This document shows, one piece after another, positions 1-64,000 of a DNA stretch of 64,000 nucleotides (positions within the stretch are counted from its first letter, which is position 1; every line of letters starts with the position of its first letter). Below the pieces are notes generated by a model, which was given only the letters and a program-made list of their open reading frames with translations, made no database searches and was not told the DNA's origin. This stretch comes from Thermoanaerobaculia bacterium (GTDB lineage: Bacteria > Acidobacteriota > Thermoanaerobaculia > UBA5066). Location of the stretch: contig JBBRRY010000001.1 in assembly GCA_038245905.1 (NCBI GenBank), positions 32,001 through 96,000 of the forward strand, given 5' to 3'. Made by a program: the position numbers and the translations under genes.

Positions 1-169
1 TGCCTGGATCGTCTCGGCCGCCGGGTACCGTGGAGTCACCTCCTGCGCGGTCGCCGGCGATGCAGACGCGCAGACTGAGACGATCAGGAGAATCGCGAAC
101 ATTGGACCTCGTCTCGTCGGTGCATTCCTCAATGTCGGGTGATCCGCAAGTTGCGTGCCGGGCGTTTCG

Positions 170-184
170 TGGCACGAGAGTTGC
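170..184 (+). promoter_or_regulatory. sigma-54 (-24/-12) promoter upstream of the DUF2959 lipoprotein
   Basis: TGGCACG-AGAG-TTGC is an exact match to the RpoN consensus TGGCACG-N4-TTGC, 35 bp before the ATG at 219. Confidence 0.8.
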
Positions 185-218
185 GCTGTTCAGCACCGAC
201 ACGAAAGGCAAGATCATA

Positions 219-872
219 ATGAAAAGCAATTCCATCTCGACCGCAGTGTCGTGCCTCGGATCGGCGACCCTCGTTCTCGGTCTCGCCTGCGCCTCGAGCG
301 GCCCTTCCCGCTCCGCGAAGACGGTGGAAACAATGGACGAGACCCACGCGGGCCTTACGAAGGTACGCACGCAGATCGACCGAACGTTGACGTCCCTGAG
401 CGACCTGATGAGCGCCGGCCCGGAGAGGCTCCGGCCGACGTACAGCGCGTTCAGCAAGGACGTCGACAAGCTGCGAGCCGACGCCGTGCAGACGAAGAAC
501 CGCTTTCGGAACATGAAGACGAAGAGAAACGACTATCTCGCGGCTTGGGGAAAGGAGCAGGGCCGTGTGAGCGACCCAGAGCTCCGGCAGATCGGCGACG
601 CCCGTCGCTCGGAGGCTACGGCGAGCCTGGACAGGGCGATCGAGTCGCTGACGGTCGCGAACGAGGCATTCGACCCGTTCCTGAATAACCTCGCCGATGT
701 CCAGAAGGTCCTCGGCAACGACCTTACTCCCGCGGGCCAGAGGCTCGTCTCGAACACCGCCGTCGTCCAGGGCGTCAACGACAAGGGAGCCCGCGTGGCG
801 CGGAGCATCGACATCGCGCTCGCGGCGCTCTCGAACGTTTCGGGTCAGCTTTCTCCGAGCGCGGTGAAGTAG
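219..872 (+). CDS. DUF2959-like helical lipoprotein
   Basis: ATG at 219 after AAAGG; signal peptide with lipobox-like GLAC; coiled-coil body with YLAAW...I/VSDPELR and L.DVQKVLGNDLTPAG, typical of DUF2959. Confidence 0.7.
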   Translation: MKSNSISTAVSCLGSATLVLGLACASSGPSRSAKTVETMDETHAGLTKVRTQIDRTLTSLSDLMSAGPERLRPTYSAFSKDVDKLRADAVQTKNRFRNMKTKRNDYLAAWGKEQGRVSDPELRQIGDARRSEATASLDRAIESLTVANEAFDPFLNNLADVQKVLGNDLTPAGQRLVSNTAVVQGVNDKGARVARSIDIALAALSNVSGQLSPSAVK

Positions 873-876
873 AGGC

Positions 877-1506
877 TCAGGGCTCGAGCCGGGACGCGTG
901 CACGATGAACCGGTTCGGCGCATTCCCCACGTACGTGAACGGATAGCACGTCACGAGCGTGAGGACGGCGTCGCCGGTCGGGTCGAGAATCCGCGTCGCC
1001 TCCGGCGCGACCACCTCGGTCGACGCTACGCGGTACTCGTAGCGGCGGCCGGCCGTGCGTATGCGGATCGTGTCGTCGACCCGGATGTGCTTGAGCGCGC
1101 GGAAAAAAGAATCCCGGTGACCCGCGAGGGCCATGTTGCCCCGCTCGCCGGGCCGCGCCGTGCCGGGGATGTGTCCGACCGCCACGGAAAGAGTCGCGTC
1201 GTCGTCACCTTCCCGCACGATCGCCGAGACCCCGATCCGCGGGATGTCGATCCGGCCGAGAACGAGCGGATCGACGTCCAAGGCAGCCGCGGACGGTCCC
1301 TCGGACGCCGGCGTCGAAGCGGGCGCGACCCGGGATGCTGACGCGCCGGCCCTTCGCTCCACTTCGGAAAAGGCGCGCCCCTGGCGCGCCTGGTAGACCC
1401 GGCTGTTGACGATCGCTACGAGGGCCACGCCGAGGAGAGAGAGGCCGATCGCGCAGAGCGCGAGATCGGCCCCGTGGAACCACCGTGCGATGCCGGACCT
1501 GGTCAC
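877..1506 (-). CDS. class D sortase
   Basis: N-terminal TM anchor; GRIDIPRIG, GHIPGT, LAGHRDSFF (catalytic His), LTLVTCYPF (catalytic Cys), downstream Arg (NRFIVHA). Confidence 0.92.
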   Translation of the reverse strand: MTRSGIARWFHGADLALCAIGLSLLGVALVAIVNSRVYQARQGRAFSEVERRAGASASRVAPASTPASEGPSAAALDVDPLVLGRIDIPRIGVSAIVREGDDDATLSVAVGHIPGTARPGERGNMALAGHRDSFFRALKHIRVDDTIRIRTAGRRYEYRVASTEVVAPEATRILDPTGDAVLTLVTCYPFTYVGNAPNRFIVHASRLEP

Positions 1507-2201
1507 ACCGCCCGGTTCGCGAGTGCGCGAAGCCCGAAAGCGCCGCCCAGAGACAAGAGCCCCAGCGCGGCGAAGAGGGGAACGTGACTTGCGGTCGCCG
1601 GCAGCTGCTTGACGGGACGGGCCTCCGCCACGACGGCGACCGGCACCGGCGCTTTCTGAACTACGACCACCGGCTCTTCGTACGGCTTCACGTTCTGATC
1701 CGGCGTCACGACCGTGAAGGTCGCCGTCTTGTAATCAGCTTCCTTGACCTCGTCGGGGATCGCGATCACGGGCTCCTTGGCCAAGGCCGCGAGCTCCATA
1801 GCGCGCCGCTTCGGATAGATGATGTCCTGGCCGTTCGTCGTGTCGCGAGCGAACCACGTGCGAAGCGCCCTGGGTTGACCTGCCGCGGCCGTGTAATAGA
1901 TGTAGCGGCTGGTTGGCACCACCTCGTTCGGCCGGAGGGTGTGCGGCGTGGCGAGGACGCTGGCGAAGACCTTCGTCTGCTCCTCGTTCGTGACCTGAAT
2001 CATGTTGCGGTTGGACGCGAGCATCACGACCTTGATCAGGTACGTTCCCGGCTGAAGGGTGACGCCCCCTACATCGACCGGCTCCGTCACGGTGAAGGTC
2101 GAGTTCTCCCGATCGCTCTGCGCATAGGCGGCGGGCGTCGATACGATCCCGAGGAGCGTCGCGAACGCGCCCAAGGCCAGGCATTTCATCAGCGTTTTCA
2201 T
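1503..2201 (-). CDS. secreted protein with LPxTA sortase sorting signal
   Basis: Signal peptide (..PAAYA/Q); C-terminal LPATA, hydrophobic helix and basic tail (RALANRAV); stop overlaps the sortase start. Confidence 0.85.
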   Translation of the reverse strand: MKTLMKCLALGAFATLLGIVSTPAAYAQSDRENSTFTVTEPVDVGGVTLQPGTYLIKVVMLASNRNMIQVTNEEQTKVFASVLATPHTLRPNEVVPTSRYIYYTAAAGQPRALRTWFARDTTNGQDIIYPKRRAMELAALAKEPVIAIPDEVKEADYKTATFTVVTPDQNVKPYEEPVVVVQKAPVPVAVVAEARPVKQLPATASHVPLFAALGLLSLGGAFGLRALANRAV

Positions 2202-2274
2202 CTCAAACCTCTTCTTTCTTCTTGATGTTGATGGACTCTGGACAGACCGGAGACGGTCCAGCAGCCGGAGGAGC

Positions 2275-2829
2275 TCAGTTGAGAAGGTTGACGACCTTCT
2301 TGACGCCCTCGATCGAACGGGTCTTCTTGATTGCGGCCTTCGAGGACTCGGGGTTGTCGAGCTTGCCGCGCAGGCTGACGACGCCGTCGACGACCTCGAC
2401 CTCGATCTTGAGTGCGTTCCTTCCGATCTCGGTCAGGAGGATTCCCTTGACCTTCAATTCGAGGGCCACGTTCTTCACGGAGGCTTCGCTTGCGGCCAAC
2501 GGCCCGGCGGCGTCCTTCACCGTCACCTTGTTGTCGACCTTCTTGATCCCGTCGACCGACAGGGCGACCTCCTCGGCGAGGCCCTGGCTGGGTGACTTCG
2601 CCACTTCACCGGTGAGCGTGGCTGTCTCTCCGGAGACAGAGACGCTGATCCGGAGGGCGTCTGCGCCGAGCTTGTCGATCAGTCTGGCCCTGACGGAGGT
2701 GGCATTGAGCGCGTCGGAGACTTCCGTAGGAACCGCATGGGAGGTGTCTGCGGCGTTCGCGGGTGACGCCACGAGAAGCCATGTGAGGGAGAGGGTTGCC
2801 GCGAGGATCGGTACAAAGTTCCTTTTCAT
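2275..2829 (-). CDS. double-BON domain periplasmic protein (OsmY-like)
   Basis: Signal peptide from MKRNF (AGGAG RBS); two BON repeats (ISVSVSGETATLTG..DGIKKVDNKV; IEVEVVDGVVSLRG..EGVKKVVNLL). Confidence 0.88.
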   Translation of the reverse strand: MKRNFVPILAATLSLTWLLVASPANAADTSHAVPTEVSDALNATSVRARLIDKLGADALRISVSVSGETATLTGEVAKSPSQGLAEEVALSVDGIKKVDNKVTVKDAAGPLAASEASVKNVALELKVKGILLTEIGRNALKIEVEVVDGVVSLRGKLDNPESSKAAIKKTRSIEGVKKVVNLLN

Positions 2830-2858
2830 TGAATGAATCTCCTGCTCTGCCTCACAGC

Positions 2859-2873
2859 GCAATTCCCCTGCCA
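2859..2873 (-). promoter_or_regulatory. sigma-54 promoter for the BON-LPxTA-sortase operon
   Basis: Minus strand TGGCAGG-GGAA-TTGC, GG-N10-GC spacing. Confidence 0.75.
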
Positions 2874-2919
2874 GGTGCGGTTCGAACGGCACGACGTCTT
2901 CACGACCGATTCGCTCTTC

Positions 2920-2956
2920 AAAACGGCCGCCCCCCGGTGAGCCCGGCCGGGGGGCG
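2920..2956 (-). terminator. probable intrinsic terminator after csbD
   Basis: Perfect 10-bp stem CGCCCCCCGG/CCGGGGGGCG (2928-2956), followed on the minus strand by GCCGTTTT. Confidence 0.5.
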
Positions 2957-2989
2957 CGTAACGTGCAGAACGTTCCGATCCGACTCGAA

Positions 2990-3193
2990 TTATTTCTTGA
3001 TGGCGTTGCCGAGATCCGTCAGAGCCTGGCCGACTTTGTGGCTCACCTTGCCGAGACCCTCTTCGATCGCGCCCGTCGTGCGCTGAGCCGCACCCTCCCA
3101 TTCCATCTTCTTGTTGCCCGAGAGGATTCCAACGGCCTCTTTCACTTTCCCCTTGGCCTTGTTCACTTTCCCGTCGACTTCCTGCTGTTTCAT
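2990..3193 (-). CDS. csbD: CsbD family general stress protein
   Basis: 67 aa; GKVNKAKGKVKEAVGILSGN...EG..Q..G pattern; AAGGAG RBS. Confidence 0.88.
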   Translation of the reverse strand: MKQQEVDGKVNKAKGKVKEAVGILSGNKKMEWEGAAQRTTGAIEEGLGKVSHKVGQALTDLGNAIKK

Positions 3194-3230
3194 GGTGTTC
3201 TCCTTTCCGTACTTTCCGTGAGAGGGATAC

Positions 3231-3245
3231 GCATGCGCTATGCCA
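3231..3245 (-). promoter_or_regulatory. sigma-54 promoter for csbD
   Basis: Minus strand TGGCATA-GCGC-ATGC, GG-N10-GC. Confidence 0.7.
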
Positions 3246-3256
3246 TGCGGGGCCCA

Positions 3257-3784
3257 TTACGACTTGGGCGTGCTCTCCTCAGTGTTCGGTGCGGGGGCCA
3301 TCCCCGTCTTCATCATCGGGCAGTCCATTCCGCCCCTTCCGCCGTTCATGTGCATGTGATGGTCCATGTGCGCCATCGTCCCGTGATGCATCTCCATCAT
3401 CATCGAGCGAGAGGCCTTGCGCTGGGCGACGAGCTCGTTGAGGACGGCCGCCATCGGCCTCTCCAGGGCGCCGACATCCTTGGACGCCTTGGCGGCGTTC
3501 ATTTCCGCCACGAGCTTGTCCAGCGTGGCGTCCATCGCGAGCATCTTGTCCTGCATTTCCTGCTTCTTCGCCATCATGGATTCGCATTCCGCTTTCATGG
3601 CGTCGGTATGCTTGGCCGTTGCCGCGCTGCCCCTGTGGTGGCCCGTCATGGAGGTCGTCCGCGGGCTCTTGGCGGCCGTGGAGGGAGCTGCAGGCGGAGG
3701 CGTCTGGGCGCCGGCGCTCACGGCCAACGCGAGCGCGGTCGCGGCAATTGCGCCTGGAACGAGAGCGCGGAGGTGCATGTTCAT
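3257..3784 (-). CDS. secreted Met/His-rich helical protein (possible metal-binding)
   Basis: GAGGA RBS before ATG 3784; signal peptide (..AVSAGA/Q); MMMEMHHGTMAHMDHHMHM..MDCPMM. Confidence 0.75.
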   Translation of the reverse strand: MNMHLRALVPGAIAATALALAVSAGAQTPPPAAPSTAAKSPRTTSMTGHHRGSAATAKHTDAMKAECESMMAKKQEMQDKMLAMDATLDKLVAEMNAAKASKDVGALERPMAAVLNELVAQRKASRSMMMEMHHGTMAHMDHHMHMNGGRGGMDCPMMKTGMAPAPNTEESTPKS

Positions 3785-3861
3785 TGTCGTTTTCCTCATT
3801 GCGGCCCAAGGGACCGCGCGTTTGGGCGCCTTGGGGTCGCCAGGCGCGGATGAAAGTGCGG

Positions 3862-4080
3862 CTACTTCTTCGCGCGAACGAAGAGCAGAACCCCGCCGAC
3901 CACGATCGCCGAGACGCCGGCCCACACCGGCACGTTGACGCTCTCCTTTTCCTTGATCGCAAACTCGAGCGGCCCGATCTTTGTCTGATGTGTCTTTTTG
4001 GTGTAACTGAAGCCGCCGTACAAGAGCGCGAGAACGCCCGCGACGAGAAGAACGAGAGCGACGCCTTTGGACCTGTCCAT
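3862..4080 (-). CDS. small two-TM membrane protein
   Basis: AAGGAGG RBS; two hydrophobic helices flanking GGFSYTK..KIGPLE..KEKESVNVPVWAG. Confidence 0.8.
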   Translation of the reverse strand: MDRSKGVALVLLVAGVLALLYGGFSYTKKTHQTKIGPLEFAIKEKESVNVPVWAGVSAIVVGGVLLFVRAKK

Positions 4081-4142
4081 CTAGTGGCCTCCTTCGGAAC
4101 AGCAGTTCGTGTCCATTTCTGACTTCACGAGCTTGAAGAGCA

Positions 4143-4211
4143 GCCGATCGGCCCGGCGCCCACGATCGCCACGGTGTCTCCCGGCTTCACCTGGCCGTTC
4201 AGGACCCCGCA
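4143..4211 (-). pseudogene. remnant of a Zn-dependent alcohol dehydrogenase gene
   Basis: Minus-strand frame reads CGVLNGQVKPGDTVAIVGAGPIG (MDR-family segment ending in the Rossmann GxGxxG), with no in-frame start and a stop 6 codons later. Confidence 0.6.
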
Positions 4212-4229
4212 TCATGTCTCGAGGCTTTC

Positions 4230-4244
4230 GCAACAACGATGCCG
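4230..4244 (-). promoter_or_regulatory. sigma-54 promoter for the 4080/3784 genes
   Basis: Minus strand CGGCATC-GTTG-TTGC, GG-N10-GC. Confidence 0.7.
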
Positions 4245-4284
4245 CATGGCCGTCGCACCGCCGTCGAGCCGGGCGTGTGCGCGG

Positions 4285-4321
4285 CGGCACGTTTTGCCGA
4301 ATCGTGCGGAAAAGTGTGCCG
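4285..4321. promoter_or_regulatory. putative tandem enhancer (UAS) sites for a sigma-54 activator
   Basis: CGGCA-CGTTT-TGCCG (4285-4299) and CGGAA-AAGTG-TGCCG (4307-4321), dyad sites 22 bp apart, upstream of the 4244 promoter. Confidence 0.5.
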
Positions 4322-4353
4322 ATGTTTTATGCTCCTCGCGAGGCCCTTTTTCG

Positions 4354-6003
4354 ATGCCTGACCCGCTCCGCGTTCTGCTTGTCGACGCCGACGAGGCCGC
4401 CGTCGCTCTGATGCGCGGCCATATGGCAGAGATGAAGGCTCCAATCGACATGGAGCGGGCCGCGAGCTTCGGCGTCGGCCTCGAGCAGATGACGTCACAC
4501 CACTACGACGCCCACCTCGTCGCCTCCCGGATCGGCACACGGAGCGGGTTAGAGCTCCTGCGCGCCTACCGCGAGTCCGGCGGCGATGGTGCCGTGATCC
4601 TGATCGCGGACGAGCCGGACCGGGCCGAGGACCTCTCAGCTCTGGAGAGCGGCGCCTCGGACTACCTCGTCCGAGATCGTCTCGATGCGACCCTGCTGGA
4701 GAAATCCATTCGGTACGCGGTCGAGGAGTCGAGGCGCGCGGCGGGCCTCCGCCGCGTTCGAGACGAGTTCGAGACTCGGGTCGCCGAGCGGGCCGACGTG
4801 CTCGAAACCATGAACGAAGCACTGGCGGCCGAGGTGGCCGAGCGGCGGGCGGCCGAGCGTGCGCTACGCGAGGAGGACCGCCGGAAGGACGCGTTCTTCG
4901 CCACGCTGGCACACGAGCTCCGCAATCCCCTCGCGCCGCTGTCGTTCGCGACCGAGATCCTGTCGCGGACGAGCGACACGCCCGAGGAGCAGGCGAGGCG
5001 CGAACGCGCCCTGCGCGTGATCGAGCGTCAGGTCGCGCACATGGTGCGTTTGATCGACGATCTTCTCGACCACTCCCGTATCACGCACGGGAAGCTGGAT
5101 CTGCGCCGCGAGCGGGTGTCCCTCGCGGTCGTCATCGAGAACGCGCTCGAAACGGCAAGGCCTCTTCTAATCGGTCGCCGGCAGGCGTTCGAGCTGATCG
5201 TGCCCGAGGTGCCGGTGCCCCTGCATGTCGATCCGATGCGTCTCGCGCAGGTTTTGTCGAACCTTCTCTCGAACGCCGCCAAGTTCACCGAGCCGGGCGG
5301 ACGCATCCGCCTCGAGGCCGTTCGAGACGGAAATGACGTCGTGGTGTCGGTCGTCGACTCCGGGATCGGGATCCCGGCGGCGCACCTTGCGCACGTCTTC
5401 ACGATGTTCGGTCAGGGGCACCGCGCGCAGAAGGCAGTCTTCGGAGGACTCGGGATCGGCCTCGCTCTTGCGAAGGGCCTCGCCGAGCTGCACGGCGGCA
5501 CTCTGACTGCGGCGAGCGACGGCGAGGGGAAGGGGAGTGTCTTCACGCTCCGTCTCGCGTGCGCGGCAGACCACTCCGCCGCTCCGGTGGCGACGCAGAC
5601 TCCGCCGAGTGTGACGCCGCCCTCACGCCGGATCCTCGTCGTCGACGACAACGTCGAGGCCGCTCTCACGCTCGCCGAGCTGCTGGCGCTCGAGGGGCAC
5701 GAGACGCACGTCGCGCACGACGGCCCGGCCGCCGTCGATGCCGCGCGGCGCCTGAGCCCCGACGTCGCGATTCTCGACATCGGCCTGCCCGGGTTCGACG
5801 GGCTCGAGGTGGCGCGCCGTCTCCGGGCGGAGCCGGGACTCGGGGACCTTCTCCTCGTGGCTCTCTCGGGCTGGGTCCAGCCGGACGATCGGGAACGATC
5901 CCGGGAGGCTGGCTTCGACTATCACTTCGCGAAGCCGATCCGGCTCAAGAGCCTCGAGCTCGTCCTCCTGGAAGCGCGGGGTGATCGAGGCCGTAATGCT
6001 TGA
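4354..6003 (+). CDS. cytoplasmic hybrid histidine kinase (REC-HisKA-HATPase-REC)
   Basis: N-terminal degenerate REC; [10 protein letters not shown]-box; [10 protein letters not shown]; DSGIGI; GGLGIGL; C-terminal REC (ILVVDDN..LDIGLP..AKP). Confidence 0.93.
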
Positions 6004-7351
6004 GCCGGTTGTAGACCGTCTTGAGGCTGATGCCGAGGAGCTCGGCCGCCGTCTTCCGGTCTCCCTTCACGGCCTGCAAGGTGGCGATCAGCAGCTTTCG
6101 CTCGACCTCTTCCAGCTTTTCTCCGACGCGCACCGGCACGGCGGGCCATGACTCGCCCGGCGGCTCCGCCTCCGGCGGGCGGTCGACCAGGTGCGACACG
6201 TCGAGGACCGCCTCCACGGCCTCTGTCTGAATGAGGGGCGGGTCGCTCAGGACATAAGTCCGATGCACCGCGTTCCGAAGCTCGCGCACGTTGCCAGGCC
6301 AGTCGTGACGGTCCAGCATGCCGAGCGCTTGCGCCTCGAACGATGTGAAACCGCGCCGCTCCTTCTCCTCGACCTGTGAAAGGAAGTGGCCCGCGAGAGC
6401 CGGGATGTCCGGCTTGCGCTCTCGCAGGGACGGCATGCGGAGAGGGAAGACGTTGAGCCGATAGAAGAGGTCGGGGCGAAACGACTTGCTTTTCACCGCC
6501 TCGGCCAGGTCGCGGTTCGAGCTCGCCACGAGCCGGACGTCGACGTCCAGCTCCTCGTTTCCGCCGACGCGCCGGAAGGCTCGGGTGTCGAGGACCCGAA
6601 GGAACTTCACCTGCAGCTCGGGCGGCATCTCCGTCACCTCGTCGAGGAAGAGGGTTCCTCCGTGGGCCATCTCGAAGGTGCCGGCACGGCGCCGCTCCGC
6701 CCCCGTGAACGCACCCTTCTCGTGCCCGAAGAGCTCGCTCTCGACGAGAGTCGGCGAGATCGCGCCGCAGTTGACTGCGACGAACGGTCCCCGAGCGCGC
6801 CGCGAGAGGGCGTGCACGGTGCGGGCCGCGATCTCCTTGCCCGTGCCGCTTTCCCCGGTGATCAACACGGGCGCTTCGGAACCCGCAACGCGGGAGATCA
6901 GACGGAAGACCTCCCGCATCGCAGGTGAGCGGCCGACCATTTCCCCGAGCTGACCCGTGCCCGCCGGCCCGAGATGTACGGCGGGCGGTGGAGCCCGATG
7001 CTCGGCAAGGCGCGCGAGAGCCGACGCGAGGAGAGTGGGCTTCAGGGGCTTGAGGAGGAAGTCGTAGGCGCCGGCCCTCATCGCGTCGACCGCGGCGAGG
7101 ATCGAGCCCTTGCCCGTCAGAACGAGAACGGCAGAATCCGGGCGAACCGCCTTCGCGGCGCGGATAACGTCGAGCCCATCCCCGTCCGGCAGCCCGAGGT
7201 CGGTGATGCAGACGTCCGGCGCTCCACGTGTCAATGCGTCGCGCGCCTCCGCAACCGAGCCAACGGCGGATGCCTCGTATCCGAGCTCCTGAATGAGCTC
7301 GACGAGCGACGCCCGGACCCTTGGCTCGTCCTCCACCACGAGGAGCTTCAT
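5945..7351 (-). CDS. NtrC-family sigma-54-dependent response regulator
   Basis: REC domain; GESGTGKE; [15 protein letters not shown]; LFLDE; WPGNVREL; C-terminal Fis HTH ([16 protein letters not shown]). Confidence 0.95.
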
Positions 7352-8019
7352 GCTTCGCCCGGGCGCTCGGCGTCGCCTTCAAGCCGGACTGGCCACGAGA
7401 CGAGCGCCACGAGACGCCCATCGCGCTCGGTCAGCTCCAGCCGACCGCCATCGGCTTCGAGGGCGGCCCGGGCCACGAATAGAGACTCCGCTTCCTCGAT
7501 CCCGTGCGGCAGATCGAGGAGCCGCTCGGGACGACCATCGGCTATCACCCGCGACCCCTCGAAGGTCAAGGTCACCCGCCCGGTCTCGAGTCCCGCTCGT
7601 CCCATCGGCGAGGGCGTGCCGTCGCCTCGCGTCATGAACGACGCAACGCTCTGAATGGCCTCGGCCGACGACCTGTGCCGCAGCGGCAGCCGCGAAACGA
7701 CTCCGTCCTTTTCGTGGAGCGGAACACCCGCGGTGCGGCAGATGTCCGGGAGAGACGTCTCCTCCGGCCGCTCGCCGGCGATTTCCGCGAGGCGAAGCAA
7801 GAGGTCGAGGAGCCTGTTCGCCGTGCCCAAATCGGCCTGTGCCGCCCTGACCCGCTCCACCACCCACGAGGGATCAGCTCCGGACTGCGTCTTGAGCCGC
7901 CGATCGACGAGGTCGAGCTTCAGCGCGGCCGCCGAGAGCGGATCGGCCAGGGCATGCCGGAGAGCACGCAGGGTATGGGCGGATCCGCCCGCCGGTTCGG
8001 AAGGTGATGCGGCGTCCAT
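7348..8019 (-). CDS. degenerate histidine-kinase-like protein (putative ChpT-type phosphotransferase)
   Basis: H-box-like [12 protein letters not shown]; C-terminal [17 protein letters not shown] resembles the end of a HATPase domain but N/G1/G2 boxes are missing; stop overlaps the start of the NtrC-type gene. Confidence 0.65.
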
Positions 8020-8084
8020 ATCGACCGTCAATGAAAGTAGCACATCCGCCCGGGGGGCATCTCGTTCCAGGGAGGGCGTCGGGG

Positions 8085-8522
8085 TCAGGCCGCGAGGTGG
8101 TCGAGCATCGAGGAGAGCTGAGCGATGTGCTTCCGCTGCCGCGGGATCAGCTCGAGCTCGACGAGGTTTCGGGCGTCCTCGTCGAGCGAGTCCAAGGCGG
8201 TCTCGTACTCGGTGAGACCGCGCTCCTCGACCTCGAGAAGGGCGTCCAGAAACGCCTTCCTTTCGACCAGGACCGACTTGCCGTCGCCGTTAAAAGCGGC
8301 GGAGACCGAGTCTTGCCAGGAGTGCGCCAGGACATCGGGCGCTCCCCCCCGCGCATGAACGGATACCTGAAGAGCAGTGACCGTTCGCTGGTGCTCCGCG
8401 GCGAGCTGCAGGAGCTGGTCGCCCTCGGCGAGGGCCTTCTTCTTCATCGCGCGTAAGGCCGCCTGATATCCAGCCACGGCGGCGAGCTCGACGCGAAGGA
8501 GGGAGTTGAGTCTCTCGAGCAC
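8085..8522 (-). CDS. ferritin-like four-helix protein (DUF2383/PA2169-like)
   Basis: LNSLLRVELAAVAGY..EHQR..LLEVEERGLTEYETAL..QRKH ferritin-like pattern; start placed at GTG 8522 because GTG 8537 lies inside the promoter. Confidence 0.8.
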   Translation of the reverse strand: MLERLNSLLRVELAAVAGYQAALRAMKKKALAEGDQLLQLAAEHQRTVTALQVSVHARGGAPDVLAHSWQDSVSAAFNGDGKSVLVERKAFLDALLEVEERGLTEYETALDSLDEDARNLVELELIPRQRKHIAQLSSMLDHLAA

Positions 8523-8533
8523 GTTTTGGCTAC

Positions 8534-8548
8534 GCACACAGTATGCCA
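8534..8548 (-). promoter_or_regulatory. sigma-54 promoter for the ferritin-like/HPt/NtrC operon
   Basis: Minus strand TGGCATA-CTGT-GTGC, GG-N10-GC. Confidence 0.7.
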
Positions 8549-8608
8549 GCCATGGTCGCCGATGTTTGACGGTTCGCCGCCGTCTTCCCGGTCCCTCTGT
8601 TCAAAAAT

Positions 8609-8645
8609 CGGCACGTTTGACGAAAGAGACCGGTAAGGCGTGCAG
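8609..8645. promoter_or_regulatory. putative tandem UAS sites
   Basis: CGGCACGTTTGACGA (8609) and CGGTAAGGCGTGCAG (8631): same 22-bp spacing and similar sequence to the 4285/4307 pair. Confidence 0.4.
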
Positions 8646-8752
8646 AGATGAGATGCCCCCGGGAGCGCAATTTTCGCCATCCACGAACCTGAGAGGTCGC
8701 CATGCGATATCTTCGCGGAGTCTTGGACGCGTAAACGATCTGGAGGAATGAA

Positions 8753-9253
8753 ATGGCTGCAAAGAAGAAAACGAAGAAAGCCGCCTCGAAACCTGCCCCC
8801 CGCAAGACGAAGAAGGCTTCGGCCAGGCCTGCGAAAAAGCGCGCGCCCTCAGTGGTGGCCGGACTGTCTCTGGTCGACGTCTCGCCGGGAGTGACGGTGA
8901 ACGACATCGAGAAGAGCCTCGTCTGGTACCGCGACGTCGTCGGCTTCGCCGAAGGGGAGCGCTGGATGCGGGACGGAAAGCTCGCGGGCGCCGAGCTCAA
9001 GGCCGGCAAGTCCACGTTCATGATCGGTCAGGACGACTGGAAGAAGGGCCGCGACCGCGTCAAGGGCGTCGGCTTCCGCCTCTACTGCACGACGACGCAG
9101 GACATCGACGCCCTCGCGAAGAAGATCGAGAGCCGAGGCGGCAAGCTCGACCAGCAGCCGACGGACCAGCCCTGGGGCATGCGCGACATCGCCATGACCG
9201 ATCCGGACGGCTTCAAGATCACGATCGCGAGAGAGCTGAAGAAGAAGCGCTAG
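8753..9253 (+). CDS. VOC/glyoxalase family protein with Lys/Ala-rich N-terminal tail
   Basis: GGAGG RBS; VNDIEKSLVWYRDVVGF...PTDQPWGMRDIAMTDPDGFKI. Confidence 0.9.
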   Translation: MAAKKKTKKAASKPAPRKTKKASARPAKKRAPSVVAGLSLVDVSPGVTVNDIEKSLVWYRDVVGFAEGERWMRDGKLAGAELKAGKSTFMIGQDDWKKGRDRVKGVGFRLYCTTTQDIDALAKKIESRGGKLDQQPTDQPWGMRDIAMTDPDGFKITIARELKKKR

Positions 9254-9274
9254 CGCCCCGAGGTCGTTCGCGCC

Positions 9275-9757
9275 TCAGTTGACGTCGTAAGGGAGCCGCT
9301 CGAGGAAAGCCGTCGCGAGCGGGTCCCCAGGGTTGAGGCGCAGCGCCTCTTCGAACTCCCGCGTCGCTTCCGAGGTCTGTCCGCGATCGAAGTAGAGCCG
9401 GCCGAGGTTCAGGCAGGGGAAGTGGCGCGGTTCGTAGCGCTCCGATCCCTTGGCTTTCTGGAACCATTCGATGGACTCCTCCGGCCGACCCAGGTGGACG
9501 AGATACGACCCGATGTCGTTGTACGGGTTGCCGAATGTGGGATCGGTCGCGATCGCCTTGCGGCATTCGGCGATGGCGTCCTCGTACCGCTCGAGAAACG
9601 AGTACGCCCAGCCGCGAAAGGTGTAGCCCTCGGCCGTCGGCTCCGACTCCAGAGACTCCGTGAAGAATCGGATGGCTTCCTCGACGTCCCCGTCGTGGAG
9701 CGCCCGGGTCCCTTTCTCACAGAGCCCCATCGCGTGCGAGCGAGCGACGTCCGACAT
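9275..9757 (-). CDS. tetratricopeptide repeat protein
   Basis: About four TPR motifs (AEGYTFRGWAYS, GNPYNDIGSYL, LNLGRLYF, EEALRLNP). Confidence 0.88.
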   Translation of the reverse strand: MSDVARSHAMGLCEKGTRALHDGDVEEAIRFFTESLESEPTAEGYTFRGWAYSFLERYEDAIAECRKAIATDPTFGNPYNDIGSYLVHLGRPEESIEWFQKAKGSERYEPRHFPCLNLGRLYFDRGQTSEATREFEEALRLNPGDPLATAFLERLPYDVN

Positions 9758-9821
9758 GACCCGAGTCTAGTCTCCCACGGGCAGAGCCGGTCCGCCCGAG
9801 TCCGGTTAAGCTCTACCGGGT

Positions 9822-10865
9822 ATGGCCATGCAGAAGACGTCCCGGCGGATTCCGCCCGCCCTCCTCCTCGCGGCGCTCATCCTGACGACCGGTGTCGTGC
9901 GCGCCGGGAAACCCGCCACCTTCGCCGACGTCGCCCGGACGAAACCCGACGTCACGATCCTCGTGACGGACTCGGGTCTCGGCGGGCTTTCCGTCGCCGC
10001 AGATCTCGCGGCGCGGCTTCCGGCCAGCGGCATCGTCCGCTCGGCGCGAATCGTCTTCGTGAACGCCGAGCCCGACGCCGTATTCGGGTACAACGACATG
10101 AAGAACGACGCGGACAAGGTGCGGATCTTCGACGGTGCGCTCTCCGCGATGGACGTCCGCTGGAAGCCCGACCTCGTCCTGATCGCCTGCAACACCCTCT
10201 CCGTCGTTTTCCCTCGGACTGAGCACGCGAGAACGGGCAGCACGCAGACCGTCGAGATCGTCGGTCTCGGCGCCGGCCTCATCCGGAAGGAGCTGGCCGC
10301 GAAACCCGACGAAACAGCTCTCGTCTTCGCGACGAAGACGACGATCGAGTCCGGCGCGCACAAGAAGCTTCTCGTCGAGCAGGGCGTCGCCGCCGACCAC
10401 GTCGTCGGCGAGGCCTGCCCGAAGCTCGCGGGCGCGATCGAGCGAGGGGTCGCGAGCGACGAGACGATCGGGTACGTGAAGAAGTTCGTCGCCGAAGCGC
10501 TCGAGAAGAGGCCTGTCAAGGGCGGCCCGCTCGTCGTGAGCCTCAACTGCACGCACTTTGGCTACGTGAAGTCCCTCTGGGAGCAGGCCTTCGCGGGCGC
10601 GGGTTACCCCGGGGTGAAGGTCCTCGACCCGAACCCCCTCATGACGGATCTCGTTCTCCAGGAGGGCGGCGCAAGGCGCTATCCCGAGACGAAGATTTCC
10701 GTCGAAGTCGTCTCGAAGGTGCCGATCGACGAGGCGACGCGCGCGAACCTCGGCTCGCTCCTCCGCACGACGTCACCCGAGACGGCCGATGCCCTCGGGA
10801 AGTACGTCCACGACCCCGGGCTTTTCCCGGCGAAGGTCGATCCCGCGGCGATCGTCGCGCGCTGA
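9822..10865 (+). CDS. Asp/Glu racemase family protein with predicted signal peptide
   Basis: TDSGLGGLSV, IACNTLS, FATKTTIES, LNCTHFGY (both catalytic Cys present), DPN; N-terminal basic plus hydrophobic stretch ending VRA. Confidence 0.85.
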   Translation: MAMQKTSRRIPPALLLAALILTTGVVRAGKPATFADVARTKPDVTILVTDSGLGGLSVAADLAARLPASGIVRSARIVFVNAEPDAVFGYNDMKNDADKVRIFDGALSAMDVRWKPDLVLIACNTLSVVFPRTEHARTGSTQTVEIVGLGAGLIRKELAAKPDETALVFATKTTIESGAHKKLLVEQGVAADHVVGEACPKLAGAIERGVASDETIGYVKKFVAEALEKRPVKGGPLVVSLNCTHFGYVKSLWEQAFAGAGYPGVKVLDPNPLMTDLVLQEGGARRYPETKISVEVVSKVPIDEATRANLGSLLRTTSPETADALGKYVHDPGLFPAKVDPAAIVAR

Positions 10866-10882
10866 GGGCGCCCGCTCGGGAC

Positions 10883-11074
10883 CTAGTCGGACTCCCTCCG
10901 GCCCTCGAGATGGACGAGGTCGCCGCCCGGCGCTACGACGGCAATCACGATGGGCTGGCAGCAGACGCTGCAGTCCTCGACGTACTCCTGGCGCGCAACC
11001 GAGCAATCGACCTGAATCTCGATCTGCTCTCCGCAGTAGGGGCACTGCAGGAATGCGGCTTCCAGGTTGGTCAT
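10883..11074 (-). CDS. CPXCG-motif cysteine-rich (zinc-ribbon) protein
   Basis: CPYCGE..VDCS..QEYVEDCSVCCQPI. Confidence 0.88.
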   Translation of the reverse strand: MTNLEAAFLQCPYCGEQIEIQVDCSVARQEYVEDCSVCCQPIVIAVVAPGGDLVHLEGRRESD

Positions 11075-11225
11075 CCCTCGAGATTACTCTCGCGAACCGA
11101 AGCCGGCATTTATCAAGCTCCGGGCGAACGGCTTGCGAAGCATTTCTCTCGATGGCAGACGCTATGCTCCCGGCCGGGTTAGGCTGTGAAGGGACCGTGA
11201 CGAACGAAACGATGGGAGCGATGCC

Positions 11226-14200
11226 GTGAGGAGTTTCAGGGACGCGCGGTCGGAAACGGCGCCGTTTCTCGACGACAGCGTGGGCTGGAATGCTCCCGCG
11301 CTGCTCGGGGAGATCCTCAGTCTCGAAACCCTCGAAGAGCGCGCGACGGCCCTCGCGGCCCATCTCACGCTGGCGCGCGAGTCGAAAAGGAGCAGCCGCG
11401 CTCATCTCGACCGCCTCGAGAGGAATATGGAACGGTTGCGCAGCGCGTACCTCGCGCTCGCCGACGACGTCCATCGAGGCGAGCCGCTCGCGCCTGCGGG
11501 GGAGTGGCTGCTCGACAACTTCCATCTGCTCGAGTCCGAGTCCCGGGCCGTGCGCCACGACCTGCCCCCGCGCTACTACAAGAAGCTCCCGAAGCTCGCC
11601 TCGCGGGAGCACGCGGGGACGGCGCGACTGTATGCCATGGCGGTCGAGCTCATCCGCTCGGGAGACGGGCGCCTCGATCTCGAGCGCCTGACGCGATTCC
11701 TGAAGGCGTATCAGACCGTGGCGCCGCTCACGATCGGCGAGCTGTGGGCCTGGCCCAGCATCCTGAAGCTGGCGCTGCTCGAGAACCTCCGCCGCCTCTC
11801 GGACGGCCTTCTCGCGCGGCGGCGGGGGCGCCGCGCCGCCGACGAGATCCGCGCCCGCCTCGAGCGCGGCGACCGTGCCGTGCCGCTCCCGAAGGTCCTG
11901 GATCCGGCCTTCGTCGCCCAGCTCCTCTCGCACATGCGCGAGTTCGATCCGCGCCTTTCCGTGCAGCGCGCCGAGCTGACGACGCGCCTCACCGAAGATG
12001 GGACGACCGCGGAAGACGCCGTGAGGGCGGAGCATCAGCGGCTCGCGACCGAGCAGGCGTCCACGGCGAACTCGATTACGAGCCTCCGCCTCGTGGCGGC
12101 GATGGACTGGAGCCGGTACGTCGAGGGCGTGAGCCTCATCGAGCAGATTCTGCAGCGGGATCCCGCGGGTATTTACGGGCGCATGGATTTCGAGAGCCGG
12201 GACCTCTACCGCCACGCGGTCGAGGAGCTTGCCGACCCCACGGGCGAGGCTCAGGTCCGCGTGGCGCTCCGCGTCGTGGCGAGCGCCCGGCGGCCTCCGG
12301 AAAGCCCTGGCTGGAAAGAACGGGCCGCGCACGTCGGCTATCACCTCATCGGAGGGGGGCGGCCCGACCTCGAGACAGACGTGGCCTTCCGCCTGCCGCT
12401 CCTCGGCCGCGTCGGGCGCGCGCTTTTCGCGCGGGCCGACGGCGTGTACCTCTCGGCCATCGCCTTTCTCACGTTTCTTGGGGTCCTCGTCGCGGTGACG
12501 CCTCTATGGGCAGGCGGCGCTTCCATCCGGGCCCAGCTTGCCGCGGCACTCCTGGTCCTCCTGCCGGCGAGCGAGATCGCCATCGCGCTGATCCAGCGCA
12601 TCGCGACCGGGCTTGTGCCCCCGCGCCGCCTCCCGCGGCTGGATCTCTCCAGCGGCGTGCCCGAGAGCGCGCGGACGATGGTCGTCGTTCCGACGCTCTT
12701 CTCGAGCGTGGAGGGGGTGCGCGGCCTGATCGACCACCTCGAAGTTCAGGCTCTCGGCAACCTGGACGCGAACGTCCATTTCGCGCTCCTCGGCGACTTT
12801 CTCGACGCCGAGACCGAGACGCTGCCGGAGGATGCCGGAATCCTCGCGGCGGCGCGCGCCGGGATCGAGGAGCTGAACAACCGTCACGCGGCCGGCAGGA
12901 ACGACCGCTTCTTTCTCTTCCACCGGTCCCGCACGTGGAATGCGAAAGAGGGCCTCTACATGGGCTGGGAGCGCAAGCGGGGGAAGATCGAGGAGTTCAA
13001 CCGCCTGCTCCGTGGGGCCACGGGAACCCGCTACACGCAGATCGTCGGCGACGTGGCGATCCTTCCGTCCGTCCGCTACGTTCTGACGCTCGACTCCGAC
13101 ACGCGGCTCCCGCGCGGAACGGCCCGCTCGCTGATCGGGATCCTCGCGCACCCTCTCCAGCAGGCGCACGTGGACCCGAGGCTCCGGCGGGTCACCGAGG
13201 GATACGGAATCCTCCAGCCCCGCGTCTCGATCACGCAATCCGGCGCGGCGGACTCGCTGTTCGCGCGCGTCTATTCGGGGCACACCGGAGTCGATCCCTA
13301 TTCGCGGGCCGTGTCCGATACGTACCAGGACCTCTTCGGAGAGGGCATCTTCACGGGGAAAGGCCTGTACGACGTGGACGCGTTCGTCGCGTCTCTCGAG
13401 GGCCGCGTCCCGGAGAACGCGCTGCTCTCACACGACCTCTTCGAGGGCCTCTACGCGCGCACGGCCCTCGTGTCGGACGTCGAGGTCGTGGACGACTATC
13501 CGGCGAACGTCCTGGCCCACGCGCGGCGGCAGCATCGCTGGGTGCGGGGCGACTGGCAGATCCTCCTGTGGCTGTTCACGTTCGTCCCGGCGCGGCACGG
13601 CATCGTGCGAAACCGTCTTCCGTTGATCAGCCGCTGGAAGATCCTCGACAACCTCAGGCGCAGCCTCGTGGCGCCGGCCCTGCTCGCGCTCTTCTGCGCC
13701 GCCTGGACCGTCCTGCCCGGAGCGCCTCTTCTCTACACGCTCTTCGGGCTCACGGTCCTCGCGCTCCCTCTCGTCTTTGCGCTTATGGGAGGGTCGCTGG
13801 TCGAGCGCGGCCGCGGACCCGTGCGCGTTTACGTGCGTGGCGTGCTGACGGACCTCGCCATCGCCGCCGCGCAGTCCTTCCTGGCTCTCGTTCTCCTGGC
13901 CCAGCAGGCGTGGGACACGGTACACGCCGTCACGCTGACGCTCGTCCGGCTCCTCGTCACCCAGAGGCGCCTTCTCGAATGGGAGACCGCCGCGGCCCAG
14001 GCGGCGCGTGCGGCGGGCCTCCTCAGCGCCGGCGCTCGCTCGTTCCTCGCGGAGATGATCGCGAGCCCGCTCGTTGCGGTCGCGGTCGTCGCGATGACGC
14101 TCTCGGTGCGTCCCACAGCGCTCTGGCTTGCGGTTCCGTTCGCGGCCGCGTGGATTGCGGCGCCCTTTGTGGCGTTTTGGCTCAGCCGGCCGCTCCAGGC

Positions 14201-17200
14201 GACGAGCCGCCGGCTCTCCGAGGACGAACGGGCCTATCTCCTCGATATCGCGCGAGGGACGTGGACCTATTTCGAAAAACTCGACGGCGACGTAGACCAT
14301 GGCCTGCCGCCGGACAACTATCAAGAGGATCCGGGCCCGGCGGTCGCGCACCGGACGTCCCCGACGAACATCGGCATGGCCCTTCTGTCCACGCTTGCGG
14401 CGCACGATCTCGGGTTCCTCGCGACGGAGAAGCTGCTCGCGAGGCTCGAACGCACGATCGCGACGGTGGAAGGGCTCGAGCGCCACGAAGGACATCTGCT
14501 GAACTGGTACGACACGCAGACGCTCGCACCTCTCTTCCCGCGCTACGTGTCGACGGTCGACAGCGGCAACCTGGCCTGCGCGCTCGTCGCGCTGGCGCAG
14601 GGGCTCGTGGCGCTTTCGCGGTCGAAGAGCGAGCTGGAACCGAGGCTCGTCTCGCTCGCTGCCCGCGCGTTGGCTCTCGCGAACGGGATGCGTTTCGCCT
14701 TCCTGTACCGGGCCGACCGGCAGCTCTTCGCGATCGGGTACCGCCTGGCCGACGCGAACGGTCCGGGCGGGCTGGACGGCTCCTCCTACGACCTCCTCGC
14801 TTCGGAGGCGCGGCTCGCGAGCTTCTTCGCAATCGCCAAGGGCGACGTGCCGCAGAGCCATTGGTTCCACCTGGGCCGGCTCGTCGTGAGCGTGGAGGGG
14901 GTCCCGACGCTCGTGTCGTGGAGCGCCACGATGTTCGAGTATCTGAAACCTCTCCTCCTGACTCGCAGCTACCCCGGGACGCTGCTCCATGAATCCTGCC
15001 GCATGGTCGTGAAGCGCCAGCGTTCCTACGCGAAGTCGCGTGGCGTGGCCTGGGGAATCTCGGAGTCGGCGTACGCGATGGTCGACCGTCAAGGCACCTA
15101 CCAATACAAAGCCTTCGGCGTTCCGGGTCTCGGGCTCAAGAGAGGCCTCGGCGACGAGCTCGTCATCGCCCCGTATGCCTCGGCTCTCGCGGCGATCGTG
15201 GATCCCTCCGCCGCTGTCTCCAACCTGAGGCGGCTCGCCGACGAAGGCGCGCGCGGAGCCTGGGGCTTCTACGAGGCCGTCGATCACACGGATCGCCGCG
15301 TTTCCGCGGAAGAGCGCGACGCAGAGCCCGAGGGCCACGTCGTCAAGGCGCATTTCGCGCATCACCAGGGAATGACGCTGGTCGCCATCGCGAACGCTCT
15401 TCTGGAGGACGTGATGGTCGAGCGCTTCCACGCCGACCCCCGGGTGAAAGCCACCGAGCTGCTCCTCCAGGAGCGGGTACCGAGACAGGCCCCGATCATC
15501 GACCCGCACCCCGCGAAGGAATCCCACTCCGCGGCCCCTGTCATGGCCGTGCCGCCTCGTCGCCTCCGGTCGCCGCACACGCCCTATCCCCGCGCGCACA
15601 TTCTCGGCAACGGCGCCTACGTCTCGATCGTGACGAACGCGGGCGGAGGAGCGAGCCTCTACAAGGACCGCGCCGTCACACGGTGGCGCGAGGACCCGAC
15701 GGCGGATCCGGGCAGCCAGTTCCTCTATCTCAGGGACGTCCACTCGGGAGACGTATGGTCGGCGACGTACCAGCCGACGTGTCGCGAGGCGGACGAGTAC
15801 GTCGTCGATTTTCTGTCCGAGAAATCGGTCTTCCGGCGCCGGGACCACGAGATCGAGGCGCGTCTCGAGGTCGGCGTGTCACCCGAGGACGACGTCGAGG
15901 TCCGCAGGATCACGCTCCGGAATCGGAGCGAGCGGCCGCGTGAGATCGAGGTCACGAGCTACGCGGAGATCTCCCTCGGGACGATCGCGGAGGACATGGC
16001 GCATCCCGCATTCGGCAAGCTCTTCGTGGAGACGGCCTGGGCGGGGGAGAGTACGGCGCTGCTCGCGCACCGCCGCCCGCGCTCGCCGGGCGATCCGAAT
16101 CTCTGGGCGCTCCACGTCTTGAGTCTCGACCGCCGGATCCAGGCGCCGATCGAGTGGGAGACGGACAGGGCCCGCTTCCTGGGCCGCGGGCGTGGACCGG
16201 ACGATCCTCAGGCCCTCGACGGACGGGCCCTCTCGGGCACGACGGGCGCCGTCCTCGACCCGATCCTGAGCCTCCGGACACGCGTGCGCCTCGCTCCGGG
16301 AGGCAGCGTGCGCCTCTGTTTCGCGACGGGAGTGGCCGGCGACGAAGACCGCGCGCGGGCCCTCGCCCAGAAGTATCACGATACGGGCGCCGCCGCGCGC
16401 GCGTTCCACCTCGCGCACACCCACACGCAGATCGCGCGCGAGCACCTCGGGATCCAGGCGGACGCGGCCCAGCTCTTCGACCGCCTCGGGTCGCGCGTCT
16501 TCTTCTCCGATGCCTCCCTCCGCGAGTCGGGAGAGATCCTCGCGAAGAGTACGTTGGGCCAGAACGGCCTCTACGGCCACGGAATCTCGGGCGACCTCCC
16601 GATCGTGCTCGTCCGCATCGTCGAGTCCGACGACCTGCCCCTCGTCCTCCAGGTGCTGAAGGCGCAGGAGTACTGGCGCCTCGTCGGACTGAAGGCCGAC
16701 CTCGTCGTCCTGAACGAGCACCCCGTGAGCTACCTCGACGAGATGCACGAGCAGCTCACGACGCTCATCGACGGGGGATCGTGGTCGTCCTGGAAGGGCC
16801 GGTCCGGCGGCGTGTTCCTCCTGCGCGGCGACGGGATGCCCGATGCCGAACGCATCCTCCTCCTGACGGTCGCGCGCGCGGTCCTCTCCGGGGAGCGGGG
16901 CGAGCTCGCCGCCCAGCTCGATCGAAACACCCCGGAGCCTCCGCGCCCGCTCAAGGCGCCTCTCGTCGACGAGGGCGGCGGAAACGAGCCGGAACCGCCC
17001 GTGCCGCCGCTCGTCATGGGCAACGGGCTCGGGGGATTCTCGCCGGACGGCAAGGAGTACGTCGTCGTGCTCTCGGGCAGCGCCGAGACGCCGCTTCCAT
17101 GGGTGAACGTCATCGCGAACCCGCGCTTCGGCACGATCGTGACGACGTCGGGCGCTTCGACGACGTGGTCGGAAAACAGCCGCGAGAACCGGCTCACGCC

Positions 17201-19481
17201 GTTCGCGAACGACCCCGTTTCGGACCCCACGGCAGAGGCGATCTTCATCCGCGACGAAGAGACCGGGCGTGTCTGGGGCGCGACACCGGCCCCGGTGAAG
17301 AGGACGCCGCGATCGCCGCGCTGGATCGTGCGGCACGCGGCCGGAGTGACGCGCTTCCAACGCGCCGCGGACGGCATCGAACAGGAGCTCACGGTCTTCG
17401 TCGCGAAGGACGATCCCGTGAAGCTCTCGGTCCTCACGCTCAAGAACCGGGGGGCCAGGCCGCGCCGGCTGACGCTCCTCAGCTACACGGAATGGAGTCT
17501 CGGCCCGCCTCGGACAGGCGAGTCGCGTTTCGTCGTGAGCGAGCGGGATCCGGAGACCGGCGCCCTCCTGGCTCGAAATCCCTACAACGCGGACTTCGCG
17601 GGCCGCGTCGCCTTCGCGGCGTCGAGCGAACCGGTCGTCTCGGCGACCGGCGACCGGCTGGAAGTGCTCGGCCGCAACGGGTCCCTCGCGCGCGCGGGAG
17701 CGCTCCTACGGCTGCCGCTCGCGGGACACTTCGGGGCGGGCCTCGATCCCTGTGCCGCCATGCACGTCTCGATCCAGCTCCAGCCCGGTGAGACGCAGAA
17801 GGTCGTGTTCGTGCTCGGGCAGGCGCCGGATCTCGCCGAGGCGCGGTCCCTCGCGAAGCGGCACGCGAGCTCGGAGTCCGCCGCGCGGGAGCTACGCCAG
17901 GTGGAGGGATTCTGGGACGAGACGCTCGGGACGATCAGCGTCAAGACGCCGGACGATTCCTTCGACCTCGTCATGAATCGCTGGCTCCTGTATCAGAACC
18001 TCTCGGCCCGGATCTTCGCGCGAAGCGGCTACTACCAGGCGAGCGGGGCGTATGGGTTCCGAGACCAGCTGCAGGACGTTCTCGCGCTCGCGTGGTCGCG
18101 TCCGGATCTGGCCCGCGAGCACCTCCTCCGGGCGGCGGGCCGGCAGTTCGTCGAGGGCGACGTCCAGCACTGGTGGCATCCGCCCTCGGGCCGTGGGATC
18201 CGGACGCATTGCTCGGACGACCTCCTCTGGCTGCCCTGGGTCGCCGCCCGCTATGCGGCGGAGACAGGCGACTCCAGTATCTTCGACGAGGTCGTCCCGT
18301 TCCTGTCGGGTCCCGCGCTGGCCCCCGGAGAGGCCGAATCCTACGGGCAACCCTCCACGTCCTCCGAGACTGGCTCTCTCTTCGATCATTGCGTGCGTGC
18401 GATCGAACGCGGCCTCACGCAGGGACCGCACGGCCTTCCGCTCATAGGGACCGGCGACTGGAACGACGGATACAACCGCGTCGGGGCCGAAGGGCGCGGC
18501 GAGAGCGTGTTCGTCGGATGGCTTCTTCACGCGGCACTTTCGGACTTCGCTCCGCTCGCCGAGGCCCGGGGGGACACGGTGCGGGCGCTCAGGTACCGGA
18601 AGGAGAGGGAACGGCTCTCCGGGATGCTCGAGCTCGCCTGGGACGGAGACTGGTACCGGCGCGCGTACTTCGACGACGGGACGCCGCTCGGCTCCGCGCA
18701 GAACGACGAAGGGCGGATCGACTCCGTGGCGCAGACGTGGGCGGTCCTCTCGGGCGCCGCGCCGAGGGAGCGCGCCGAGCGGGCGATGGATGCCGTGCGG
18801 GCGCACCTCGTGAGGCGCGCGTCGCAAGTCATCCTGCTCCTGACGCCTCCATTCGATCGCACCACCCTCGACCCGGGTTACATCAAGGGTTACCTGCCCG
18901 GCATCCGGGAGAACGGCGGCCAGTACACGCACGCGGCGGAATGGGTGGTCCTCGCCCTGACGCGGCTCGGATACGGAGCCGAGGCCGTCGAAGCGTTCCA
19001 CATGCTCAACCCGATCAACCACACGCGAACGGCGGCCGAGCTCGACCGGTACAAGACGGAACCGTACGTGCTCGCCGGCGACGTCTACGACCATCCGCAG
19101 CATCGCGGGCGCGGCGGCTGGACGTGGTACACCGGAGCTGCCGGCTGGATGTATCGCGTCGGACTCGAGGGCATCCTGGGCCTGACGCCGCAGGGGAGCA
19201 CGTTCTCGGTGAACCCGTGCGTGCCGGGCTCCTGGCCGGCCTTCTCGATCTCATGGCGATTCGGCTCCGCGCGATACGAGATCGCGGTCGAGAACCCGGA
19301 GGGCCGGAGCGGCGGGGTCGCAAGCGCGGAATGCGACGGCGCGCCCGTCGATCCCGCGTCGATCCCGCTTCGCGACGACGGCCGCGTCCACCAGGTCGTC
19401 GTCCGGTTAGGGGCTAAAAAAGGGGACCCGGCAGCAGCCCGCGAATCGGAGCAGCATCGCCGTCGCGCGCTGAACCGTTAG
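11226..19481 (+). CDS. ndvB: cyclic beta-1,2-glucan synthase (Cgs/ChvB/NdvB: GT84 + transglycosylase + GH94 phosphorylase)
   Basis: 2751 aa; EWLLDNF, WERKRGKIEE, TLDSDT, ENALLSHDLFEG, RQHRWVRGDWQ, TM block, RTSPTNIG, YDLLASEARL, GFRDQLQD, GDWND, ENGGQYTH, GGWTWYTG. Confidence 0.95.
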   Translation: MRSFRDARSETAPFLDDSVGWNAPALLGEILSLETLEERATALAAHLTLARESKRSSRAHLDRLERNMERLRSAYLALADDVHRGEPLAPAGEWLLDNFHLLESESRAVRHDLPPRYYKKLPKLASREHAGTARLYAMAVELIRSGDGRLDLERLTRFLKAYQTVAPLTIGELWAWPSILKLALLENLRRLSDGLLARRRGRRAADEIRARLERGDRAVPLPKVLDPAFVAQLLSHMREFDPRLSVQRAELTTRLTEDGTTAEDAVRAEHQRLATEQASTANSITSLRLVAAMDWSRYVEGVSLIEQILQRDPAGIYGRMDFESRDLYRHAVEELADPTGEAQVRVALRVVASARRPPESPGWKERAAHVGYHLIGGGRPDLETDVAFRLPLLGRVGRALFARADGVYLSAIAFLTFLGVLVAVTPLWAGGASIRAQLAAALLVLLPASEIAIALIQRIATGLVPPRRLPRLDLSSGVPESARTMVVVPTLFSSVEGVRGLIDHLEVQALGNLDANVHFALLGDFLDAETETLPEDAGILAAARAGIEELNNRHAAGRNDRFFLFHRSRTWNAKEGLYMGWERKRGKIEEFNRLLRGATGTRYTQIVGDVAILPSVRYVLTLDSDTRLPRGTARSLIGILAHPLQQAHVDPRLRRVTEGYGILQPRVSITQSGAADSLFARVYSGHTGVDPYSRAVSDTYQDLFGEGIFTGKGLYDVDAFVASLEGRVPENALLSHDLFEGLYARTALVSDVEVVDDYPANVLAHARRQHRWVRGDWQILLWLFTFVPARHGIVRNRLPLISRWKILDNLRRSLVAPALLALFCAAWTVLPGAPLLYTLFGLTVLALPLVFALMGGSLVERGRGPVRVYVRGVLTDLAIAAAQSFLALVLLAQQAWDTVHAVTLTLVRLLVTQRRLLEWETAAAQAARAAGLLSAGARSFLAEMIASPLVAVAVVAMTLSVRPTALWLAVPFAAAWIAAPFVAFWLSRPLQATSRRLSEDERAYLLDIARGTWTYFEKLDGDVDHGLPPDNYQEDPGPAVAHRTSPTNIGMALLSTLAAHDLGFLATEKLLARLERTIATVEGLERHEGHLLNWYDTQTLAPLFPRYVSTVDSGNLACALVALAQGLVALSRSKSELEPRLVSLAARALALANGMRFAFLYRADRQLFAIGYRLADANGPGGLDGSSYDLLASEARLASFFAIAKGDVPQSHWFHLGRLVVSVEGVPTLVSWSATMFEYLKPLLLTRSYPGTLLHESCRMVVKRQRSYAKSRGVAWGISESAYAMVDRQGTYQYKAFGVPGLGLKRGLGDELVIAPYASALAAIVDPSAAVSNLRRLADEGARGAWGFYEAVDHTDRRVSAEERDAEPEGHVVKAHFAHHQGMTLVAIANALLEDVMVERFHADPRVKATELLLQERVPRQAPIIDPHPAKESHSAAPVMAVPPRRLRSPHTPYPRAHILGNGAYVSIVTNAGGGASLYKDRAVTRWREDPTADPGSQFLYLRDVHSGDVWSATYQPTCREADEYVVDFLSEKSVFRRRDHEIEARLEVGVSPEDDVEVRRITLRNRSERPREIEVTSYAEISLGTIAEDMAHPAFGKLFVETAWAGESTALLAHRRPRSPGDPNLWALHVLSLDRRIQAPIEWETDRARFLGRGRGPDDPQALDGRALSGTTGAVLDPILSLRTRVRLAPGGSVRLCFATGVAGDEDRARALAQKYHDTGAAARAFHLAHTHTQIAREHLGIQADAAQLFDRLGSRVFFSDASLRESGEILAKSTLGQNGLYGHGISGDLPIVLVRIVESDDLPLVLQVLKAQEYWRLVGLKADLVVLNEHPVSYLDEMHEQLTTLIDGGSWSSWKGRSGGVFLLRGDGMPDAERILLLTVARAVLSGERGELAAQLDRNTPEPPRPLKAPLVDEGGGNEPEPPVPPLVMGNGLGGFSPDGKEYVVVLSGSAETPLPWVNVIANPRFGTIVTTSGASTTWSENSRENRLTPFANDPVSDPTAEAIFIRDEETGRVWGATPAPVKRTPRSPRWIVRHAAGVTRFQRAADGIEQELTVFVAKDDPVKLSVLTLKNRGARPRRLTLLSYTEWSLGPPRTGESRFVVSERDPETGALLARNPYNADFAGRVAFAASSEPVVSATGDRLEVLGRNGSLARAGALLRLPLAGHFGAGLDPCAAMHVSIQLQPGETQKVVFVLGQAPDLAEARSLAKRHASSESAARELRQVEGFWDETLGTISVKTPDDSFDLVMNRWLLYQNLSARIFARSGYYQASGAYGFRDQLQDVLALAWSRPDLAREHLLRAAGRQFVEGDVQHWWHPPSGRGIRTHCSDDLLWLPWVAARYAAETGDSSIFDEVVPFLSGPALAPGEAESYGQPSTSSETGSLFDHCVRAIERGLTQGPHGLPLIGTGDWNDGYNRVGAEGRGESVFVGWLLHAALSDFAPLAEARGDTVRALRYRKERERLSGMLELAWDGDWYRRAYFDDGTPLGSAQNDEGRIDSVAQTWAVLSGAAPRERAERAMDAVRAHLVRRASQVILLLTPPFDRTTLDPGYIKGYLPGIRENGGQYTHAAEWVVLALTRLGYGAEAVEAFHMLNPINHTRTAAELDRYKTEPYVLAGDVYDHPQHRGRGGWTWYTGAAGWMYRVGLEGILGLTPQGSTFSVNPCVPGSWPAFSISWRFGSARYEIAVENPEGRSGGVASAECDGAPVDPASIPLRDDGRVHQVVVRLGAKKGDPAAARESEQHRRRALNR

Positions 19482-21243
19482 GACGCGGAGCCAACGGGCC
19501 GGGCCTGCCCGGAATGGAGAGCGCTCGCTCGAGGTTGGCGCGGGCATAGGCATAGTCCGGGTCGAGGCGAAGCGCCTCGCGGAACTGCTCGATCGCTTCC
19601 GCGAGCCGCCCGCCCTGCATGAGAGCGGCGCCGAGGCCGTTGTGGGCGATAGGGCTCCCGGACGCACCGAGGCGGAGCGCCTCCTGGTACGTGGCGACGG
19701 CCTCTTCGATCCGGCCCGATTTCGTGCTCACGGTCGCCAGGTTGATGAGCACGGTCGTGTCCTGGGGGACGATGCGGAGCGCGTCCCTCAGGTGAGCGGT
19801 CGCCGCGTCGAAGCGGCCGCCCTGCTCCTCGATGCGCGCGAGATTCAGTAGCGCGGGCACGTTGTCGGGCTTGAGGCTCAGCGATTTCTCGAAGTGAGGG
19901 ACGGCCTCGACGTCGCGGCCCTTCTCCATCAGCCAGTTTCCATAGTTCGTCTCGCACATGAAGCAGGAGGGGCTTCTCTCGAGCGTGTCCCGCCAGAGCG
20001 TCTCCTCGTCGCGGTACGTGCCGCTCTGGGCGTATGTCCGGGACGCGAGGACGGCGAGCACAGCGAGGCCGAGGGCCGCGGCACTCCTTCGCCATCCGAT
20101 CCCGAGCCGGTCGGTCCACGCCGCTGCTCCGCACACGGTGCCCGCGGCGAAGACGGCGACGGCCTGATAGGCGAAGTGGTCCGCGACCCATGAATAGCGC
20201 ATCGCGTAGACGTTGAAGAACCCCATCGCGGGAGCGAGGACGCCGAGAAAAAGCAGCAGTCCGGTGAGGGGCCCGCGCCCGACGCGGCGCCGGAGGAGCC
20301 ACGCGGCTGCCAGGAGCCCGAGGACGCCCGCCACCGGAATCCACTGGCGGAGATCGCGCGGGTCGACGGTCCAACGCTCGTAGATGAAGGCGAGCTTCGT
20401 TGGGAAAAAGAGCTTGCTGGCGTAAAACAGGGAAGTCTGGCCTGCGAGGGCCACGCGTCCGGCCGGCCCGATCTCCCATTCGCTTCCCGTCGCCTGCACC
20501 ATCGTCCGCTCGAGCCACGCGGTCTGGAACGCGAGAGCGGCGCCGATGGCAAAGAGAGGGAAGAGCGGCCGCACGTCGCCGGCCGTCACGCGCCCATTCC
20601 TCCACCAGACGAGGACGAGCAGCACGGCGGGGACGACCGAAGCCGTCGTCTTCGCGAAGAGGGCGAGGGTGAAACAGCCGAAGGCGAGGGCATAGAAGAC
20701 CGTTGACGTCCTCCACCACGGCTCTGCCGCCTGCGCCGCACGCCGTTTCCTTTTCTTTTTCGGTTCTGCGCCGTTCGCGCGCGCCTCGAGGAACGAATAC
20801 CACGCGTGGATCGCGAGGAGTGAAAGTAGGAGGGAGAGCGTGTTCTTGCGCTCGGTGACCCAGGCGACGGACTCGACGCTCACGGGGTGCAGGGCGAACA
20901 AGGCGGCCGCGAACCACGCGCCCCGAAGTCCGAGGCGGACGAGGAGTCCCCACAGGAGCAGGGCCGAACCCGCATGCAGGAGGACGTTGACGAGGTGATA
21001 GCCGAACGGCTGCAGGGACCAAAGGCGCTTCTCGACCCAGAACGAGGTAAAGACCATCGGGTAGTACTGCTCGTTGGCCTTCGGCTCGGTCCAGATGAGC
21101 CGCAGCCCTTCGATCCCGTCGAGAGTCCGGTTCTCCGTCAGGTAGGTGTCGTCGTTCCAGACGAAGCCTGCCTGTAGGGCCGGCAGATACGCGACGATCA
21201 CCGCCGCCACGAGAGCTAGACCGGGCAGCCACTTCCTCAGCAC
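19414..21243 (-). CDS. multi-TM TPR protein, TMTC-like GT-C glycosyltransferase
   Basis: GFVWNDD, YYPMVFTSF, YHLVNVLLH, FALHPVSVESVAWVTERKNTL, ADHFAY, about 11 TM segments then C-terminal TPRs; start estimated at GTG 21243. Confidence 0.85.
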   Translation of the reverse strand: MLRKWLPGLALVAAVIVAYLPALQAGFVWNDDTYLTENRTLDGIEGLRLIWTEPKANEQYYPMVFTSFWVEKRLWSLQPFGYHLVNVLLHAGSALLLWGLLVRLGLRGAWFAAALFALHPVSVESVAWVTERKNTLSLLLSLLAIHAWYSFLEARANGAEPKKKRKRRAAQAAEPWWRTSTVFYALAFGCFTLALFAKTTASVVPAVLLVLVWWRNGRVTAGDVRPLFPLFAIGAALAFQTAWLERTMVQATGSEWEIGPAGRVALAGQTSLFYASKLFFPTKLAFIYERWTVDPRDLRQWIPVAGVLGLLAAAWLLRRRVGRGPLTGLLLFLGVLAPAMGFFNVYAMRYSWVADHFAYQAVAVFAAGTVCGAAAWTDRLGIGWRRSAAALGLAVLAVLASRTYAQSGTYRDEETLWRDTLERSPSCFMCETNYGNWLMEKGRDVEAVPHFEKSLSLKPDNVPALLNLARIEEQGGRFDAATAHLRDALRIVPQDTTVLINLATVSTKSGRIEEAVATYQEALRLGASGSPIAHNGLGAALMQGGRLAEAIEQFREALRLDPDYAYARANLERALSIPGRPGPLAPRPNGSARDGDAAPIRGLLPGPLF

Positions 21244-21361
21244 GGATGGACGATAAGCCAAAGGCGTGAGGCTCCCCTCGATCCGCTTTCCGGCCGGCAG
21301 GCGGTCCGTCGCGCGCCCGAGTCTTGATATCGTTGGCGAAGCGGCAATCGGTTGTTCGAGA

Positions 21362-22114
21362 ATGAGTGAACCTGTCATCCGGGCGACGGAGCTGACGCGC
21401 CGCTTCGGTGCCATGACGGCTCTGAATTCGGTGAGCCTGTCGCTGGCTCGCGGGGCGGTCTACGGACTCGTCGGAGCGAACGGTGCGGGCAAGACGACGC
21501 TCATCAAGCACATTCTGGGTCTGTTGCGGGCGGACAGCGGCTCGGTCCGCGTCTTCGGCCTCGATCCCGTCGCCGATCCGGTCGCCGTCCTGTCGCGAAT
21601 CGGTTATCTGTCCGAGGAGAACGACCTACCCGGCTGGATGCGCGTGGACGAGCTCATCCGGTACTCGCGCGCGTTCTATCCCGCCTGGGACGATCGGTAC
21701 GCGGAGGAGCTGCGGCGTGCGTTCGCGCTCGACCCCACGGCGAAGATCAAGAGCTTGTCCAAAGGGCAGAAGGCCCGGGCGGGACTGCTCATCGCGCTGG
21801 CCTATCGACCGGAACTGCTCGTACTGGACGAACCGTCGTCCGGCCTCGATCCCATCGTTCGCCGCGACATCCTCGGCGCCGTCCTGCGCACCATCGCCGA
21901 CGAAGGCCGCACGGTGCTCTTCTCGTCACACCTCCTTGAGGAAGTGGAGCAAGTCGCCGACCACGTCACGATGATTCACCAGGGCAGGATCGTTCTGAGC
22001 GCGCCGCTTCTCGCCATCAGGGAATCGCATCGGGTCGGCGAACGCGTCCCCTCCCTCGACGAGATCTTCGTCGCCCTTGCCGGGATATCCGCTGCCTCTG
22101 CCCCGGAGACCTAG
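21362..22114 (+). CDS. ABC transporter ATP-binding protein
   Basis: GANGAGKTT, LSKGQK, LVLDEPSSGLD, SSH. Confidence 0.93.
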   Translation: MSEPVIRATELTRRFGAMTALNSVSLSLARGAVYGLVGANGAGKTTLIKHILGLLRADSGSVRVFGLDPVADPVAVLSRIGYLSEENDLPGWMRVDELIRYSRAFYPAWDDRYAEELRRAFALDPTAKIKSLSKGQKARAGLLIALAYRPELLVLDEPSSGLDPIVRRDILGAVLRTIADEGRTVLFSSHLLEEVEQVADHVTMIHQGRIVLSAPLLAIRESHRVGERVPSLDEIFVALAGISAASAPET

Positions 22115-22117
22115 AGC

Positions 22118-23755
22118 ATGCGTTCCGCCGCTGCCGCGATCGCCTGGGAGTTCCGCCTCAAGCATCGCTGGGGACTGATCGCCCTGACCGGCTACCTGAT
22201 CCTCATCGCGACGATCAGGCTCCTGACCCAGGAGCGGGGCCAGTCCGTCGACTTTGATGACGCCCAGAGCTTTGCTTTGGTCGTGGTCGTGCCCATCACG
22301 TCGACATTCATGTATTTCCTGGCGGTTTTCAGCTTCGGCCTTTCTGGCGATCTGGCTGCGCGCCAATCGATGTATCCCGCCCGCATGTTCACGCTGCCGG
22401 TGTCGACCGCCGCGCTGGCGGGGTGGCCGATGCTCTACGGCACGGCGGCCATGGCGATCCTGTGGCTCGCGACGAGGCTCTTCGCCTTGTGGCCGTCCGG
22501 TGTCGAGGTGCCCGTGATCTGGCCGGCGCTTCTGGCCGCGTCGCTTCTCGCGTGGACGCAGGCCCTGGTTTGGATGCCGTACGCCTTGCCCGGGCTGCGG
22601 GTGATCGTCACCGTGCTGTGGCTGGCCACGATCGACGCCGTCGTGATGCTGGCGCTCTACTACAAGGCCCGCGAGCCGGTGATGCTGGCCATCCTGGCGC
22701 CGCACGTTCCCCTCGCGTATTTCACCGCCCGCTTCGCCATCGGCCGGGCTCGCCGCGGCGACGTGCCCGATTGGCGCGGGGTCTTCGCCCGGCTCGGACG
22801 GATCGCGGACGTCCTGCCGCGCCGGCGAGACCGCTTTCCTTCACCCGCCCGCGCCCAGGAGTGGTTCGAGTGGCGTCGGCACGGCCGGTCGCTCCCGGCG
22901 ATGGTGGGAATCCTGCTGCCATTCGAGCTGACGTTGCTTTTCGTCTTCAGAGAGACGCCGGCACTCGTTCTCGAGACCCTTGTCCTGGTCTTGCTCACTC
23001 CACCCTTCATGGCCGCCTTTGCGGCCGCGACCGTCCGGAAGTCGAACCCCGAGGGAAGCGATTCCTACGGCCTGACGCCATTTCTCGCGACGCGGCCGCT
23101 GACGAGCGCTTCGCTCGTCGCCGCCAAGCTGAAGGTGACGATCTGGAGCACCCTGGCCGCCTGGCTGCTGGTTCTCGTTTCTCTTTCTCTCGGGTTGAGA
23201 CTCTCGGGAGCCTGGCCCGTGGTGATGGAACGAGCGCGCGAACTGGTCGACGCCGTCGGGAGGCCCCGCGCAGTCGCGATCGTGCTGCTGGTGCTCTCGG
23301 CCCTCGTGGCATCCACATGGAAACAGCTTGTCCAGAGCCTGTTCGTCGGCCTGAGCGGCCGGAAATGGGCTGTCAATTTGAGCGTGTTCGGGACCCTGTC
23401 GCTCCTCGCCGTCGCCGTGCCGCTCGCCCAATGGATCGCCGGAAGCAAATACCGGATGGGGGTGCTGTGGAACGCCTTACCGTGGATCGCCGCTGTTCTG
23501 GTCTGCCTGAAGGTATCAGCCGCTGCCTGGATCGCCATTCGCCTCCGTGACAGCCGCCTGTTGAGCGACCGGACCCTCGTCCTGGGCGCGGCCTGCTGGG
23601 ATGCCAGCGTGTTCGCTGTCTACGGCCTGTTCGTGTGGCTCACACCCGCGCTGCTCTTCCGCAGCTACCTCCTAGCGCTCGTCGCGATCCTCGCCGTTCC
23701 CCTGGCGAGACTCTCGGCGACTCCGCTGGTGCTCGCGTGGAATCGACATCGGTGA
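22118..23755 (+). CDS. polytopic membrane protein, probable ABC-2-type permease (internally duplicated)
   Basis: About 12 TM helices in two halves (AWEFRLKH / WFEWRRHG; FTLPVS / ATRPLT); follows the ABC ATPase by 3 bp. Confidence 0.75.
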   Translation: MRSAAAAIAWEFRLKHRWGLIALTGYLILIATIRLLTQERGQSVDFDDAQSFALVVVVPITSTFMYFLAVFSFGLSGDLAARQSMYPARMFTLPVSTAALAGWPMLYGTAAMAILWLATRLFALWPSGVEVPVIWPALLAASLLAWTQALVWMPYALPGLRVIVTVLWLATIDAVVMLALYYKAREPVMLAILAPHVPLAYFTARFAIGRARRGDVPDWRGVFARLGRIADVLPRRRDRFPSPARAQEWFEWRRHGRSLPAMVGILLPFELTLLFVFRETPALVLETLVLVLLTPPFMAAFAAATVRKSNPEGSDSYGLTPFLATRPLTSASLVAAKLKVTIWSTLAAWLLVLVSLSLGLRLSGAWPVVMERARELVDAVGRPRAVAIVLLVLSALVASTWKQLVQSLFVGLSGRKWAVNLSVFGTLSLLAVAVPLAQWIAGSKYRMGVLWNALPWIAAVLVCLKVSAAAWIAIRLRDSRLLSDRTLVLGAACWDASVFAVYGLFVWLTPALLFRSYLLALVAILAVPLARLSATPLVLAWNRHR

Positions 23756-23777
23756 ACGCGCTTCGAGGACGACGGCC

Positions 23778-24719
23778 ATGAAGAGCAGGAAGATAGTCAT
23801 CGGTGCTGTGCTGGCTTTCATCAACCTGCCTGTGGTGCTGGCCCTCGGCGAGGCCATTTCTTTCCACGTCCGGAATCGGGCCAACGGCACGATCGTCTCC
23901 TCTGGCGAGAAGCGGGTGTACCTCCTCCATGTCCCGCCCAGCTACGACCGGACAAGGCCGACGCCGCTCGTCATCAGCCTGCACGGCGCCGGGGGATGGC
24001 CGGTCCAGCAGAGGGACTTGAGCGGCTGGAACCGCGTGGCCGACGAGAAGGGGTTCATCGTCGTCTACCCCTCGGGCATCGAGAGCGTCGGGCCGAGGAT
24101 CTGGCACACGGGCGGGAACGGTCTGACGAAAGATGTCCGGTTCATCTCGGAGCTGATCGACAAGCTGGAGGCGTCCTACAACATCGATCCCGCGAGGATC
24201 TACGCGAACGGCCTCTCCAATGGAGGAGGCATGTCGTTCGCGCTCTCCTGCACGCTGTCCGATCGGATCGCCGCGGTCGGGCTGGTGGGGGCCGCTCACT
24301 TTCTCCCTTGGAGCTGGTGCACGGAGCCTCGACCGATGCCGATGATCTCGTTTCATGGCACCGCTGATCCGATGATCCCGTACAAGGGCGGCCGGGCCTG
24401 GGTTGCCTCCGAAGTGTTTCCAGACATCCCGTCCTGGACGAGGGGTTGGGCGCGAAGGAACCGGTGCGGAACGGTCCCCGTCGAATCCGTGATCGCTCCG
24501 GATGTCACCCGGATCGAATACCCGGACTGCGCCGACGGCGCGGATGTGGTTCTGTACCGGGTCCAGGGTGGAGGCCATACGTGGCCTGGTGGCGAGCCAA
24601 TGCCGGAATGGTTCGTGGGGCCCACCACCAACGGCATCGACGCCACGGGCACGATGTGGGCGTTCTTTCGCGAGCACCGGCTCCCGGGGAGCGTTACGTC
24701 GTCAGATGCAGGTCGATGA
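23778..24719 (+). CDS. PHB depolymerase/LpqC-family esterase
   Basis: LHGAGG, GFIVVYP, nucleophile GLSNGG, FHGTADP, GGGHTWPGG. Confidence 0.9.
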   Translation: MKSRKIVIGAVLAFINLPVVLALGEAISFHVRNRANGTIVSSGEKRVYLLHVPPSYDRTRPTPLVISLHGAGGWPVQQRDLSGWNRVADEKGFIVVYPSGIESVGPRIWHTGGNGLTKDVRFISELIDKLEASYNIDPARIYANGLSNGGGMSFALSCTLSDRIAAVGLVGAAHFLPWSWCTEPRPMPMISFHGTADPMIPYKGGRAWVASEVFPDIPSWTRGWARRNRCGTVPVESVIAPDVTRIEYPDCADGADVVLYRVQGGGHTWPGGEPMPEWFVGPTTNGIDATGTMWAFFREHRLPGSVTSSDAGR

Positions 24720-25119
24720 GGCCGTGCTGGTGGAACGCGCCGATCCGCGGCGCGAAAAGGCCGATGACGAACAGCACGAGCGCGCCGCCCGCGATAGCCG
24801 ACAGCGCGAGGAGCGGCAGGAACCGGGCCTCGCGGAGCTGGTCGGCGTTGTTCACGCGCACGGTGGCTTCCGTGACGGCTCTCAGGCCGGCATCCGTGGC
24901 GACGCTGAGCCGCTTCTCGGCGATCGCTTTTTCGAGAGGCATATCGGCGACGAGAACCTGGAGGCGGTCGGCCGTCGTCGAGAGGGGGAGCGCGAGATGG
25001 GCGGGGGTCCAGACGGTTTCCTGCGGTTTGCTCTGGACCAGCCAGAAGCCGCCAATCGAGAGGACGAGCACGAGACCCCCTCCGAGAAGCGCGAACAGGC
25101 GGAAATGACTCTTTTGCAT
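24694..25119 (-). CDS. hypothetical two-TM membrane protein
   Basis: GAGG RBS; N- and C-terminal hydrophobic helices. Confidence 0.65.
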   Translation of the reverse strand: MQKSHFRLFALLGGGLVLVLSIGGFWLVQSKPQETVWTPAHLALPLSTTADRLQVLVADMPLEKAIAEKRLSVATDAGLRAVTEATVRVNNADQLREARFLPLLALSAIAGGALVLFVIGLFAPRIGAFHQHGLIDLHLTT

Positions 25120-25241
25120 GCAACCCTCATCTTTCTGCGGCCCTTGCGGCCGCTCGGATCGGGATCCCTGTAGATGGTTAGGGCTCCCCTCGAGGTCCGG
25201 TCAAGGTGCATTTGCATCGGTGCGGACTAAACTCCGCCCGC

Positions 25242-25643
25242 ATGCGACCCGCTCCCGAGAACGCGCAGCGGATCTATCTCCGTAGCGGCCGCGAAGGCGA
25301 TCCCCTATCGTTCTCCGTCCGATGGTTCGTCCCGGCGGGATTCGACGCCGGCGAAAGGTCGGAGGTCTCGAGCGTCGCGGACGGCAAGGCCGAGCTGGCG
25401 TCCTGTCTCGCGCTTCTGGGCGTGACCGCCCTCGCCGTGATGGTGGGAGACGTCATCGACGGAACGCCCGTGTTCGATTTCAAGCCCTGCACGCCGACGG
25501 AGGCTGCCGAGCATGCCTGCCGGGAAGGTCAGCGGGCGCGGTCCATCGCGTACTCTCAGACCGTGTACGTCGAGACGACACCCGAGGAGCTCTACCGGCG
25601 CCTCTCCCTCTGGGAGAACGCGCGCCGCCGGTGGGGACGATGA
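25242..25643 (+). CDS. hypothetical protein
   Basis: Open frame directly upstream of queD; contains VIDGTPVFDFKP. Confidence 0.6.
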   Translation: MRPAPENAQRIYLRSGREGDPLSFSVRWFVPAGFDAGERSEVSSVADGKAELASCLALLGVTALAVMVGDVIDGTPVFDFKPCTPTEAAEHACREGQRARSIAYSQTVYVETTPEELYRRLSLWENARRRWGR

Positions 25644-25650
25644 GCGGACG

Positions 25651-26073
25651 ATGAGCGAGCCCTCGGTCCGCATCACGACGCACGCGCACTTTTCCGCGGC
25701 TCACCGGCTGCACAACGATTCCCAGGGTCCCGAGTGGAACCAGCGCGTGTTCGACAAGTGCAACAACCCATACGGCCATGGCCACACATACGGGCTCGAC
25801 GTCACCGTGGAGGGGCCGGTCGATCCGGTCACGGGCTGGGTGATGGATTTCGGCGTCGTAAAACGCGTGGTTCAGGACCGGGTCGTGAAGGCTTGCGACC
25901 GCAAGAATCTGAACGTCGACGTGCCGTTCCTCGCGGGCGTGAACCCGACCGCCGAGAACATCGCGATCCGGATCTGGGAAGTCCTCGCGCCCGCCGTGGC
26001 CCCGGGCCGGCTCGTGCGGATCGAGCTCCACGAGACGGAGCGTAACCGGGTCGTGTATACGGGGCCGTCGTGA
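25651..26073 (+). CDS. queD: 6-carboxytetrahydropterin synthase (PTPS family)
   Basis: FSAAHRL..KCNNPYGHGHTY..GWVMDF..NPTAENIA..LHET. Confidence 0.92.
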   Translation: MSEPSVRITTHAHFSAAHRLHNDSQGPEWNQRVFDKCNNPYGHGHTYGLDVTVEGPVDPVTGWVMDFGVVKRVVQDRVVKACDRKNLNVDVPFLAGVNPTAENIAIRIWEVLAPAVAPGRLVRIELHETERNRVVYTGPS

Positions 26074-26840
26074 GGGCCCTCATTTCGAACGACGACGGCG
26101 TCCACAGCCCCGGAATCGCCGCGCTCGAGAGGGCAGCCAGGGCCGCCGGGTTCGAGACGTATGTCGTCGCGCCCGACCGTGAGCAGAGCGCCTCGGCTCA
26201 TTCGCTCACGATGCATCGCCCTCTTCGCGTCCTGAAGACCGGGGAGCGGACCTGGGTCGTCGACGGAACCCCGACGGATTCGGTGAACATCGCGCTCTGT
26301 TCGGTCCTGAAGGAGAACCCGCCGGATTTCGTCTTCTCGGGAATTAACGCCGGGCCGAATCTCGGCGACGACGTGACGTACTCGGGCACGGTCGCCTGCG
26401 CGTTCGAAGGGACTCTCCTCGGCGTGCCTTCGATCGCGTTCTCCCTCGACTACGCGCGTGACGCCGCGGGAGCGATCGACTACTCGGAGGCGGAAAAGGC
26501 CGCCGGGAAGATCCTCGCCTGGGCGAAGGGTCACCCGCCCGCGGCCGATACGCTCTGGAACGTGAACATTCCTTCGGGAAAGCCGCGCGGCTTCCGGCCG
26601 ACGCGGATGGGCCGGCGCCGGTACGGGGAGAACATCGTCGAGAAGATCGACCCGCGCGGACGCCCCTACTACTGGATCGGCGGAACCTTCGTCGACACGA
26701 AAGCCGAGGGAACCGACCTTCTCGCGGTGGCCGAAGGCTGGGTGTCCGTGACGCCTCTGCACATGGACATGACCGACTACCGTGCGCTCGCCGATCTGGA
26801 CGGCCTCGCGGAGAAGCTCGCGCCGCCGGACGCGGGATGA
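26070..26840 (+). CDS. surE: 5'/3'-nucleotidase SurE
   Basis: SNDDG, VAPDREQSA, GTPTD, SGINAGPNLG, YSGT, YYWIG, SVTPL. Confidence 0.96.
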   Translation: MRALISNDDGVHSPGIAALERAARAAGFETYVVAPDREQSASAHSLTMHRPLRVLKTGERTWVVDGTPTDSVNIALCSVLKENPPDFVFSGINAGPNLGDDVTYSGTVACAFEGTLLGVPSIAFSLDYARDAAGAIDYSEAEKAAGKILAWAKGHPPAADTLWNVNIPSGKPRGFRPTRMGRRRYGENIVEKIDPRGRPYYWIGGTFVDTKAEGTDLLAVAEGWVSVTPLHMDMTDYRALADLDGLAEKLAPPDAG

Positions 26841-26850
26841 AGCCGGGAAC

Positions 26851-27555
26851 GTGAAGCCGGCCGATCCCGAGGTCGCGCGCGCCGCCCGGGCGGGAGCGGG
26901 AGAGCGGCGGGCGCTTGTCGCGCGTCTGAAGGCGGCGGGCCTCTGCCGCGACGCCGGTGTCGCCGACGCGATGGCCGCCGTGCCCCGCCACCTGTTCGTC
27001 CCGTCCGCGCTTCTCGGAGAGGCCTACGGCGACCACGCGCTGCCGATCGGCTACGGGCAGACGATCACGCAGGCGGCGAACGTGGCCCGCGCGGCGGAGC
27101 TCGCGGCCCTGACGCCGAAAGCCCGCGTCCTCGAGGTCGGGACCGGCTCGGGCTATCAGGCGGCGGTTCTCGCGCGGCTCGCGCGCTGGGTGTTTTCGCT
27201 CGAACGCATCCCGGAGCTCGCGCAGGGAGCCGTTCGGCTTCTCAGGGCGCTTGGCATCTCGAATGTCTCTATCAAAGTTTTCGACGGGTCGTACGGCTGG
27301 AGCGAGCACGCCCCGTACGACGCGATTCTCGTGGCGGCCGCGGCCCCCGAGGTGCCCGAGCCGCTCGTCGCCCAGCTCGTGGCCGGCGGGCGCCTCGTGA
27401 TCCCGGTCGGCTCGGCCGGACGGCAGAAGCTGCTCGTGGTCCGGAAGCTCCCGAACGGCCGGACGAGGACCGAGGACGCCGGCGACGTCGCATACGTTCC
27501 GCTCGTGGGGCGCTTCGGCTTCGCTTCCAGGGGAAAGGACGGAGGCCAGGCGTGA
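26851..27555 (+). CDS. pcm: protein-L-isoaspartate O-methyltransferase
   Basis: VPRHLFV, LPIGYGQTI, VLEVGTGSGYQAAVL, APYDAI, GGRLVIPVG; follows surE. Confidence 0.95.
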   Translation: MKPADPEVARAARAGAGERRALVARLKAAGLCRDAGVADAMAAVPRHLFVPSALLGEAYGDHALPIGYGQTITQAANVARAAELAALTPKARVLEVGTGSGYQAAVLARLARWVFSLERIPELAQGAVRLLRALGISNVSIKVFDGSYGWSEHAPYDAILVAAAAPEVPEPLVAQLVAGGRLVIPVGSAGRQKLLVVRKLPNGRTRTEDAGDVAYVPLVGRFGFASRGKDGGQA

Positions 27556-27878
27556 CCGGCCCGGACCTGTCGATCGACGACTCGGGGGGCTGGGGCGCCG
27601 CGGCGCGCCGCTTCACGATTTCGGGCCGCGTGCAGGGCGTCGGCTATCGCGCGTTCGCCGCTCGCGCGGCCCGGGCGCTGAAGCTCAAGGGCGGCGCGCG
27701 AAACCTCGACGACGGCCGCGTGGAGGTGGTCGCGTCCGGCGCCATTCACGCTCTCGACCGCCTGGAGTCGGCCCTCGGTGAAGGGACCCGCCTCTCCCGC
27801 GTCACCCGTGTGGACGTCGTGGCGCTCGCCTCCCATCCCTCGACCGAGGACCTAGCGGCCTGCGACGTGGAGTTTTGA
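27552..27878 (+). CDS. acyP: acylphosphatase
   Basis: SGRVQGVGYR..GGARNLDDGRVEV. Confidence 0.93.
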   Translation: MTGPDLSIDDSGGWGAAARRFTISGRVQGVGYRAFAARAARALKLKGGARNLDDGRVEVVASGAIHALDRLESALGEGTRLSRVTRVDVVALASHPSTEDLAACDVEF

Positions 27879-27903
27879 GCCCTCCGTTTAAGATTGGAGC
27901 CTC

Positions 27904-29556
27904 GTGAACGAACGGAAGATCCTGATCGTCGACGACGACGAGGACATTCTCCTCATCGTGCAGACGCTGCTCACGAACGCGGGCTATGCCCCCGTGCTCG
28001 CGCGCAACGGGCGGGAGGGGATCGAACAGGCGATGGCGACGCAGCCGGACGTGATTCTCCTGGATGTCACGATGCCGCAGATCTCGGGATGGGAGGTCTG
28101 CGCGACGCTCAAGAACCTGCCCGAGACTGCCGCGATTCCGGTCGTCATGCTCACGGTCAAGTCCGAGATCAAGGACCTCATCACGGGTATGCAGGTCGGC
28201 GCGGACGACTACATCACGAAGCCGTTCACGAAGAGGCATCTCCTCGAGACGGTCGAACGCCTCCTCGAACCGGGGGAGGGACGGCGCTCGGCTTTCCTTC
28301 CGAAGGACACGGGAGACGCGCGGACGCGCAATCTGCTCTTCGACACGGTGTCGGGCCTTCCGACGATTCCCGTGATCGTGGATGCGCTCCGCGAATGGCT
28401 CCTCGTGGATCAGGAGGTGGGCGTTCTCTTCATCGACTTCGAGAAATACGCCCACATCGAGGACTACTACGGCTGGGAGGTCTTCGACGACGTCCTGCGC
28501 GAGGCGGCCAAGGCGCTCAAGCGTCTCCTCGGCACTCTATTCTCGACCGAGGACCTCATCGCGATCAACCGGCCTTCGGGCTCGGAGTTCTACGTCTTTC
28601 TGTCCGTGCCGCCCGGCCTTCGCGGTGACGAGATCCTCGAGCGGTTGCAGCGCAAGGCGAAGCAGATCGAAGAGTCTCTGAAGGAGACGCTGAGCGAGAA
28701 ATTTCAGAGCCGCATCCAGCGGAAGATCGGGCTTTTCGTCGGCTACGCAAAGCTCCTCTACAGCCCGCAGGTCCGGCTCGAGCGCCTCGTCTACCGGGCG
28801 CTCCGCGAGGCGATTTCGGTCGCCTCGACGAAGGAAGGCGAGCGCGCGGCGATCCTCCGGGAACAGTTCAAGGACGTGCTCGTGCACCGGCAGATCGAGA
28901 CGGTCTACCAGCCGATCGTCGATCTTTCGACGGGCGGCGTTTTCGCGCACGAGGCGCTTTCACGCGGCCCGGCCGACTCGCCGTTCGAGAATCCCGAGGT
29001 GCTCTTCGACTATGCCCTGAAGTCGGATCAGGTGTGGAGCCTCGAGAAGATCTGCATGCAGTTCTCGGCCGAGCGCTTCGTGGGGAAGAGGCCCGGAGCG
29101 CTGTTCGTGAACGTGGAGACGGAGCTCATCCACGAGCTGAAGACGCGGGGGCACGAAGTGCTTCAGCCGCTTCTCGCGATCCAGAGCGGCGTCGTCCTCG
29201 AGATCACCGAGCGCGCCGCCATCCGCGACTACGACCTTTTCCGCGAGAGCGTGCGCGTGCTCCGGGATCTCGGCTTCCGGATCGCGATCGACGACGCGGG
29301 ATCCGGGTACGCGTCCCTCCAGTCGATCGCCGAGCTGCGGCCGAATTACCTCAAGATCTCGAACTACCTCGTCACCGGCCTTCACACGGACTCGATCAAG
29401 CGGGATGTCGTCGAGATGCTCGTCCGGCTCGCCGCACGGATCGACGCGGAGACGGTCGCCGAAGGCATCGAGACGGAGGCGGAGATGGCCGAGGTGAAAC
29501 GCCTTGGCGTCACGTATGGGCAGGGCTACCTGCTCGGACGGCCCGCGAAGATCTAG
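27904..29556 (+). CDS. REC-GGDEF(degenerate)-EAL c-di-GMP phosphodiesterase
   Basis: REC (ILIVDDD..LLDVTMP..YITKPF); DTVSGLP..RPSGSEF; YQPIV..HEALSR..LEITE..IDDAGSGYASL..AEGIET..GQGYL. Confidence 0.9.
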   Translation: MNERKILIVDDDEDILLIVQTLLTNAGYAPVLARNGREGIEQAMATQPDVILLDVTMPQISGWEVCATLKNLPETAAIPVVMLTVKSEIKDLITGMQVGADDYITKPFTKRHLLETVERLLEPGEGRRSAFLPKDTGDARTRNLLFDTVSGLPTIPVIVDALREWLLVDQEVGVLFIDFEKYAHIEDYYGWEVFDDVLREAAKALKRLLGTLFSTEDLIAINRPSGSEFYVFLSVPPGLRGDEILERLQRKAKQIEESLKETLSEKFQSRIQRKIGLFVGYAKLLYSPQVRLERLVYRALREAISVASTKEGERAAILREQFKDVLVHRQIETVYQPIVDLSTGGVFAHEALSRGPADSPFENPEVLFDYALKSDQVWSLEKICMQFSAERFVGKRPGALFVNVETELIHELKTRGHEVLQPLLAIQSGVVLEITERAAIRDYDLFRESVRVLRDLGFRIAIDDAGSGYASLQSIAELRPNYLKISNYLVTGLHTDSIKRDVVEMLVRLAARIDAETVAEGIETEAEMAEVKRLGVTYGQGYLLGRPAKI

Positions 29557-30451
29557 CCGGCCAGGTCGCGAGAGCGATTCCCGAGAAGATGAGCGCGCAG
29601 GCAACAGCGGTGCGCGGCGACGGCGATTCGCCGAGGACGGCCTTGGCGAGCGTCATGGCGACGAGGGGCTGGACGTAGATGAACATAGCCGTCGTCGCGG
29701 GGCTCGTGCGTGCGAGGGCCCAGGCGTTCAGGGAGTACGAGACGACGGTCGCGAGAATCACGCTGCCGGCGATCCCTGTCCAGGCGGTCGCCGAGAGCGC
29801 GGCGGGATGGAAGCGGAGGAGGTCGGGCATTGCGACGAGGGCTACGGGCAGGGCCGCGTACCGGAAGATCGCCGCGGTGACCCGAACGGCCGAGTGGCGC
29901 GTGAGGATTCCTTTCGCGAGGACGAGGAAGATCGAGTAGGAAAGCGCGTTGGCCAGGATGAGGGTGTTCCCGAGGAAGGTCCGGTTGCCGAAGTCGAGTC
30001 GGGACACGTCGAGCAGCCACAGAAGTCCCGCGAGGGCGACGGGAATTCCCAGGAGGCGGCGCGGCGAGGGCCGCTGCCGGGCGAGGACCGCCGCCACGGT
30101 GAGCGTCAGGATCGGCGTCATCGCGGTCAGGAGCGTGGCGTTCGTGGCGGTCGTTTTCGAGAGACCGAAGATGAAGAGGATCTGATTCGCGACGATCCCG
30201 AAGAACGACAGCACGATGAGCGTTCGTCGGTCCTTCGAGTCGAACGTTCCGCCGGGGTCGAGGATCCGCGCGAGAAGAGTCAGGACCGCCGCTCCGGCCA
30301 CCGCACGGAAGGCCGCAAGAACGAGCGGCGCCGTCTCGGCGAGCGCGAGCTTTCCGAAGATCGGGAAGCTGCCGAAGCAGAGCTGGACGACGAGGAGGGC
30401 GAGGAACGCGCGCGGATCCCGCCTGTGCGCGCCGGAGCGCTGCTCAGGCAA
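29510..30451 (-). CDS. DMT/EamA family transporter
   Basis: 10 TM helices, two EamA repeats. Confidence 0.9.
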   Translation of the reverse strand: MPEQRSGAHRRDPRAFLALLVVQLCFGSFPIFGKLALAETAPLVLAAFRAVAGAAVLTLLARILDPGGTFDSKDRRTLIVLSFFGIVANQILFIFGLSKTTATNATLLTAMTPILTLTVAAVLARQRPSPRRLLGIPVALAGLLWLLDVSRLDFGNRTFLGNTLILANALSYSIFLVLAKGILTRHSAVRVTAAIFRYAALPVALVAMPDLLRFHPAALSATAWTGIAGSVILATVVSYSLNAWALARTSPATTAMFIYVQPLVAMTLAKAVLGESPSPRTAVACALIFSGIALATWPARSSRAVRAGSPAHT

Positions 30452-31451
30452 GCGCAGCCGGTGCCACGAGAGCCGGAAGATTTTCTTTGAAAGGGGAAAT
30501 CGTCAACGCCATTCCTTCGCCCGCAAGCTCCCTCTTGACGTACGCGAGGGCCGTTACGCCGCCTCCCTCCGCCGGAGCGACACTCGTGAGCGACCCGGCC
30601 CTTTCACCCTCGAAGAAGACTTCGTCCCCCGGGACCGGGACGCCGCCGGAAACGGAAAGTCGGACGAGCCGCCGGTTCACGTGGCCGTATGTCTTGATGC
30701 GCGCGATCGTCTCCTGCCCGATGTAGCAGCCCTTGCTCTCGGAGATGAAGCCTCGCTCGCGGAGTCCCGCCTCGTCCGGCAGGACGGCCTCGGTCAGCTC
30801 GAAGCCCCAGCGGGGAATGCCGGCGCCGATGCGCAGGGCCTCGAGGCGGTCCGGCGATCCGGGCTCCGCCCCCGCGGAGAGAAACCCAATTCGGATTCTT
30901 TCTGAAAGGGAAGAGGGGACGCGGACGTCGTAGCCGGGGAGGCCGGTGCGGTTTTCGCGGACGATACGGAGGGACGAGACAGAGCCGCCTTCGGCGGCCC
31001 GGGGGTGTTCTTTGAAGGGGAATACGACGGCGCGATGCGCGTGCGGCGTTTCAGGCATCGCGAGGCCGCTCTCGAAGCCCACCCCCCTTCTAAGCAAATC
31101 TTCAGCGCCGCTCCCCGGCACCTCCGCCGTGAGGTGAAAGACAGCGGTAGCGGCCGTTTCATTTCCGATCGTGACGTCGTTGAAGACGAGATATTTCCGA
31201 AGCAAATCTTCTATCTTCTTCCCGAGCTCTGGCTCGCAGTTGATTTCCAGACGATCCTCCTCGCAGAGGACGACGCAGTCGGCAAGCATCTTTCCCTTCG
31301 GAGTGAGGAACGCCGCCGCGCAGCCGGTGCCCGCCGTGAGCTTCCGGATGTCGTTCGTGACGAGACCGTGCAGGAAGGACGCGCGATCCTTGCCGGTGAG
31401 GAGTACCGCGCCGCGCGCGCCGAGGTCGAAGAGGAGGGGACTACCGAGCAT
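30444..31451 (-). CDS. ygfZ: folate-binding YgfZ/GcvT-like protein
   Basis: GKDRASFLHGLVTNDI, FLTPKGKM, signature KGCYIGQE. Confidence 0.9.
   Translation of the reverse strand: MLGSPLLFDLGARGAVLLTGKDRASFLHGLVTNDIRKLTAGTGCAAAFLTPKGKMLADCVVLCEEDRLEINCEPELGKKIEDLLRKYLVFNDVTIGNETAATAVFHLTAEVPGSGAEDLLRRGVGFESGLAMPETPHAHRAVVFPFKEHPRAAEGGSVSSLRIVRENRTGLPGYDVRVPSSLSERIRIGFLSAGAEPGSPDRLEALRIGAGIPRWGFELTEAVLPDEAGLRERGFISESKGCYIGQETIARIKTYGHVNRRLVRLSVSGGVPVPGDEVFFEGERAGSLTSVAPAEGGGVTALAYVKRELAGEGMALTISPFKENLPALVAPAALA
30476..31223. repeat. dispersed GAAGATTTCTTWGAAGG motif, cluster 1 (in ygfZ): + copies 30476, 30893, 31007; - copies 31082-31103, 31195-31223
   Basis: GAAGATTTTCTTTGAAAGGGG; GGATTCTTTCTGAAAGGGAAGAGGGG; GTTCTTTGAAGGGG; rc GAAGATTTGCTTAGAAGGGG; rc GAAGATTTGCTTCGGAA. 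Confidence 0.75.
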
Positions 31452-31738
31452 GCGGGATTCTCGCACCGGACGGACGCACGAGGCCTCCGGCCGCGGAACG
31501 TGCGACAATGCGCCGACGTGACAGAGGTTTCGTGAGCGACGTGGCACCGAAAGCCGCAGGCGCCGTCCGGCGCCGCAGGCGCGGCGGGCGCGGCCGGGCA
31601 GGGGCGAAGGCCAAAGCTGCCGACGAGCTTCCGGACGTCCCGTTTCCCGAAGCCGAACCCGTTCTCGCGGCCCCGCCCTTCCTCATTCCGACGTCGAGTT
31701 TCATCGACGGAATGGGAGCGCCGCCGCCGGCAGGAGCC

Positions 31739-32494
31739 ATGAACCAGGAAGAACAGATCCTCGCTCTCTTCATCGACATCGACAACCTTCTGATCGGGCT
31801 GCGCGAGAGCGGACATCCGAAGTTCGACGTCAAGCTGCTCATTTCGCGTCTCCTCGAGAAGGGGAAGATCGTCGTCAAGCGCGCGTACGCGGACTGGAGC
31901 CGCTACACGGAATACAAGCGCGCGTTCCACGAGTCCGCGTTCGAGCTTATCGACATCCCCCAGCACCGCATGACGGGCAAGAACTCGGCGGACATCCGGA
32001 TGGTCGTGGACGCGATGGACCTCTCCTCGAACAAGCCCCACATCACGACGTTCGTCATCGGCTCGGGCGATTCCGACTTTTCCCCGCTCGTCTCGAAGCT
32101 GAAAGAGAACGACAAGCAGGTGCTGGGCTTCGGCGTGAAGGGCTCGACCTCTGAGCTCCTCATCGACAACTGCGACGAGTTTCTCTACTACGAGGACCTC
32201 GTCCGGGAGAAGACGAAGGTCCCGTCGCTTGCGGGCCTGCCCGAGAAGACGGCGGAGGTCTTCTCGCTTCTCATCGACTCGCTTCTCGCGTTGAAGCGCG
32301 AAAACAAGGAAGTCCTCTGGGGCTCGATGGTCAAGCAGACCATGCAGCGGAAGAACCCGTCCTTCAACGAGAGCTATTACGGCTTCCGCGCATTTTCCGA
32401 TCTGCTGGAGGCAGCGGAGAAGCAGAGCCTCATCTCGCTGAAGCGCGACGGGAAGAGCGGCACGTACATCATCACCGGCTTCGGCAACGCCTGA
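31739..32494 (+). CDS. NYN domain (LabA/DUF88) protein with C-terminal OST-HTH/LOTUS domain
   Basis: LFIDIDN, RAYADW, GKNSADIRMVVDAMD, SGDSDFSPL, CDEFLYY, FNESYYGF..FSDLL; AGGAG RBS; the frame stays open upstream to 31508, so an N-terminal extension is possible. Confidence 0.92.
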   Translation: MNQEEQILALFIDIDNLLIGLRESGHPKFDVKLLISRLLEKGKIVVKRAYADWSRYTEYKRAFHESAFELIDIPQHRMTGKNSADIRMVVDAMDLSSNKPHITTFVIGSGDSDFSPLVSKLKENDKQVLGFGVKGSTSELLIDNCDEFLYYEDLVREKTKVPSLAGLPEKTAEVFSLLIDSLLALKRENKEVLWGSMVKQTMQRKNPSFNESYYGFRAFSDLLEAAEKQSLISLKRDGKSGTYIITGFGNA

Positions 32495-32510
32495 CGCGTC
32501 CGAAGAGCAC

Positions 32511-33120
32511 GAAGAAGATTTCTTTGAATGGTTAAGAGGGGAGCCGGGCCTGGCGTCTGGCCGCCTCTTTCTTCGCGCGCGCTCGGCGCCTTCAAGATTT
32601 TTTCGATCCGGCGCGAGCGTTTCCGCTCGCCGCGTACGGGCAAGCCCCACGACTTCTACGTGCTCGACTGTCCCGACTGGGTGAACGTGATCGCGCTGAC
32701 CGACCGGAACGAGGTGGTCCTGGTGCGGCAGTTTCGGGCCGGAACCCGCTCCGTCACTCTCGAGATCCCGGGGGGCGGCGTGGAGGCGCGCGACGGTTCG
32801 GCCCTCGTCGCGGCCCGGCGCGAGCTGCGGGAGGAGACGGGACACGGGGCGCGACATTGGAAACGCCTCGGGGTCGTGCATCCGAACCCGGCTTTCCAGT
32901 CGAACCGCTGCACCACCTACCTCGCTCGGGGTTGCCGGCGCGTGGGAGATCTCATCCCGGACGCCGGCGAAGACCTCGCCGTGGAATGCGTGCCGCTCGA
33001 GCAGATTCCGGGCCTGATCCGGAGAGGCCGCATCACGCACTCCCTCGTCATCGCCGCTTTCCATTTTCTTTCGCTTCGAAGTTGAGGAGTCCCTATTCTC
33101 CTTTTCTAATCAATATTCTC
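32511..33120. repeat. dispersed motif, cluster 2: + copy 32511-32542 overlapping the NUDIX start; degenerate - copy 33096-33120
   Basis: GAAGAAGATTTCTTTGAATGGTTAAGAGGGG; rc GAGAATATTGATTAGAAAAGGAGAA. Confidence 0.65.
32528..33085 (+). CDS. NUDIX hydrolase (ADP-ribose pyrophosphatase-like)
   Basis: VLVRQFR..LEIPGGGVE..AARRELREETG Nudix box. Confidence 0.92.
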   Translation: MVKRGAGPGVWPPLSSRALGAFKIFSIRRERFRSPRTGKPHDFYVLDCPDWVNVIALTDRNEVVLVRQFRAGTRSVTLEIPGGGVEARDGSALVAARRELREETGHGARHWKRLGVVHPNPAFQSNRCTTYLARGCRRVGDLIPDAGEDLAVECVPLEQIPGLIRRGRITHSLVIAAFHFLSLRS

Positions 33121-33173
33121 CGAATCGCATAGTCTGCCCATTACGTCACGGGCTCGCGTCGGGCGGCTGTGCC

Positions 33174-33188
33174 CGGCACGAACCGTGA
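33174..33188 (+). promoter_or_regulatory. possible sigma-54 promoter for the 33.2-39.8 kb operon
   Basis: CGGCACG-AACC-GTGA: good -24 element, but GA instead of GC at -12. Confidence 0.35.
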
Positions 33189-33234
33189 AATGCCTCTGGC
33201 GGGCGCGAACAAACACTCGCGCCGGGAGGTTCAC

Positions 33235-34758
33235 ATGGTCCGCCACTACGTCGCCCCGATCCTCAGGCTCCTCGCGTTCCTCGGCCTGCTCGCCTCGCCC
33301 CTCGTTCTCGCGGTGATCGCCCGCGCCGAGGAGTCTGATGCAAGGTCCCTTGTGGCTCTCCGATCGGTCATCCTCGGCGAGACGCCGGCCGACCGGTCCG
33401 GACGCGGCGGGCGAGTCGCCGCGAGCGCGCCCGCGACGCTCCTCGAGCGCAGTGGCGGCCGTGTCCTCGTGGCCGCGCCCTCCCGTGGTTCCTCGGCCCA
33501 GGCGCGCGGCTGGGCCGACTCCTCGGCCTTCTTCGTCCTCGACGATCCGTTGGAGCCGATCGAGCGTCTCCTTGGGAACGCGCGACTTCTCCTCGATGCG
33601 AACGACCGGCCGGTCCTTGCGGCCGCCTACCTGCACGAAGTCACGCGGCGCGACGCCTCGCGCGTCGAGGGCTGGGAGCTCCTGGGCCAAGCGGGCGAGC
33701 TGCTCGCGCAGTCGGCCCGTCCCGGCGAGGACGGGCGCCCGCCGGCTTCCGTGGTGCTCGCGGGAGCGTGGGGGATCACGCTCGTACCGAAAGGCGACGG
33801 CACCGGCTACCGATATGACGGCACGGCCTATCGGCGCCTGATCGCGCTCGCGCCTCCGGCCGAGGCGGCCGAGCGGGCCCGCGTGCGGCTCCTCCTGGCC
33901 TGCGGCCCCGTCGTGGATCCCGAGCGGCCGGGTGATGTCGCGACCGCCGTGCTCCGCGAGCGGGATCTCGGCGAGTTCCTCTCCTCGTTCCCGTCGTCGG
34001 CGCGCCGCGTGCCGTTCCTGCTCGAGCGCGCGCGGCTCCTGTCCTGGCTGGCGGAAGGTGCCGCCCGCCGAGGGGACCTCGAGGTGTTTGCCGGTTACCG
34101 CGACGGGGCGATCGAGGCCGCCTCGGAGGTTGCGGCCACGACGCCAGACCTGTCGCGCCGCCGCGCTGCCGACCGTCTCGTCGCGAGGCTCACGAAATCG
34201 TTGCCCCGAAAGGTCGTCTCGGATAAGCCTGTCGTTTCCGCATCGGGAATGCGCGCGCAGTTCGTGGCGAAGGGCGGCGTGACGCTGCTCGTCGTCTCGC
34301 GCCCGGACGGCAAGGACGCGATCCAGCCGTACACGGTCGTTGGCGCGGACCCGGCGAGCCTCGCCTTCGACACGGCAGGCCGGAAACTCGTCTGGGACGA
34401 GGCGCCCACCGCCGGCCGGCGAAGGACGCGGCTCCTGGATCTCGTGCGCGCGAGCGTCGTGGAACCGGCGGCCTCCGCGGAGCCCGAGCTCCTGTCGGCC
34501 GGGACGGCAACGGCCTCGAGCGGGCCGCTGCGGGGCGAAGACCGCTACACGACGTCCCTCGGCTTCTCGCCGGACGGACGCCTGCTCCTCGTCGTCTGCG
34601 AGGGATTCACGCCCGACGGCATCCGGATCCCGAAGCGGCACGTTCTCTGCGACACGGACGGCGGTCGCCGGCCGGTCCTCGTCGACCGCCCGTACTCGGC
34701 GCCGGGTGTCGTGGACTGGAATCGGCTCCAGCATGCGACCGAACGGCTGAGCGGATAA
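33235..34758 (+). CDS. secreted hypothetical protein (helical/TPR-like N-half, beta-propeller-like C-half)
   Basis: GGAGG RBS; signal peptide ending ARA; TolB-like strands (LAFDTAGRKLVW, GFSPDGRLL). Confidence 0.7.
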   Translation: MVRHYVAPILRLLAFLGLLASPLVLAVIARAEESDARSLVALRSVILGETPADRSGRGGRVAASAPATLLERSGGRVLVAAPSRGSSAQARGWADSSAFFVLDDPLEPIERLLGNARLLLDANDRPVLAAAYLHEVTRRDASRVEGWELLGQAGELLAQSARPGEDGRPPASVVLAGAWGITLVPKGDGTGYRYDGTAYRRLIALAPPAEAAERARVRLLLACGPVVDPERPGDVATAVLRERDLGEFLSSFPSSARRVPFLLERARLLSWLAEGAARRGDLEVFAGYRDGAIEAASEVAATTPDLSRRRAADRLVARLTKSLPRKVVSDKPVVSASGMRAQFVAKGGVTLLVVSRPDGKDAIQPYTVVGADPASLAFDTAGRKLVWDEAPTAGRRRTRLLDLVRASVVEPAASAEPELLSAGTATASSGPLRGEDRYTTSLGFSPDGRLLLVVCEGFTPDGIRIPKRHVLCDTDGGRRPVLVDRPYSAPGVVDWNRLQHATERLSG

Positions 34759-34767
34759 TCGCGGGCG

Positions 34768-35241
34768 ATGACGAATTCCCGTCCAAACATGGAAGACCGG
34801 AGGCTGCGGAGGAAATCCGCAGCCTTCCGGTTGAAGCACGACGTTGGGAAGGCGCTCCGCTGGAGCGCGCCTGAGGCTCAGGAGACGAACGCGGAAGAGC
34901 TGTGCGCCCGGCTGACGCGGGATCTGCTCTCGAGTGCGAGCGGTGGCGGAGCGAGTCGTGACGTTCTGGAAAGTTTCTTAGAGTGGAAGAGGGAAGAGGG
35001 GCCGATATTCGCAAGCGATGATCCCGACCTGGAAACGGTCGAGCGGGCCATGGCGGCGGTGAGCCGCCTCGTCCCAAGTCTTCTTACTTTCAAAGAATCC
35101 GAAAGCAAATCCTTCCTTCTTTCTCTCGACGAGGCCTGTCTCGAGGCGTCGCGAGCCTGCACGGCGTTCTACCGGCGCATTGCCGTCGAGGACGGCCCCG
35201 AGATCGTGAGGCGGCGCGGCGAGCTTGCTGGTGACGCGTGA
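34768..35241 (+). CDS. small helical protein with H-box-like motif
   Basis: FRLKHDVGKAL near the N-terminus; stop overlaps the next start (GTGA). Confidence 0.65.
   Translation: MTNSRPNMEDRRLRRKSAAFRLKHDVGKALRWSAPEAQETNAEELCARLTRDLLSSASGGGASRDVLESFLEWKREEGPIFASDDPDLETVERAMAAVSRLVPSLLTFKESESKSFLLSLDEACLEASRACTAFYRRIAVEDGPEIVRRRGELAGDA
34968..35127. repeat. dispersed motif, cluster 3: + copy 34968-35001; - copies 35079-35127
   Basis: GAAAGTTTCTTAGAGTGGAAGAGGGAAGAGGGG; rc GAAGGATTTGCTTTC-GGATTCTTTGAAAGTAAGAAG. Confidence 0.7.
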
Positions 35242-36884
35242 AGGGCGGCCCGCGGGTCCTTGTCGTCGACGACCAGCCGAAGACCGCCGATTTTCTCCGC
35301 CGCCACGCGCCGGATCTCGTCCTCATCGGCCCGTCCGCGGAAAAGCCCTGGGCGGGAAGCTGGGTCGAGGCCGAGGCGGCGATGACGCGCGCCGGAAAGC
35401 TCCCCGATCTCGTCGTGCTCGATCTTCGATTCGACATCCCGGACGAGGAGCTTCTGCCCGACCGGCGGCCGCTCGGCGAGACGGCGGCGGGGAAGCGCGA
35501 CCGGCGGGACCGGCGGGACCGGCAGGGTCTTTTCATCCTCGAGCGCCTGCGCCGCCGCGAGCCCGACCTTCCGGTCCTTCTCACGACCGCGCACGAGGAA
35601 ATTCCCTTCGAGGACGAGGCCCGGCGGCTGCGCGCCGACGCCTTCACGTACACGGTCGGAGAGGACGAGGCGACGGGAGAGGGCCTCGTGCGGCTCGTGC
35701 GCCGCGTGCTCGACGAGCGCGAGTCGCCGCTTTCGACGGGGCGGTTCTTCTGGGGCCGCAGCGCCGCCATGCGCGACCTGCGCCGCCGGATCGCTTCTCT
35801 CGCGCCCACTCCTCTTCCGCTCCTCCTCACGGGGCCGACCGGCTCTGGCAAAAACTTTCTCGTTAAGGAAGTCATCCACCCGCTTTCGTCCCGCAAGGGC
35901 CCGCTCGTCTCCTTCGATTGCGCGACCGTGCCTGAGACGCTCCTTCAGGCGGCGCTCTTCGGCTCGGTGCGCGGCGCGTACACGGGCTCGGTCGCGGATC
36001 GGCCGGGGGTCTTCGAGGCGGCGGCGGGAGGCACACTCTTCATCGACGAGATCGAGAACCTCTCCGGCGATGCGCAGAAGGCTCTCCTGACGGCACTGAA
36101 CGACGGCGTCGTGAGGCGCGTGGGGGCGACGGCGGCTGTGCCCCACACGGCGCGCATCGTGGCGGCCTCCAACATGGACCTCAAGAAGCGCGTGACGGAA
36201 GGTCTCTTCCGGGCGGATCTCCTCATGCGGCTCAACCCGGCGCTCGCCCTGGAGCTGCCGCCGCTCGCGACGCGGCGCGAGGACCTCGAGGATCTCGCGG
36301 ACGACTTCGCCGCGGCGTTCTTCGAGGACCCGGCGAATCGGCTGGAGATCGCGGCGCAGATGCGCGCCGCGGGAGGATCCGAGCCGGACCGGACGGACAC
36401 GTTCGAGCTCGCGCGCGGCGACGACGAGGTGGCGCGCAGCCGGGCGCCCGTGGTATTCGCGCTTCCTCGCAAGGGATGGCAGGCGATCGCGCGCCACCCG
36501 TGGCCCGGCAACGTGCGGCAGTTCGCGATGGTCCTCGCGGACCTGCTCGCGGCCACTCTGTACGGCCGCACGGCCGCCGCGAAGGACCGGAGCGGCCGCG
36601 TCGTGTTCTCGATCGACCCGCGCCTCCTGTTCGATCTCCTGGCCGAGGCCCGTCAGGAGGACGCGCCCGCCGCCGTTGACTCCTTCGTGCTCGCGCGGCC
36701 CCGGGTGGGAAGCGTCGAGGAGTTCCGACGCGAGCTCGAGCGTTCCGCGTTTCGCCAGATCTTCCACGAGTGCGAGGGAGACTTCGCTCGAATGGCGGAG
36801 AGAATGACCGGCTCGGCCGCGAACGAACGAGCCGTGCGCCTGCGATTCAACAAGCTGGGCCTCTCGGCGCGGCGCGAGGCGTGA
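35238..36884 (+). CDS. atypical sigma-54-interacting response regulator (REC with insertion, AAA+, HTH)
   Basis: VLVVDD..VVLDLRFD; GPTGSGKN; LFGSVRGAYTGS; LFIDEIE; FRADLLMRLN; WPGNVRQF. Confidence 0.88.
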   Translation: MKGGPRVLVVDDQPKTADFLRRHAPDLVLIGPSAEKPWAGSWVEAEAAMTRAGKLPDLVVLDLRFDIPDEELLPDRRPLGETAAGKRDRRDRRDRQGLFILERLRRREPDLPVLLTTAHEEIPFEDEARRLRADAFTYTVGEDEATGEGLVRLVRRVLDERESPLSTGRFFWGRSAAMRDLRRRIASLAPTPLPLLLTGPTGSGKNFLVKEVIHPLSSRKGPLVSFDCATVPETLLQAALFGSVRGAYTGSVADRPGVFEAAAGGTLFIDEIENLSGDAQKALLTALNDGVVRRVGATAAVPHTARIVAASNMDLKKRVTEGLFRADLLMRLNPALALELPPLATRREDLEDLADDFAAAFFEDPANRLEIAAQMRAAGGSEPDRTDTFELARGDDEVARSRAPVVFALPRKGWQAIARHPWPGNVRQFAMVLADLLAATLYGRTAAAKDRSGRVVFSIDPRLLFDLLAEARQEDAPAAVDSFVLARPRVGSVEEFRRELERSAFRQIFHECEGDFARMAERMTGSAANERAVRLRFNKLGLSARREA

Positions 36885-36886
36885 GC

Positions 36887-39337
36887 ATGTGGCAGGCAAT
36901 CCTGCCGCTCGTTCCATTCCTCCTGGCCACTGGCACCGCGACCTCGCCGGAGCCGTGCGACGACGCATTCTCGTCGCGAGACCTCGTCCGCCGGGCGCGG
37001 CTTGAGTCCCCCTCGCTTCCACTCGTGCTCCGGGGGGCGGACTTCGCGGCAGCCGCGGGAGATACGGACGACGAAGCCCGCCTTCTCGAGATCGCCGCGA
37101 AGGAAGCCCCCGAGCTCCTCTCGGCGGTGGATCGCCTCGTGCTGGCGCGGCAAGCGGAAGCGCGCGGGGACCGACGCGGCGCGATCCTCCAGTACGGGCA
37201 CGTGCTGACGGCGTTGCAGCGGCGCGGACTCGCCGGCGCGGAATGGGTGGGGGAGTCCATACGCCGGCTCGATGCCGAGGACGAGGCTCGGAAGCTCCCG
37301 GCCAGGCCCGGCTTCGCGCCTCCCTCCGCGGAAGCACGGCGCGCGTTTTCCGAGGGGAAGGCTGGACTCCGGCGCGGCACGAACACGTCCAACGCTTCCG
37401 CCCGCGAGGCCTTCAAGACGGCGCTCCGGATCTCACCGGGCTACTCGGAGGCCGCCCTCGCGCTCGGAAGCGTCGAGGAACGGGACGGGCGCACGGCCGA
37501 GGCCGCCGCCGCGTACCGGACGGCCCTGGCCGCCGACCCGGACGGCTTCGAGGCGCTCACGGCGCTCGCGAATCTGCTCTGGAACGAACCGGATCGCGCT
37601 GCCAAGGAAGAATCCCTGGCGCTGCTCGACCGCGCGCTGGCGCTACGGCCGGACCTCTTGCGCCTCCACCGCGAGGCCGCAAACCGGTGGGCGGCGTGGG
37701 GTGATCCGGCCCGTGCGCTCGAGCGTCTCGACGCCTGGTGGCCGCTTGCCTCCCCGGAGGAACGGACGGCGGCCGCCCCCTTTCGCGAACGCTTGCGCGC
37801 GCGGCTGGCACGGACGTTCGGCCCCGAGCCGGCCGATCTCGGGTCGGATCCCGCGTCACCGGCCGTCGGCGCCTTTCGCCTCGCTCAGGTCTATGCAGGC
37901 CGCCCGGCGGAGCGGGACTGGGATGCCGCGGAAGGCGAGCTGCTCGAGGCCGAGCGCCTCGATGCGCGGTTCGTGCCGGCGCTCGAGCTTCGCGCGGCCC
38001 TTCGCGAACGGAAGGGCGACCTCCCGGGCGCGGAGGACGTCCTCCGGCGCGCGGTTGCGGTGGACCCGTCGCGAACGCCCGCGTGGGAGCGCCTCGCCGA
38101 GCTCCTCGGCCGCCAGCCGCGGCGCGCGGAGGACGCCGAGGCGGCCTGGGAGCACGCGGAGCAGGCGGGCTCCCGCGAGGCGCTTTTCGCCCTGGCCCGG
38201 ATCGCATCGGGGCAAGGGCGCACCCTCCGCGCCGCGGCGCTCTATCGGCGCTACGTTTCGGAAGCCGCCGGCGGCGTGCATGCCGAGGAGGCGCGCGCGG
38301 CCCTCGAGCGCGAGGAGCGGCGGCAGCAGACGCTTCGGGGCGCGGGATTCGGGGCCGCGCTGTTCGCGCTGCTCGCGGGAGGCCTCTCCTGGGCGCGGAG
38401 ACGCTCGGGGCTCACGCTCGACGAATGGCTGAGGCGCGACCCGGGCGCCACGCACGACGCGCGGTCCCTTGCGGGCCGGCTTTCACACGAAGCGTTCAAG
38501 CACGGAGGGCTGCTCCTCGGCGAAGCGGTCGAGCGGCTGGACACGCCGGGTGGCCTCGCCGAGGCCGCTCCTCTGCTCCTCGAGCGCTTGTACGGGAGCG
38601 GCGCCACGCCGGGGCTCGTCGACGAGGCGCGAACGGCGCTGGCCGAGATCGAAGCGCTGGCCCGCCGCCGGGGCGCGCGCCTGAACCTGCGCTTCAAGGA
38701 TCCGCTTCTCTCTCCGGTGTTCCGCGCGCTCGACGGTCTCACCCGGGTAGAGCGCGCCTTCGTGCGGCTCGCGGAGACCGGCTTGCTGCCGGCCCGGCGG
38801 ATGGAATCCCTGGCGCGGACGCTCCGCTCGGCGGCCGCGGCTCTGAGCCCGCGCACGGCGCAAAGGCTGACGGCGGGTCTCGACGCGGCGGGCTCCACGG
38901 AAGTCCGGTTCGACCGTCTCGAGGCGCTTCTCGCGAGCGTCGCGCGCGAACGCGATTCTCCGCCGCCCCCCCTTGCGGGCCTCGGTCTGTTCGCGCCGGG
39001 AGGCGGGGGGAGCGTGCGGGTGCGCGTGCCCGAGGGAGACTGGGTCACGCTTTGGCGGAATCTTTTCGCGAACGCGCTCACGGCTCCGCGCCTCGCCCTT
39101 CTCGCCGAGGAGAGGCGGGATCCCGTGACGGGGCAGGCGCTCGCGCGATTCGTGCTTTTCGACGGCGACCCCCGCGTCCTGACGGCGGAGATGATCCGCG
39201 GCCGCGGCGCCGAGAGGGGGCTCGGCGTCGTCGCGGACCTCGTGAGGAAGTGGGACGGCCTCGTGGACGTAACGCCGGGTACGGGTGAGTTCACGAAGGG
39301 CGTGACGCTCGAGTTTGCGTCGGTCGAGGAGCCCTAA
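36887..39337 (+). CDS. TPR-repeat membrane sensor with divergent histidine kinase domain
   Basis: Signal peptide; many TPRs; single TM (GFGAALFALLAGGLSW); LSHEAFKH H-box; WRNLFANAL N-box; FDGD; GAERGLGVV..WDG..KGVTLEF. Confidence 0.8.
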   Translation: MWQAILPLVPFLLATGTATSPEPCDDAFSSRDLVRRARLESPSLPLVLRGADFAAAAGDTDDEARLLEIAAKEAPELLSAVDRLVLARQAEARGDRRGAILQYGHVLTALQRRGLAGAEWVGESIRRLDAEDEARKLPARPGFAPPSAEARRAFSEGKAGLRRGTNTSNASAREAFKTALRISPGYSEAALALGSVEERDGRTAEAAAAYRTALAADPDGFEALTALANLLWNEPDRAAKEESLALLDRALALRPDLLRLHREAANRWAAWGDPARALERLDAWWPLASPEERTAAAPFRERLRARLARTFGPEPADLGSDPASPAVGAFRLAQVYAGRPAERDWDAAEGELLEAERLDARFVPALELRAALRERKGDLPGAEDVLRRAVAVDPSRTPAWERLAELLGRQPRRAEDAEAAWEHAEQAGSREALFALARIASGQGRTLRAAALYRRYVSEAAGGVHAEEARAALEREERRQQTLRGAGFGAALFALLAGGLSWARRRSGLTLDEWLRRDPGATHDARSLAGRLSHEAFKHGGLLLGEAVERLDTPGGLAEAAPLLLERLYGSGATPGLVDEARTALAEIEALARRRGARLNLRFKDPLLSPVFRALDGLTRVERAFVRLAETGLLPARRMESLARTLRSAAAALSPRTAQRLTAGLDAAGSTEVRFDRLEALLASVARERDSPPPPLAGLGLFAPGGGGSVRVRVPEGDWVTLWRNLFANALTAPRLALLAEERRDPVTGQALARFVLFDGDPRVLTAEMIRGRGAERGLGVVADLVRKWDGLVDVTPGTGEFTKGVTLEFASVEEP

Positions 39338-39816
39338 TGAAGGCGCTCCGGCGGGTCCTTGTCGTGGAGGACGGGTCGGAATACGTGGAAGGGTTCGAAA
39401 GGATCGCTTCCGCGCGCGGGCTGGAGATCGCCTTCTCGCGCGCCCAGGATCTCGAATCGGCTCGCGCCGCGCTGGCGTCCGGCAGCCGCGACGCGCTGTT
39501 TCTCGACGTCGTCTTCGACCGCACGCCCGAGGATCGCCTCGCGGGAGACGCGGAAGCCCTCGTGGCGCGCTTTGGAGGGGACCGCGTCCGCGCCATGCGC
39601 CACCTGGCGACGCACCAGGGCTTCTACGTCCTCGACGCTCTCGCCCCTCTTCTGCCCTGGATTCCAGTTCTCATCGCGTACGACTTCGCCGCGGAGCCAC
39701 AGCGTCTCGAGGCCCTCAGAGGTCGCGTCCGGGGGCTTCGCGGCCTCCCGGACGGCACGTCACTTTCCGCGGTGCTGGACCTTCTCCTCAGATCTCCTGA
39801 AACACGAACCGATTGA
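39337..39816 (+). CDS. single-domain receiver-like protein with insertion
   Basis: RVLVVEDG..DALFLDVVFD..QGFYVLDAL..IPVLI; TAATG coupling to the kinase. Confidence 0.75.
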   Translation: MKALRRVLVVEDGSEYVEGFERIASARGLEIAFSRAQDLESARAALASGSRDALFLDVVFDRTPEDRLAGDAEALVARFGGDRVRAMRHLATHQGFYVLDALAPLLPWIPVLIAYDFAAEPQRLEALRGRVRGLRGLPDGTSLSAVLDLLLRSPETRTD

Positions 39817-40846
39817 GGACCTGAATCCGCTCCGAGGCGTGCTTGGGGTCCATGAGCCAGATCGCCCCCGCGACGGACGAGAGGAGCGAATTGCCGTCCT
39901 GAGGAGTGAAGCAGAAGCCGACGATCTCCTTGCCCTTGTCGGCGATGGCGAGGGTCGGCGTCGAGATGACGGTCTGCGACAGGATGCGTCCGTAGTACCC
40001 GTGATCGCGGCCGAACGAGAAAACTTCGTTCGCGCTCTTTCTCTCCGTGAGCGCGACGAGCGAGTTCTCCTTGAGATGCTCGATCACGGTCCTCTTGTCG
40101 GTGGGCTTCGTGAGCTCGAAGTTGAACCACACCGAGTGCATGTACTGCGTATTCAGCTTCACGGCCGACGAGAACACCTTCGGCTTCAGGTTCAGCGTCT
40201 CGTAGAGATGGAAGACGTCGCGGGCGTGGTGCGTCCCGAATTCCTCGTCGTCGTGCTTGCCGACGGTGGGCGCCGGGCTGTAATCCTTCGTCTGCGAGAT
40301 ATCGTTCGAGCGGCGCATGCAGACGAACTGCGCGCGGTCCATCGTGAGCTTGTCGCCGGCCATGCCGAGCGTCTTGATCAGGATCGCGAGGTTGTGCGTG
40401 TTGCACGACACGATCTCCAGAAATCTGTCTTCTCCGGGAATGAGCGCCGAGTCGTTGATCCCGCGCGCGTACATCTTCCCGAAACCGAACTCCGACCCCT
40501 GCGCGAGGAACCCGCGAGGACCTTTGAGGTGCTTGTAGTACGTCTCCTTGTTCTCGTTCCCCGCCGGCGTGCAGTCGATGACGACCGTCGCGCGTTCCAT
40601 CGCCTCCTGGGCGGTGTAGGAGACTTTGTGGCCGAGCGCTTCGAAGTCGGCGGACTTGTCGTCCTCGGTCGCGAGGTGAGCGCCGCGCGACATGAGGTGG
40701 GCCACCTTCGCCCGCTCGGTCTTCATCGGCGTGCGCTTGTGGAACGTCACTTCGTCGATCCCGAGGTGCTGCTTGAAGTCGGTAAAGAGCCCGATGAGGG
40801 GCTCTCCGATCGTCCCGGTGCCGACAATGTGCACGATGTTCTTCAT
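39788..40846 (-). CDS. archaeal-type (class II) glyceraldehyde-3-phosphate dehydrogenase homologue
   Basis: GTGTIG, VVIDCTP, AQGSE, IVSCNTH, MRRSND, THHARDV parallel the class II GAPDH motifs (DCTP, QGGE, VSCNTT, RRxxDP, SHHGPDV); GAGGAG RBS. Confidence 0.75.
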   Translation of the reverse strand: MKNIVHIVGTGTIGEPLIGLFTDFKQHLGIDEVTFHKRTPMKTERAKVAHLMSRGAHLATEDDKSADFEALGHKVSYTAQEAMERATVVIDCTPAGNENKETYYKHLKGPRGFLAQGSEFGFGKMYARGINDSALIPGEDRFLEIVSCNTHNLAILIKTLGMAGDKLTMDRAQFVCMRRSNDISQTKDYSPAPTVGKHDDEEFGTHHARDVFHLYETLNLKPKVFSSAVKLNTQYMHSVWFNFELTKPTDKRTVIEHLKENSLVALTERKSANEVFSFGRDHGYYGRILSQTVISTPTLAIADKGKEIVGFCFTPQDGNSLLSSVAGAIWLMDPKHASERIQVLNRFVFQEI

Positions 40847-40902
40847 GACGCTCTCCTCGCGAAGCCTGAGGCGTAGTGGCCTCGCATGCTAACGTGATTT
40901 CG

Positions 40903-41544
40903 ATGACGGAGCGCGCCCCGCCGAGCCTATTGTCCCTCGAAATTCCGGGCCCGGCGGGCTCGCTGGAGGCCCTCCTCCGCATTCCGGCGGCCCCGGCCGG
41001 AGCCGCGCTCGTCGCGCATCCGCATCCGAGCCACGGCGGCACGATGCACACGAAGGTCGTGCATCGGGCGGCCCGTCTCCTCTCGGAACGGTTCCGCCTG
41101 GAAGCGCTCCGGTTCAACTTCCGGGGAGTCGGGGCGTCGGCGGGGGAGTACGACGGCGGAGCCGGCGAGACGGAGGATGTCGTCGCGGCCGCCGCATGGC
41201 TCCGCGCGCGCCTCCCGAACGGGCCGTTCGTGCTCGCCGGCTTCTCGTTCGGCTCGCTCTGCGTTTTACGTGCGGCGACTCGCGTGGCTCCGCAAGTCCT
41301 GCTTCTGATCGGCGTTCCGATCGACAGGTGGGACGCCGCGGGGGAGGTTCCGCCGGCGACGCGCGTCGTGTGGATTCAGGGCGAGAACGACGAATTCAGC
41401 GCGGCCGCGCGTGCTGGCGAGATCGCCGCAGCACGCGGATGGACGTTTCGCGTCGTACCCGGTGCGGACCACTTCTTCTCCGAACGACTCGATGAGTTCG
41501 AGAGCGCGGCGACGGATGCCCTCGCTGAAGGGCTTTCGGGATGA
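40903..41544 (+). CDS. alpha/beta hydrolase
   Basis: HPHPSHGGTM, RFNFRGVGAS, GFSFG, QGENDE, GADHFF. Confidence 0.92.
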   Translation: MTERAPPSLLSLEIPGPAGSLEALLRIPAAPAGAALVAHPHPSHGGTMHTKVVHRAARLLSERFRLEALRFNFRGVGASAGEYDGGAGETEDVVAAAAWLRARLPNGPFVLAGFSFGSLCVLRAATRVAPQVLLLIGVPIDRWDAAGEVPPATRVVWIQGENDEFSAAARAGEIAAARGWTFRVVPGADHFFSERLDEFESAATDALAEGLSG

Positions 41545-42083
41545 TGGCTTCGGAGGAGGAAAGAGAGATTCTTAGAAAGGTCGCCCGGGATGCGGCGGCC
41601 CGCGCGATGGGGCAGCGGCCTGTGGCACTGCCGGAAATCCCTGAGGGAAGCACCCTCCTTCAGCCGGCGCCCGTGTTCGTCACGTGGAGAAGAGACGGGC
41701 GCCTGCGGGGCCGGAGCGGAACGACGGCACCCGACGCCGCACTCCTCGCCCTGGTGACGAAGCACGCCGTCGACGCTCTCTTGCACGACCCGCGCGTCCC
41801 CCCTGCGACGGCGACGGAGCTCCCGCGTCTCGTGCCCGAGATCAGCATCCTCTCGCCCTTCGAAGAAATCTTCGGGGCCGAAGGCCTCCTTGCCGGTATT
41901 CACGGCGTCCTCGTGGAGAAGGGAAAACGCCGTGGCGTCCTCTTGCCGCAGGACGCCACGGGCTTCGCCTGGGGCGGCGCGCAAATGCTGTCGCAGGCCT
42001 GCCTCAGAGCGGGACTTCCGGAGGAGAGCTGGCAGGCTCCGGGCCGCCCGCGTCTCCTCCGGTTCACCGCAGACGTGTTCTGA
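41541..42083 (+). CDS. amrA: AMMECR1 family protein (AmmeMemoRadiSam protein A)
   Basis: VFVTW..GRLRG, DPRVPP, EISILSP, HGVLV..GVLLPQ, ACLRAGL. Confidence 0.82.
   Translation: MMASEEEREILRKVARDAAARAMGQRPVALPEIPEGSTLLQPAPVFVTWRRDGRLRGRSGTTAPDAALLALVTKHAVDALLHDPRVPPATATELPRLVPEISILSPFEEIFGAEGLLAGIHGVLVEKGKRRGVLLPQDATGFAWGGAQMLSQACLRAGLPEESWQAPGRPRLLRFTADVF
41552..41873. repeat. dispersed motif, cluster 4: + copy 41552-41580; - copy 41849-41873
   Basis: GAAAGAGAGATTCTTAGAAAGG; rc GAAGATTTCTTCGAAGGGCGAGAGG. Confidence 0.75.
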
Positions 42084-42088
42084 AGGGA

Positions 42089-42823
42089 CTACTTCTCGAT
42101 CGAGAGGAGCTCGACGTCGAACACGAGAGTCGCACCACCCTTGATCCGCGGTGCGCGCCCCTCGTCGCCGTACGCGAGGTCGGACGGGCAGACGAGACGC
42201 GCCTTCCCGCCTTCCTTCATGAGCTGAAGGCCCTGGGTCCAGCACGGGATGACGCCGGTCACCGCGAAGGTCACGGGCTCGCCGCGCTCGATGGAGCTGT
42301 CGAAGACGGTTCCGTCGATGAGCGCGCCGCGGTAGTGCACCTTGACCTTGTCCGTTGCCTTCGGGGCCGCGCCCGTGCCAGCCTTCACTTCCTTGTAGAC
42401 GAAGCCGGTCGGCTGCCTGACGGCGCCAGGCTGGGCGGCCTCCTTCGCAATGAAGGCCGCGCCGGCCTTCTTTTCGCCGACGGAAGCCGCACCGAGGCGG
42501 CCCTTCGCGAACTCCTGCAGCTTCGGGCCGTATATCGCGAGATCGACCTTCGGGGGGCGACCGAGGACGCCGTCCGTGATGCCCTCCTGCACGGAGGCCA
42601 GCTCTGCGGCGGTCAGCTTGAGCGGACCAAGGTTCTGGCTCATCACGAGACCGATCGCGTAGAGCGTCTTGCCGCTCTCGGTGGCGGGGCGCGCGCCCGG
42701 CGCCCTGGCGGAGGCGGCTTTTGTGGCGGCCGGCTTGACGGGATCGGCCTTCGCGGCTTCCTCGGCGAAAGCGGGAACCGCGGTGGACAGAAGAAGGGCG
42801 GAGGCGATGAGCGTTCGCCGCAT
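42089..42823 (-). CDS. fkpA: FKBP-type peptidyl-prolyl cis-trans isomerase
   Basis: Signal peptide; YAIG N-domain; VKVHYRGALIDGTVFDSS, VIPCWTQGL, LAYG, TLVFDVELL. Confidence 0.92.
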   Translation of the reverse strand: MRRTLIASALLLSTAVPAFAEEAAKADPVKPAATKAASARAPGARPATESGKTLYAIGLVMSQNLGPLKLTAAELASVQEGITDGVLGRPPKVDLAIYGPKLQEFAKGRLGAASVGEKKAGAAFIAKEAAQPGAVRQPTGFVYKEVKAGTGAAPKATDKVKVHYRGALIDGTVFDSSIERGEPVTFAVTGVIPCWTQGLQLMKEGGKARLVCPSDLAYGDEGRAPRIKGGATLVFDVELLSIEK

Positions 42824-42885
42824 GGGATGAGATCCTCGCTTTTCGTTTGATGACGGCCCGAAGGGCGCGGCCGAAGAAGGGGATT

Positions 42886-43782
42886 CTATCCCGGAGATGC
42901 CGGGCGGCGGGTCAATATCTGAAGGAGAACCCCCGCGGCGACGGCCGCGTTCAGGGATTCGACACGGCCCAGGAGCGGAACGGTCACGCGATGATCGAGG
43001 GCCGCCGCGAGCTCAGGCGAGATTCCGTGACCCTCGGAGCCGATCACAAGGGCGATCGGGCGGACTCCGGCCATCGCCTCGGGCGCGGTGCCGCCACGGG
43101 CCTCTGCGCCAATCAGGGCAATCCCGTTCGCACGCGCAAAGACGACGGTCTCTGAAGCCGCGACGCGGGTGGCGACCGGAAGGCGAAAGGCGCTGCCCGC
43201 GGACGCTCGCAGGGCGCGCGGGGAAAACGGCGACGCGGAACCCGGTGTGAGGAGCGCGGCCGCGGCACCGAACGCTTCACCGCTGCGCAGAATCGCCCCC
43301 ACGTTCACGGGGTCCTGGATGTCGTCCAGGATGAGAAACAAGAGAGAAGAGAAAGATTTCTTTGAAGGTAATGAGGAAGGAGAAAGAGAAGAAGAAGATT
43401 TCTTAGAGGGTAATTCGGGAAAGAGGGAAGCCAGGGTTCGGCTCGGTGGAGACGCGAGCGCGACGACGCCGCGTGTTGAGGGAAGAGCGGAGAGTTTCTG
43501 GAGGACGCGCGCGCTGACCGCCGTCACCCGCGGCGACGGCGTCGCTCTCCGCGCATCGCCTTCCCCTCTTACCCTTCTAAGAAAATCCTTCTCTTCCTCT
43601 TCTCCTTCCTTGTCTTCTCCCAATTCCTTCCGAACAAACACTTCCTCGATCCGGATTCCCGCATCGAGCGCGTCCTCGATCATTCTCCGGCCCTCGAGCA
43701 GCATGGAGGCGCCGCTCGCGGCGGCCTTCACGGCCGCCGCGATGCGGGGATTCGAGGGCGCGTCGATCCGCGTGGTCGTCAA
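42886..43782 (-). CDS. TrmH/SPOUT family RNA methyltransferase with two low-complexity insertions
   Basis: SNPRI, LLEG, IQDPVNVGAILRS, RASAG, IGSEGHG, VESLNAAVA; start estimated at TTG 43782. Confidence 0.9.
   Translation of the reverse strand: MTTTRIDAPSNPRIAAAVKAAASGASMLLEGRRMIEDALDAGIRIEEVFVRKELGEDKEGEEEEKDFLRRVRGEGDARRATPSPRVTAVSARVLQKLSALPSTRGVVALASPPSRTLASLFPELPSKKSSSSLSPSSLPSKKSFSSLLFLILDDIQDPVNVGAILRSGEAFGAAAALLTPGSASPFSPRALRASAGSAFRLPVATRVAASETVVFARANGIALIGAEARGGTAPEAMAGVRPIALVIGSEGHGISPELAAALDHRVTVPLLGRVESLNAAVAAGVLLQILTRRPASPG
43341..43620. repeat. dispersed motif, cluster 5 (in the TrmH-family gene): + copies 43351, 43391; - copy 43561-43591; long GA tracts
   Basis: GAAAGATTTCTTTGAAGGTAATGAGG; GAAGAAGATTTCTTAGAGGGTAAT; rc GAAGGATTTTCTTAGAAGGGTAAGAGGGG. 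Confidence 0.85.
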
Positions 43783-43834
43783 GACCTCCCGAGAATACCG
43801 TCCCGGCCCGCGCCCGTGCTCTAATCCGCGCCGC

Positions 43835-45028
43835 ATGAAGGGTGCATTCTCGGCGGCCACGGCTGCCGCGGCCGCCGCCACTGCGAAGGCGACTCCTCTC
43901 GCGGCCTTCTGGACATTCCCCGCTGTCCTCTTCTCCGCCTTCCTCGTTTCCTGGGGGGCCGAGGCGGCCCAGTTTCTCGTCTCCCAGGGCCTCGCGCTCG
44001 CGATGCTCGCGTGGCTCCAGACGCTTCCGGAGTTCGCCGTCGAGGCCGTGATCGCGTGGGAGGCGGGTCGGGATCCCACGAAGCTCCACCTCGCGATCGC
44101 GAATTTCACGGGCTCGATTCGCTTGCTGGTCGGCCTGGGCTGGCCGCTCGTCTACTTCGTGGCCGCGTTCTTCGCCCGGCGAACCGGGAAGAGGAAGACC
44201 TGGAGCGCGATCACGTTCGACGACGAGCACGCCATCGAGATCGTGGGCCTCCTGCCTCCGCTCCTTTGGTTCACGGTCATCTGGTGGAAAGGCTCGCTCG
44301 GCCTTTTCGACGCCGCGATCCTCACCATCTGCTATGCGGCCTACCTCGTCGCGCTTCTGCGCATTCCTCCGCGCGTGGGCGACGTCGAGGAGATGGAAGA
44401 CCTGCCCGCCGTCTCGAGGTGGGCGCTCGCTCAGGGGTCGGGGCGGCGCGGCTGGGCTATCGCGGGGATTTTCCTCGTGGGAGGCGCGATTCTCGCCGTG
44501 TCGGCCCACGCCTTCGTCGAGTCGATGCTCGCGCTCGCGATCACGGCGGGCGTCTCGTCGTTCGTCTTCGTGCAGTGGGTCGCGCCTTTTCTCTCCGAGT
44601 TTCCCGAGAAGCTCTCGGCCTTCAACTGGGCGCGTCAAATCACGAAGGCGCCGATGGCGGTCATGAATCTCGTCTCGTCGACGATCAACCAGTGGTCGAT
44701 TCTCTCGGCGCTCATTCCGGTCATCTATTCGATCTCGAGAGGCACCCCGTCGGCGATCGTGTTCGACGCGCATCAGCGCGAGGAAATCCTCCTGACGATC
44801 CTCCAGAGTTTTCTCGGGTGGCTCCTGCTCGTGAACCTCGACCTGCGCGCTTTCGAGGCGGGCATCCTGTTCGTGTTTTGGTTGGTTCAATTCGCCCTGC
44901 CGTCGACACGAGGTCCGATGATCTTCGTATACGCTGGCTGGTGCGGAGTGGAGATGGCGATGATCGCGATCGGAAAACGAAAACCGCGCGCCTTCGAGGC
45001 CGCCTGGCGCGTCCTGAGACTGCGGTGA
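43835..45028 (+). CDS. Na+/Ca2+ (CaCA family) antiporter-like protein
   Basis: Alpha repeats LQTLPEFAVE..ANFTGS and PFLSEFPEK..NLVSSTINQW; about 10 TM. Confidence 0.85.
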   Translation: MKGAFSAATAAAAAATAKATPLAAFWTFPAVLFSAFLVSWGAEAAQFLVSQGLALAMLAWLQTLPEFAVEAVIAWEAGRDPTKLHLAIANFTGSIRLLVGLGWPLVYFVAAFFARRTGKRKTWSAITFDDEHAIEIVGLLPPLLWFTVIWWKGSLGLFDAAILTICYAAYLVALLRIPPRVGDVEEMEDLPAVSRWALAQGSGRRGWAIAGIFLVGGAILAVSAHAFVESMLALAITAGVSSFVFVQWVAPFLSEFPEKLSAFNWARQITKAPMAVMNLVSSTINQWSILSALIPVIYSISRGTPSAIVFDAHQREEILLTILQSFLGWLLLVNLDLRAFEAGILFVFWLVQFALPSTRGPMIFVYAGWCGVEMAMIAIGKRKPRAFEAAWRVLRLR

Positions 45029-46215
45029 AGTTCGCCGCCCGCGCCTCGCGTGTAGCCGGGTCGGCCACGCTCGCCGTTCTGAAGGCGGCTGGCGCCCTGC
45101 GCGCAAGGGGTGTCGACGTCGTGGACTTCGGCCCCGGGGAACCGGACTTTCCGACGCCGGCTTTCGTGAAGTGCGCCGCGATCGACGCCATCGACGCGGA
45201 TTTCACGAAATACACGGACACGTCGGGCATTCCAGAGCTGCGCGAGGCCATCGCTGCGTGCTACCGCGTGGAGTGGGACGCGCCGTACACGGCCTCGGAG
45301 GTCCTCGTGACGGCGGGCGGCAAGCAGGCGCTGCACACGGCGTGTCTCGCGCTCTTCGAGGAAGGCGATGATGTCCTCGTCCCGTCGCCCTACTGGGTGT
45401 CGTTCCCCGAGATGGTGACGCTTGCGGGCGCGCGCAGCGTGTTCGTGCCGACGAGCGCCGATTCCGGCTTCCGCCTGACGGCGGCCGACGTGGAGCGCGC
45501 CGCGACGCTCGCGACGCGGGGCATCATCGTGAATTCACCGAACAACCCGACGGGGGCGGTGATGGAACCCGCGGAGATCGAAGGAGTCATCCGGCTCGCC
45601 GCCTCGCACGGCTGGACGGTGCTCTTCGACGAGTGCTATGACCGTTTTGTCTTCGAGGGCCGGCACCTCTCGGCGGCGTCGCTCGCCCGGGAATTCCCCG
45701 AGACGATTCTCGTGGCCGGAACGCTCTCGAAGACCTACGCGATGACGGGCTGGCGTGTCGGCTTCGCGGCCGGGCCGAAGCCTCTCATCGACCTGATGGG
45801 CCGCATCGTGGGCCACGCGACGTCGAACGTCTGCTCCATCACGCAGCGGGCCGCCCTGGCGGCGCTCACGCGTCCCGACGAAGCGGGGCCGGTCGTCGAA
45901 AGCATGCTGAGAGAGTACGCGCGCCGGAGGGAGTTCCTGATCCCCGCGCTCAACGCACTGCCGGGTGTCACCTGTTCGCCGCCTGGTGGCGCCTTCTACG
46001 CTTTCCCGGATGTCTCGGCGCATTACGGACGGACCCTGGGCGGGGTCGATGTGACCGGCTCCGAGAGCTTCGCGAAGGCTCTCCTCGACAGCGTCGCGGT
46101 GGCGGTGACCCCGGGTGTCGCGTTCGGCGAGGACCGGTGCGTCCGGCTCTCGTTCGCGACGTCTCGCGCGCGCCTCGAAGAGGGTATCTCCCGCCTCGCG
46201 CGCGTTCTCTCTTAG
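45025..46215 (+). CDS. class I PLP-dependent aminotransferase (aspartate aminotransferase-like)
   Basis: GEPDFPTP, GGKQAL, PYWVS, NSPNNPTG, DECY, SKTYAMTGWRVG, GAFY, VRLSFA. Confidence 0.93.
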   Translation: MKFAARASRVAGSATLAVLKAAGALRARGVDVVDFGPGEPDFPTPAFVKCAAIDAIDADFTKYTDTSGIPELREAIAACYRVEWDAPYTASEVLVTAGGKQALHTACLALFEEGDDVLVPSPYWVSFPEMVTLAGARSVFVPTSADSGFRLTAADVERAATLATRGIIVNSPNNPTGAVMEPAEIEGVIRLAASHGWTVLFDECYDRFVFEGRHLSAASLAREFPETILVAGTLSKTYAMTGWRVGFAAGPKPLIDLMGRIVGHATSNVCSITQRAALAALTRPDEAGPVVESMLREYARRREFLIPALNALPGVTCSPPGGAFYAFPDVSAHYGRTLGGVDVTGSESFAKALLDSVAVAVTPGVAFGEDRCVRLSFATSRARLEEGISRLARVLS

Positions 46216-47195
46216 CGATAGCGGACGTCTCCCGGCGTTGCGGGCGGAGCCGTCTTCTCGATGGCGACACGGTCGCGCCCGGCCTTCTTGGCCGTGTAGA
46301 GCGCGGCGTCCGCGCGGGCGATGAGCGACGCGAGCGAGGTCTTCTCGAACAGGCCCTGGTGAACGGATACGCCGGCCGAAACGGTGATCGGCCGCGCGAC
46401 GCGCGGAGGGCCGAGGGCCGCGACGGCGCCGCGAATGCGTTCCAGCGCCGGCAGAGCGGCATCCATGTCGGCCTCCACGAAAAGAACGATGAACTCCTCG
46501 CCCCCGTAGCGGCCCGCCGCGTCGATTCCGCGGACCGTCCGCGCGATGGCGCGCGCGACCGACGTCAGGGCGGCGTCTCCCGCGGGATGCCCGTAGCGGT
46601 CGTTGAAGCTCTTGAAGTGGTCGAGATCGAGCATCGCGAGAGCGAGGGGACGGCCTGTCCGCCCCGCCCGCGCGAGCTCGGCCCGGGCCCTTTCTTCGAA
46701 CGCCGCGCGGTTCAGGAGGCCGGTGAGCGGGTCCGTCGTCGCACGCGTGAAGAGGCGCCTCTCTTGCTCGGCCACGCGAGGAAGCAGAAGCGCGGTGAAG
46801 ACGACGAAACCGACTCCGAGCGGTGGAAACACGGGGGTCGCGACGAGGACTCCCCGGCGCGCCGCGAGCTCGGCACTTGCGGACAGCACGAGCACGCTGA
46901 AGGCCGCGAAGAGGAAGGCGCGCGCGGGACGGTTTCCGCCCGAGAGAAGCAGGAGGAAGGCCGCGGCGAGAAAGGGGAGCGAGAGGGCGAGGCCCGTCTC
47001 GAGGCGCTGCCGCACGGGGCCGCTGAAGAGAAACGGCGCTCCGAGGAGCAGGGCGACGCCGAGCGCGAGCACGGCATAGAGAGCAAGAAGCCGTCTCCCG
47101 CGCGCGACGCCAATGAGCGTGAGCGCGACAATCCCGAAGGAGGCTGCCGTCATGGCGAAGAGCAGCGTCGCAACCTGCGTCCGTGGGAGCCACAT
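46212..47195 (-). CDS. membrane-bound diguanylate cyclase
   Basis: 5-6 TM; DPLTGLLNR, DLDHFKSFNDRYGHPAGD, RYGGEEF, ADAALYTAK..GRDR. Confidence 0.93.
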   Translation of the reverse strand: MWLPRTQVATLLFAMTAASFGIVALTLIGVARGRRLLALYAVLALGVALLLGAPFLFSGPVRQRLETGLALSLPFLAAAFLLLLSGGNRPARAFLFAAFSVLVLSASAELAARRGVLVATPVFPPLGVGFVVFTALLLPRVAEQERRLFTRATTDPLTGLLNRAAFEERARAELARAGRTGRPLALAMLDLDHFKSFNDRYGHPAGDAALTSVARAIARTVRGIDAAGRYGGEEFIVLFVEADMDAALPALERIRGAVAALGPPRVARPITVSAGVSVHQGLFEKTSLASLIARADAALYTAKKAGRDRVAIEKTAPPATPGDVRYR

Positions 47196-47357
47196 GCCGT
47201 TTCTAGAATGCCACGCCGGGCGAAGCGGGAGCGGACGGCCTCCAACGGCAAGGATTGATTAGCCGATGTGAATAGGATAACGTCAGCGGACGGAAGAATT
47301 CCGGTTAGGCGGTCAAGTGTTTTCGAGCCGCGCTCCGTGATCTTTCGAGAGGTGTGT

Positions 47358-48683
47358 TTGAACAGAGCTTCGAAGAGCGCGCGTTCGAGAACGTCCTCCG
47401 TCCTGAAGACCTTCGGGCTCGCGACGATCGCCCTGGGCCTTTTCCTCGTCTTCGTCGAGCGATCGAGTCAGGCGCGCGCCCAGAGCGGCACTTTCCGCGC
47501 GGTTTCGTCAGCGGGTCAGCAGGATGTTTCGCGCCGCGTCGTTCAGGTTCGTTCGAGACGCCCGAACTCTCAGACCCCCTTGAATTGTAACGAGACCGCC
47601 CTCAAGCTAATCGTGAATCAGAACCCGACGGGCTTCATCGTGAACGGTTCTACGGAAACGTACATTCTCACGATGTCGAACAGGAGCAGCAATCCGCCGA
47701 CGACTACCGCGTGCGACGCCGACACGATCAACATCACATTCTTCTGTCCAAAGGCGGACGGAACGCCCGACCTCGGGGCTCCGATCACAGTGGCGTCCGG
47801 GTTCTCGTCTCCTTCCGAGACCAGCAACACGTTCGCGCCGATCGGCTGCCCCATCAATGTGAACAACGGCGTTCTCATCGCGACGGCCCGCGCGGATTTC
47901 AGCGGCATCGTGCATGCGGCGCCCCTCTTCGACGACTCGGTCTCGGGGAGCAAGACGATCACGGTTGCAGTTCTCGCTCCGACGGCCACCCCGACAATTA
48001 CGCCGACGTCGACGCCCACGTCGACGTTCACCCCCACGCCCACCATAACGCCCACGTCGACTCCGTCGGACACGCCCACCGTGACGCCAACACCCACCCT
48101 TACGCCGACACCCACCCAGACGCCGACAGACACCCCGACGCCGACCATCACCCAGACGCCGACGCAGACGCCGACGCAGACGCCGACGGCGACACCGTCC
48201 GTGACTCCTCCACCACCGACGCCGACGAATACGCCGACGGATACGCTGACGCCGACCGTCACCCAGACCCCCACCCGGACGCCGACGAATACGCCGACGG
48301 CGACACCGTCCGTGACACCACCGCCACCGACGCCGACGGATACGCCGACGAACACGCCGACGCCCACTTTGACGCCGACGCAGACCCCAACGGGAACTCA
48401 GACGGCGACGAATACGCCGACTCTGACGCCCACGGGAACGGCGACGAATACCCCGACCGTCACGCCGACGTCGACACAGTTGTCGACCACGACGCCGACG
48501 TCGACGCCTACCGCTACGTCCACCGTGACTCAGTCGACGACGCCCGCTCTGACTCCGACCTTTACGCCAATTGGCGGTGGCGGCGGGGGTTCGAAAGACG
48601 TTCCCGCGCTGTCTCCCCTGATGCTCGTCCTCCTCGGCGTCGCACTCGCGGGAGCCGGGCTTCTCTCCTCGAGACAGAGCTAG
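47358..48683 (+). CDS. secreted Pro/Thr-rich protein with IPTL-CTERM (exosortase) sorting signal
   Basis: GAGG RBS plus TTG; signal peptide; Cys-containing beta domain; about 195-aa TPT-repeat stalk; C-terminal [27 protein letters not shown]. Confidence 0.8.
47979..48570 (+). repeat. coding (T-P-T-x) tandem repeat
   Basis: ACGCCGACG-type repeats; duplicated [16 protein letters not shown] units. Confidence 0.9.
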
Positions 48684-48686
48684 GGC

Positions 48687-50246
48687 TCATAGCTTCGACG
48701 CGGGATCGTCGCTGAACGCCTTCACGAGGAGGTGTTTCTGGACCTTGCCGAGCGCGTTGCGGGGCAGGTCCGGGACCGCGTGAACCTCGCGTGGCTTCTT
48801 GAAGTCGGCGAGATGCTCGGCCGCGAAGGCGGCGACCGCCTCGCAGACGGCTGCCGTTTTCCCCGTCGGCCCGGCGTCCTTGAGAACGATGGCCGCGGCG
48901 ACGCGCTGGCCCCAGACACGATCCGGAAGCCCGACGACCGCGGCGTCCTTGACGGCGGGATGCCGCCGGAGGACGTCCTCGATCTCTCTCGCCGAGATCT
49001 TGAAGCCTCCGCTCTTGATGATGTCGACGGACCTGCGGCCGACGATCGTCACATAGCCGTCGATGTCGCGCCGCGCCACGTCACCGGTCAGAAACCAGCC
49101 GTCCCGGAACGCGGCCGCCGTCTCGTCGGAGCGCCGCCAATAGCCATTCATGAGGCCATTGCCTTTCACCTGGATCTCGCCGAGCTCTCCCACGGGGGAC
49201 TCGCGTCCCTCGTCGTCAACGAGCCGGACCGAGCAGCCCGGGACCGGAAATCCCACGGTCCCTGGGCGCCGCTCGCCGTCATGGGGATTCGAGAGCGTGA
49301 AGAGCGTTTCGCTCATCCCATAGCGCTCCAGGATCGCGTGGCCGGTCTTCTCCTGAAAGGCGCGGAAGTCGGACGCCGGAAGGGGCGAGCTGCCCGCCGT
49401 GAAGAGACGGGCTCTCCGAAGAGCGGCGGCGGCTTCGGGCTGCGCATCCAGGTGCTCCAGGAGCCGGACGTACATCGTGGGGACGCCCATGAAGGCGGTG
49501 GCACTCTCGCGCGCGAAGGCCTCGACGGCGCGGGCCGCGTCGAAGCGTTCTTCGAGGAGGAGCGTGAAGCCCTTGACGAGCGCGCCCGCGACGCCGAGGC
49601 AGAGCCCGTGCACGTGGAAGAGGGGAAGCGCGAGGACGAGACGGTCGAGCTCCGAGAACCGCCAGAGGTCCATCACGGCGCGCGTGTTCGCCTCGAGCGC
49701 GCGGTGCGAAAGCGCGACGCCCTTGCTCTGGCCGGTCGTGCCCGAGGTGTAGATGAGCATCGCCACGTCGTTGTCGGCTGGCGGCTCGGATTCGGAGGAA
49801 GAGGGGAAGATCTGCTTAGAAGGTGAAGAGGGAAGAGGGAGAGGAACCGCGTCGGCCAGGGCGATGACGTGCTTCAGACGCGGGGGCCTGCTCATTCTAA
49901 GAATCTCTCTTAGGACCTCATTGCACTCTTCCCCCTCATCGCCCACGAGCACCGCGACGGCGCCCGAGTCCTCGAGAATGTGCCGAGCCTCGCCGGCCTT
50001 GTACCGCGTGTTGATCGGGACGTGAATGACGCCCGAGGCGAGGTGTCCGATGAAAACGGCGATCAGCTCGGGGCGGGTCTCGGCGAAGATCGCCACGCGG
50101 TCACCGCGCTGGACGCCCGCCCGCTCGAGGAAGGCCACGTATTCGCCCGCCCACTGCCGCATTTCTTCGAATGTGTAAGACCGGCCCTTCCACACGACCG
50201 CCGGATCCGCCGCGCGGGTGCGCAGGCAGGACAAGAGGCTCGTCAT
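48687..50246 (-). CDS. acyl-CoA synthetase, malonyl-CoA synthetase (MatB)-like
   Basis: YTSGTTGQSKG, LPLFHVHGL, ILERYGMSET (MatB-type ERYGMTE), GWFLTGD, IIKSGG, LPRNALGKVQK. Confidence 0.85.
   Translation of the reverse strand: MTSLLSCLRTRAADPAVVWKGRSYTFEEMRQWAGEYVAFLERAGVQRGDRVAIFAETRPELIAVFIGHLASGVIHVPINTRYKAGEARHILEDSGAVAVLVGDEGEECNEVLREILRMSRPPRLKHVIALADAVPLPLPSSPSKQIFPSSSESEPPADNDVAMLIYTSGTTGQSKGVALSHRALEANTRAVMDLWRFSELDRLVLALPLFHVHGLCLGVAGALVKGFTLLLEERFDAARAVEAFARESATAFMGVPTMYVRLLEHLDAQPEAAAALRRARLFTAGSSPLPASDFRAFQEKTGHAILERYGMSETLFTLSNPHDGERRPGTVGFPVPGCSVRLVDDEGRESPVGELGEIQVKGNGLMNGYWRRSDETAAAFRDGWFLTGDVARRDIDGYVTIVGRRSVDIIKSGGFKISAREIEDVLRRHPAVKDAAVVGLPDRVWGQRVAAAIVLKDAGPTGKTAAVCEAVAAFAAEHLADFKKPREVHAVPDLPRNALGKVQKHLLVKAFSDDPASKL
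49794..49911. repeat. dispersed motif, cluster 6: + copy 49806-49839; - copy 49891-49911
   Basis: GAAGATCTGCTTAGAAGGTGAAGAGGGAAGAGGG; rc AAGAGAGATTCTTAGAATGAG (17 nt identical to 41561-41577). Confidence 0.8.
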
Positions 50247-50962
50247 ACCGACGCGTGTCCCAGATAGCCGTCCCGGACACGCGGGTCGGCGAGAAGCTCT
50301 TTCGCCGTCCCCGTCAGCGTGACGCGGCCCGTTTCGAGGACATAGGCGCGGTCGGCGAGCGCGAGGGCATGCGGCACGTTCTGCTCGACGAGGACAATCG
50401 TCACGCCGCGGGTACGAATGGCCCGGAGCGACGCGAAGACCTCGCGGACGAGGAGCGGGGAAAGCCCCAGAGCCGGCTCGTCCAAGAGGAGCAGGCGCGG
50501 CTGCGCCATCAGGCCGCGTCCGATCGCGCACATCTGCTGTTCGCCGCCCGAGAGCGTTCCCGCCTTCTGGGAGGTTCGCCGCTCGAGCACGGGAAACATC
50601 CTGAAGATTTCTCCGAGGGTGGCTTCGGCCCGCCCACGAGCGTGCTTCGAGTACGCACCCATCCGGAGGTTCTCGAGGACCGTCATGGCCGGCCAGAGCT
50701 GCCGGCCTTCGGGCACGAGCACGATTCCGTCAGAGGCCAGCTCGTTGGCGGGTCTGCCGCCGACGTCCTTTCCGTCGAAGACCACTCGCCCCGCCCTCGG
50801 TACGAGGAGGCCGGCTACGGCGCGAAGAGTCGTCGACTTCCCGGCCCCATTCGCTCCGATGAGAGTGACGACTTCGCCTGCCTCGACGTTGAACGAGAGG
50901 TTTCGCACCGCCTGGACGTCGCCGTAGAGCACGTCGAGGGATTCGACGGAAAGCAGGCTCAC
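50243..50962 (-). CDS. livF: branched-chain amino acid-type ABC transporter ATPase
   Basis: GANGAGKST, VPEGR, LSGGEQQM, LLDEPALGLSP, VEQN. Confidence 0.9.
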   Translation of the reverse strand: MSLLSVESLDVLYGDVQAVRNLSFNVEAGEVVTLIGANGAGKSTTLRAVAGLLVPRAGRVVFDGKDVGGRPANELASDGIVLVPEGRQLWPAMTVLENLRMGAYSKHARGRAEATLGEIFRMFPVLERRTSQKAGTLSGGEQQMCAIGRGLMAQPRLLLLDEPALGLSPLLVREVFASLRAIRTRGVTIVLVEQNVPHALALADRAYVLETGRVTLTGTAKELLADPRVRDGYLGHASV

Positions 50963-51702
50963 GCGGCACCCGCGTCGTCCCCGAGGTAGGCCGCGACGAC
51001 CTCCGGATTGCGAAGAACCTCGCGCGGCACTCCCTCGGCGATCATTTCGCCGAAGTTCAGCACCAGAATGCGATCCGTCACGCCCGCGACGGCGTGGACG
51101 TGGTGCTCGATCATGAGCACGGTCAGCCCCGAGTCGCGGATCGCCCGAACGAGGGACATCGCCGCTACGATCTCGGAAGGATTCAGTCCCCCCATGACCT
51201 CGTCGAGACAGAGGACCGCGGGCTCCGTCGCGAGAGCGCGCGCGATCTCGAGACGCTTGAGGTCGCCGATCGGGAGGGCCATCGCGAGAGATCCGGTTCG
51301 GGCCCCCAGGCCCGTACGCTCGAGGATCTCCGCCACGCGCCGGCGCGCGTCCGCCCCGCGCCTCTGTCCCGCTCCGAAGTGGGCGCCGATCGAAACGTTC
51401 GCCTCGACGGTCATCTCGCGGAAGGGGCGCGGAATCTGATGAGTCCTCACGAGCCCGCGCGCGACGACGGCGTAGTTGGGAAGGCCCGCGATCTCCCTTC
51501 CCTGGAACCGAATCGAACCCGAAGTCGGAGGCAGGGATCCGACGAGGCAGGAGAAGAGCGTCGTCTTGCCGGCGCCGTTCGGGCCGATGACGCCGTAGAT
51601 CTCGCCCTCGGTGACGGAAAATGTCACGTCCGAGAGGGCGAGAAGCCCCCCGAAGCGCTTCTTCAGCGCCCGTACGGAAAGGATCGGTTCAGGCATCGGC
51701 AT
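50959..51702 (-). CDS. livG: branched-chain amino acid-type ABC transporter ATPase
   Basis: FGGL, GPNGAGKTT, RTHQ, LEIARAL, LDEVMGGLN, IEH, AYLG. Confidence 0.9.
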   Translation of the reverse strand: MPMPEPILSVRALKKRFGGLLALSDVTFSVTEGEIYGVIGPNGAGKTTLFSCLVGSLPPTSGSIRFQGREIAGLPNYAVVARGLVRTHQIPRPFREMTVEANVSIGAHFGAGQRRGADARRRVAEILERTGLGARTGSLAMALPIGDLKRLEIARALATEPAVLCLDEVMGGLNPSEIVAAMSLVRAIRDSGLTVLMIEHHVHAVAGVTDRILVLNFGEMIAEGVPREVLRNPEVVAAYLGDDAGAA

Positions 51703-52627
51703 AGAAGCGCCGGAGGCGCCGGTCGAAGAACCTCCTCAAGAGTCCGAGGATGCCCTTCGGCTCGAACAGCATGACGACGATGAGGAGCGTGCCGTAGAGG
51801 AAGAGGTACGAGTCGCGCAGGGCGGGGATCGAAAGGAGCTTTACCTGCAGGGTCGAAAAGACCAGGGCCCCGAGGACGGGCCCGGCGATGGTCCCGACGC
51901 CTCCGACGATGGGCATGAGTACGATGCTCAGACTCAGCCGGAAGTCGAAGACCGAACCGGGGGCGATGTACTGGAAGTTGATCGCGTAGAGACCGCCCGC
52001 GACGGCGACGAGGGCCGCCGAAAGCGCATGCGCCGCGAGCTTGAAACGCGTCGAATCGATGCCGAGCGCCTCCGCCGCGTCGATGTCCTGCCGGATGGCG
52101 GCGAGAGCCTGCCCGAAAGCGCTGCGTTTCACGAACGCCGCGAGCGCGACGACCGCGATCGCAAGCGTGGCCATCGACAGGTAGTTGAGCGTGAAGTCGA
52201 ACGAGCCCGGAGGCATCCGGAGGCCGCTCGATCCTCCCGTGAAGGAGACGCTCGAGGCGCAGACGCGGACGACTTCGCCGACGCCGATCGTCGCGATCGT
52301 GAAGTAGGGTCCTCGCAGCCGGAACGCGGGAAGACCGACAAGGACCGAGAAAGCGGCCGCGAGAGCGGCTCCGAGGGGCAGCGTGAGGAACGGGTTCATG
52401 CCGCGTAGCGAGAGCAGCACCGTCGCGTAGGCCCCGATCCCGAGAAAAGCCGAGTAACCCAGCGAGACCTGCCCGGCGAACCCTCCCAGCAGATTCCACG
52501 CCGACGCGAGGACGACGGCGAACGCCAGGCTCCAGACGTCGTTCAACGTGCCGCGTTCGAGCATAAGAGGGGCGGCGAGGGCGAGAACGCCGAGCGCTGC
52601 TCCGGACGCCCAGGGGAAAGCCTTCAC
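51689..52627 (-). CDS. livM: branched-chain amino acid-type ABC permease
   Basis: WNLLGGFAGQVSLG, RLRGPYFTIAT, AIRQD..A..LG, IVGGVGT..GP. Confidence 0.9.
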   Translation of the reverse strand: MKAFPWASGAALGVLALAAPLMLERGTLNDVWSLAFAVVLASAWNLLGGFAGQVSLGYSAFLGIGAYATVLLSLRGMNPFLTLPLGAALAAAFSVLVGLPAFRLRGPYFTIATIGVGEVVRVCASSVSFTGGSSGLRMPPGSFDFTLNYLSMATLAIAVVALAAFVKRSAFGQALAAIRQDIDAAEALGIDSTRFKLAAHALSAALVAVAGGLYAINFQYIAPGSVFDFRLSLSIVLMPIVGGVGTIAGPVLGALVFSTLQVKLLSIPALRDSYLFLYGTLLIVVMLFEPKGILGLLRRFFDRRLRRFYADA

Positions 52628-53529
52628 CGGATCGTCCGCGAACGCGCGAAGCGCGCGAAGAGCCCGGGCAGGCCCCGAGGGAACGCGACAAGGGCGACGA
52701 AGAGAAGAGCGAAGCTCACGGCGTCCTGGAACGACGTTGGAATCGTCGTCCAGACGGCGAGACCGTTCTCGAGGAGGGCGAGCACGAGCGCACCCGCTGC
52801 GACGCCGGTTACACTTTCCATGCCCCCGAGGACGATGATGCAGAAAGCCTTGAGGAGGAAGCTCCGCCCGAAGTCGGGCGTGAACGCGTAAAGAGTCGAG
52901 AGCATCCCGCCCGCGACGCCCGCGAAGGCCGTCCCGAGCCCGAACGCGACGGCCGAGATGCGGTCCGCGTCGACGCCCGCGAGCAGAGCCGCGTCCCGGT
53001 TCTGGGTGACGGCGCGGATGGCCTTCCCGAGGTACGTCGCCTTCAGGACGACGTTCAGGAAGACGAGCGACAGGACGCTCCCCGCGAACACGAAGAACGA
53101 AGGGACTCCGACCCTCACCCCGAACACGGCGACGGACTTCATCGTGTACCCCGTCAGGATGGACTGCGTGTCGCCTGTCCATATGACGTACGCGAGGTTC
53201 TGGAGGACGAGCCAGACACCGAAGAGAAGGAGGAGCGACTCCATCGACGGAGTCGCGCCCGAGCGGGGGAGACGGCTCACGACGAGGTGGTAGAGGACGA
53301 CGCCGATCAGGAAGAAGAGGGGTCCCACGACGAAAAGCGAGAGAAACGGGTCGAGCGAGAAGCGCGTAAACAGCGTGAGCGTCGCATACGCGCCGAGCAT
53401 CATGAGGCCCGCGTGCGCGAGATTGATGATGCGCATGACGCCATAGATCACGGCGAGGCCATAGGCCATCGTCGCGTACAGCGCCGCGGAGATCACGGAG
53501 TTGACGAGGACCCCGGCAATGTCCTGCAA
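52624..53529 (-). CDS. livH: branched-chain amino acid-type ABC permease
   Basis: GLAVIYGVMRIINLAH, GKAIRAV, IVLGGM. Confidence 0.9.
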   Translation of the reverse strand: MQDIAGVLVNSVISAALYATMAYGLAVIYGVMRIINLAHAGLMMLGAYATLTLFTRFSLDPFLSLFVVGPLFFLIGVVLYHLVVSRLPRSGATPSMESLLLLFGVWLVLQNLAYVIWTGDTQSILTGYTMKSVAVFGVRVGVPSFFVFAGSVLSLVFLNVVLKATYLGKAIRAVTQNRDAALLAGVDADRISAVAFGLGTAFAGVAGGMLSTLYAFTPDFGRSFLLKAFCIIVLGGMESVTGVAAGALVLALLENGLAVWTTIPTSFQDAVSFALLFVALVAFPRGLPGLFARFARSRTIR

Positions 53530-53583
53530 GAGACCCCGAGCCTAGCAGGCCGGGTGCCTCCGCTGGGCCGTTGGCAAGAGCCC

Positions 53584-53937
53584 TTACGAGCGGGGCGGCG
53601 CCAGCGTGCGGACAAAGCGTGCCGTGGCGATTGCCGCGACGAGGGTCGGCGCCACGAGGACGACCAGGGACACCGGCAGGAAGAGATCCGGAGGAAGTGG
53701 CCGGAGGACGTAGAGCGCCCACGCCGCCAGCGCGCCGCCGAGGCACGCCACGATCAGGCCGCGGCCGAAGTACGCGTTGGCCTCGTACCAGACGTCCTCG
53801 TCGCCCATCGTGGCGCGGGTTCGGAATCCGTAGACGACGTTGGGGGGCACTTTCCGCAGGGCGAGCGGGATCGCCACCAGGACGAGGACGAGCGACAGTC
53901 CGAGGATGGTGAAGAAGCCTTTCTCAAAGACGGTCAT
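53584..53937 (-). CDS. SdpI family membrane protein
   Basis: GGAGG RBS; KVPPNVVYGFRT..WYEANAYFG; 3 TM. Confidence 0.85.
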   Translation of the reverse strand: MTVFEKGFFTILGLSLVLVLVAIPLALRKVPPNVVYGFRTRATMGDEDVWYEANAYFGRGLIVACLGGALAAWALYVLRPLPPDLFLPVSLVVLVAPTLVAAIATARFVRTLAPPRS

Positions 53938-54016
53938 TCGAAGCCTCCAGCGTTTCCGCACTACTTGGCCCGAGGCGTCATCGCACGGGGCGCCATCGCC
54001 GCGGCGTGCGGGTGTT

Positions 54017-55237
54017 TCACCCCTTCGGCATTGGTGCGACGGGCGAGCCCGTTCGGGCCTCCTTCGGCCAGACGAGATCGATCTTACCGTCCGGCTTGTT
54101 CTGCGTCACGACGAAGGGAAGAACTGCCTGGCCCGTCTTCGTGAACCTCAGGACGCCACCGGGCAGGATCGAGTCTTTGAGCTCGATCGCGGCGAGCGCC
54201 GCTCGTATAGCCTCGGGTTTCAGGGAACCGGCCCTCTGGATCGCCGCGAAGAGGGAGCGCGCCGCTTCGTAGGCCGTCGCGTGATACCACTGCGGGGCCG
54301 AGCCCGCCGCGGCCTTCCACTTCGCCGAGAAAGCCTTCACCTGCGGATAGGGGAGGAGGTCCGACCACCAGCCGCTCGCGAAGATGTAGTCCGTGGCGGC
54401 GCCGAGGCCCTTGCGGCCCGCTTCGTCCGCGCCGCGGGCGCCATACGTGAGCATCTGATGATAGAGGCCCATCTGAGTGTACGTGCGCTGCATCGAGATG
54501 AAGTCCTCGAGATGGGCGTCGCACATGAAGAGGTCGGCCTTCGCGGCGGCGACGCGTCCGAGGAGCGGCTTGAAGTCGGCCGCATAGAGCTCGAAGCTCT
54601 CGTCGAGGACGACGGAATAGCCCGGATGCGCCTTCACGTAGTCCTTCACGCCTTTCTGAAAGTCCTTTCCGTGCTCCGTGTTCTCGACGAGGAGGGCGAT
54701 CGTGAGCGGCTTCTTGAGCTTTCCCTGGGCGACGAGGTCCGAGAGAAAATCCATCTGCGTCGTCGCGAGGTTCTCGACGGGCGAAAGAACGCCGAACACC
54801 CACTTGCTGCGTCCGTAGATGCTCGTCGCCCCCGCGCCGCCGGACACGTATGGGATGCCGTAACGGTCGGGGACGACGCTCTGCGCCTGCACGAGCTGGG
54901 ATCCGTATCCGCCGATCACGGCATGGACCTTCTGCTGCGCCATGAGTTGCTCCACGAGCTGGGCGCTGCGTGAAGCGTCCGAGGTGTCGTCGAGGAGCGA
55001 GAGCTCGATCTTCATCTTCTTCCCGCCCACGTCGAGACCACCCGCCTCGTTGACTTCCTTGACGGCGTACTCGGTCGCCGCCTTGAAGGCGCCGCCGATC
55101 TTGGATTCCTTTCCGGTCACGGGCAGGACCGCTCCGATCCGGATCGTGTCCTCCGCGGCCGACACCCACAGGGGGAAAGCCGAGAGGAGCGCGGCGGCGA
55201 GGAAGGCGAGACGGGGGCGGGGCTGCTGCGACGTCAT
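54017..55237 (-). CDS. LivK-type (periplasmic binding protein type 1) substrate-binding protein
   Basis: Signal peptide; IRIGAVLPVTG, EVNEAGG, DDTSD; GGAGG RBS. Confidence 0.9.
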   Translation of the reverse strand: MTSQQPRPRLAFLAAALLSAFPLWVSAAEDTIRIGAVLPVTGKESKIGGAFKAATEYAVKEVNEAGGLDVGGKKMKIELSLLDDTSDASRSAQLVEQLMAQQKVHAVIGGYGSQLVQAQSVVPDRYGIPYVSGGAGATSIYGRSKWVFGVLSPVENLATTQMDFLSDLVAQGKLKKPLTIALLVENTEHGKDFQKGVKDYVKAHPGYSVVLDESFELYAADFKPLLGRVAAAKADLFMCDAHLEDFISMQRTYTQMGLYHQMLTYGARGADEAGRKGLGAATDYIFASGWWSDLLPYPQVKAFSAKWKAAAGSAPQWYHATAYEAARSLFAAIQRAGSLKPEAIRAALAAIELKDSILPGGVLRFTKTGQAVLPFVVTQNKPDGKIDLVWPKEARTGSPVAPMPKG

Positions 55238-55255
55238 CTTGACCTCCGAACGGAA

Positions 55256-55278
55256 CCGCCCCTCGGGAAGAGGGGCGG
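55256..55278 (-). terminator. GC hairpin between the porin and the binding-protein gene (terminator or stabiliser)
   Basis: 9-bp stem CCGCCCCTC/GAGGGGCGG, followed on the minus strand by TTCCGTTC and the RBS. Confidence 0.35.
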
Positions 55279-55324
55279 GGCTTCGTACAGCGGGCTTTGA
55301 ACGCGGGCGGCCGTTGGCCGGGAA

Positions 55325-56479
55325 TCAGAAGTAGTAGGCCTGCATCTGGAACGTGAACTGGTTCGTCGCGTACCCCGTCTTGAGGTTCACGCGCTGCCAC
55401 CAGAACTTGAGATTGAAGTTGTGGGGGTTCTTCGGGTACGGGTAGAGGTTGAGACCGACCGCGTACCGGTTCTCGTTCTTGGACTCGTTGACGGCGTCCG
55501 TGAACGTCTTCTGCTCGTATCTCACGATCGGGGCGATCTTGAGGGCCTTCAGGAAGACGCCCGCCTCGATCTGGAACGTGTTTTCCTGGGGGAGGGCGGT
55601 CAGCAGCGTGCCGCCGTTCGCGTATTGGTACTGGACCGTGGACTCGAAGGCGCCGAGGTCGATCGGGAAGGCCATGTAAAGATCGGCCGATCCGAACCGG
55701 TAGTCGCCCTGCGTATCGTACGCGGCCCCGAGCGCGAGGATCTTCTTCGTCCCGAGGTACGAGCCGCCGTAAGAAGGCATGTTGTAGACCTCGGTGTCGA
55801 AGAAGTTCCACTGGAGGCGGTTCACGAACCGCGGGGAATTCTTGACGCCCGGCTGGCGGAATCCGCCGAAGATCGCGGAGCGGTACTCGAGGCGGTCGCA
55901 GAAAAAGTACCCGCGGAACATGAAGCCCGTGTCGCGGCCCGCGTTGTTCTGGAGCGGGGTGCTCGCGAGGAAGGTGTACGCGGAGAGGTCGAGCATGAAC
56001 TCCGTCGTGCTGCTCTTGAGGCCCTCGCGGCTCACGGGCGCCCTCACCTCGCCGAACTGGATGTTGAACTCCTTCGCGATGCGCCATTCGGCGGTGGCGT
56101 CGAGGAGGGTGAATCCGGTCCCCGGAGACTTGACACCCGAGGTGCTTCCCACCGCCTGCGTGGCCTTGCCGAGACTCGAGTTGTCGGTCTCGGCGAAGAA
56201 GTAGACATTCTTCGCGACCTGGCCGGCGAAAAGGAAGCGGACGCGGCGGACGAGGAGATTTTGCTGGAAGCCCCCCGTCGCGTCCTTCGTCGCGTTCGCG
56301 ACTTCCTGGAAGTCGGCCTGGGGCTGGATCAGGAATCCGAACTTCAGGTTGATCGAGTCGTTGACCTTGATGAGAGCCTGGGCTTCGCTCGTCCCGGCGC
56401 GGCCGAACGCGAGCAGGAGCGTGGCGGCGATGAGGACTCGGGCGGTCGTCCGCAGGGCGCGGTGCGCGGCAATCGGCAT
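55325..56479 (-). CDS. outer-membrane porin (OprO/P-like beta-barrel)
   Basis: Signal peptide; VRRVRF..GQ, LLDA, GRDTG; alternating beta-strands; C-terminal aromatic motif QAYYF. Confidence 0.8.
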   Translation of the reverse strand: MPIAAHRALRTTARVLIAATLLLAFGRAGTSEAQALIKVNDSINLKFGFLIQPQADFQEVANATKDATGGFQQNLLVRRVRFLFAGQVAKNVYFFAETDNSSLGKATQAVGSTSGVKSPGTGFTLLDATAEWRIAKEFNIQFGEVRAPVSREGLKSSTTEFMLDLSAYTFLASTPLQNNAGRDTGFMFRGYFFCDRLEYRSAIFGGFRQPGVKNSPRFVNRLQWNFFDTEVYNMPSYGGSYLGTKKILALGAAYDTQGDYRFGSADLYMAFPIDLGAFESTVQYQYANGGTLLTALPQENTFQIEAGVFLKALKIAPIVRYEQKTFTDAVNESKNENRYAVGLNLYPYPKNPHNFNLKFWWQRVNLKTGYATNQFTFQMQAYYF

Positions 56480-56580
56480 GAGAGCATCTCTCCTCTTCGG
56501 CCGGACGTTTCGGATGACCCAAGAATAATCGAACGACAGGGGGAGTTCAATCGCTGATGCGCCTGAATCATTTGAGACGT

Positions 56581-57741
56581 TTACGCGCAGAGAACGAGGT
56601 CTGCCAGGAGCCCCAATCCGAACGCGAGGAGACAGGCCGCGACGACCCCCGGCCATCCGAAGGCCTGCCAGGCATATCCGGGCAAAACCGAGCCAAACGT
56701 CGCTCCGACGTAGTAGAAGGTCGTATAGAGGGCTCCCGCGCCACCCTTCGCCTCCCGGGCCGTGGCGTTCACGAAGGCCGGGGCCGTGCCTTGGACGAAG
56801 AACATCCCGACGCAGAGAACGACGAGGGAGAGAATCACGACCGGGAGGACGGGAACGAGGCTCAGGACTACGGCTGCCGCCGCGATCAGGAACCCCGTCG
56901 CCATGAGCGCGCGGCGGCCGAAGCGCCCCGAGAGGTTCCCGACGATGATGGACGTCAGGACCCCGGCGCCATATACGAGATAGATCGCGGAGATCGAGCC
57001 CGTCGAGAGGCCGAATGGAGCCGCGGCGAGGTAGTAGGGGAGGTACGTGAAGATCCCGATGAACCCGAAGAACACCGAACCACCGATGAGGAATCCGCCT
57101 ACCAGCCGCCGGTCACGGAAGTGGCCCAGCATTTCGCGGTATGCCAAGCCGACCGGGATGCGCCCCCTGCGCACAGAAGGGGGGAGAAAGAGAGCCATTC
57201 CGAGCGCCGCGGCCAGCGTGAAGACCGCGAACACGACGAAGGGCGTTCGCCAGCTGAAATGGCTCGCGATCCAACCGCTTCCCACGCGCCCCGTGAGCCC
57301 GCCCATGACAGATGCCGCAACCCACCCGCCGACGGCGGGCCCCAGCCTCGGCCCGCCGAACTGATCCCCGAGGTAGGCCACGGCCACAGCGGTGACGCCG
57401 GGCACCAGCAGCCCCTGCGCGCCGCGGAGGACGACAAGGAGCGGAAGGTTCGGCGCGCTGGCGCAGAGGAACGTTGGAACGGACAGCAGCGCGCAGCTCC
57501 AGACCATGACCGGCTTGCGTCCGAGGGCGTCCGCAAGGGGGCCCCAGGCGTTCGAGATGAGGGCGATCATGAGGACGACCACCGAGAGCGTGAGCGCGGC
57601 TGTCGGTGCGGACACTCCAAACTCGCGGGAGAGAAGCGGCAGGATCGGCTGCGTGACGTAGACGTCCGCGAAGACCGCGACCGTCGCGAAAAAAAGGGGG
57701 AAGAGCGCCCGCCGGTCGCCGTGGAGTGAGGGCCCGGTCAT
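56581..57741 (-). CDS. MFS transporter (YnfM-like)
   Basis: YVTQPILP, GPLADALGRKPVM, RGAQG, 12 TM, LYTTFYYVG. Confidence 0.9.
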   Translation of the reverse strand: MTGPSLHGDRRALFPLFFATVAVFADVYVTQPILPLLSREFGVSAPTAALTLSVVVLMIALISNAWGPLADALGRKPVMVWSCALLSVPTFLCASAPNLPLLVVLRGAQGLLVPGVTAVAVAYLGDQFGGPRLGPAVGGWVAASVMGGLTGRVGSGWIASHFSWRTPFVVFAVFTLAAALGMALFLPPSVRRGRIPVGLAYREMLGHFRDRRLVGGFLIGGSVFFGFIGIFTYLPYYLAAAPFGLSTGSISAIYLVYGAGVLTSIIVGNLSGRFGRRALMATGFLIAAAAVVLSLVPVLPVVILSLVVLCVGMFFVQGTAPAFVNATAREAKGGAGALYTTFYYVGATFGSVLPGYAWQAFGWPGVVAACLLAFGLGLLADLVLCA

Positions 57742-57748
57742 CGGTTTG

Positions 57749-59311
57749 TCAGAGCCCGAGGTACGCTTTTCGGATGTTGGCGTCGTCCAGGAGCTCGGCG
57801 GCGGGGCCGGTCTGGACGATCCGACCGGTCTCGAGCACGTAGCCGCGGTGCGCGTGCTCGAGGGCGACCTGAACGTCCTGCTCCACGAGGAGGACCGTCG
57901 TGCCCTTCTCGTTGATCTGCGAGATGAGGTCGAGGAGGTTGTCGACGACCAGCGGGGCGAGGCCGAGTGAGAGCTCATCGATGAGGAGAAGTCTCGGGCG
58001 GCTCATGAGCCCGCGCCCGATCGCGCACATCTGCTGCTCCCCGCCCGAGAGGCGGCCCGCGAGCTGGCCGGAGCGCTCCTTGAGGCGCGGGAGGAGGCCG
58101 TAGACCCAGTCGAGGTCTTCCTCGATCCCGGCACGGTCCCTCCTCAGGAACGCCCCCTGCCGGAGGTTCTCCTCAACGGTCAGGCCCGAGAAGAGGCGCC
58201 GTCCCTGCGGGACGTGGACGACTCCCGCGCCCACGATCTCGTCGGGCGGGGCGGACGTGATGTCGCGGCCGCCAAACGTGATGGAGCCAGCCGTGGGCTT
58301 GAGGAGCTGCGAGATCGTGTAGAGAAGCGTCGTCTTGCCGGCGCCGTTCGCGCCGATGAGGGCGACGATCTCCTTCTCCCTCACGGTGAGGGAGACGTCG
58401 CGGAGGATCTGAACCTCGCAGTAGCCCGAAGAGAGGCCCTTCACGTCGAGGAGGGCGTCCCCCGCCGCGGCCGGAGGTGTTTTTCGGAACTCGCGTGAGG
58501 GGACGAATGGGGCGCCCTCGTCGGCCGCGGCGCGTGCACGCTGCGCGAACCGTTCGCCGAGGTAAGCCTCGATGACGGCGGGGCTCTCGACGATCTCTCT
58601 CGGGTCCCCCTCGGCGATCTTTCTCCCGTAGTGGAGGACGACGAGGCGGTCCGAGATTCCCATGATCGCCTTCATGACGTGCTCGATCACGAAGATCGTG
58701 ACGCCGCTCCGGTTGATCGACTGGATGAGCTCCATCGCCTTCTCGATCTCGGACGAGTTGAGGCCTGCCATGACCTCGTCGAGGAAGAGGAGCTTCGGGT
58801 CCATCGCGAGGGCCTTCGCGAGCTCGAGGCGCTTGAGATCGGGAATCGTGAGCTCGGTCGCCGTCCGGTCCCGCTTGTCGGCGAGGGCGACGCGGTCGAG
58901 GACCTCGTCCGCGTACGCGCGGGCCTGCGCGGCGGTGCGCTCGTGGCCGCGGGCGCCGAACATCGCCCCGGTCGCGACGTTCTCGCGGACCGTGAGCTGC
59001 CGGAGGGGCTTGACGACCTGGAAGGTCCGCGCCATCCCGAGGTGGCCGATGCGGAAGCTCGGCGTCTTCGTGATGTCCTGCCCGTCGAAGAGGATCGTCC
59101 CGGACGTCGGCTTGTCGAGTCCGGTCATGCAGTTCACGAACGTCGTCTTGCCCGCGCCGTTCGGCCCGAGGACGCCGAGGATCTCGCCGCGGCGGATCGC
59201 GAGGTCCACGCCGTCCACGGCCGCGAGGCCGCCGAATTTCTTCGTGATGCCGGTGGCGACGAGGATGGGCTCGTGCGAGAGGCGCGGCTGGACCACGGGG
59301 ACGGCGCTCAT
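57749..59311 (-). CDS. fused LivG-LivF double ABC ATPase
   Basis: Two NBDs in one frame: GPNGAGKTT..LDEVMAGLN..AYLG, linker, GANGAGKTT..LSGGEQQM..IDELSLGLAP..AYLG. Confidence 0.88.
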   Translation of the reverse strand: MSAVPVVQPRLSHEPILVATGITKKFGGLAAVDGVDLAIRRGEILGVLGPNGAGKTTFVNCMTGLDKPTSGTILFDGQDITKTPSFRIGHLGMARTFQVVKPLRQLTVRENVATGAMFGARGHERTAAQARAYADEVLDRVALADKRDRTATELTIPDLKRLELAKALAMDPKLLFLDEVMAGLNSSEIEKAMELIQSINRSGVTIFVIEHVMKAIMGISDRLVVLHYGRKIAEGDPREIVESPAVIEAYLGERFAQRARAAADEGAPFVPSREFRKTPPAAAGDALLDVKGLSSGYCEVQILRDVSLTVREKEIVALIGANGAGKTTLLYTISQLLKPTAGSITFGGRDITSAPPDEIVGAGVVHVPQGRRLFSGLTVEENLRQGAFLRRDRAGIEEDLDWVYGLLPRLKERSGQLAGRLSGGEQQMCAIGRGLMSRPRLLLIDELSLGLAPLVVDNLLDLISQINEKGTTVLLVEQDVQVALEHAHRGYVLETGRIVQTGPAAELLDDANIRKAYLGL

Positions 59312-60285
59312 CACGTCACGCGGTGAGCGCGGACGTTTGCAAGGAGGTCGGAGCACCGGAAGGGCCGCTCGCCCTTGGCGCGCTTCCGTCCGAGGACCGT
59401 CATGAGTCCGCGCGGCAGGAACACGATGAAGAACACGATCACGAGGCCGAGGACCGTCGGGTGCAGCTCGATGAACTTGCCCCAGATGTACGTCGAGAGG
59501 AGCTGGTAGACGGCGGCCCCGAGGACCGGGCCGACCACCGTCCCGACGCCGCCGATGATCGTCGCGATGATCATCTGGAGCGTGTAGTCGATCCTGAAGA
59601 AGTCGCCGGGCGTCACGTGGACGTTCTGGTAGGCCGTGATGCCGCCCGCCACCGCCGCGAACACGGCGGAGATGGCGTACGCGGCGACCTTGAAGAGCGT
59701 CGTATTGACGCCAAGCATCCGGGCCGCGTCCTGGTCCTCGCGGATCGCGACGCAGCCGTACCCCAGCTTCGACCGCGCGAACGCCCACGTCGCGAGGAGG
59801 CCCAGGATCACGAAACCCACGGCCGTGTAGTAGAAGAACTCGCCGTCGCTCCGGATCGGGAGGTCGATGCCCGTGGAGCCTTCCGTCACGCTGTCCCAGT
59901 TGTCCGCCACCTGGGCGAGCGCTTCGGCGACGCCGAGCGTCGCGATCGCGAAGTAGTGGCCCTTGAGGCGCAGGATCGGCAGGCCGAGGAGGATCGCGAC
60001 GCACGCCGCCAGGAGCGCGCCGGTCCCGAGCGCAGCGAAGAACGGCACGTGCCACTTGCCGAGCATGAGAAGGCCCGTCGTGTATGCGCCGATCCCGAAG
60101 TACGCGACGTTTCCGAACGCCGCGTAGCCCGTGTAGCCGCCGATGAAGTTCCAGCCCTGCGCTGTGAGAGCGAGGAGGAGAAAGCGCGTGTACGTCAGGA
60201 GCTTGTAGCTCGAGACGAATCTCGGGAGCGCGAGGAGGAGGGCGAGGGCGAGGAGCGTCCCAAGGACGGCGAGGCCCTTCTTCAA
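59311..60285 (-). CDS. livM: branched-chain amino acid-type ABC permease
   Basis: WNFIGGYTGY, RLKGHYFAIAT, AIRED, IIGGVGTVVGP. Confidence 0.9.
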   Translation of the reverse strand: MKKGLAVLGTLLALALLLALPRFVSSYKLLTYTRFLLLALTAQGWNFIGGYTGYAAFGNVAYFGIGAYTTGLLMLGKWHVPFFAALGTGALLAACVAILLGLPILRLKGHYFAIATLGVAEALAQVADNWDSVTEGSTGIDLPIRSDGEFFYYTAVGFVILGLLATWAFARSKLGYGCVAIREDQDAARMLGVNTTLFKVAAYAISAVFAAVAGGITAYQNVHVTPGDFFRIDYTLQMIIATIIGGVGTVVGPVLGAAVYQLLSTYIWGKFIELHPTVLGLVIVFFIVFLPRGLMTVLGRKRAKGERPFRCSDLLANVRAHRVT

Positions 60286-61148
60286 GCCGACTTCCCGGCG
60301 ATGCCCTGCGGGCGGAGGATCAGCAGGAGAACGAGGATGGCGAACGTGACGGCGCGGGACAGCGACGGCAGCCGCGCGCCGACGAAGACGTCGACGAACG
60401 CGTAGATGGCGGCGCCGATCACGACGTTCGCGACGTTGCCGAGGCCGCCGAGAACGCAGATCGCGAAGGCGCGCTGCGTGTACATGCCGCCGAGGTTCGG
60501 GTCGAACGGGACGATCATCGAGAGGAGCGAGCCGGCCGCGCCGGCCATGCCCGCACCGATCGCGAACGTCGACGCGTACACGACGGCGACCTTGACGCCC
60601 GTGAGGCGCGCCGCGTCGAGGTCCATGCCCGTCGCGCGGATGGCCCGGCCGGTGCGCGTGCTCTTCAGGTACCAGGCGAGCGCCGCGACGAGGACGAGCG
60701 AGACTCCGAGCGCGCCGAGCCGGATATACGGGATCCGGACGCTCCCGAGCGTCAACCCGGTGCCGCTGTACGGCGTGGTGACGGAGCGCAGGTCGGCCTT
60801 GAAGAAGAAATTGATGAGGTTGACGATGAGGAGCTCGAGACCGAAGGTCAGGAGAAACGTCGCGAGGAGCGGCGCCTTGATGATCTGGTTGATCAGCCCG
60901 CGCTGGATTCCCCAGCCGAGCGTGAAGAGGACGAGCATGGACAGCGGGATCGAAAGGAACGGGTCGACGTGCAGGAGCTCGTGCAGGAAGAACGTGATGT
61001 ACGCGCCGAGGACGATGAACGCCCCGTGCGCGAGGTTCACGATGTTCATGATCCCCCACACGAGCGAAAACCCAAGCGCGACGAGCGCGAGGATTCCGCT
61101 CAGGAGGACCGCGTTGACGAAGATCTGTCCGAGCTCGCCGAGGCTCAC
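60282..61148 (-). CDS. livH: branched-chain amino acid-type ABC permease
   Basis: GFSLVWGIMNIVNLAHG, GRAIRAT, VLGGLG, RPQG. Confidence 0.9.
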   Translation of the reverse strand: MSLGELGQIFVNAVLLSGILALVALGFSLVWGIMNIVNLAHGAFIVLGAYITFFLHELLHVDPFLSIPLSMLVLFTLGWGIQRGLINQIIKAPLLATFLLTFGLELLIVNLINFFFKADLRSVTTPYSGTGLTLGSVRIPYIRLGALGVSLVLVAALAWYLKSTRTGRAIRATGMDLDAARLTGVKVAVVYASTFAIGAGMAGAAGSLLSMIVPFDPNLGGMYTQRAFAICVLGGLGNVANVVIGAAIYAFVDVFVGARLPSLSRAVTFAILVLLLILRPQGIAGKSA

Positions 61149-62365
61149 TTCCGCTTGTCCCAGGGCACCATCGGGTAGAGCGCTTCCTTCTCGGCCACGT
61201 TCGCGGGGAAGACGGTGTACTTCCTCCCGTCCGGCTGGAGCTGCTCGATCGCCATCGGCTTGTAGATGTTGATCCCGCGGGAGTCGAACTTGATCTGCCC
61301 GTAGAACGTCATGATGTCGAGCGCCGCGATGGCGTCGCGGACGTTCGACGGGTCGAGCGAGTTCGCCTTCTCGATGGCGCGCCAGAACGCGATGACGGCG
61401 GCCGAGGACTCGGCGACCTGGTAGGGGATGACGGAGTACTTCGGGTTCTTCGCCCGGAACGCGTCGCCATAGGCTTTCGGCGTCTTCCACGGGTCGTCGC
61501 CGTTGTACTTGAGCGCTTCCGTCCACTGCGTCGCACCGAAGATGTAGTCCGCGTTGCTCTTCAGGTTCTCGCGGAACTCCGGCGACGAGGGTCCGACCGA
61601 AAAGCCCATCGCCTTGGGCGAGACGCCGAGGTCCTTGGCCTGCTTGACGATGAGGAGCGCGTCCTGCAGGTGGCCGGCCCCGAGGACGATGTCGGGGTTC
61701 TTCGCCTTGATGTTCGTCAGGAGCGCGCTCACGTCCTGCGTGCCGGTCGGATACAGCTCCTGGTAGACGACCGTGAGGCCCTTCTCCTTCGCGTAATCGG
61801 CGCCGCCGGAGGCCACTTCCTTGGAGAACGGCTCGTTCTCGCCGAGGACCGCCACGGTCTTCGCGGTCTTGTCCCTCGCGATCACGAGGTCGATGAGGCC
61901 CTTGAGGTAGAGCTTCGCGGGGGAGAGGACGGCGAACGTGTACTTGTAGCCCTTGTTGAAGATCGACTCGGCCGAGCCGTTCGCCTCGATCATCGGGATC
62001 TTGTACTTCTCGCAGATCGGGGCGGCCGTGCCCGAGGGGGCGGAGCCATACGGGCCGAGGATGAACGTGACCTTGTCCTCGTTGATGAGCTTCTCGATGA
62101 GCTGGGCCGTCCGCTCGGACTTCGACTCGTCGTCGTAGTACTTGACGCTGACCTTGTACTTCTTCCCGCCGACCGTGATTCCGCCGATTTCGTTGAGCTT
62201 GTCGACGAAGAAGTTGTAGCCGTCCCGGGTGTACTCGCCTTCCTTGGCGGTCTTGCCGGTCAGCGAGACGGCGGCGCCGAAGACGATCGTGTCCTCGGCA
62301 GGAGCGGGCAGAGCGGAGACGAGAAGCAGGAATGCGAGCAGCGGGACCAGCGCGGTACGCTCCAT
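61145..62365 (-). CDS. LivK-type substrate-binding protein
   Basis: Signal peptide; FGAAVSLTG, YYDDES, LGPYGS; AGGAGG RBS. Confidence 0.9.
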   Translation of the reverse strand: MERTALVPLLAFLLLVSALPAPAEDTIVFGAAVSLTGKTAKEGEYTRDGYNFFVDKLNEIGGITVGGKKYKVSVKYYDDESKSERTAQLIEKLINEDKVTFILGPYGSAPSGTAAPICEKYKIPMIEANGSAESIFNKGYKYTFAVLSPAKLYLKGLIDLVIARDKTAKTVAVLGENEPFSKEVASGGADYAKEKGLTVVYQELYPTGTQDVSALLTNIKAKNPDIVLGAGHLQDALLIVKQAKDLGVSPKAMGFSVGPSSPEFRENLKSNADYIFGATQWTEALKYNGDDPWKTPKAYGDAFRAKNPKYSVIPYQVAESSAAVIAFWRAIEKANSLDPSNVRDAIAALDIMTFYGQIKFDSRGINIYKPMAIEQLQPDGRKYTVFPANVAEKEALYPMVPWDKRK

Positions 62366-62445
62366 CGAGAGCCTCCTGTGACCGGGTCGGGTAATTTGTG
62401 CGGGAACTATACCCGAGGGATCAATGCGCGGGGAGGGGGAAGAGA

Positions 62446-62901
62446 GTGGCCGTGGCCGATGTCCAGCGCTTCGTCGGGGTGTGGGATCTTGAGGGAATTG
62501 AAGACGAAGATTTCTTTGAAGGTACGAGGGGAAGGGTGCCGGCTGTCGGCCTTGAGCGGCCTGTGGGGCTCCTCATCTACCTCGCTTCGGGCGAGATGTC
62601 GGTGAACTTTGCCGGGTCCTCCCGCATTCACTTTCTAAGAGAATTCTTCCCGTCCCCCTCCGAGCTCGCGGCGGCCGGCGCCGCGTACGGCGGGTATGCG
62701 GGGCGGTGGGAGCTGGACGAGGCGCGCCACGAGGTGCTGCATCACGCGGAGGTCGCCTTCATCCCGAATCGCGTCGGCCGGACGATCCGCCGCTCTTACT
62801 CATTCGCAGAAGAATCTTCTCTTCTCTCTCTTCGTCCCATCGCGCTCTCGCCGCACGAGAAGGCGCCAGAACGGACCCTGAAGTGGAGACGGCGGACCTG
62901 A
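62446..62901 (+). CDS. lipocalin-like domain protein
   Basis: FVGVWDL, GLLIY..GEMSV, YGGYAGRW, HHAEVAFIPNRVG, LKWRR; GGAGG RBS. Confidence 0.8.
   Translation: MAVADVQRFVGVWDLEGIEDEDFFEGTRGRVPAVGLERPVGLLIYLASGEMSVNFAGSSRIHFLREFFPSPSELAAAGAAYGGYAGRWELDEARHEVLHHAEVAFIPNRVGRTIRRSYSFAEESSLLSLRPIALSPHEKAPERTLKWRRRT
62506..62833. repeat. dispersed motif, cluster 7: + copy 62506-62536; - copies 62631-62651 and 62793-62833 (degenerate)
   Basis: GAAGATTTCTTTGAAGGTACGAGGGG (18 nt identical to 43353-43370); rc GAAGAATTCTCTTAGAAAG; rc GAGAAGATTCTTCTGCGAATGAGTAAGAG. Confidence 0.8.
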
Positions 62902-62919
62902 AGAGGGCGCCGCGAGGCG

Positions 62920-63624
62920 TCAGACGCCGAGGTAGGCCTCTTTTACGTGCTCGTCGTTCAGGAGATCTTTCCCCGTGCCCTCGAGCACGATGCGCCCGTT
63001 TTCGAGAACGTAGGCGCGGTCGGCGACCGCGAGCGTCTTGAAGACGTTCTGCTCGATAAGAAGCACCGTGACGCCGGCGTCGTGGACCTCCTGGATGACG
63101 CGGAAGATGTCCGTGACGAGGATCGGGGACAGGCCGAGAGAGGGCTCGTCGAGCATGAGCAGGCGCGGCTTCGACATGAGGCCGCGGGCGATCGCGCACA
63201 TCTGCTGCTCGCCGCCCGACATCGTGCCGGCCGCCTGCTTCTCGCGCTCCTTGAGGCGCGGGAAGATTCCGTAAACCTTTTCGAGCATCTCCGGGCGCGA
63301 CTTCTTCGCGCCCGGAGTGAGCGCGCCGAGGAGGAGGTTCTCCTTGACGGTCATCTCGGGAAACAGACGGCGCGCCTCCGGCACATGGGCAATCCCGAGC
63401 CCGACGAGGTCGTGTGGCGCGCGCGAGTGGAGGGGCTGGCCCTCGTAGGTCACGGAGCCTTTGCGAGGGGTCAGGATCGACGAGACCGTGTTCAGGCTCG
63501 TCGTCTTGCCGGAGCCGTTCGCGCCGATGAGAGCCACGATCTCGCCCTTCTGGACGTTGAAGCTCACGTCCCAGAGGACCTGGACGTCACCGTAAAAGAC
63601 ATCGACTCCCTTGACGTCAAGCAT
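62920..63624 (-). CDS. livF: branched-chain amino acid-type ABC transporter ATPase
   Basis: GANGSGKTT, MSGGEQQM, LDEPSLGLSP, IEQN, AYLG. Confidence 0.92.
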   Translation of the reverse strand: MLDVKGVDVFYGDVQVLWDVSFNVQKGEIVALIGANGSGKTTSLNTVSSILTPRKGSVTYEGQPLHSRAPHDLVGLGIAHVPEARRLFPEMTVKENLLLGALTPGAKKSRPEMLEKVYGIFPRLKEREKQAAGTMSGGEQQMCAIARGLMSKPRLLMLDEPSLGLSPILVTDIFRVIQEVHDAGVTVLLIEQNVFKTLAVADRAYVLENGRIVLEGTGKDLLNDEHVKEAYLGV

Positions 63625-64000
63625 GCGCGGCTCCCAGATACGCCTCGATCACGGCGGGGTCGTTCGCGACTTCCTGGGGCGTGCCCTGCGAGATCTTCTC
63701 GCCGTAGCACATGCAGAGGAGGCGCTGGGAGATCGACATGATGACGCGCATGTTGTGCTCGATGATGAGGATCGTGACGCCGCTTTCGTGGATCTTGCGG
63801 ACGATTGCGATCGTCTTCTCGACCTCGGCGGGGTTGAGTCCGGCGAAGTTCTCGTCGAGGAGAAGGATGTCGGGCTTCGTCGCGAGAGCGCGGGCCATCT
63901 CGAGGCGCTTGCGCATTCCGAGGGGAAGGCTTCCGGCCGTCCGGTCGCGCCAGGCCTCCATCTCCGTGAACGCCGTCGCCTCCATCGCCATCGCGCGCGC
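63617..64000 (-). CDS. livG: branched-chain amino acid-type ABC transporter ATPase (5' part outside window)
   Basis: KRLEMARALAT..LLDENFAGLN..IEHNM..AYLG. Confidence 0.88.
   Translation of the reverse strand, partial: ARAMAMEATAFTEMEAWRDRTAGSLPLGMRKRLEMARALATKPDILLLDENFAGLNPAEVEKTIAIVRKIHESGVTILIIEHNMRVIMSISQRLLCMCYGEKISQGTPQEVANDPAVIEAYLGAAHA

Follow-up and report, generated by a model that had tools for sequence, protein, structure and literature searches.

The HIP1 word of cyanobacteria, whose function is unknown, is a lineage-specific 8-bp palindrome that occurs singly, is over-represented in coding regions in all frames and is conserved beyond codon expectation. REP and REPIN sequences are genus-level short repeats, often arranged as inverted pairs and subject to long vertical inheritance; REPs are extragenic and each of them is a palindrome, and REPINs have a fixed spacing and a RAYT gene. 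Other dispersed conserved words, such as matS, the SlmA and Noc sites, KOPS and Ter/Tus, are read by a dedicated protein, matS, SBS and NBS being palindromes and KOPS and Ter being skewed by replichore and unpaired. In type III restriction and at convergent CTCF sites, function needs two asymmetric sites facing each other at a variable distance. We know of none of these protein-site families in the form of hundreds of intragenic 100-bp brackets. As for uptake sequences, the available part of PMC2817400 describes hundreds of copies with both orientations similarly numerous, many of them coding and placed at poorly conserved amino acids, which accumulate after vertical residence and form dyad pairs.

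The word described here, F, is a genus-specific and strand-symmetric cis-element, neither a protein motif nor an active transposon, and its unit consists of two head-to-head asymmetric words of ~30 bp around ordinary host sequence. F is AT-rich and reads as a GA-rich tract followed by GAT TTC TTW GAA GGT RAR AGG; its inner core is GATTTCTTWGAAGGTRARAGG, and its outer arm consists of degenerate purines and varies in length. With a PWM made from the genome-wide copies (threshold of at least 12 bits in the window and 18 bits in the genome), we found 20 copies in the 64-kb window, i.e., the whole stretch of DNA that was analysed, all within 30471-62823 and none in 1-30000, in good agreement with the original prediction of about 18 copies grouped into 7 clusters. 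Its naming of the host genes also agrees with the Pfam assignments (GCV_T/YgfZ-like, NYN, NUDIX, AMMECR1, SpoU/TrmH, AMP-binding ligase, and lipocalin-like).

Each cluster in the window shows the same convergent "+ then -" arrangement. The GCV_T/YgfZ-like gene (30444-31547, minus strand) carries a first pair whose left arm lies in the 3' part of the gene (30471..30503, +, 30.5 bits) and whose right arm is a reverse copy (30597..30629, -, 26.1 bits), then a weak copy (30886..30918, +, 15.5 bits) and a second pair (30996..31028, +, 22.2 bits; reverse copy at 31076..31108, -, 23.5 bits). One copy of 35.5 bits marks the junction between the end of the NYN-domain gene and the start of the NUDIX gene (32508..32540, +) and a reverse copy of 17.6 bits lies directly beyond the NUDIX stop (33092..33124, -), so that the two bracket the whole NUDIX gene at a distance of 584 bp, beyond the usual spacing. 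ORF 34768-35241, which has no Pfam match, holds a left arm (34963..34995, +, 26.1 bits) with a weak reverse partner as right arm (35077..35109, -, 13.3 bits), and the AMMECR1 gene (41541-42083) holds a copy at its start (41557..41589, +, 20.7 bits) and a reverse copy as right arm (41847..41879, -, 23.5 bits), the latter conserved in genome G014. The SpoU/TrmH gene, on the minus strand, has two tandem antisense copies, one (43346..43378, +, 40.7 bits) encoding part of an S/P/K-rich linker ahead of the methylase domain and the other serving as left arm (43388..43420, +, 33.7 bits), followed by a sense copy (43563..43595, -, 41.9 bits) with the peptide EEKDFLRRVRGEG; compared with four outgroup genomes this copy inserts 14 residues, and it hardly varies among 12 congeneric orthologues. 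The AMP-binding ligase gene (minus strand) contains a left arm (49801..49833, +, 33.3 bits), a reverse right arm (49883..49915, -, 16.9 bits) and a weak solo copy (50151..50183, +, 16.5 bits), and the lipocalin-like gene a sense left arm with the peptide EDEDFFEG (62500..62532, +, 33.0 bits), a reverse right arm (62621..62653, -, 30.8 bits) and a second reverse copy (62791..62823, -, 26.5 bits). Both exact matches previously reported between unrelated genes were recovered: the 18-mer at 43353-43370 equals 62507-62524, both on the plus strand (allowing up to 3 mismatches, 5 matches with 0.01 expected), and the 17-mer at 41561-41577 (+), held by the copy at the AMMECR1 start, equals 49895-49911 (-), held by the right arm in the ligase gene (0.06 expected).

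The extent of F is larger than the original prediction had seen, with ~600 copies in the 3.8-Mb genome (599 at 18 bits), a density of ~1 per 6 kb. The reversed genome gave 190 PWM matches at 18 bits against the 599 real ones, a weak control because F is nearly mirror-symmetric, and the exact-word controls are more trustworthy: TTTCTTAGAA has 56 copies genome-wide where base composition predicts 0.2, TTCTTAGAAGG has 46+49 while its backward reading has 5+3, and a second backward-read control gave 0 against 35. The exact-word enrichment of F is 30- to 290-fold, and the motif claimed for the window is borne out genome-wide. Copies are patchy along the genome, with 38 empty 20-kb bins against 22.7 expected.

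The new finding is the architecture, i.e., the convergent pairing of F copies. Among neighbouring copies at most 400 bp apart, 183 are convergent (+-), 15 divergent (-+) and 49 tandem; a convergent partner of at least 10 bits is present for 452 of the 599 copies, the other 147, about a quarter, being solo. The same bias is seen in G014 (38 "+-" versus 2 "-+"), and G008 has 37 convergent pairs in 400 kb. Each genome has ~200-300 paired units, three quarters of them inside housekeeping genes. Pair spacing has a median of 115 bp, a mode of about 100 and a full range of 28 to 373 bp, and shows no period of 10-11 bp (R=0.06, p about 0.5); the usual bracketed length is about 40-300 bp and the unit length is not fixed. 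Between the arms lies ordinary host coding sequence, unique and alignable to outgroup proteins, which encodes conserved parts of housekeeping enzymes (e.g., the SpoU substrate-binding domain, a kinase core, and LysA). This pairing, the defining feature of F, had been missed in the earlier description of the window.

Constraint at the nucleotide level, which had been proposed for the window on the ground that the copies fall in different frames and on both strands, keeps F in the same positions throughout the genus. Genes were called with an in-house codon-score program, which overlooked TrmH itself; by these calls, 443 of the 599 copies (74%) are inside genes, in all three frames and on both strands (209 sense versus 234 antisense, with equal scores; 38 versus 48 among solo copies, p=0.33), and clustering of the 251 host proteins gives 228 unrelated groups. 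Confinement to a single frame was not seen. The W base is sorted by reading frame such that stops are avoided, A being kept in 76 of 120 intergenic copies and genic copies being split among A, T and C. The codons that had been called rare are indeed rare in long ORFs (AGA, 2.9% of Arg; TTA, 0.3% of Leu; TTT, 11.9% of Phe), and between distant congeners A/T-ending synonymous codons are retained in 120 of 162 cases within the core (74%) versus 382 of 1679 elsewhere (23%, p=6e-39). At third positions, identity falls from 0.72 in the core to 0.64 over the remainder of the same genes and 0.56 in the flanks; in TrmH, the major-allele frequency at third positions is 0.95 in F versus 0.70 for the others. 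Between G000 and G008, core identity reaches 0.83-0.91 inside flanks of 0.60-0.75.

The conserved positions amount to 65 of 77 in G008 and 60 of 75 in G014 (80-84%). An 11-mer of the word is present in 51-240 copies in 16/16 genomes of the genus, which groups uncultured soil and sediment Acidobacteria, in 1-31 copies in 6 sister-genus genomes and in 0-2 copies per genome elsewhere in the order, and a 14-mer is found in 10/10 genomes of the genus and in 0/141 others of the class. The TrmH codons concerned spell the exact word in G048 and, in G032, a version with a synonymous TTA-to-CTG change; at the one sister-genus locus examined, F looks decayed. As to whether copies arise as indels or substitutions, orthologues show both: several arms entered as clean insertions of 11-14 codons that the outgroups lack (TrmH, 14 residues; LigA, 11), and other arms arose by substitution. 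F resembles HIP1 in being lineage-specific, in occupying coding regions in all frames and in being kept more strictly than codons would predict but, unlike HIP1, it is asymmetric, ~30 bp long and paired. Altogether, we infer that F is itself read as DNA or RNA, and it fits no known class of repeats.

If the RNA were read, F and its downstream complement would form a long-range RNA (or single-strand DNA) stem of ~20-30 bp enclosing ~100 nt, and a sequence-specific double-strand RNA reader or an RNase III-type enzyme would tune the stability or processing of a few hundred mRNAs, a possibility that we regard as somewhat doubtful. The arms can share a transcript, since 187 of 203 pairs lie within one gene or between co-directional genes; pairing of F with reverse-F is predicted in the minimum-energy fold of 61 of 70 units (mean z -2.5 versus -0.3 for controls), and F:R duplexes average -33 kcal/mol versus -24 for F with random 50-mers. 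Moreover, the degeneracy and variable length of the purine outer arm make strand pairing, in which GA-rich and CU-rich tracts tolerate many registers, more natural than protein recognition, and the available part of PMC10969869 provides a precedent in the cleavage of mRNAs by RNase III at Correia-element inverted repeats. Nevertheless, each arm matches the F consensus and not its own partner, as partner arms are 0.634 identical versus 0.636 for non-partners and their duplex energy is -33.7 versus -32.8 kcal/mol (p=0.23). Wobble-type G-U mismatches in the sense RNA are not favoured (602 versus 575 overall, 334 versus 307 in the core), RNAalifold on 11 TrmH orthologues (-12.9 kcal/mol, covariation term +0.26) leaves the two cores unpaired, and the search of Rfam gave no matching family. 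The TrmH unit is more stable than all of its shuffles (z -3.93, 0/200 as stable), whereas the lipocalin unit is not (z -0.23, 80/200 as stable), and the divergent order would form such a stem too, yet it is 12 times rarer. Ranking behind this stem, and doubtful in our view, is an uptake-signal-like word kept by molecular drive, in which sequence-biased DNA turnover would require no per-site function; natural transformation with an F-preferring receptor, for example, would slowly enrich F wherever proteins tolerate it. Indeed, F shares hallmarks listed for uptake sequences in the available parts of PMC2817400 and PMC2346458: like the USS of Pasteurellaceae and the DUS of Neisseriaceae, it is lineage-specific, numbers hundreds of copies equal on both strands, lies in coding regions in several frames, at poorly conserved residues and at homologous positions between species, and forms some dyad pairs. 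Its mostly genic copies lie in stretches whose evolution outpaces the genome average, arms are built by substitution besides insertion, copy number forms a gradient among lineages (1 to 240), and ComEC and ComEA-like genes are present. Such a drive leaves unexplained the convergent-only rule and the intragenic 40-300 bp spacing at which three quarters of F copies form convergent pairs, whereas the dyad pairs known from the available part of PMC2817400 are close intergenic terminators; F is also longer, with a degenerate purine tract, and its density is below that of the three genomes tabulated there. The clumping of copies and the clean 11-14 codon insertions likewise count against it, and competence genes do not track F, since relatives that lack the word have ComEC and ComEA just as well.

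It is unlikely that the arms are what is left of a mobile element, of the miniature inverted-repeat or solo-end type, that spread in an ancient burst, inserted in frame and is now immobile and partly domesticated. The convergent order does resemble terminal inverted repeats, some short units (~90-130 bp), many of them intergenic, have GC-rich, non-conserved interiors, the TrmH and LigA arms are insertions, G008 has single arms, along with part of the interior, that G000 lacks, and the W-position pattern fits a master sequence followed by selection against stops. Like Rickettsia palindromic elements, Correia and ERIC, F is short inverted-repeat DNA found in frame in unrelated metabolic genes and kept in relatives; those elements, however, have a set length and an interior of their own and insert whole, whereas the interior of F is unique host coding sequence, its spacing is free, and its arms come and go one at a time or are built by substitution. 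Nor are partner arms more alike than non-partners, and synonymous-site constraint is not expected of dead elements. Unlike REP and REPIN, F is largely genic, asymmetric and freely spaced, and Y1_Tnp, the Pfam family of RAYT, has no match in the 96%-complete genome; searches for reverse transcriptase and DDE_3 found none, one weak DDE_Tnp_1 match lies at a contig end, and no viral contig of high GC carries F (14/14 matches are 31-49% GC). Hence, while the original prediction stood as regards constraint at the nucleic-acid level, the miniature selfish element that it had listed as a candidate is disfavoured by the host interior, the lack of a unit length, the 80-84% of copies at orthologous positions and the absence of RAYT and reverse transcriptase matches; its two other candidates, a protein-binding site and an uptake-like signal, are still plausible. 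We consider it highly improbable that the arms are sites of a site-specific invertase flipping the enclosed segment to recode proteins. Inverted repeats do flank short intragenic segments, a common arm consensus would suit one master recombinase, and intragenic inversion is a known phenomenon according to the available part of PMC10028968; but in the comparison of G008 with G000 none of the 30 mapped interiors is flipped (28 are clearly in forward orientation and 2 go unmatched, their interior being missing from G000), the interiors encode conserved enzyme parts, and the core dyad is just 9 bp, broken even so by the W variants.

The reading that we tentatively favour, with a rough probability of 0.3, is that F copies are paired head-to-head binding sites on duplex DNA for a putative sequence-specific lineage factor. 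The strand symmetry of genic copies, together with the lack of a preference for wobble-type mismatches, is expected of a duplex-DNA site, and the convergent pairing, the match of each arm to the consensus and not to its partner, the nucleotide-level constraint, the conserved positions and the dependence on lineage also speak for this reading. Against paired sites stand the predicted F/reverse-F stems, the solo quarter, the patchy distribution and the factor families tried, the histone fold being absent (0/29 genomes) and Hfq being found in 29/29 genomes, with or without F, and thus not tracking the word; the lack of a 10-11 bp periodicity also counts against a rigid protein bridge over ~100 bp, which would usually show one. 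We propose that each copy would be a site on duplex DNA for such a factor carried by the lineage, and that two bound copies would act jointly only in the face-to-face orientation, by dimerising or by forming a polar block on each side of the enclosed 100 bp. Genes would tolerate F only where loops are under little constraint and in a frame that gives no stop, and the F unit may thereby work like a paired operator or a boundary site for chromosome structure or DNA tracking.

The most overrepresented 10-mers of the studied Thermoanaerobaculia genome (GCA_038245905.1, hereafter G000; 3,797,265 bases in 113 contigs, 67.8% GC, 96% complete) are, in a genome-wide count, all fragments of one word, which we call F. 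Across this genome, 56 copies of TTTCTTAGAA stand against an expectation of 0.2, and TTTCTTTGAA has 46 copies. Among the TTCTNNGAA words, only those with TA, AA, TT, or TC in the middle are 32- to 61-fold enriched, the remaining middle variants reaching 1- to 5-fold. The logo around the core is asymmetric and runs from a purine-rich tract of ~15 to 20 nt through GAT TTC TTW GAA GGT RAR AGG to a G-rich edge; the core dyad measures 9 bp only and is destroyed by the T and C variants of W. Against a position-weight matrix (PWM) built from the genome-wide copies, 599 copies score at least 18 bits. The reversed-genome control of this matrix gave 190 matches, which is uninformative because F is nearly mirror-symmetric, and we therefore relied on exact-word controls, in which the real and control counts were 95 versus 8 and 35 versus 0. 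The 11-mer of the word is found 46 times in the forward and 49 times in the reverse orientation. In the window, 20 copies reach at least 12 bits, all inside 30471-62823. Altogether, the k-mer, PWM, and Pfam evidence confirms and extends the original prediction of a dispersed AT- and purine-rich motif in this region: both exact repeats that it quoted are present far above chance expectation, and the host genes that it named are upheld by Pfam.

An assembly artefact or adaptor, an objection raised at the outset, is ruled out by the presence of the same word at orthologous positions in 12 independent metagenome-assembled genomes (MAGs) at the locus of the TrmH-family gene, and 10 further records are from differently named projects. 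Logan contigs of the sequencing run X1 cover 40454-42118 and 42800-44014 of the window with zero differences, X1 being possibly the source sample and so not independent. No description of the word or of its architecture was found in the literature on Thermoanaerobaculia or Acidobacteria repeats or on in-frame inverted repeats, supplements and subscription journals lying outside this coverage.

The new structural finding is that the copies are paired head to head. Neighboring copies of G000 lying at most 400 bp apart are arranged as a forward copy followed by a reverse one (convergent) in 183 cases, as a reverse copy followed by a forward one in 15, and in tandem in 49; once weaker partners are admitted, 452 of the 599 copies have a convergent partner. 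Every cluster of the window has the convergent arrangement. The bias is the same in a distant congener, G014 (38 versus 2), 37 convergent pairs lie in 400 kb of the congener G008, and such pairs are also visible in the match lists of two other genomes, G048 and G009. Measured between arm centres, the spacing has a single mode and a median of 115 bp; its 5 to 95% range is 51 to 273 bp, and the extremes are 28 and 373 bp. Since no periodicity of 10 to 11 bp was found in it, DNA looping with helical phasing was rejected.

Both arms of a pair fall within one gene in 152 of 203 pairs, and the interior that they enclose is host sequence. The interiors have a genome-typical GC content of 0.696, and no third motif or structure was found in them (no outstanding or shared k-mer; interior z, -0.10). 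In the SpoU/TrmH gene, the arms enclose the latter half of the substrate-binding domain, a stretch that aligns with four outgroup genomes; relative to these, the sense arm is an insertion of 14 residues, and the antisense arm falls in an S/P-rich linker. In ten further genes compared with a sister-genus genome (G032), the interior aligned every time and the arms were partly insertions (11 residues in LigA), those of the kinases and RsmH-like proteins being same-length replacements of existing residues. Whether the copies are indels or substitutions, as the original prediction asked, is thus answered by both: LigA and TrmH arms are insertions of 11 to 14 codons, and kinase and RsmH arms are substitutions. 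At the TrmH pair (window 43411-43563), one X1 contig runs from the left-arm end straight into the right-arm start without the 151-base interior. Its depth is 20.6 and its shorter side 25 letters, and joints with a side below 30 frequently stem from repeats or foreign organisms; a chimera formed via the shared word and a genuine deletion variant are equally possible. The long minus-strand ORF at window 42886-44109, first taken as TrmH, bears a spurious N-terminal extension of 100 residues, an antisense reading of the adjoining gene at 43703-45028, and the real TrmH gene was apparently dropped by our codon-score caller owing to its word-laden middle.

With gene calls from this home-made caller (3127 genes, 93% coverage), 443 of the 599 copies (74%) are inside called genes, 209 in sense and 234 in antisense with equal scores, while 120 lie between genes and 36 overlap a gene boundary. 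Genic copies occupy all three phases on both strands, and the W position is sorted by context so that stop codons never arise: W is A in 76 of the 120 intergenic copies, and A, T, and C are shared out in genic ones. The 251 host proteins form 228 clusters and include LysA (three pairs), DapB, aspartokinase, LigA, FolP, RsmH-like proteins, ABC ATPases, and Ser/Thr kinases. Paralogy contributes no more than the largest cluster, the kinases, which holds 18 of 488 copies. Occurrence in all frames, on both strands, and in 228 unrelated clusters thus led us to reject a protein motif and leaves paralogy as no explanation; together with the synonymous constraint described below, it agrees with the earlier claim that conservation acts at the nucleic acid and not the protein level. 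In total, 237 of the 3127 gene calls (~8%) are affected. A translation start signal was rejected, as intergenic copies have no peak just upstream of start codons, and so was a terminator role, as the nongenic copies are spread over codirectional (96), divergent (35), and convergent (18) gene intervals about as the available intergenic space would predict.

Along the chromosome, 38 of 154 bins of 20 kb carry no copy against 22.7 expected when pairs are counted as units. The first 30 kb of the window (1-30000; contig C1, 32001-62000) has zero copies over ordinary genus-conserved chromosomal genes, among them two-component systems, a 2751-residue ORF with a GT2-like domain, TPR, SurE, and GGDEF/EAL. 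The densest locus of the genome is a lysine biosynthesis cluster (contig C5, 20001-40000; asd, aspartokinase, dapB, dapA, dapD-like, and lysA) with 17 copies in 20 kb, where the lysA homologue alone (5556-6806 of this segment, minus strand) contains three convergent pairs. Ser/Thr kinase paralogues at C24:11310-42518, C11:59694-62706, and C35:10370-13055 carry a pair at the same place of the kinase domain, with peptides resembling LPEEFFEGEER and YSFEEIPG, and the G032 kinases have unrelated residues there; these pairs either spread through gene duplication or were repeatedly written in.

The copies are conserved between species, as judged from 400 kb each of G008, G032, and G014. Of the 77 copies that can be aligned with G008 (86.5% identity over aligned bases), 65 are conserved, 3 are matched weakly, and 9 are missing, and in G014, whose proteins are 56 to 88% identical, 60 of 75 are conserved. 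Between G000 and G008, identity is highest at the core (0.83 to 0.91) and unusually low in the variable flanks (0.60 to 0.75) compared with a genome average of 0.865. Where G000 and G014 encode an identical residue, A/T-ending codons stayed A/T-ending at 120 of 162 core positions versus 382 of 1679 elsewhere in the same 36 genes (p=6e-39), and identity at third positions reaches 0.72 within the core, compared with 0.64 for the remainder of these genes and 0.56 for the flanks. Across 12 TrmH orthologues, the sense arm hardly varies at any codon position. Differences between G008 and G000 consist of the presence or absence of single arms plus part of the interior, and new arms match the consensus, not their partner. 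At the TrmH locus of one congener (PLZI01000089.1), the sense arm is tandemly duplicated, giving two F-coded peptides 12 residues apart, and the antisense arm is duplicated in G000 and G008; hence, arms can multiply locally.

The word follows the lineage. Its 11-mer has 51 to 240 copies in 16 of 16 genomes of this uncultured genus, 1 to 31 copies in six genomes of one sister genus, and 0 to 2 copies in 43 other genomes of the order, G019 and G024 of this comparison being unpublished. All 10 genus genomes examined carry the 14-mer, which none of 141 other genomes of the class has, and the strict pair pattern is confined to the genus among 401 phylum genomes. At one TrmH position, the word is exact in G048, and G032 encodes the same peptide with TTA changed to CTG, which looks like decay after loss of constraint. 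Viral carriage was rejected: the 14 viral contigs matching a 20-letter degenerate pattern all have 31 to 49% GC with single strong hits, and we read such matches to AT-rich contigs as chance.

Searches for a reader or maker of the word returned no match in G000, a 96%-complete MAG, for Y1_Tnp (PF01797), reverse transcriptase (RVT_1), or DDE_3, and a single weak DDE_Tnp_1 match (31 bits) at the end of a contig, insertion sequences often failing to assemble. No single-subunit RNA polymerase was found, in a search run without a positive control, and a histone fold appeared in 0 of 29 genomes. Hfq was discarded as nondiscriminating, being present in 29 of 29 genomes, and ComEC plus ComEA as genes tracking the word, being present in all 5 genomes tested, also in relatives lacking it. 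The 3' end of the 16S rRNA and the start of the spacer in the genome G011 (3040-3075 of its locus) read CACCTCCTTTCTAAGGGATC, likewise in three further loci; this shares 11 of 14 letters with the core of the reverse word, and the stretch could pair with the whole F core once three G-U pairs are admitted. Mimicry of the 16S 3' end or of an rRNA-processing stem was rejected, as the wordless G032 has the same 16S sequence and no F lies near the 16S 5' end, and the resemblance is probably coincidence.

Among the known kinds tested, uptake signal sequences (USS/DUS) and in-frame palindromic elements are the closest, F lacking one defining feature of each. With USS/DUS, which number hundreds to thousands of copies, F shares a lineage-specific word in similar numbers of both orientations (here ~600 copies). 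Coding copies of USS/DUS sit at poorly conserved residues and arise by point substitution; F gives a mixed picture, with flanks that evolve faster than the genome average and with some arms made by substitution, others by insertion. DNA bearing USS/DUS is preferentially taken up by competent cells. Many general features agree with the description in PMC2817400. An uptake-type drive maintaining the word nevertheless seems unlikely to us, for it leaves the convergent rule inside genes unexplained and the ComEC/ComEA distribution does not track the word; moreover, USS/DUS dyads are close-spaced intergenic terminators and single copies suffice, whereas our pairs are mostly intragenic. Relics of old mobile elements are improbable. 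MITE/RPE are units of defined length with their own interior that come and go whole, whereas here the interior is the host's, of varying length, and single arms differ between largely orthologous copies; the absence of a unit and of partner identity, the high positional conservation, and the synonymous constraint argue against such relics, as may the missing matches to RAYT, reverse transcriptase, and DDE_3 in this 96%-complete MAG, next to the one weak DDE_Tnp_1 match. The miniature, RPE-like selfish element offered by the original prediction therefore fails on both defined unit and whole-unit turnover; target-site duplications are unscorable, as the outer edge of the word is a fuzzy GA tract. 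REP/REPIN sequences are extragenic, individually palindromic, and associated with RAYT, whereas F is mostly genic, has a short dyad, and stands in a genome without a PF01797 match.

Arms flanking invertible intragenic segments are very improbable: invertons show the enclosed segment in both orientations, whereas a comparison of G008 with G000 found none of 30 interiors flipped, and no strand-changing joint at the arms is listed among the assembled X1 contigs. A stem formed by F and reverse-F in RNA or single-stranded DNA is a possible though doubtful alternative. Folding predictions join the two arms in 61 of 70 units, with z at -3.9 for the TrmH unit, but z is -0.2 for the lipocalin unit, partners are no more complementary than nonpartners, wobble-compatible mismatches on the sense strand are not favored, and RNAalifold on 11 TrmH orthologues found no covariation (term, +0.26). 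A structured RNA family would be expected to show compensatory change and a curated family match, and here there is neither, Rfam giving zero hits at the gathering score and none at the arms up to E 1. At G008:C13 ~375860-376080, a GC-rich hairpin resembling a terminator lies between two convergent genes, with an F arm on one side and a reverse arm on the other, G000 having the reverse arm only; if terminating, this hairpin would leave one arm per mRNA, which speaks against an obligatory same-transcript stem. The remaining probability goes to something not yet conceived.

Our study demonstrates a real, genus-specific, paired element constrained at the nucleotide level, which is no protein motif and behaves unlike an active transposon. 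We favor, at a probability of roughly 0.3, the reading of F pairs as putative paired duplex-DNA binding sites for a candidate lineage-specific factor because of their strand symmetry, their consensus-fitting rather than partner-fitting arms, and the head-to-head rule. To our knowledge, none of the described bacterial repeat classes (USS/DUS, REP/REPIN, MITE/RPE, HIP1) combines a strict head-to-head rule with free spacing, and this combination thus points to a novel reader or process. We tentatively propose a new class of bacterial chromosomal cis-element, made of selected 30-bp words in head-to-head pairs read by a putative lineage-specific factor. In this model, each of ~200 to 300 segments of ~100 bp, mostly in housekeeping genes, would be bracketed by two such words, proteins having been recoded proteome-wide to carry them. 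The factor would read the words as pairs, which might, for example, confront a DNA-tracking machine with polar barriers or with clamps or, alternatively, flag the enclosed segment for a programmed transaction at the DNA or RNA level.

AT-rich word patches upset codon-based gene callers, as for the TrmH gene lost here, and in MAG annotation they would pass for insertions or low-complexity noise. The graded spread of the word, complete across the genus, reduced in its sister genus, and nil in the 141 other class genomes searched, offers a comparative design for finding its reader. A whole genus can impose a second, nucleotide-level code on ~8% of its genes, lysA, dapB, ligA, folP, and protein kinases among them, with loops recoded and rare codons kept over the history of the genus.

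What the first reader, a model, noticed from the sequence alone, without database searches (positions are those of the whole stretch)
30476..62833. Motif copies are arranged as convergent pairs: + copies left, - copies right in all 7 clusters
Seen: 30476/30893/31007(+) vs 31103/31223(-); 32511(+) vs 33120(-); 34968(+) vs 35100/35127(-); 41561(+) vs 41873(-); 43351/43391(+) vs 43591(-); 49806(+) vs 49911(-); 62506(+) vs 62651/62833(-). The inner gap is about 50-550 bp and the polarity is independent of host-gene orientation. Inference: fixed inverted geometry suggests paired functional sites, such as protein-bridged DNA loops, boundaries for a directional loader, long-range stems in ssDNA or mRNA, ends of a decayed MITE, or arms of intragenic invertible segments. 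Weaker + look-alikes at about 50159 and 50603 have no partner that I could see.
Basis: partly seen in the sequence, partly recalled or inferred. Interest (0 to 1): 0.8.

Follow-up and report, generated by a model that had tools for sequence, protein, structure and literature searches.

The report
Genus-wide inward-facing motif pairs inside genes
A short AT-rich DNA word, found only in one genus of sediment Acidobacteria, is written over ordinary genes hundreds of times, almost always as two copies facing each other about 100 bases apart; this layout matches no described repeat family and its function is unknown.

Summary
The motif M is [purine-rich] GAWTTCTTNGAAGGT [purine-rich] with a near-palindromic core, TTCTTNGAA. 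It has about 650 copies in this 3.8 Mb, 68% GC genome.

- **Orientation:** neighbours up to 200 nt apart are + then - in 172 cases, against 5 for - then +. Of 484 strong copies, 76% have an opposite-strand partner within 300 nt on their 3' side and 4% on their 5' side.
- **Spacing:** the median gap is about 100 nt, in ORFs and in intergenic DNA alike.
- **Location:** two thirds of copies lie inside real housekeeping genes, in all reading frames. The central base is chosen so that no stop codon arises.
- **Not an insertion:** in a sister genus the segment between the arms is homologous protein sequence.
- **Conservation and range:** pairs are kept at orthologous sites across the genus. The motif occurs in every genus genome searched and in no other genus of the class beyond 1-2 chance hits.
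- **Rejected:** decayed MITE or REPIN (no RAYT, no arm-to-arm similarity) and recoding invertons.
- **Disfavoured:** dsDNA looping, because spacing shows no helical phasing.
- **Best guess (about 0.35):** the arms close a roughly 100-nt hairpin domain in RNA or ssDNA that a genus-specific factor reads. The arms can pair, but covariation is absent.

The mechanism is unproven.

The parts
30477..30495 (+). M copy, left arm of pair 1, inside the YgfZ/GcvT-like gene 30444-31451(-); read as ..PFKEN..
   Evidence: 30.1 bits; Pfam GCV_T and GCV_T_C for the ORF; in homologues this site arises by substitution, not insertion
30605..30623 (-).
   Evidence: 20.8 bits; homologues carry E[IV]F[FL]EGE at the same place
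31002..31020 (+). M copy, left arm of pair 2, in the YgfZ gene; read as FPFKE in a loop that more distant homologues lack
   Evidence: 21.0 bits; the alignment shows a short lineage-specific insertion here
31084..31102 (-). M copy, right arm of pair 2; read as EDLLRR
   Evidence: 26.3 bits; kept in the one syntenic locus that covers it
31192..31210 (-). Weak extra M copy over the anciently conserved peptide EDLLRKY of YgfZ
   Evidence: 16.4 bits; the peptide is conserved even in homologues of 50% identity, so this may be a chance or pre-adapted match
32514..32532 (+). M copy, left arm of pair 3, just upstream of or at the start of the NUDIX gene 32528-33085(+)
   Evidence: 28.0 bits; Pfam NUDIX
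33100..33118 (-). Weak M copy, right arm of pair 3, just after the NUDIX stop codon (gap 567 nt, the widest in the window)
   Evidence: 15.5 bits; stronger copies at the same place in 2 of 5 syntenic loci that cover it
34969..34987 (+). M copy, left arm of pair 4, in ORF 34768-35241(+) (no Pfam family); read as ESFLEW
   Evidence: 24.1 bits; present in 11 of 11 syntenic genus loci that cover it
35085..35103 (-). M copy, right arm of pair 4; read as LTFKES
   Evidence: 15.9 bits; a copy of at least 14 bits maps here in 8 genus loci; RNAalifold pairs it with 34969-34987
41563..41581 (+). M copy, left arm of pair 5, in the AMMECR1 gene 41541-42083(+); read as EILRK
   Evidence: 24.9 bits; Pfam AMMECR1; at least 12 bits in 17 of 17 syntenic loci
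41855..41873 (-). M copy, right arm of pair 5; read as FEEIF
   Evidence: 25.1 bits; at least 12 bits in 17 of 17 syntenic loci
43352..43370 (+). Extra M copy from a 42-nt tandem duplication of the left arm, specific to this species; in the SpoU methylase gene (- strand)
   Evidence: 30.4 bits; absent from most orthologues in the alignment, at least 12 bits in 1 of 16
43394..43412 (+). M copy, left arm of pair 6; read on the - strand as LPSKKS in the linker before the SpoU methylase domain
   Evidence: 26.2 bits; Pfam SpoU_methylase and SpoU_sub_bind; copies map here in 12 genus loci
43571..43589 (-). M copy, right arm of pair 6; read as KDFLRR
   Evidence: 28.7 bits; copies map here in 16 genus loci; the segment between the arms encodes the conserved SpoU substrate-binding domain
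49807..49825 (+). M copy, left arm of pair 7, in the AMP-binding enzyme gene 48687-50246(-)
   Evidence: 23.3 bits; the Pfam AMP-binding match runs through it without a break
49891..49909 (-). M copy, right arm of pair 7; read as EILRM
   Evidence: 24.6 bits
50157..50175 (+). Unpaired weak M copy
   Evidence: 18.0 bits; best opposite-strand score within 300 nt 3' is -3.0 bits
50603..50621 (+). Unpaired weak M copy
   Evidence: 18.4 bits; best opposite-strand score within 300 nt 3' is 0.3 bits
62506..62524 (+). M copy, left arm of pair 8, in the lipocalin-like gene 62446-62901(+)
   Evidence: 29.5 bits; Pfam Lipocalin_5
62629..62647 (-). M copy, right arm of pair 8
   Evidence: 25.8 bits; the minimum-energy fold pairs it with 62506-62524
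62799..62817 (-). Weak second right-hand copy of pair 8
   Evidence: 17.3 bits

Best explanation
What is shown. M is a lineage-specific cis-element kept by selection at the nucleotide level. It has a conserved 12-nt core, TTTCTTNGAA.G, inside a roughly 37-nt purine-rich tract. It is superimposed on ordinary coding and non-coding DNA. It works as a two-part unit: two copies on opposite strands with their 3' sides facing each other, typically 60-130 nt apart. The unit is not a mobile insertion and the segment between the arms is ordinary host sequence.

What is inferred. The two arms act together on a single strand. Because the repeat is inverted, a transcript of either strand, or either DNA strand when unwound, reads 5'-M ... 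rcM-3'. The conserved cores, plus the purine-rich and pyrimidine-rich flanks, can close a hairpin domain of about 100 nt. A factor peculiar to this genus would recognise that closing duplex by sequence and polarity, and then process, stabilise, pause at or prime from the hairpin. Which of these it does is unknown.
For: **Paired unit with fixed polarity.** Neighbours up to 200 nt apart are +- in 172 cases and -+ in 5. Of 484 strong copies, 76% have a partner of at least 12 bits on the 3' side and 4% on the 5' side. Among the exact-pattern matches that searches list for other genus genomes (a partial listing), 9 of 9 pairs under 400 nt apart are + then -.

**Selection at the nucleotide level.**
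- Copies occur in all six combinations of orientation and codon phase: 86, 61 and 58 sense; 102, 37 and 91 antisense.
- The central base avoids A exactly where it would make an in-frame TAG or TAA: 2 of 58 and 4 of 102, against 49 of 61 in a permissive frame.
- Pairs are kept at orthologous sites in species of 68-92% DNA identity.
- Motif identity across species is 0.82-0.88, against 0.62-0.71 in the flanks, for four of the six conserved arms (34969, 41563, 41855, 43571). At 35085 the motif is less conserved than its flanks (0.68 against 0.78), and at 43394 the figures are 0.74 against 0.48.

**Restricted to the genus.** 24 of 24 and 9 of 9 genus genomes carry 21-128 exact copies. Six genomes of four other genera in the same family carry none. 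Elsewhere in the class, 5 genomes have 1-2 copies and the rest none (151 genomes in all, own genome included).

**A single-stranded stem is plausible.**
- In minimum-energy RNA folds of 70 of the 213 pairs (a random sample of those spanning at most 180 nt), the left core pairs with the right core at 8 or more positions in 84%.
- Mean z is -2.2, against 0.04 for control segments (Mann-Whitney p = 6e-12).
- Four of five window pairs close this way.
- RNAalifold draws the same closing stem on two alignments of 10 species each. In one, 92% of cells are paired, against 53-67% when partners are slid.

**Against rigid dsDNA geometry.** Spacing is broad (inter-quartile range 83-150 nt centre to centre) with no 10.5-bp phasing (R = 0.078, p about 0.3). 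Some pairs have gaps of only 11-32 nt.
Against: - **No covariation.** Within the genome, a copy's own partner is no more alike or more pairable than a shuffled partner: z = 0.1 for the motif, 0.0 for the outer flank, and 1.1 and 0.5 when wobble pairs are allowed. Across species, the covariation score is reached by 88 of 500 shuffles and RNAalifold's covariation terms are unfavourable. The stem is therefore possible but not demonstrated.
- **Spacing.** A plain hairpin should prefer short loops where nothing forbids them. Yet intergenic pairs have the same median gap of about 98 nt as intragenic ones, and only 11% are under 45 nt.
- **Wobble test.** Wobble-compatible mismatches in the sense transcript are only slightly in excess, 682 against 617 (p = 0.08).
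- **No factor and no expression data.** No recognising factor was identified. No run is on record as RNA, so transcription, cleavage or pausing at the arms could not be examined.
Confidence: 0.35

Rival explanations
1. Paired double-stranded DNA sites. A two-fold symmetric, genus-specific DNA-binding protein binds both M sites, each with a 9-bp near-palindromic core, and bridges or wraps the roughly 100 bp between them. It would act as a nucleoid or topology element, comparable in copy number to the gyrase- and IHF-binding BIME/REP sites of enterobacteria (that comparison is recalled, not tested).
For: - The core TTCT-T-AGAA is a palindrome typical of sites bound by protein dimers.
- The sequence, not a structure, is what is conserved, and there is no covariation.
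- The roughly 100-bp spacing is the same in coding and non-coding DNA, and few pairs are under 45 bp, as expected if DNA stiffness sets a lower bound.
- There are 347 clusters in 3.8 Mb, with no preference for position along genes.
Against: - Spacing shows no helical phasing (R = 0.078 at 10.5 bp, n = 203). Short protein-held loops normally show it.
- Gaps range from 11 to over 250 nt.
- Clusters are not regularly spaced along the chromosome: the coefficient of variation is 1.25 against 1.0 for random placement, and there are deserts of 44-100 kb.
Confidence: 0.2
2. Oriented signals for a machine that tracks along DNA or RNA. Each M is a polar 'arrow' that loads, pauses or blocks a polymerase, helicase or translocase. 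Inward-facing arrows make two such machines converge on the segment between them, or confine something there. The logic resembles KOPS pointing at dif, or convergent polar barriers.
For: - Polarity is strict, while spacing is loose and unphased.
- Multi-copy clusters read as arrows converging on a centre (+++-, ++--, +--, +-+-), never as close -+.
- The arms do not co-vary, as expected for independent signals.
- M contains TTCTTT or TTCTTA, which resembles the NusG-dependent pause word TTNTTT on the non-template strand (recalled, not tested).
Against: - Independent polar signals alone do not explain why -+ neighbours are missing, unless the two events interact.
- Nothing special was found in the inner segment: information content there is about 0.01-0.03 bits per position.
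- Terminator-like sites are not enriched (15 found, 14.0 expected) and no sigma-70-like promoter was found.
- Rho is present, so M does not stand in for a lost Rho.
Confidence: 0.15
3. Molecular drive rather than a function at each locus. M would be a DNA-uptake or recombination-bias signal like USS or DUS. It would spread because fragments carrying it are preferentially taken up or recombined, and it would settle wherever the protein tolerates it.
For: - The motif is taxon-specific and enriched about 86-fold: 13 copies against 0.15 expected in 240 kb.
- It lies over coding sequence in all frames, with frame-dependent variants.
- It arises by substitution at tolerant sites.
- It is conserved among species.
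- ComEC and DprA are present, although most bacteria have them.
- The abstract of PMC2817400 reports that uptake sequences occupy coding regions and shape proteomes.
Against: Known uptake sequences act as single copies in either orientation. Here 76% of strong copies have a partner in one fixed geometry about 100 nt away, which uptake bias does not predict. Density is about 1 per 6 kb, several-fold lower than I recall for USS or DUS.
Confidence: 0.1
4. Remnants of a mobile element: a MITE, a REPIN moved by a RAYT, or a Rickettsia-type palindromic element inserted in frame.
For: Copies form inverted pairs with variable inner length. Some arms come with short low-complexity insertions (E/K-rich or S/P/L-rich) relative to the sister genus: 5 of 15 first arms and 7 of 15 second arms. 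One arm is tandemly duplicated in this species.
Against: - In all 15 pairs compared, the inner segment aligns with the sister-genus protein. In 14 it is clearly homologous; in the pair in C21_43598_46042 identity is 0.24 and the subject frame holds a stop. Overall identity is 0.18-0.67.
- 10 of 15 first arms and 8 of 15 second arms align without any gap.
- Pfam domains run through the pairs.
- The arms of a pair are no more alike than arms of different pairs.
- The own genome has no Y1/RAYT transposase, and only 3 of 24 genus genomes have one.
- Sites are orthologously conserved rather than polymorphic.
Confidence: 0.03
5. Intragenic invertons: one genus-wide invertase flips the segments between the inverted M sites to recode or switch off genes.
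For: Inverted repeats sharing one consensus flank intragenic segments. Intragenic invertons are a described phenomenon (bioRxiv 10.1101/2023.03.11.532203; I saw the search listing and the start of the abstract).
Against: - Simulated inversion leaves the ORF open in 48% of 138 pairs, against 61% of 1380 random segments of the same length. The antisense register is not biased (57, 44, 37).
- The segments include catalytic cores of essential enzymes.
- Both +- and -+ arrangements would be invertible, yet only +- occurs.
Confidence: 0.03

Closest known systems
HIP1, the highly iterated palindrome GCGATCGC of cyanobacteria (PMC5861425, abstract read)
   Same: Both are short, taxon-restricted words, over-represented many-fold, lying within and between ORFs, and conserved at orthologous sites, so kept by selection. 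In both cases the function is unknown.
   Different: HIP1 is a true palindrome and so has no orientation or pairing rule. M is asymmetric and works as inward-facing pairs about 100 nt apart. M is far rarer (about 1 per 6 kb) and confined to one genus.
DNA uptake sequences, USS and DUS (PMC2817400, listing and start of abstract seen; other details recalled)
   Same: Both are lineage-specific motifs written over coding sequence in several frames at sites the protein tolerates, and both are conserved among relatives.
   Different: Uptake sequences act singly in either orientation. Inverted DUS pairs are tight terminator hairpins between genes (recalled). M is obligately paired, with a loop of about 100 nt, and mostly intragenic.
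REP/REPIN elements with RAYT transposases (PMC3116915 and PMC3337134, listing and start of abstracts seen)
   Same: [quoted passage not shown]
   Different: REPINs are extragenic, are copied as whole units including the spacer, and depend on a RAYT gene. M pairs lie mostly inside genes, enclose unrelated host sequence, show no arm-to-arm similarity, and the genome has no RAYT.
Rickettsia palindromic elements and other in-frame MITEs (recalled; mentioned in the listing of PMC10969869)
   Same: Both are palindromic repeats found inside protein-coding genes without breaking the frame.
   Different: RPEs are insertions of a whole 100-150-bp element that adds a peptide. Here the inner segment is ancestral protein sequence and the arms mostly arise by substitution.
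Integron attC sites (recalled)
   Same: Both have two short conserved inverse core sites separated by a variable stretch of about 50-140 nt. attC sites are thought to act as a folded single strand read by a protein with fixed polarity.
   Different: attC inner regions are themselves palindromic, non-coding and arrayed beside an integrase gene. M pairs are dispersed, their inner regions are coding, and no integrase link was examined.

Membership tests
REPIN / REP-RAYT | Two conserved repeats in inverted orientation with a spacer | tested here: met
   172 +- against 5 -+ neighbours within 200 nt
REPIN / REP-RAYT | Extragenic location | tested here: not met
   435 of 652 copies of at least 16 bits lie deep inside ORFs. 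16 of 20 tested host ORFs have Pfam families.
REPIN / REP-RAYT | A cognate RAYT (Y1 transposase) gene in the genome | tested here: not met
   PF01797 gives no match in the own genome (96% complete) and matches in 3 of 24 other genus genomes
REPIN / REP-RAYT | The whole unit, arms plus spacer, is copied, so copies and arms are related | tested here: not met
   Inner segments are unrelated host coding sequence. The own partner is no more similar than a shuffled partner.
MITE / Rickettsia-type in-frame palindromic element | Present as an insertion relative to orthologues that lack it | tested here: not met
   In 15 pairs compared with the sister genus, the inner segment aligns with the orthologue in all 15 (weakly in one: identity 0.24, stop in the subject frame). 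The first arm is ungapped in 10 and the second in 8.
MITE / Rickettsia-type in-frame palindromic element | Terminal inverted repeats of one copy match each other; target-site duplication | tested here: not met
   No arm similarity within a pair beyond the consensus. Target-site duplications were not looked for.
Intragenic invertons | Inverted repeats flanking a segment inside a gene | tested here: met
   138 of 213 pairs lie deep inside ORFs
Intragenic invertons | Both orientations of the segment exist in the population | not testable with these tools
   Only assembled contigs of four DNA runs could be laid. No strand-switch joint at a pair appears among the 15 joints listed; 120 more were not shown.
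Intragenic invertons | Inversion yields an alternative open frame or a defined switch | tested here: not met
   The ORF stays open in 48% of 138 pairs, against 61% of 1380 random segments
DNA uptake sequences (USS/DUS) | Lineage-specific, strongly over-represented motif also found in coding DNA in several frames | tested here: met
   13 copies observed against 0.15 expected per 240 kb; genus-only distribution; six combinations of orientation and frame
DNA uptake sequences (USS/DUS) | Copies act singly, with orientation and neighbours irrelevant | tested here: not met
   76% of 484 strong copies have a partner on the 3' side, against 4% on the 5' side
DNA uptake sequences (USS/DUS) | Preferential uptake of DNA that carries the motif | not testable with these tools
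   ComEC and DprA are present, but that does not discriminate
HIP1-like iterated palindromes | Over-represented word conserved at orthologous sites within and between ORFs | tested here: met
   For example, both arms at 41563 and 41855 score at least 12 bits in 17 of 17 syntenic loci.
HIP1-like iterated palindromes | True palindrome, so no polarity or pairing | tested here: not met
   The flanks and central base are asymmetric and the +- pairing is strict
Intrinsic terminators | Short-loop GC-rich stem followed directly by a U tract | tested here: not met
   15 terminator-like sites in 30300-50200, against 14.0 expected. Only 3 touch an M copy, using its TTTCTT as the tail. M pairs have loops of about 100 nt.

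The most novel reading that the evidence does not exclude
The M pairs are the cis half of an undescribed genus-wide system. A lineage-specific protein or ribonucleoprotein reads inward-facing sites written over hundreds of ordinary genes and acts on the roughly 100 nt between them, for instance by capturing that stretch as a hairpin-closed RNA or single-stranded DNA domain for cleavage, priming or protection. That would be a new class of chromosome-wide element, sharing neither the mobility of REPINs and MITEs nor the single-site logic of HIP1, USS, Chi or KOPS.
Probability: 0.3. Interest if true: 0.9.

Novelty: new variant of a known kind. Interest (0 to 1): 0.8.

Why it matters
Short words that selection keeps all over a genome (Chi, KOPS, uptake sequences, HIP1, REP) each point to a machine that reads the chromosome. 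Several of them are still unexplained after decades.

This case adds an unusually informative constraint: strict inward-facing pairing at about 100 nt, imposed even on the catalytic cores of housekeeping enzymes, at the cost of rare codons and altered residues. It arose at the base of a single genus and is absent from its sister genera. That makes the reader protein findable by comparing gene content, and the function testable with synonymous reporters.

It also matters in practice. The arms add purine-rich and pyrimidine-rich low-complexity stretches to proteins and lower coding scores, which can mislead gene callers and repeat or MITE finders on these metagenome-assembled genomes.

Tried and rejected
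- **Rfam and tRNA scans of the window:** no family reached its gathering score and no tRNA was found.
- **Literature:** the full-text search for TTCTTAGAA found 214 papers; none of the 20 listed concerns a bacterial repeat. 'Thermoanaerobaculia' with 'inverted repeat' found 0 papers. 'Not in print' rests on these two searches only.
- **RAYT/REPIN idea:** rejected.
- **M replaces a lost Rho:** rejected. The Rho RNA-binding domain is found in the own genome and in 21 of 24 other genus genomes.
- **M as Shine-Dalgarno or 16S-tail mimic:** the own genome has no assembled 16S. In three genus genomes the 16S 3' end reads ..CACCTCCTTTCTAAGG or ..CTAAAGG. Its complement scores 15.6 bits in one of the three and under 12 in the other two. 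I judged this a partial resemblance that does not cover the conserved core.
- **Analogous motif in the sister genus:** a k-mer search of 240 kb of G086 found only tandem coding repeats and one local palindromic word, and no dispersed AT-rich counterpart. The sample is small.
- **Gene position, gene conservation, GC content:** pairs are spread evenly along genes. Genes with M are no more conserved in the sister genus than genes without, 12.7% against 13.9%. The correlation with GC content is weakly negative (rho = -0.22).
- **Sequencing runs:** no RNA holder is listed. Laying contigs of four DNA runs showed no inversion joint at a pair among the joints listed.
- **Viral contigs:** 99 stretches each held a single exact 16-mer match, with no pairs. 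I did not follow these up; chance matches in AT-richer phage DNA are likely.
- **Sigma-70-like promoters in 30300-50200:** none found, 0.7 expected.

Full report
**Recovering the motif.** The finding gave coordinates but no sequence. Reading those places shows an AT-rich word, roughly GAAGATTTCTTWGAAGG, in a window of 67% GC. The window is C1:32001-96000 of a genome of 3,797,265 bases in 113 contigs, 67.8% GC. The 9-mers TTCTTAGAA and TTCTTTGAA occur 149 and 119 times on both strands together. In the first 240 kb of contig 1, TTCTTAGAA occurs 13 times against 0.15 expected from a second-order model. I built a 19-nt weight matrix by iterating from 315 seeds. It finds 652 copies of at least 16 bits, against 142 in the reversed genome, and 491 of at least 20 bits, against 27. 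Information content extends from about -11 to +25 around a core TTTCTTNGAA.G. Both flanks are purine-rich on the motif strand, and nothing beyond that is conserved. With N = A the core TTCT-T-AGAA is a 9-bp palindrome. Orientation comes from the central base and the flanks.

**Checking the observation.**
- In the window, 21 copies reach 12 bits, all between 30477 and 62817.
The ones near 30893 (9.1 bits) and 35127 (2.2 bits) are not.
- One copy was missed, 30605-30623(-). With it the window holds eight + then - pairs with gaps of 63-567 nt.
- Genome-wide, neighbours of at least 16 bits within 200 nt are +- 172, -+ 5, ++ 26, -- 28. The contrast sharpens at higher thresholds: 118, 1, 13, 15 at 20 bits or more, and 52, 0, 7, 2 at 24 bits or more.
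- Of 484 copies of at least 20 bits, 76% have an opposite-strand copy of at least 12 bits within 300 nt on their 3' side, 4% on their 5' side, and 11-12% have a same-strand copy on either side.

Among the exact-pattern matches listed for other genus genomes (partial listings), all nine pairs closer than 400 nt are + then -.

**Where the pairs lie.** I called genes with a simple codon-usage ORF scorer of my own, so gene boundaries are approximate.
- Of 213 pairs (at least 14 bits, gap at most 400), 145 lie wholly inside an ORF and 138 deep inside one.
- The flanks code on the same strand and in the same phase in 76 cases, shifted in 33, on different strands in 15 and unclear in 88.
- Pfam confirms the host ORFs in 16 of 20 tested. 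In the window these are a YgfZ/GcvT-like protein with five copies, NUDIX, AMMECR1, a SpoU methylase, an AMP-binding enzyme and a lipocalin-like protein.
- Elsewhere they are a PLP-dependent decarboxylase of the LysA type with seven copies, a GHMP kinase, HemC, HemD, ApbE, RsmE, a Ser/Thr kinase and a ketoacyl synthase.
- The domain matches run through the pairs and exceed profile length by fewer than about 10 residues.
- Pairs are spread evenly along genes. They occur in + and - genes alike, 49 and 60.

**The motif is fitted onto the reading frame.** Copies inside ORFs use every combination of orientation and codon phase: sense 86, 61, 58 and antisense 102, 37, 91. The central base depends on the frame. 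A is used in 49 of 61 copies in a permissive frame. It is used in only 2 of 58 and 4 of 102 copies in the two frames where it would create an in-frame TAG or TAA; there C or T takes its place. The encoded peptides therefore differ (FLEG, LLRK, ISLK; FEEI, LLRK, PSKK) while the DNA word stays the same. This is the signature of a constraint at the nucleotide level.

**Not an insertion.** I fetched 1.04 Mb of a sister genus of the same family, G086, which lacks the motif. I then aligned 15 pairs with likely orthologues of at least 45% identity.
- The segment between the arms aligns with the sister-genus protein in all 15. Identity is 0.18-0.67, and in one pair (0.24, with a stop in the subject frame) homology is doubtful.
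- The first arm aligns without a gap in 10 and the second in 8.
- The rest carry short E/K-rich or S/P/L-rich extensions.
- In PurM the arms overlay ..ARKIFFEG.. and ..PLVENSLL.., either side of a conserved stretch that precedes the ..ITGGG.. motif.
- The YgfZ alignment with 14 database homologues shows the same: three arms lie on pre-existing peptides and one lies in a short lineage-specific loop.

**Conservation and taxonomic range.**
- A 19.9-kb stretch of the window finds syntenic DNA in all 29 genus genomes searched, the own genome included, at 68-92% identity.
- Copies map to the same window positions in many loci: 34969(+) in 11 loci and 35085(-) in 8; 41563(+) in 15 and 41855(-) in 17; 43394(+) in 12 and 43571(-) in 16.
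- With a gap-free read-out, both arms of the AMMECR1 pair score at least 12 bits in 17 of 17 covering loci. Motif identity is 0.82-0.88 against 0.62-0.71 in nearby flanks for four of these six arms. The exceptions are 35085, with 0.68 in the motif against 0.78 in the flanks, and 43394, with 0.74 against 0.48.
- Other sites vary. The extra copy at 43352 is a 42-nt tandem duplication special to this species.
- The exact 14-nt pattern occurs 21-128 times in each of 24 of 24 other genus genomes and never in 16 genomes of two other families.
- In a class-wide draw it occurs in 9 of 9 genus genomes, in 0 of 6 genomes of four other genera of the same family, and 1-2 times in 5 of the remaining genomes.
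- These out-group tallies include G025 and G030, which are flagged as unpublished. The conclusion does not depend on them.
- Names attached to homologues place the organism among Thermoanaerobaculia, phylum Acidobacteriota.

**Tests of mechanism.**
1. *Arm-to-arm relation.* The two copies of a pair are no more alike than copies from different pairs (motif z = 0.1, outer flank 0.0, inner flank 2.6). They are no more pairable when G-U is allowed (z = 1.1 and 0.5).
2. *Pairing potential.* Because both arms match one consensus, they can still pair.
   - In minimum-energy RNA folds of 70 pairs sampled from the 213, the cores pair with each other in 84%. The mean z-score is -2.2, against 0.04 for control segments 3 kb away.
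   - Four of five window pairs fold this way, with z from -0.7 to -2.1.
   - RNAalifold draws the same closing stem on two alignments of 10 species each, but with unfavourable covariation terms.
   - On one alignment 92% of cells pair, against 53-67% when partners are slid. However, 132 of 500 column shuffles do as well.
   - The stem is thus possible but unproven.
3. *Spacing.* The centre-to-centre median is 112 nt, with an inter-quartile range of 83-150. There is no 10.5-bp periodicity (R = 0.078, p about 0.3). There is an unexplained signal at 9 nt (R = 0.20, p about 2e-4 before correcting for 14 periods). The median gap is the same inside ORFs (96), outside them (98) and at their edges (102).
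4. *Chromosomal distribution.* There are 347 clusters. Spacing is slightly over-dispersed (coefficient of variation 1.25 against 1.0), with deserts of 44-100 kb.
5. *Mobile-element idea.* The own genome has no Y1/RAYT transposase, and 3 of 24 genus genomes have one.
6. *Inverton idea.* A simulated inversion keeps the ORF open less often than for random segments (48% against 61%). Laid contigs show no strand-switch joint at a pair among the joints listed.
7. *Transcription signals.* No sigma-70-like promoter was found and terminator-like sites are at chance level. Rho is present.
8. *Sense-transcript wobble test.* 682 compatible against 617 incompatible transitions, p = 0.08.
9. *Competence genes.* ComEC and DprA are present, which does not discriminate.

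**Reading.** The element is a selected, genus-specific, two-armed cis-element superimposed on genes. I hold that part with high confidence. How it works is inferred.
- Only models in which the two arms interact explain why -+ neighbours are missing.
- Unphased, loose spacing and gaps as small as 11 nt argue against a rigid double-stranded loop.
- The inverted layout gives the same 5'-M...rcM-3' on either strand, and the folds say the arms would close a hairpin domain.
- I therefore favour recognition on a single strand, RNA or ssDNA, by a sequence-specific factor of this genus, at about 0.35.
- The absence of covariation and the preference for about 100 nt even in non-coding DNA count against it.
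- Those same two points keep a dsDNA bridging protein (0.2) and converging polar signals for a tracking machine (0.15) alive.
- An uptake-type drive (0.1) explains the overlay on genes but not the pairing.
- MITE/REPIN and inverton readings are close to excluded.

**Comparison with what is known.** The closest kinds are HIP1 of cyanobacteria (selected, taxon-specific, in and between ORFs, function unknown; abstract of PMC5861425) and uptake sequences. Both lack polarity and pairing. REPINs share the inverted doublet but fail on location, on RAYT and on copying as a unit. My two literature searches found no description of this motif or of paired motifs in this class. I rate it a new variant of the kind 'selected genome-wide iterated motif'. 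There is a substantial chance that it marks a new kind of system.

Noticed in passing
window 47977-48542: A dense tandem array with 12- and 18-nt periods (CGCCGACG..-like units; 20-32 copies per family) gives a Thr/Pro-rich low-complexity stretch in ORF 47268-48683(+). Laid contigs show raised depth and many joints here, so repeat number probably varies between strains.
   Followed up: no
window 1-30476 (genome C1:18021-62477); also C3:48788-148676: These are motif deserts: no copy of at least 12 bits in the first 30 kb of the window, a 44-kb gap on C1 and a 100-kb gap on C3 holding 82 ordinary-looking genes at normal GC (0.68). I found no reason for the deserts.
   Followed up: partly
L058 (G011) about 3051-3069; L059, L060: The 16S rRNA 3' end and start of the spacer in this genus read ..GGATCACCTCCTTTCTAAGG.. 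Its complement resembles M, sharing CTTAGAA, GG and TGA, and scores 15.6 bits in one of three genus genomes. The 3' half of M (AGAAGGTGA) is also a strong Shine-Dalgarno-like word.
   Followed up: partly
genome-wide pair spacing: Centre-to-centre distances show a 9-nt periodicity (R = 0.20, p about 2e-4 before correcting for 14 periods tested) but none at 10.5 nt and only a weak one at 3 nt.
   Followed up: no
window 32512 and 43587: There are length polymorphisms next to or inside motif copies in the probable source sample. An AG insertion in the purine tract before the copy at 32514 has depth 60.9 of 109.7. A 1-nt deletion lies in the T run of the copy at 43571-43589.
   Followed up: no
L061, L063, L064 and L068, L069 (sister genus G086): G086 has a long coding array of 150-bp tandem repeats. 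Separately, the word ACTGATGGA is locally very frequent (17 copies in 20 kb), sometimes as a tight inverted pair. Neither is dispersed like M.
   Followed up: partly
genome C40:15796-16269 and C40:17273-18061: A four-copy M cluster (+---) lies in the gene directly upstream of the ComEC competence gene. With 27 such clusters in the genome, this is probably coincidence.
   Followed up: no
window 30986-31017, 30613-30642, 41860-41883: Three motif copies are directly preceded by a short GC-rich hairpin, so the simple scan flags them as terminator-like with the TTTCTT of M as the tail. The total number of such sites is at chance level.
   Followed up: no
window 11226-19481: A single ORF of 2751 codons on the + strand with a very high coding score contains no motif copy.
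   Followed up: no
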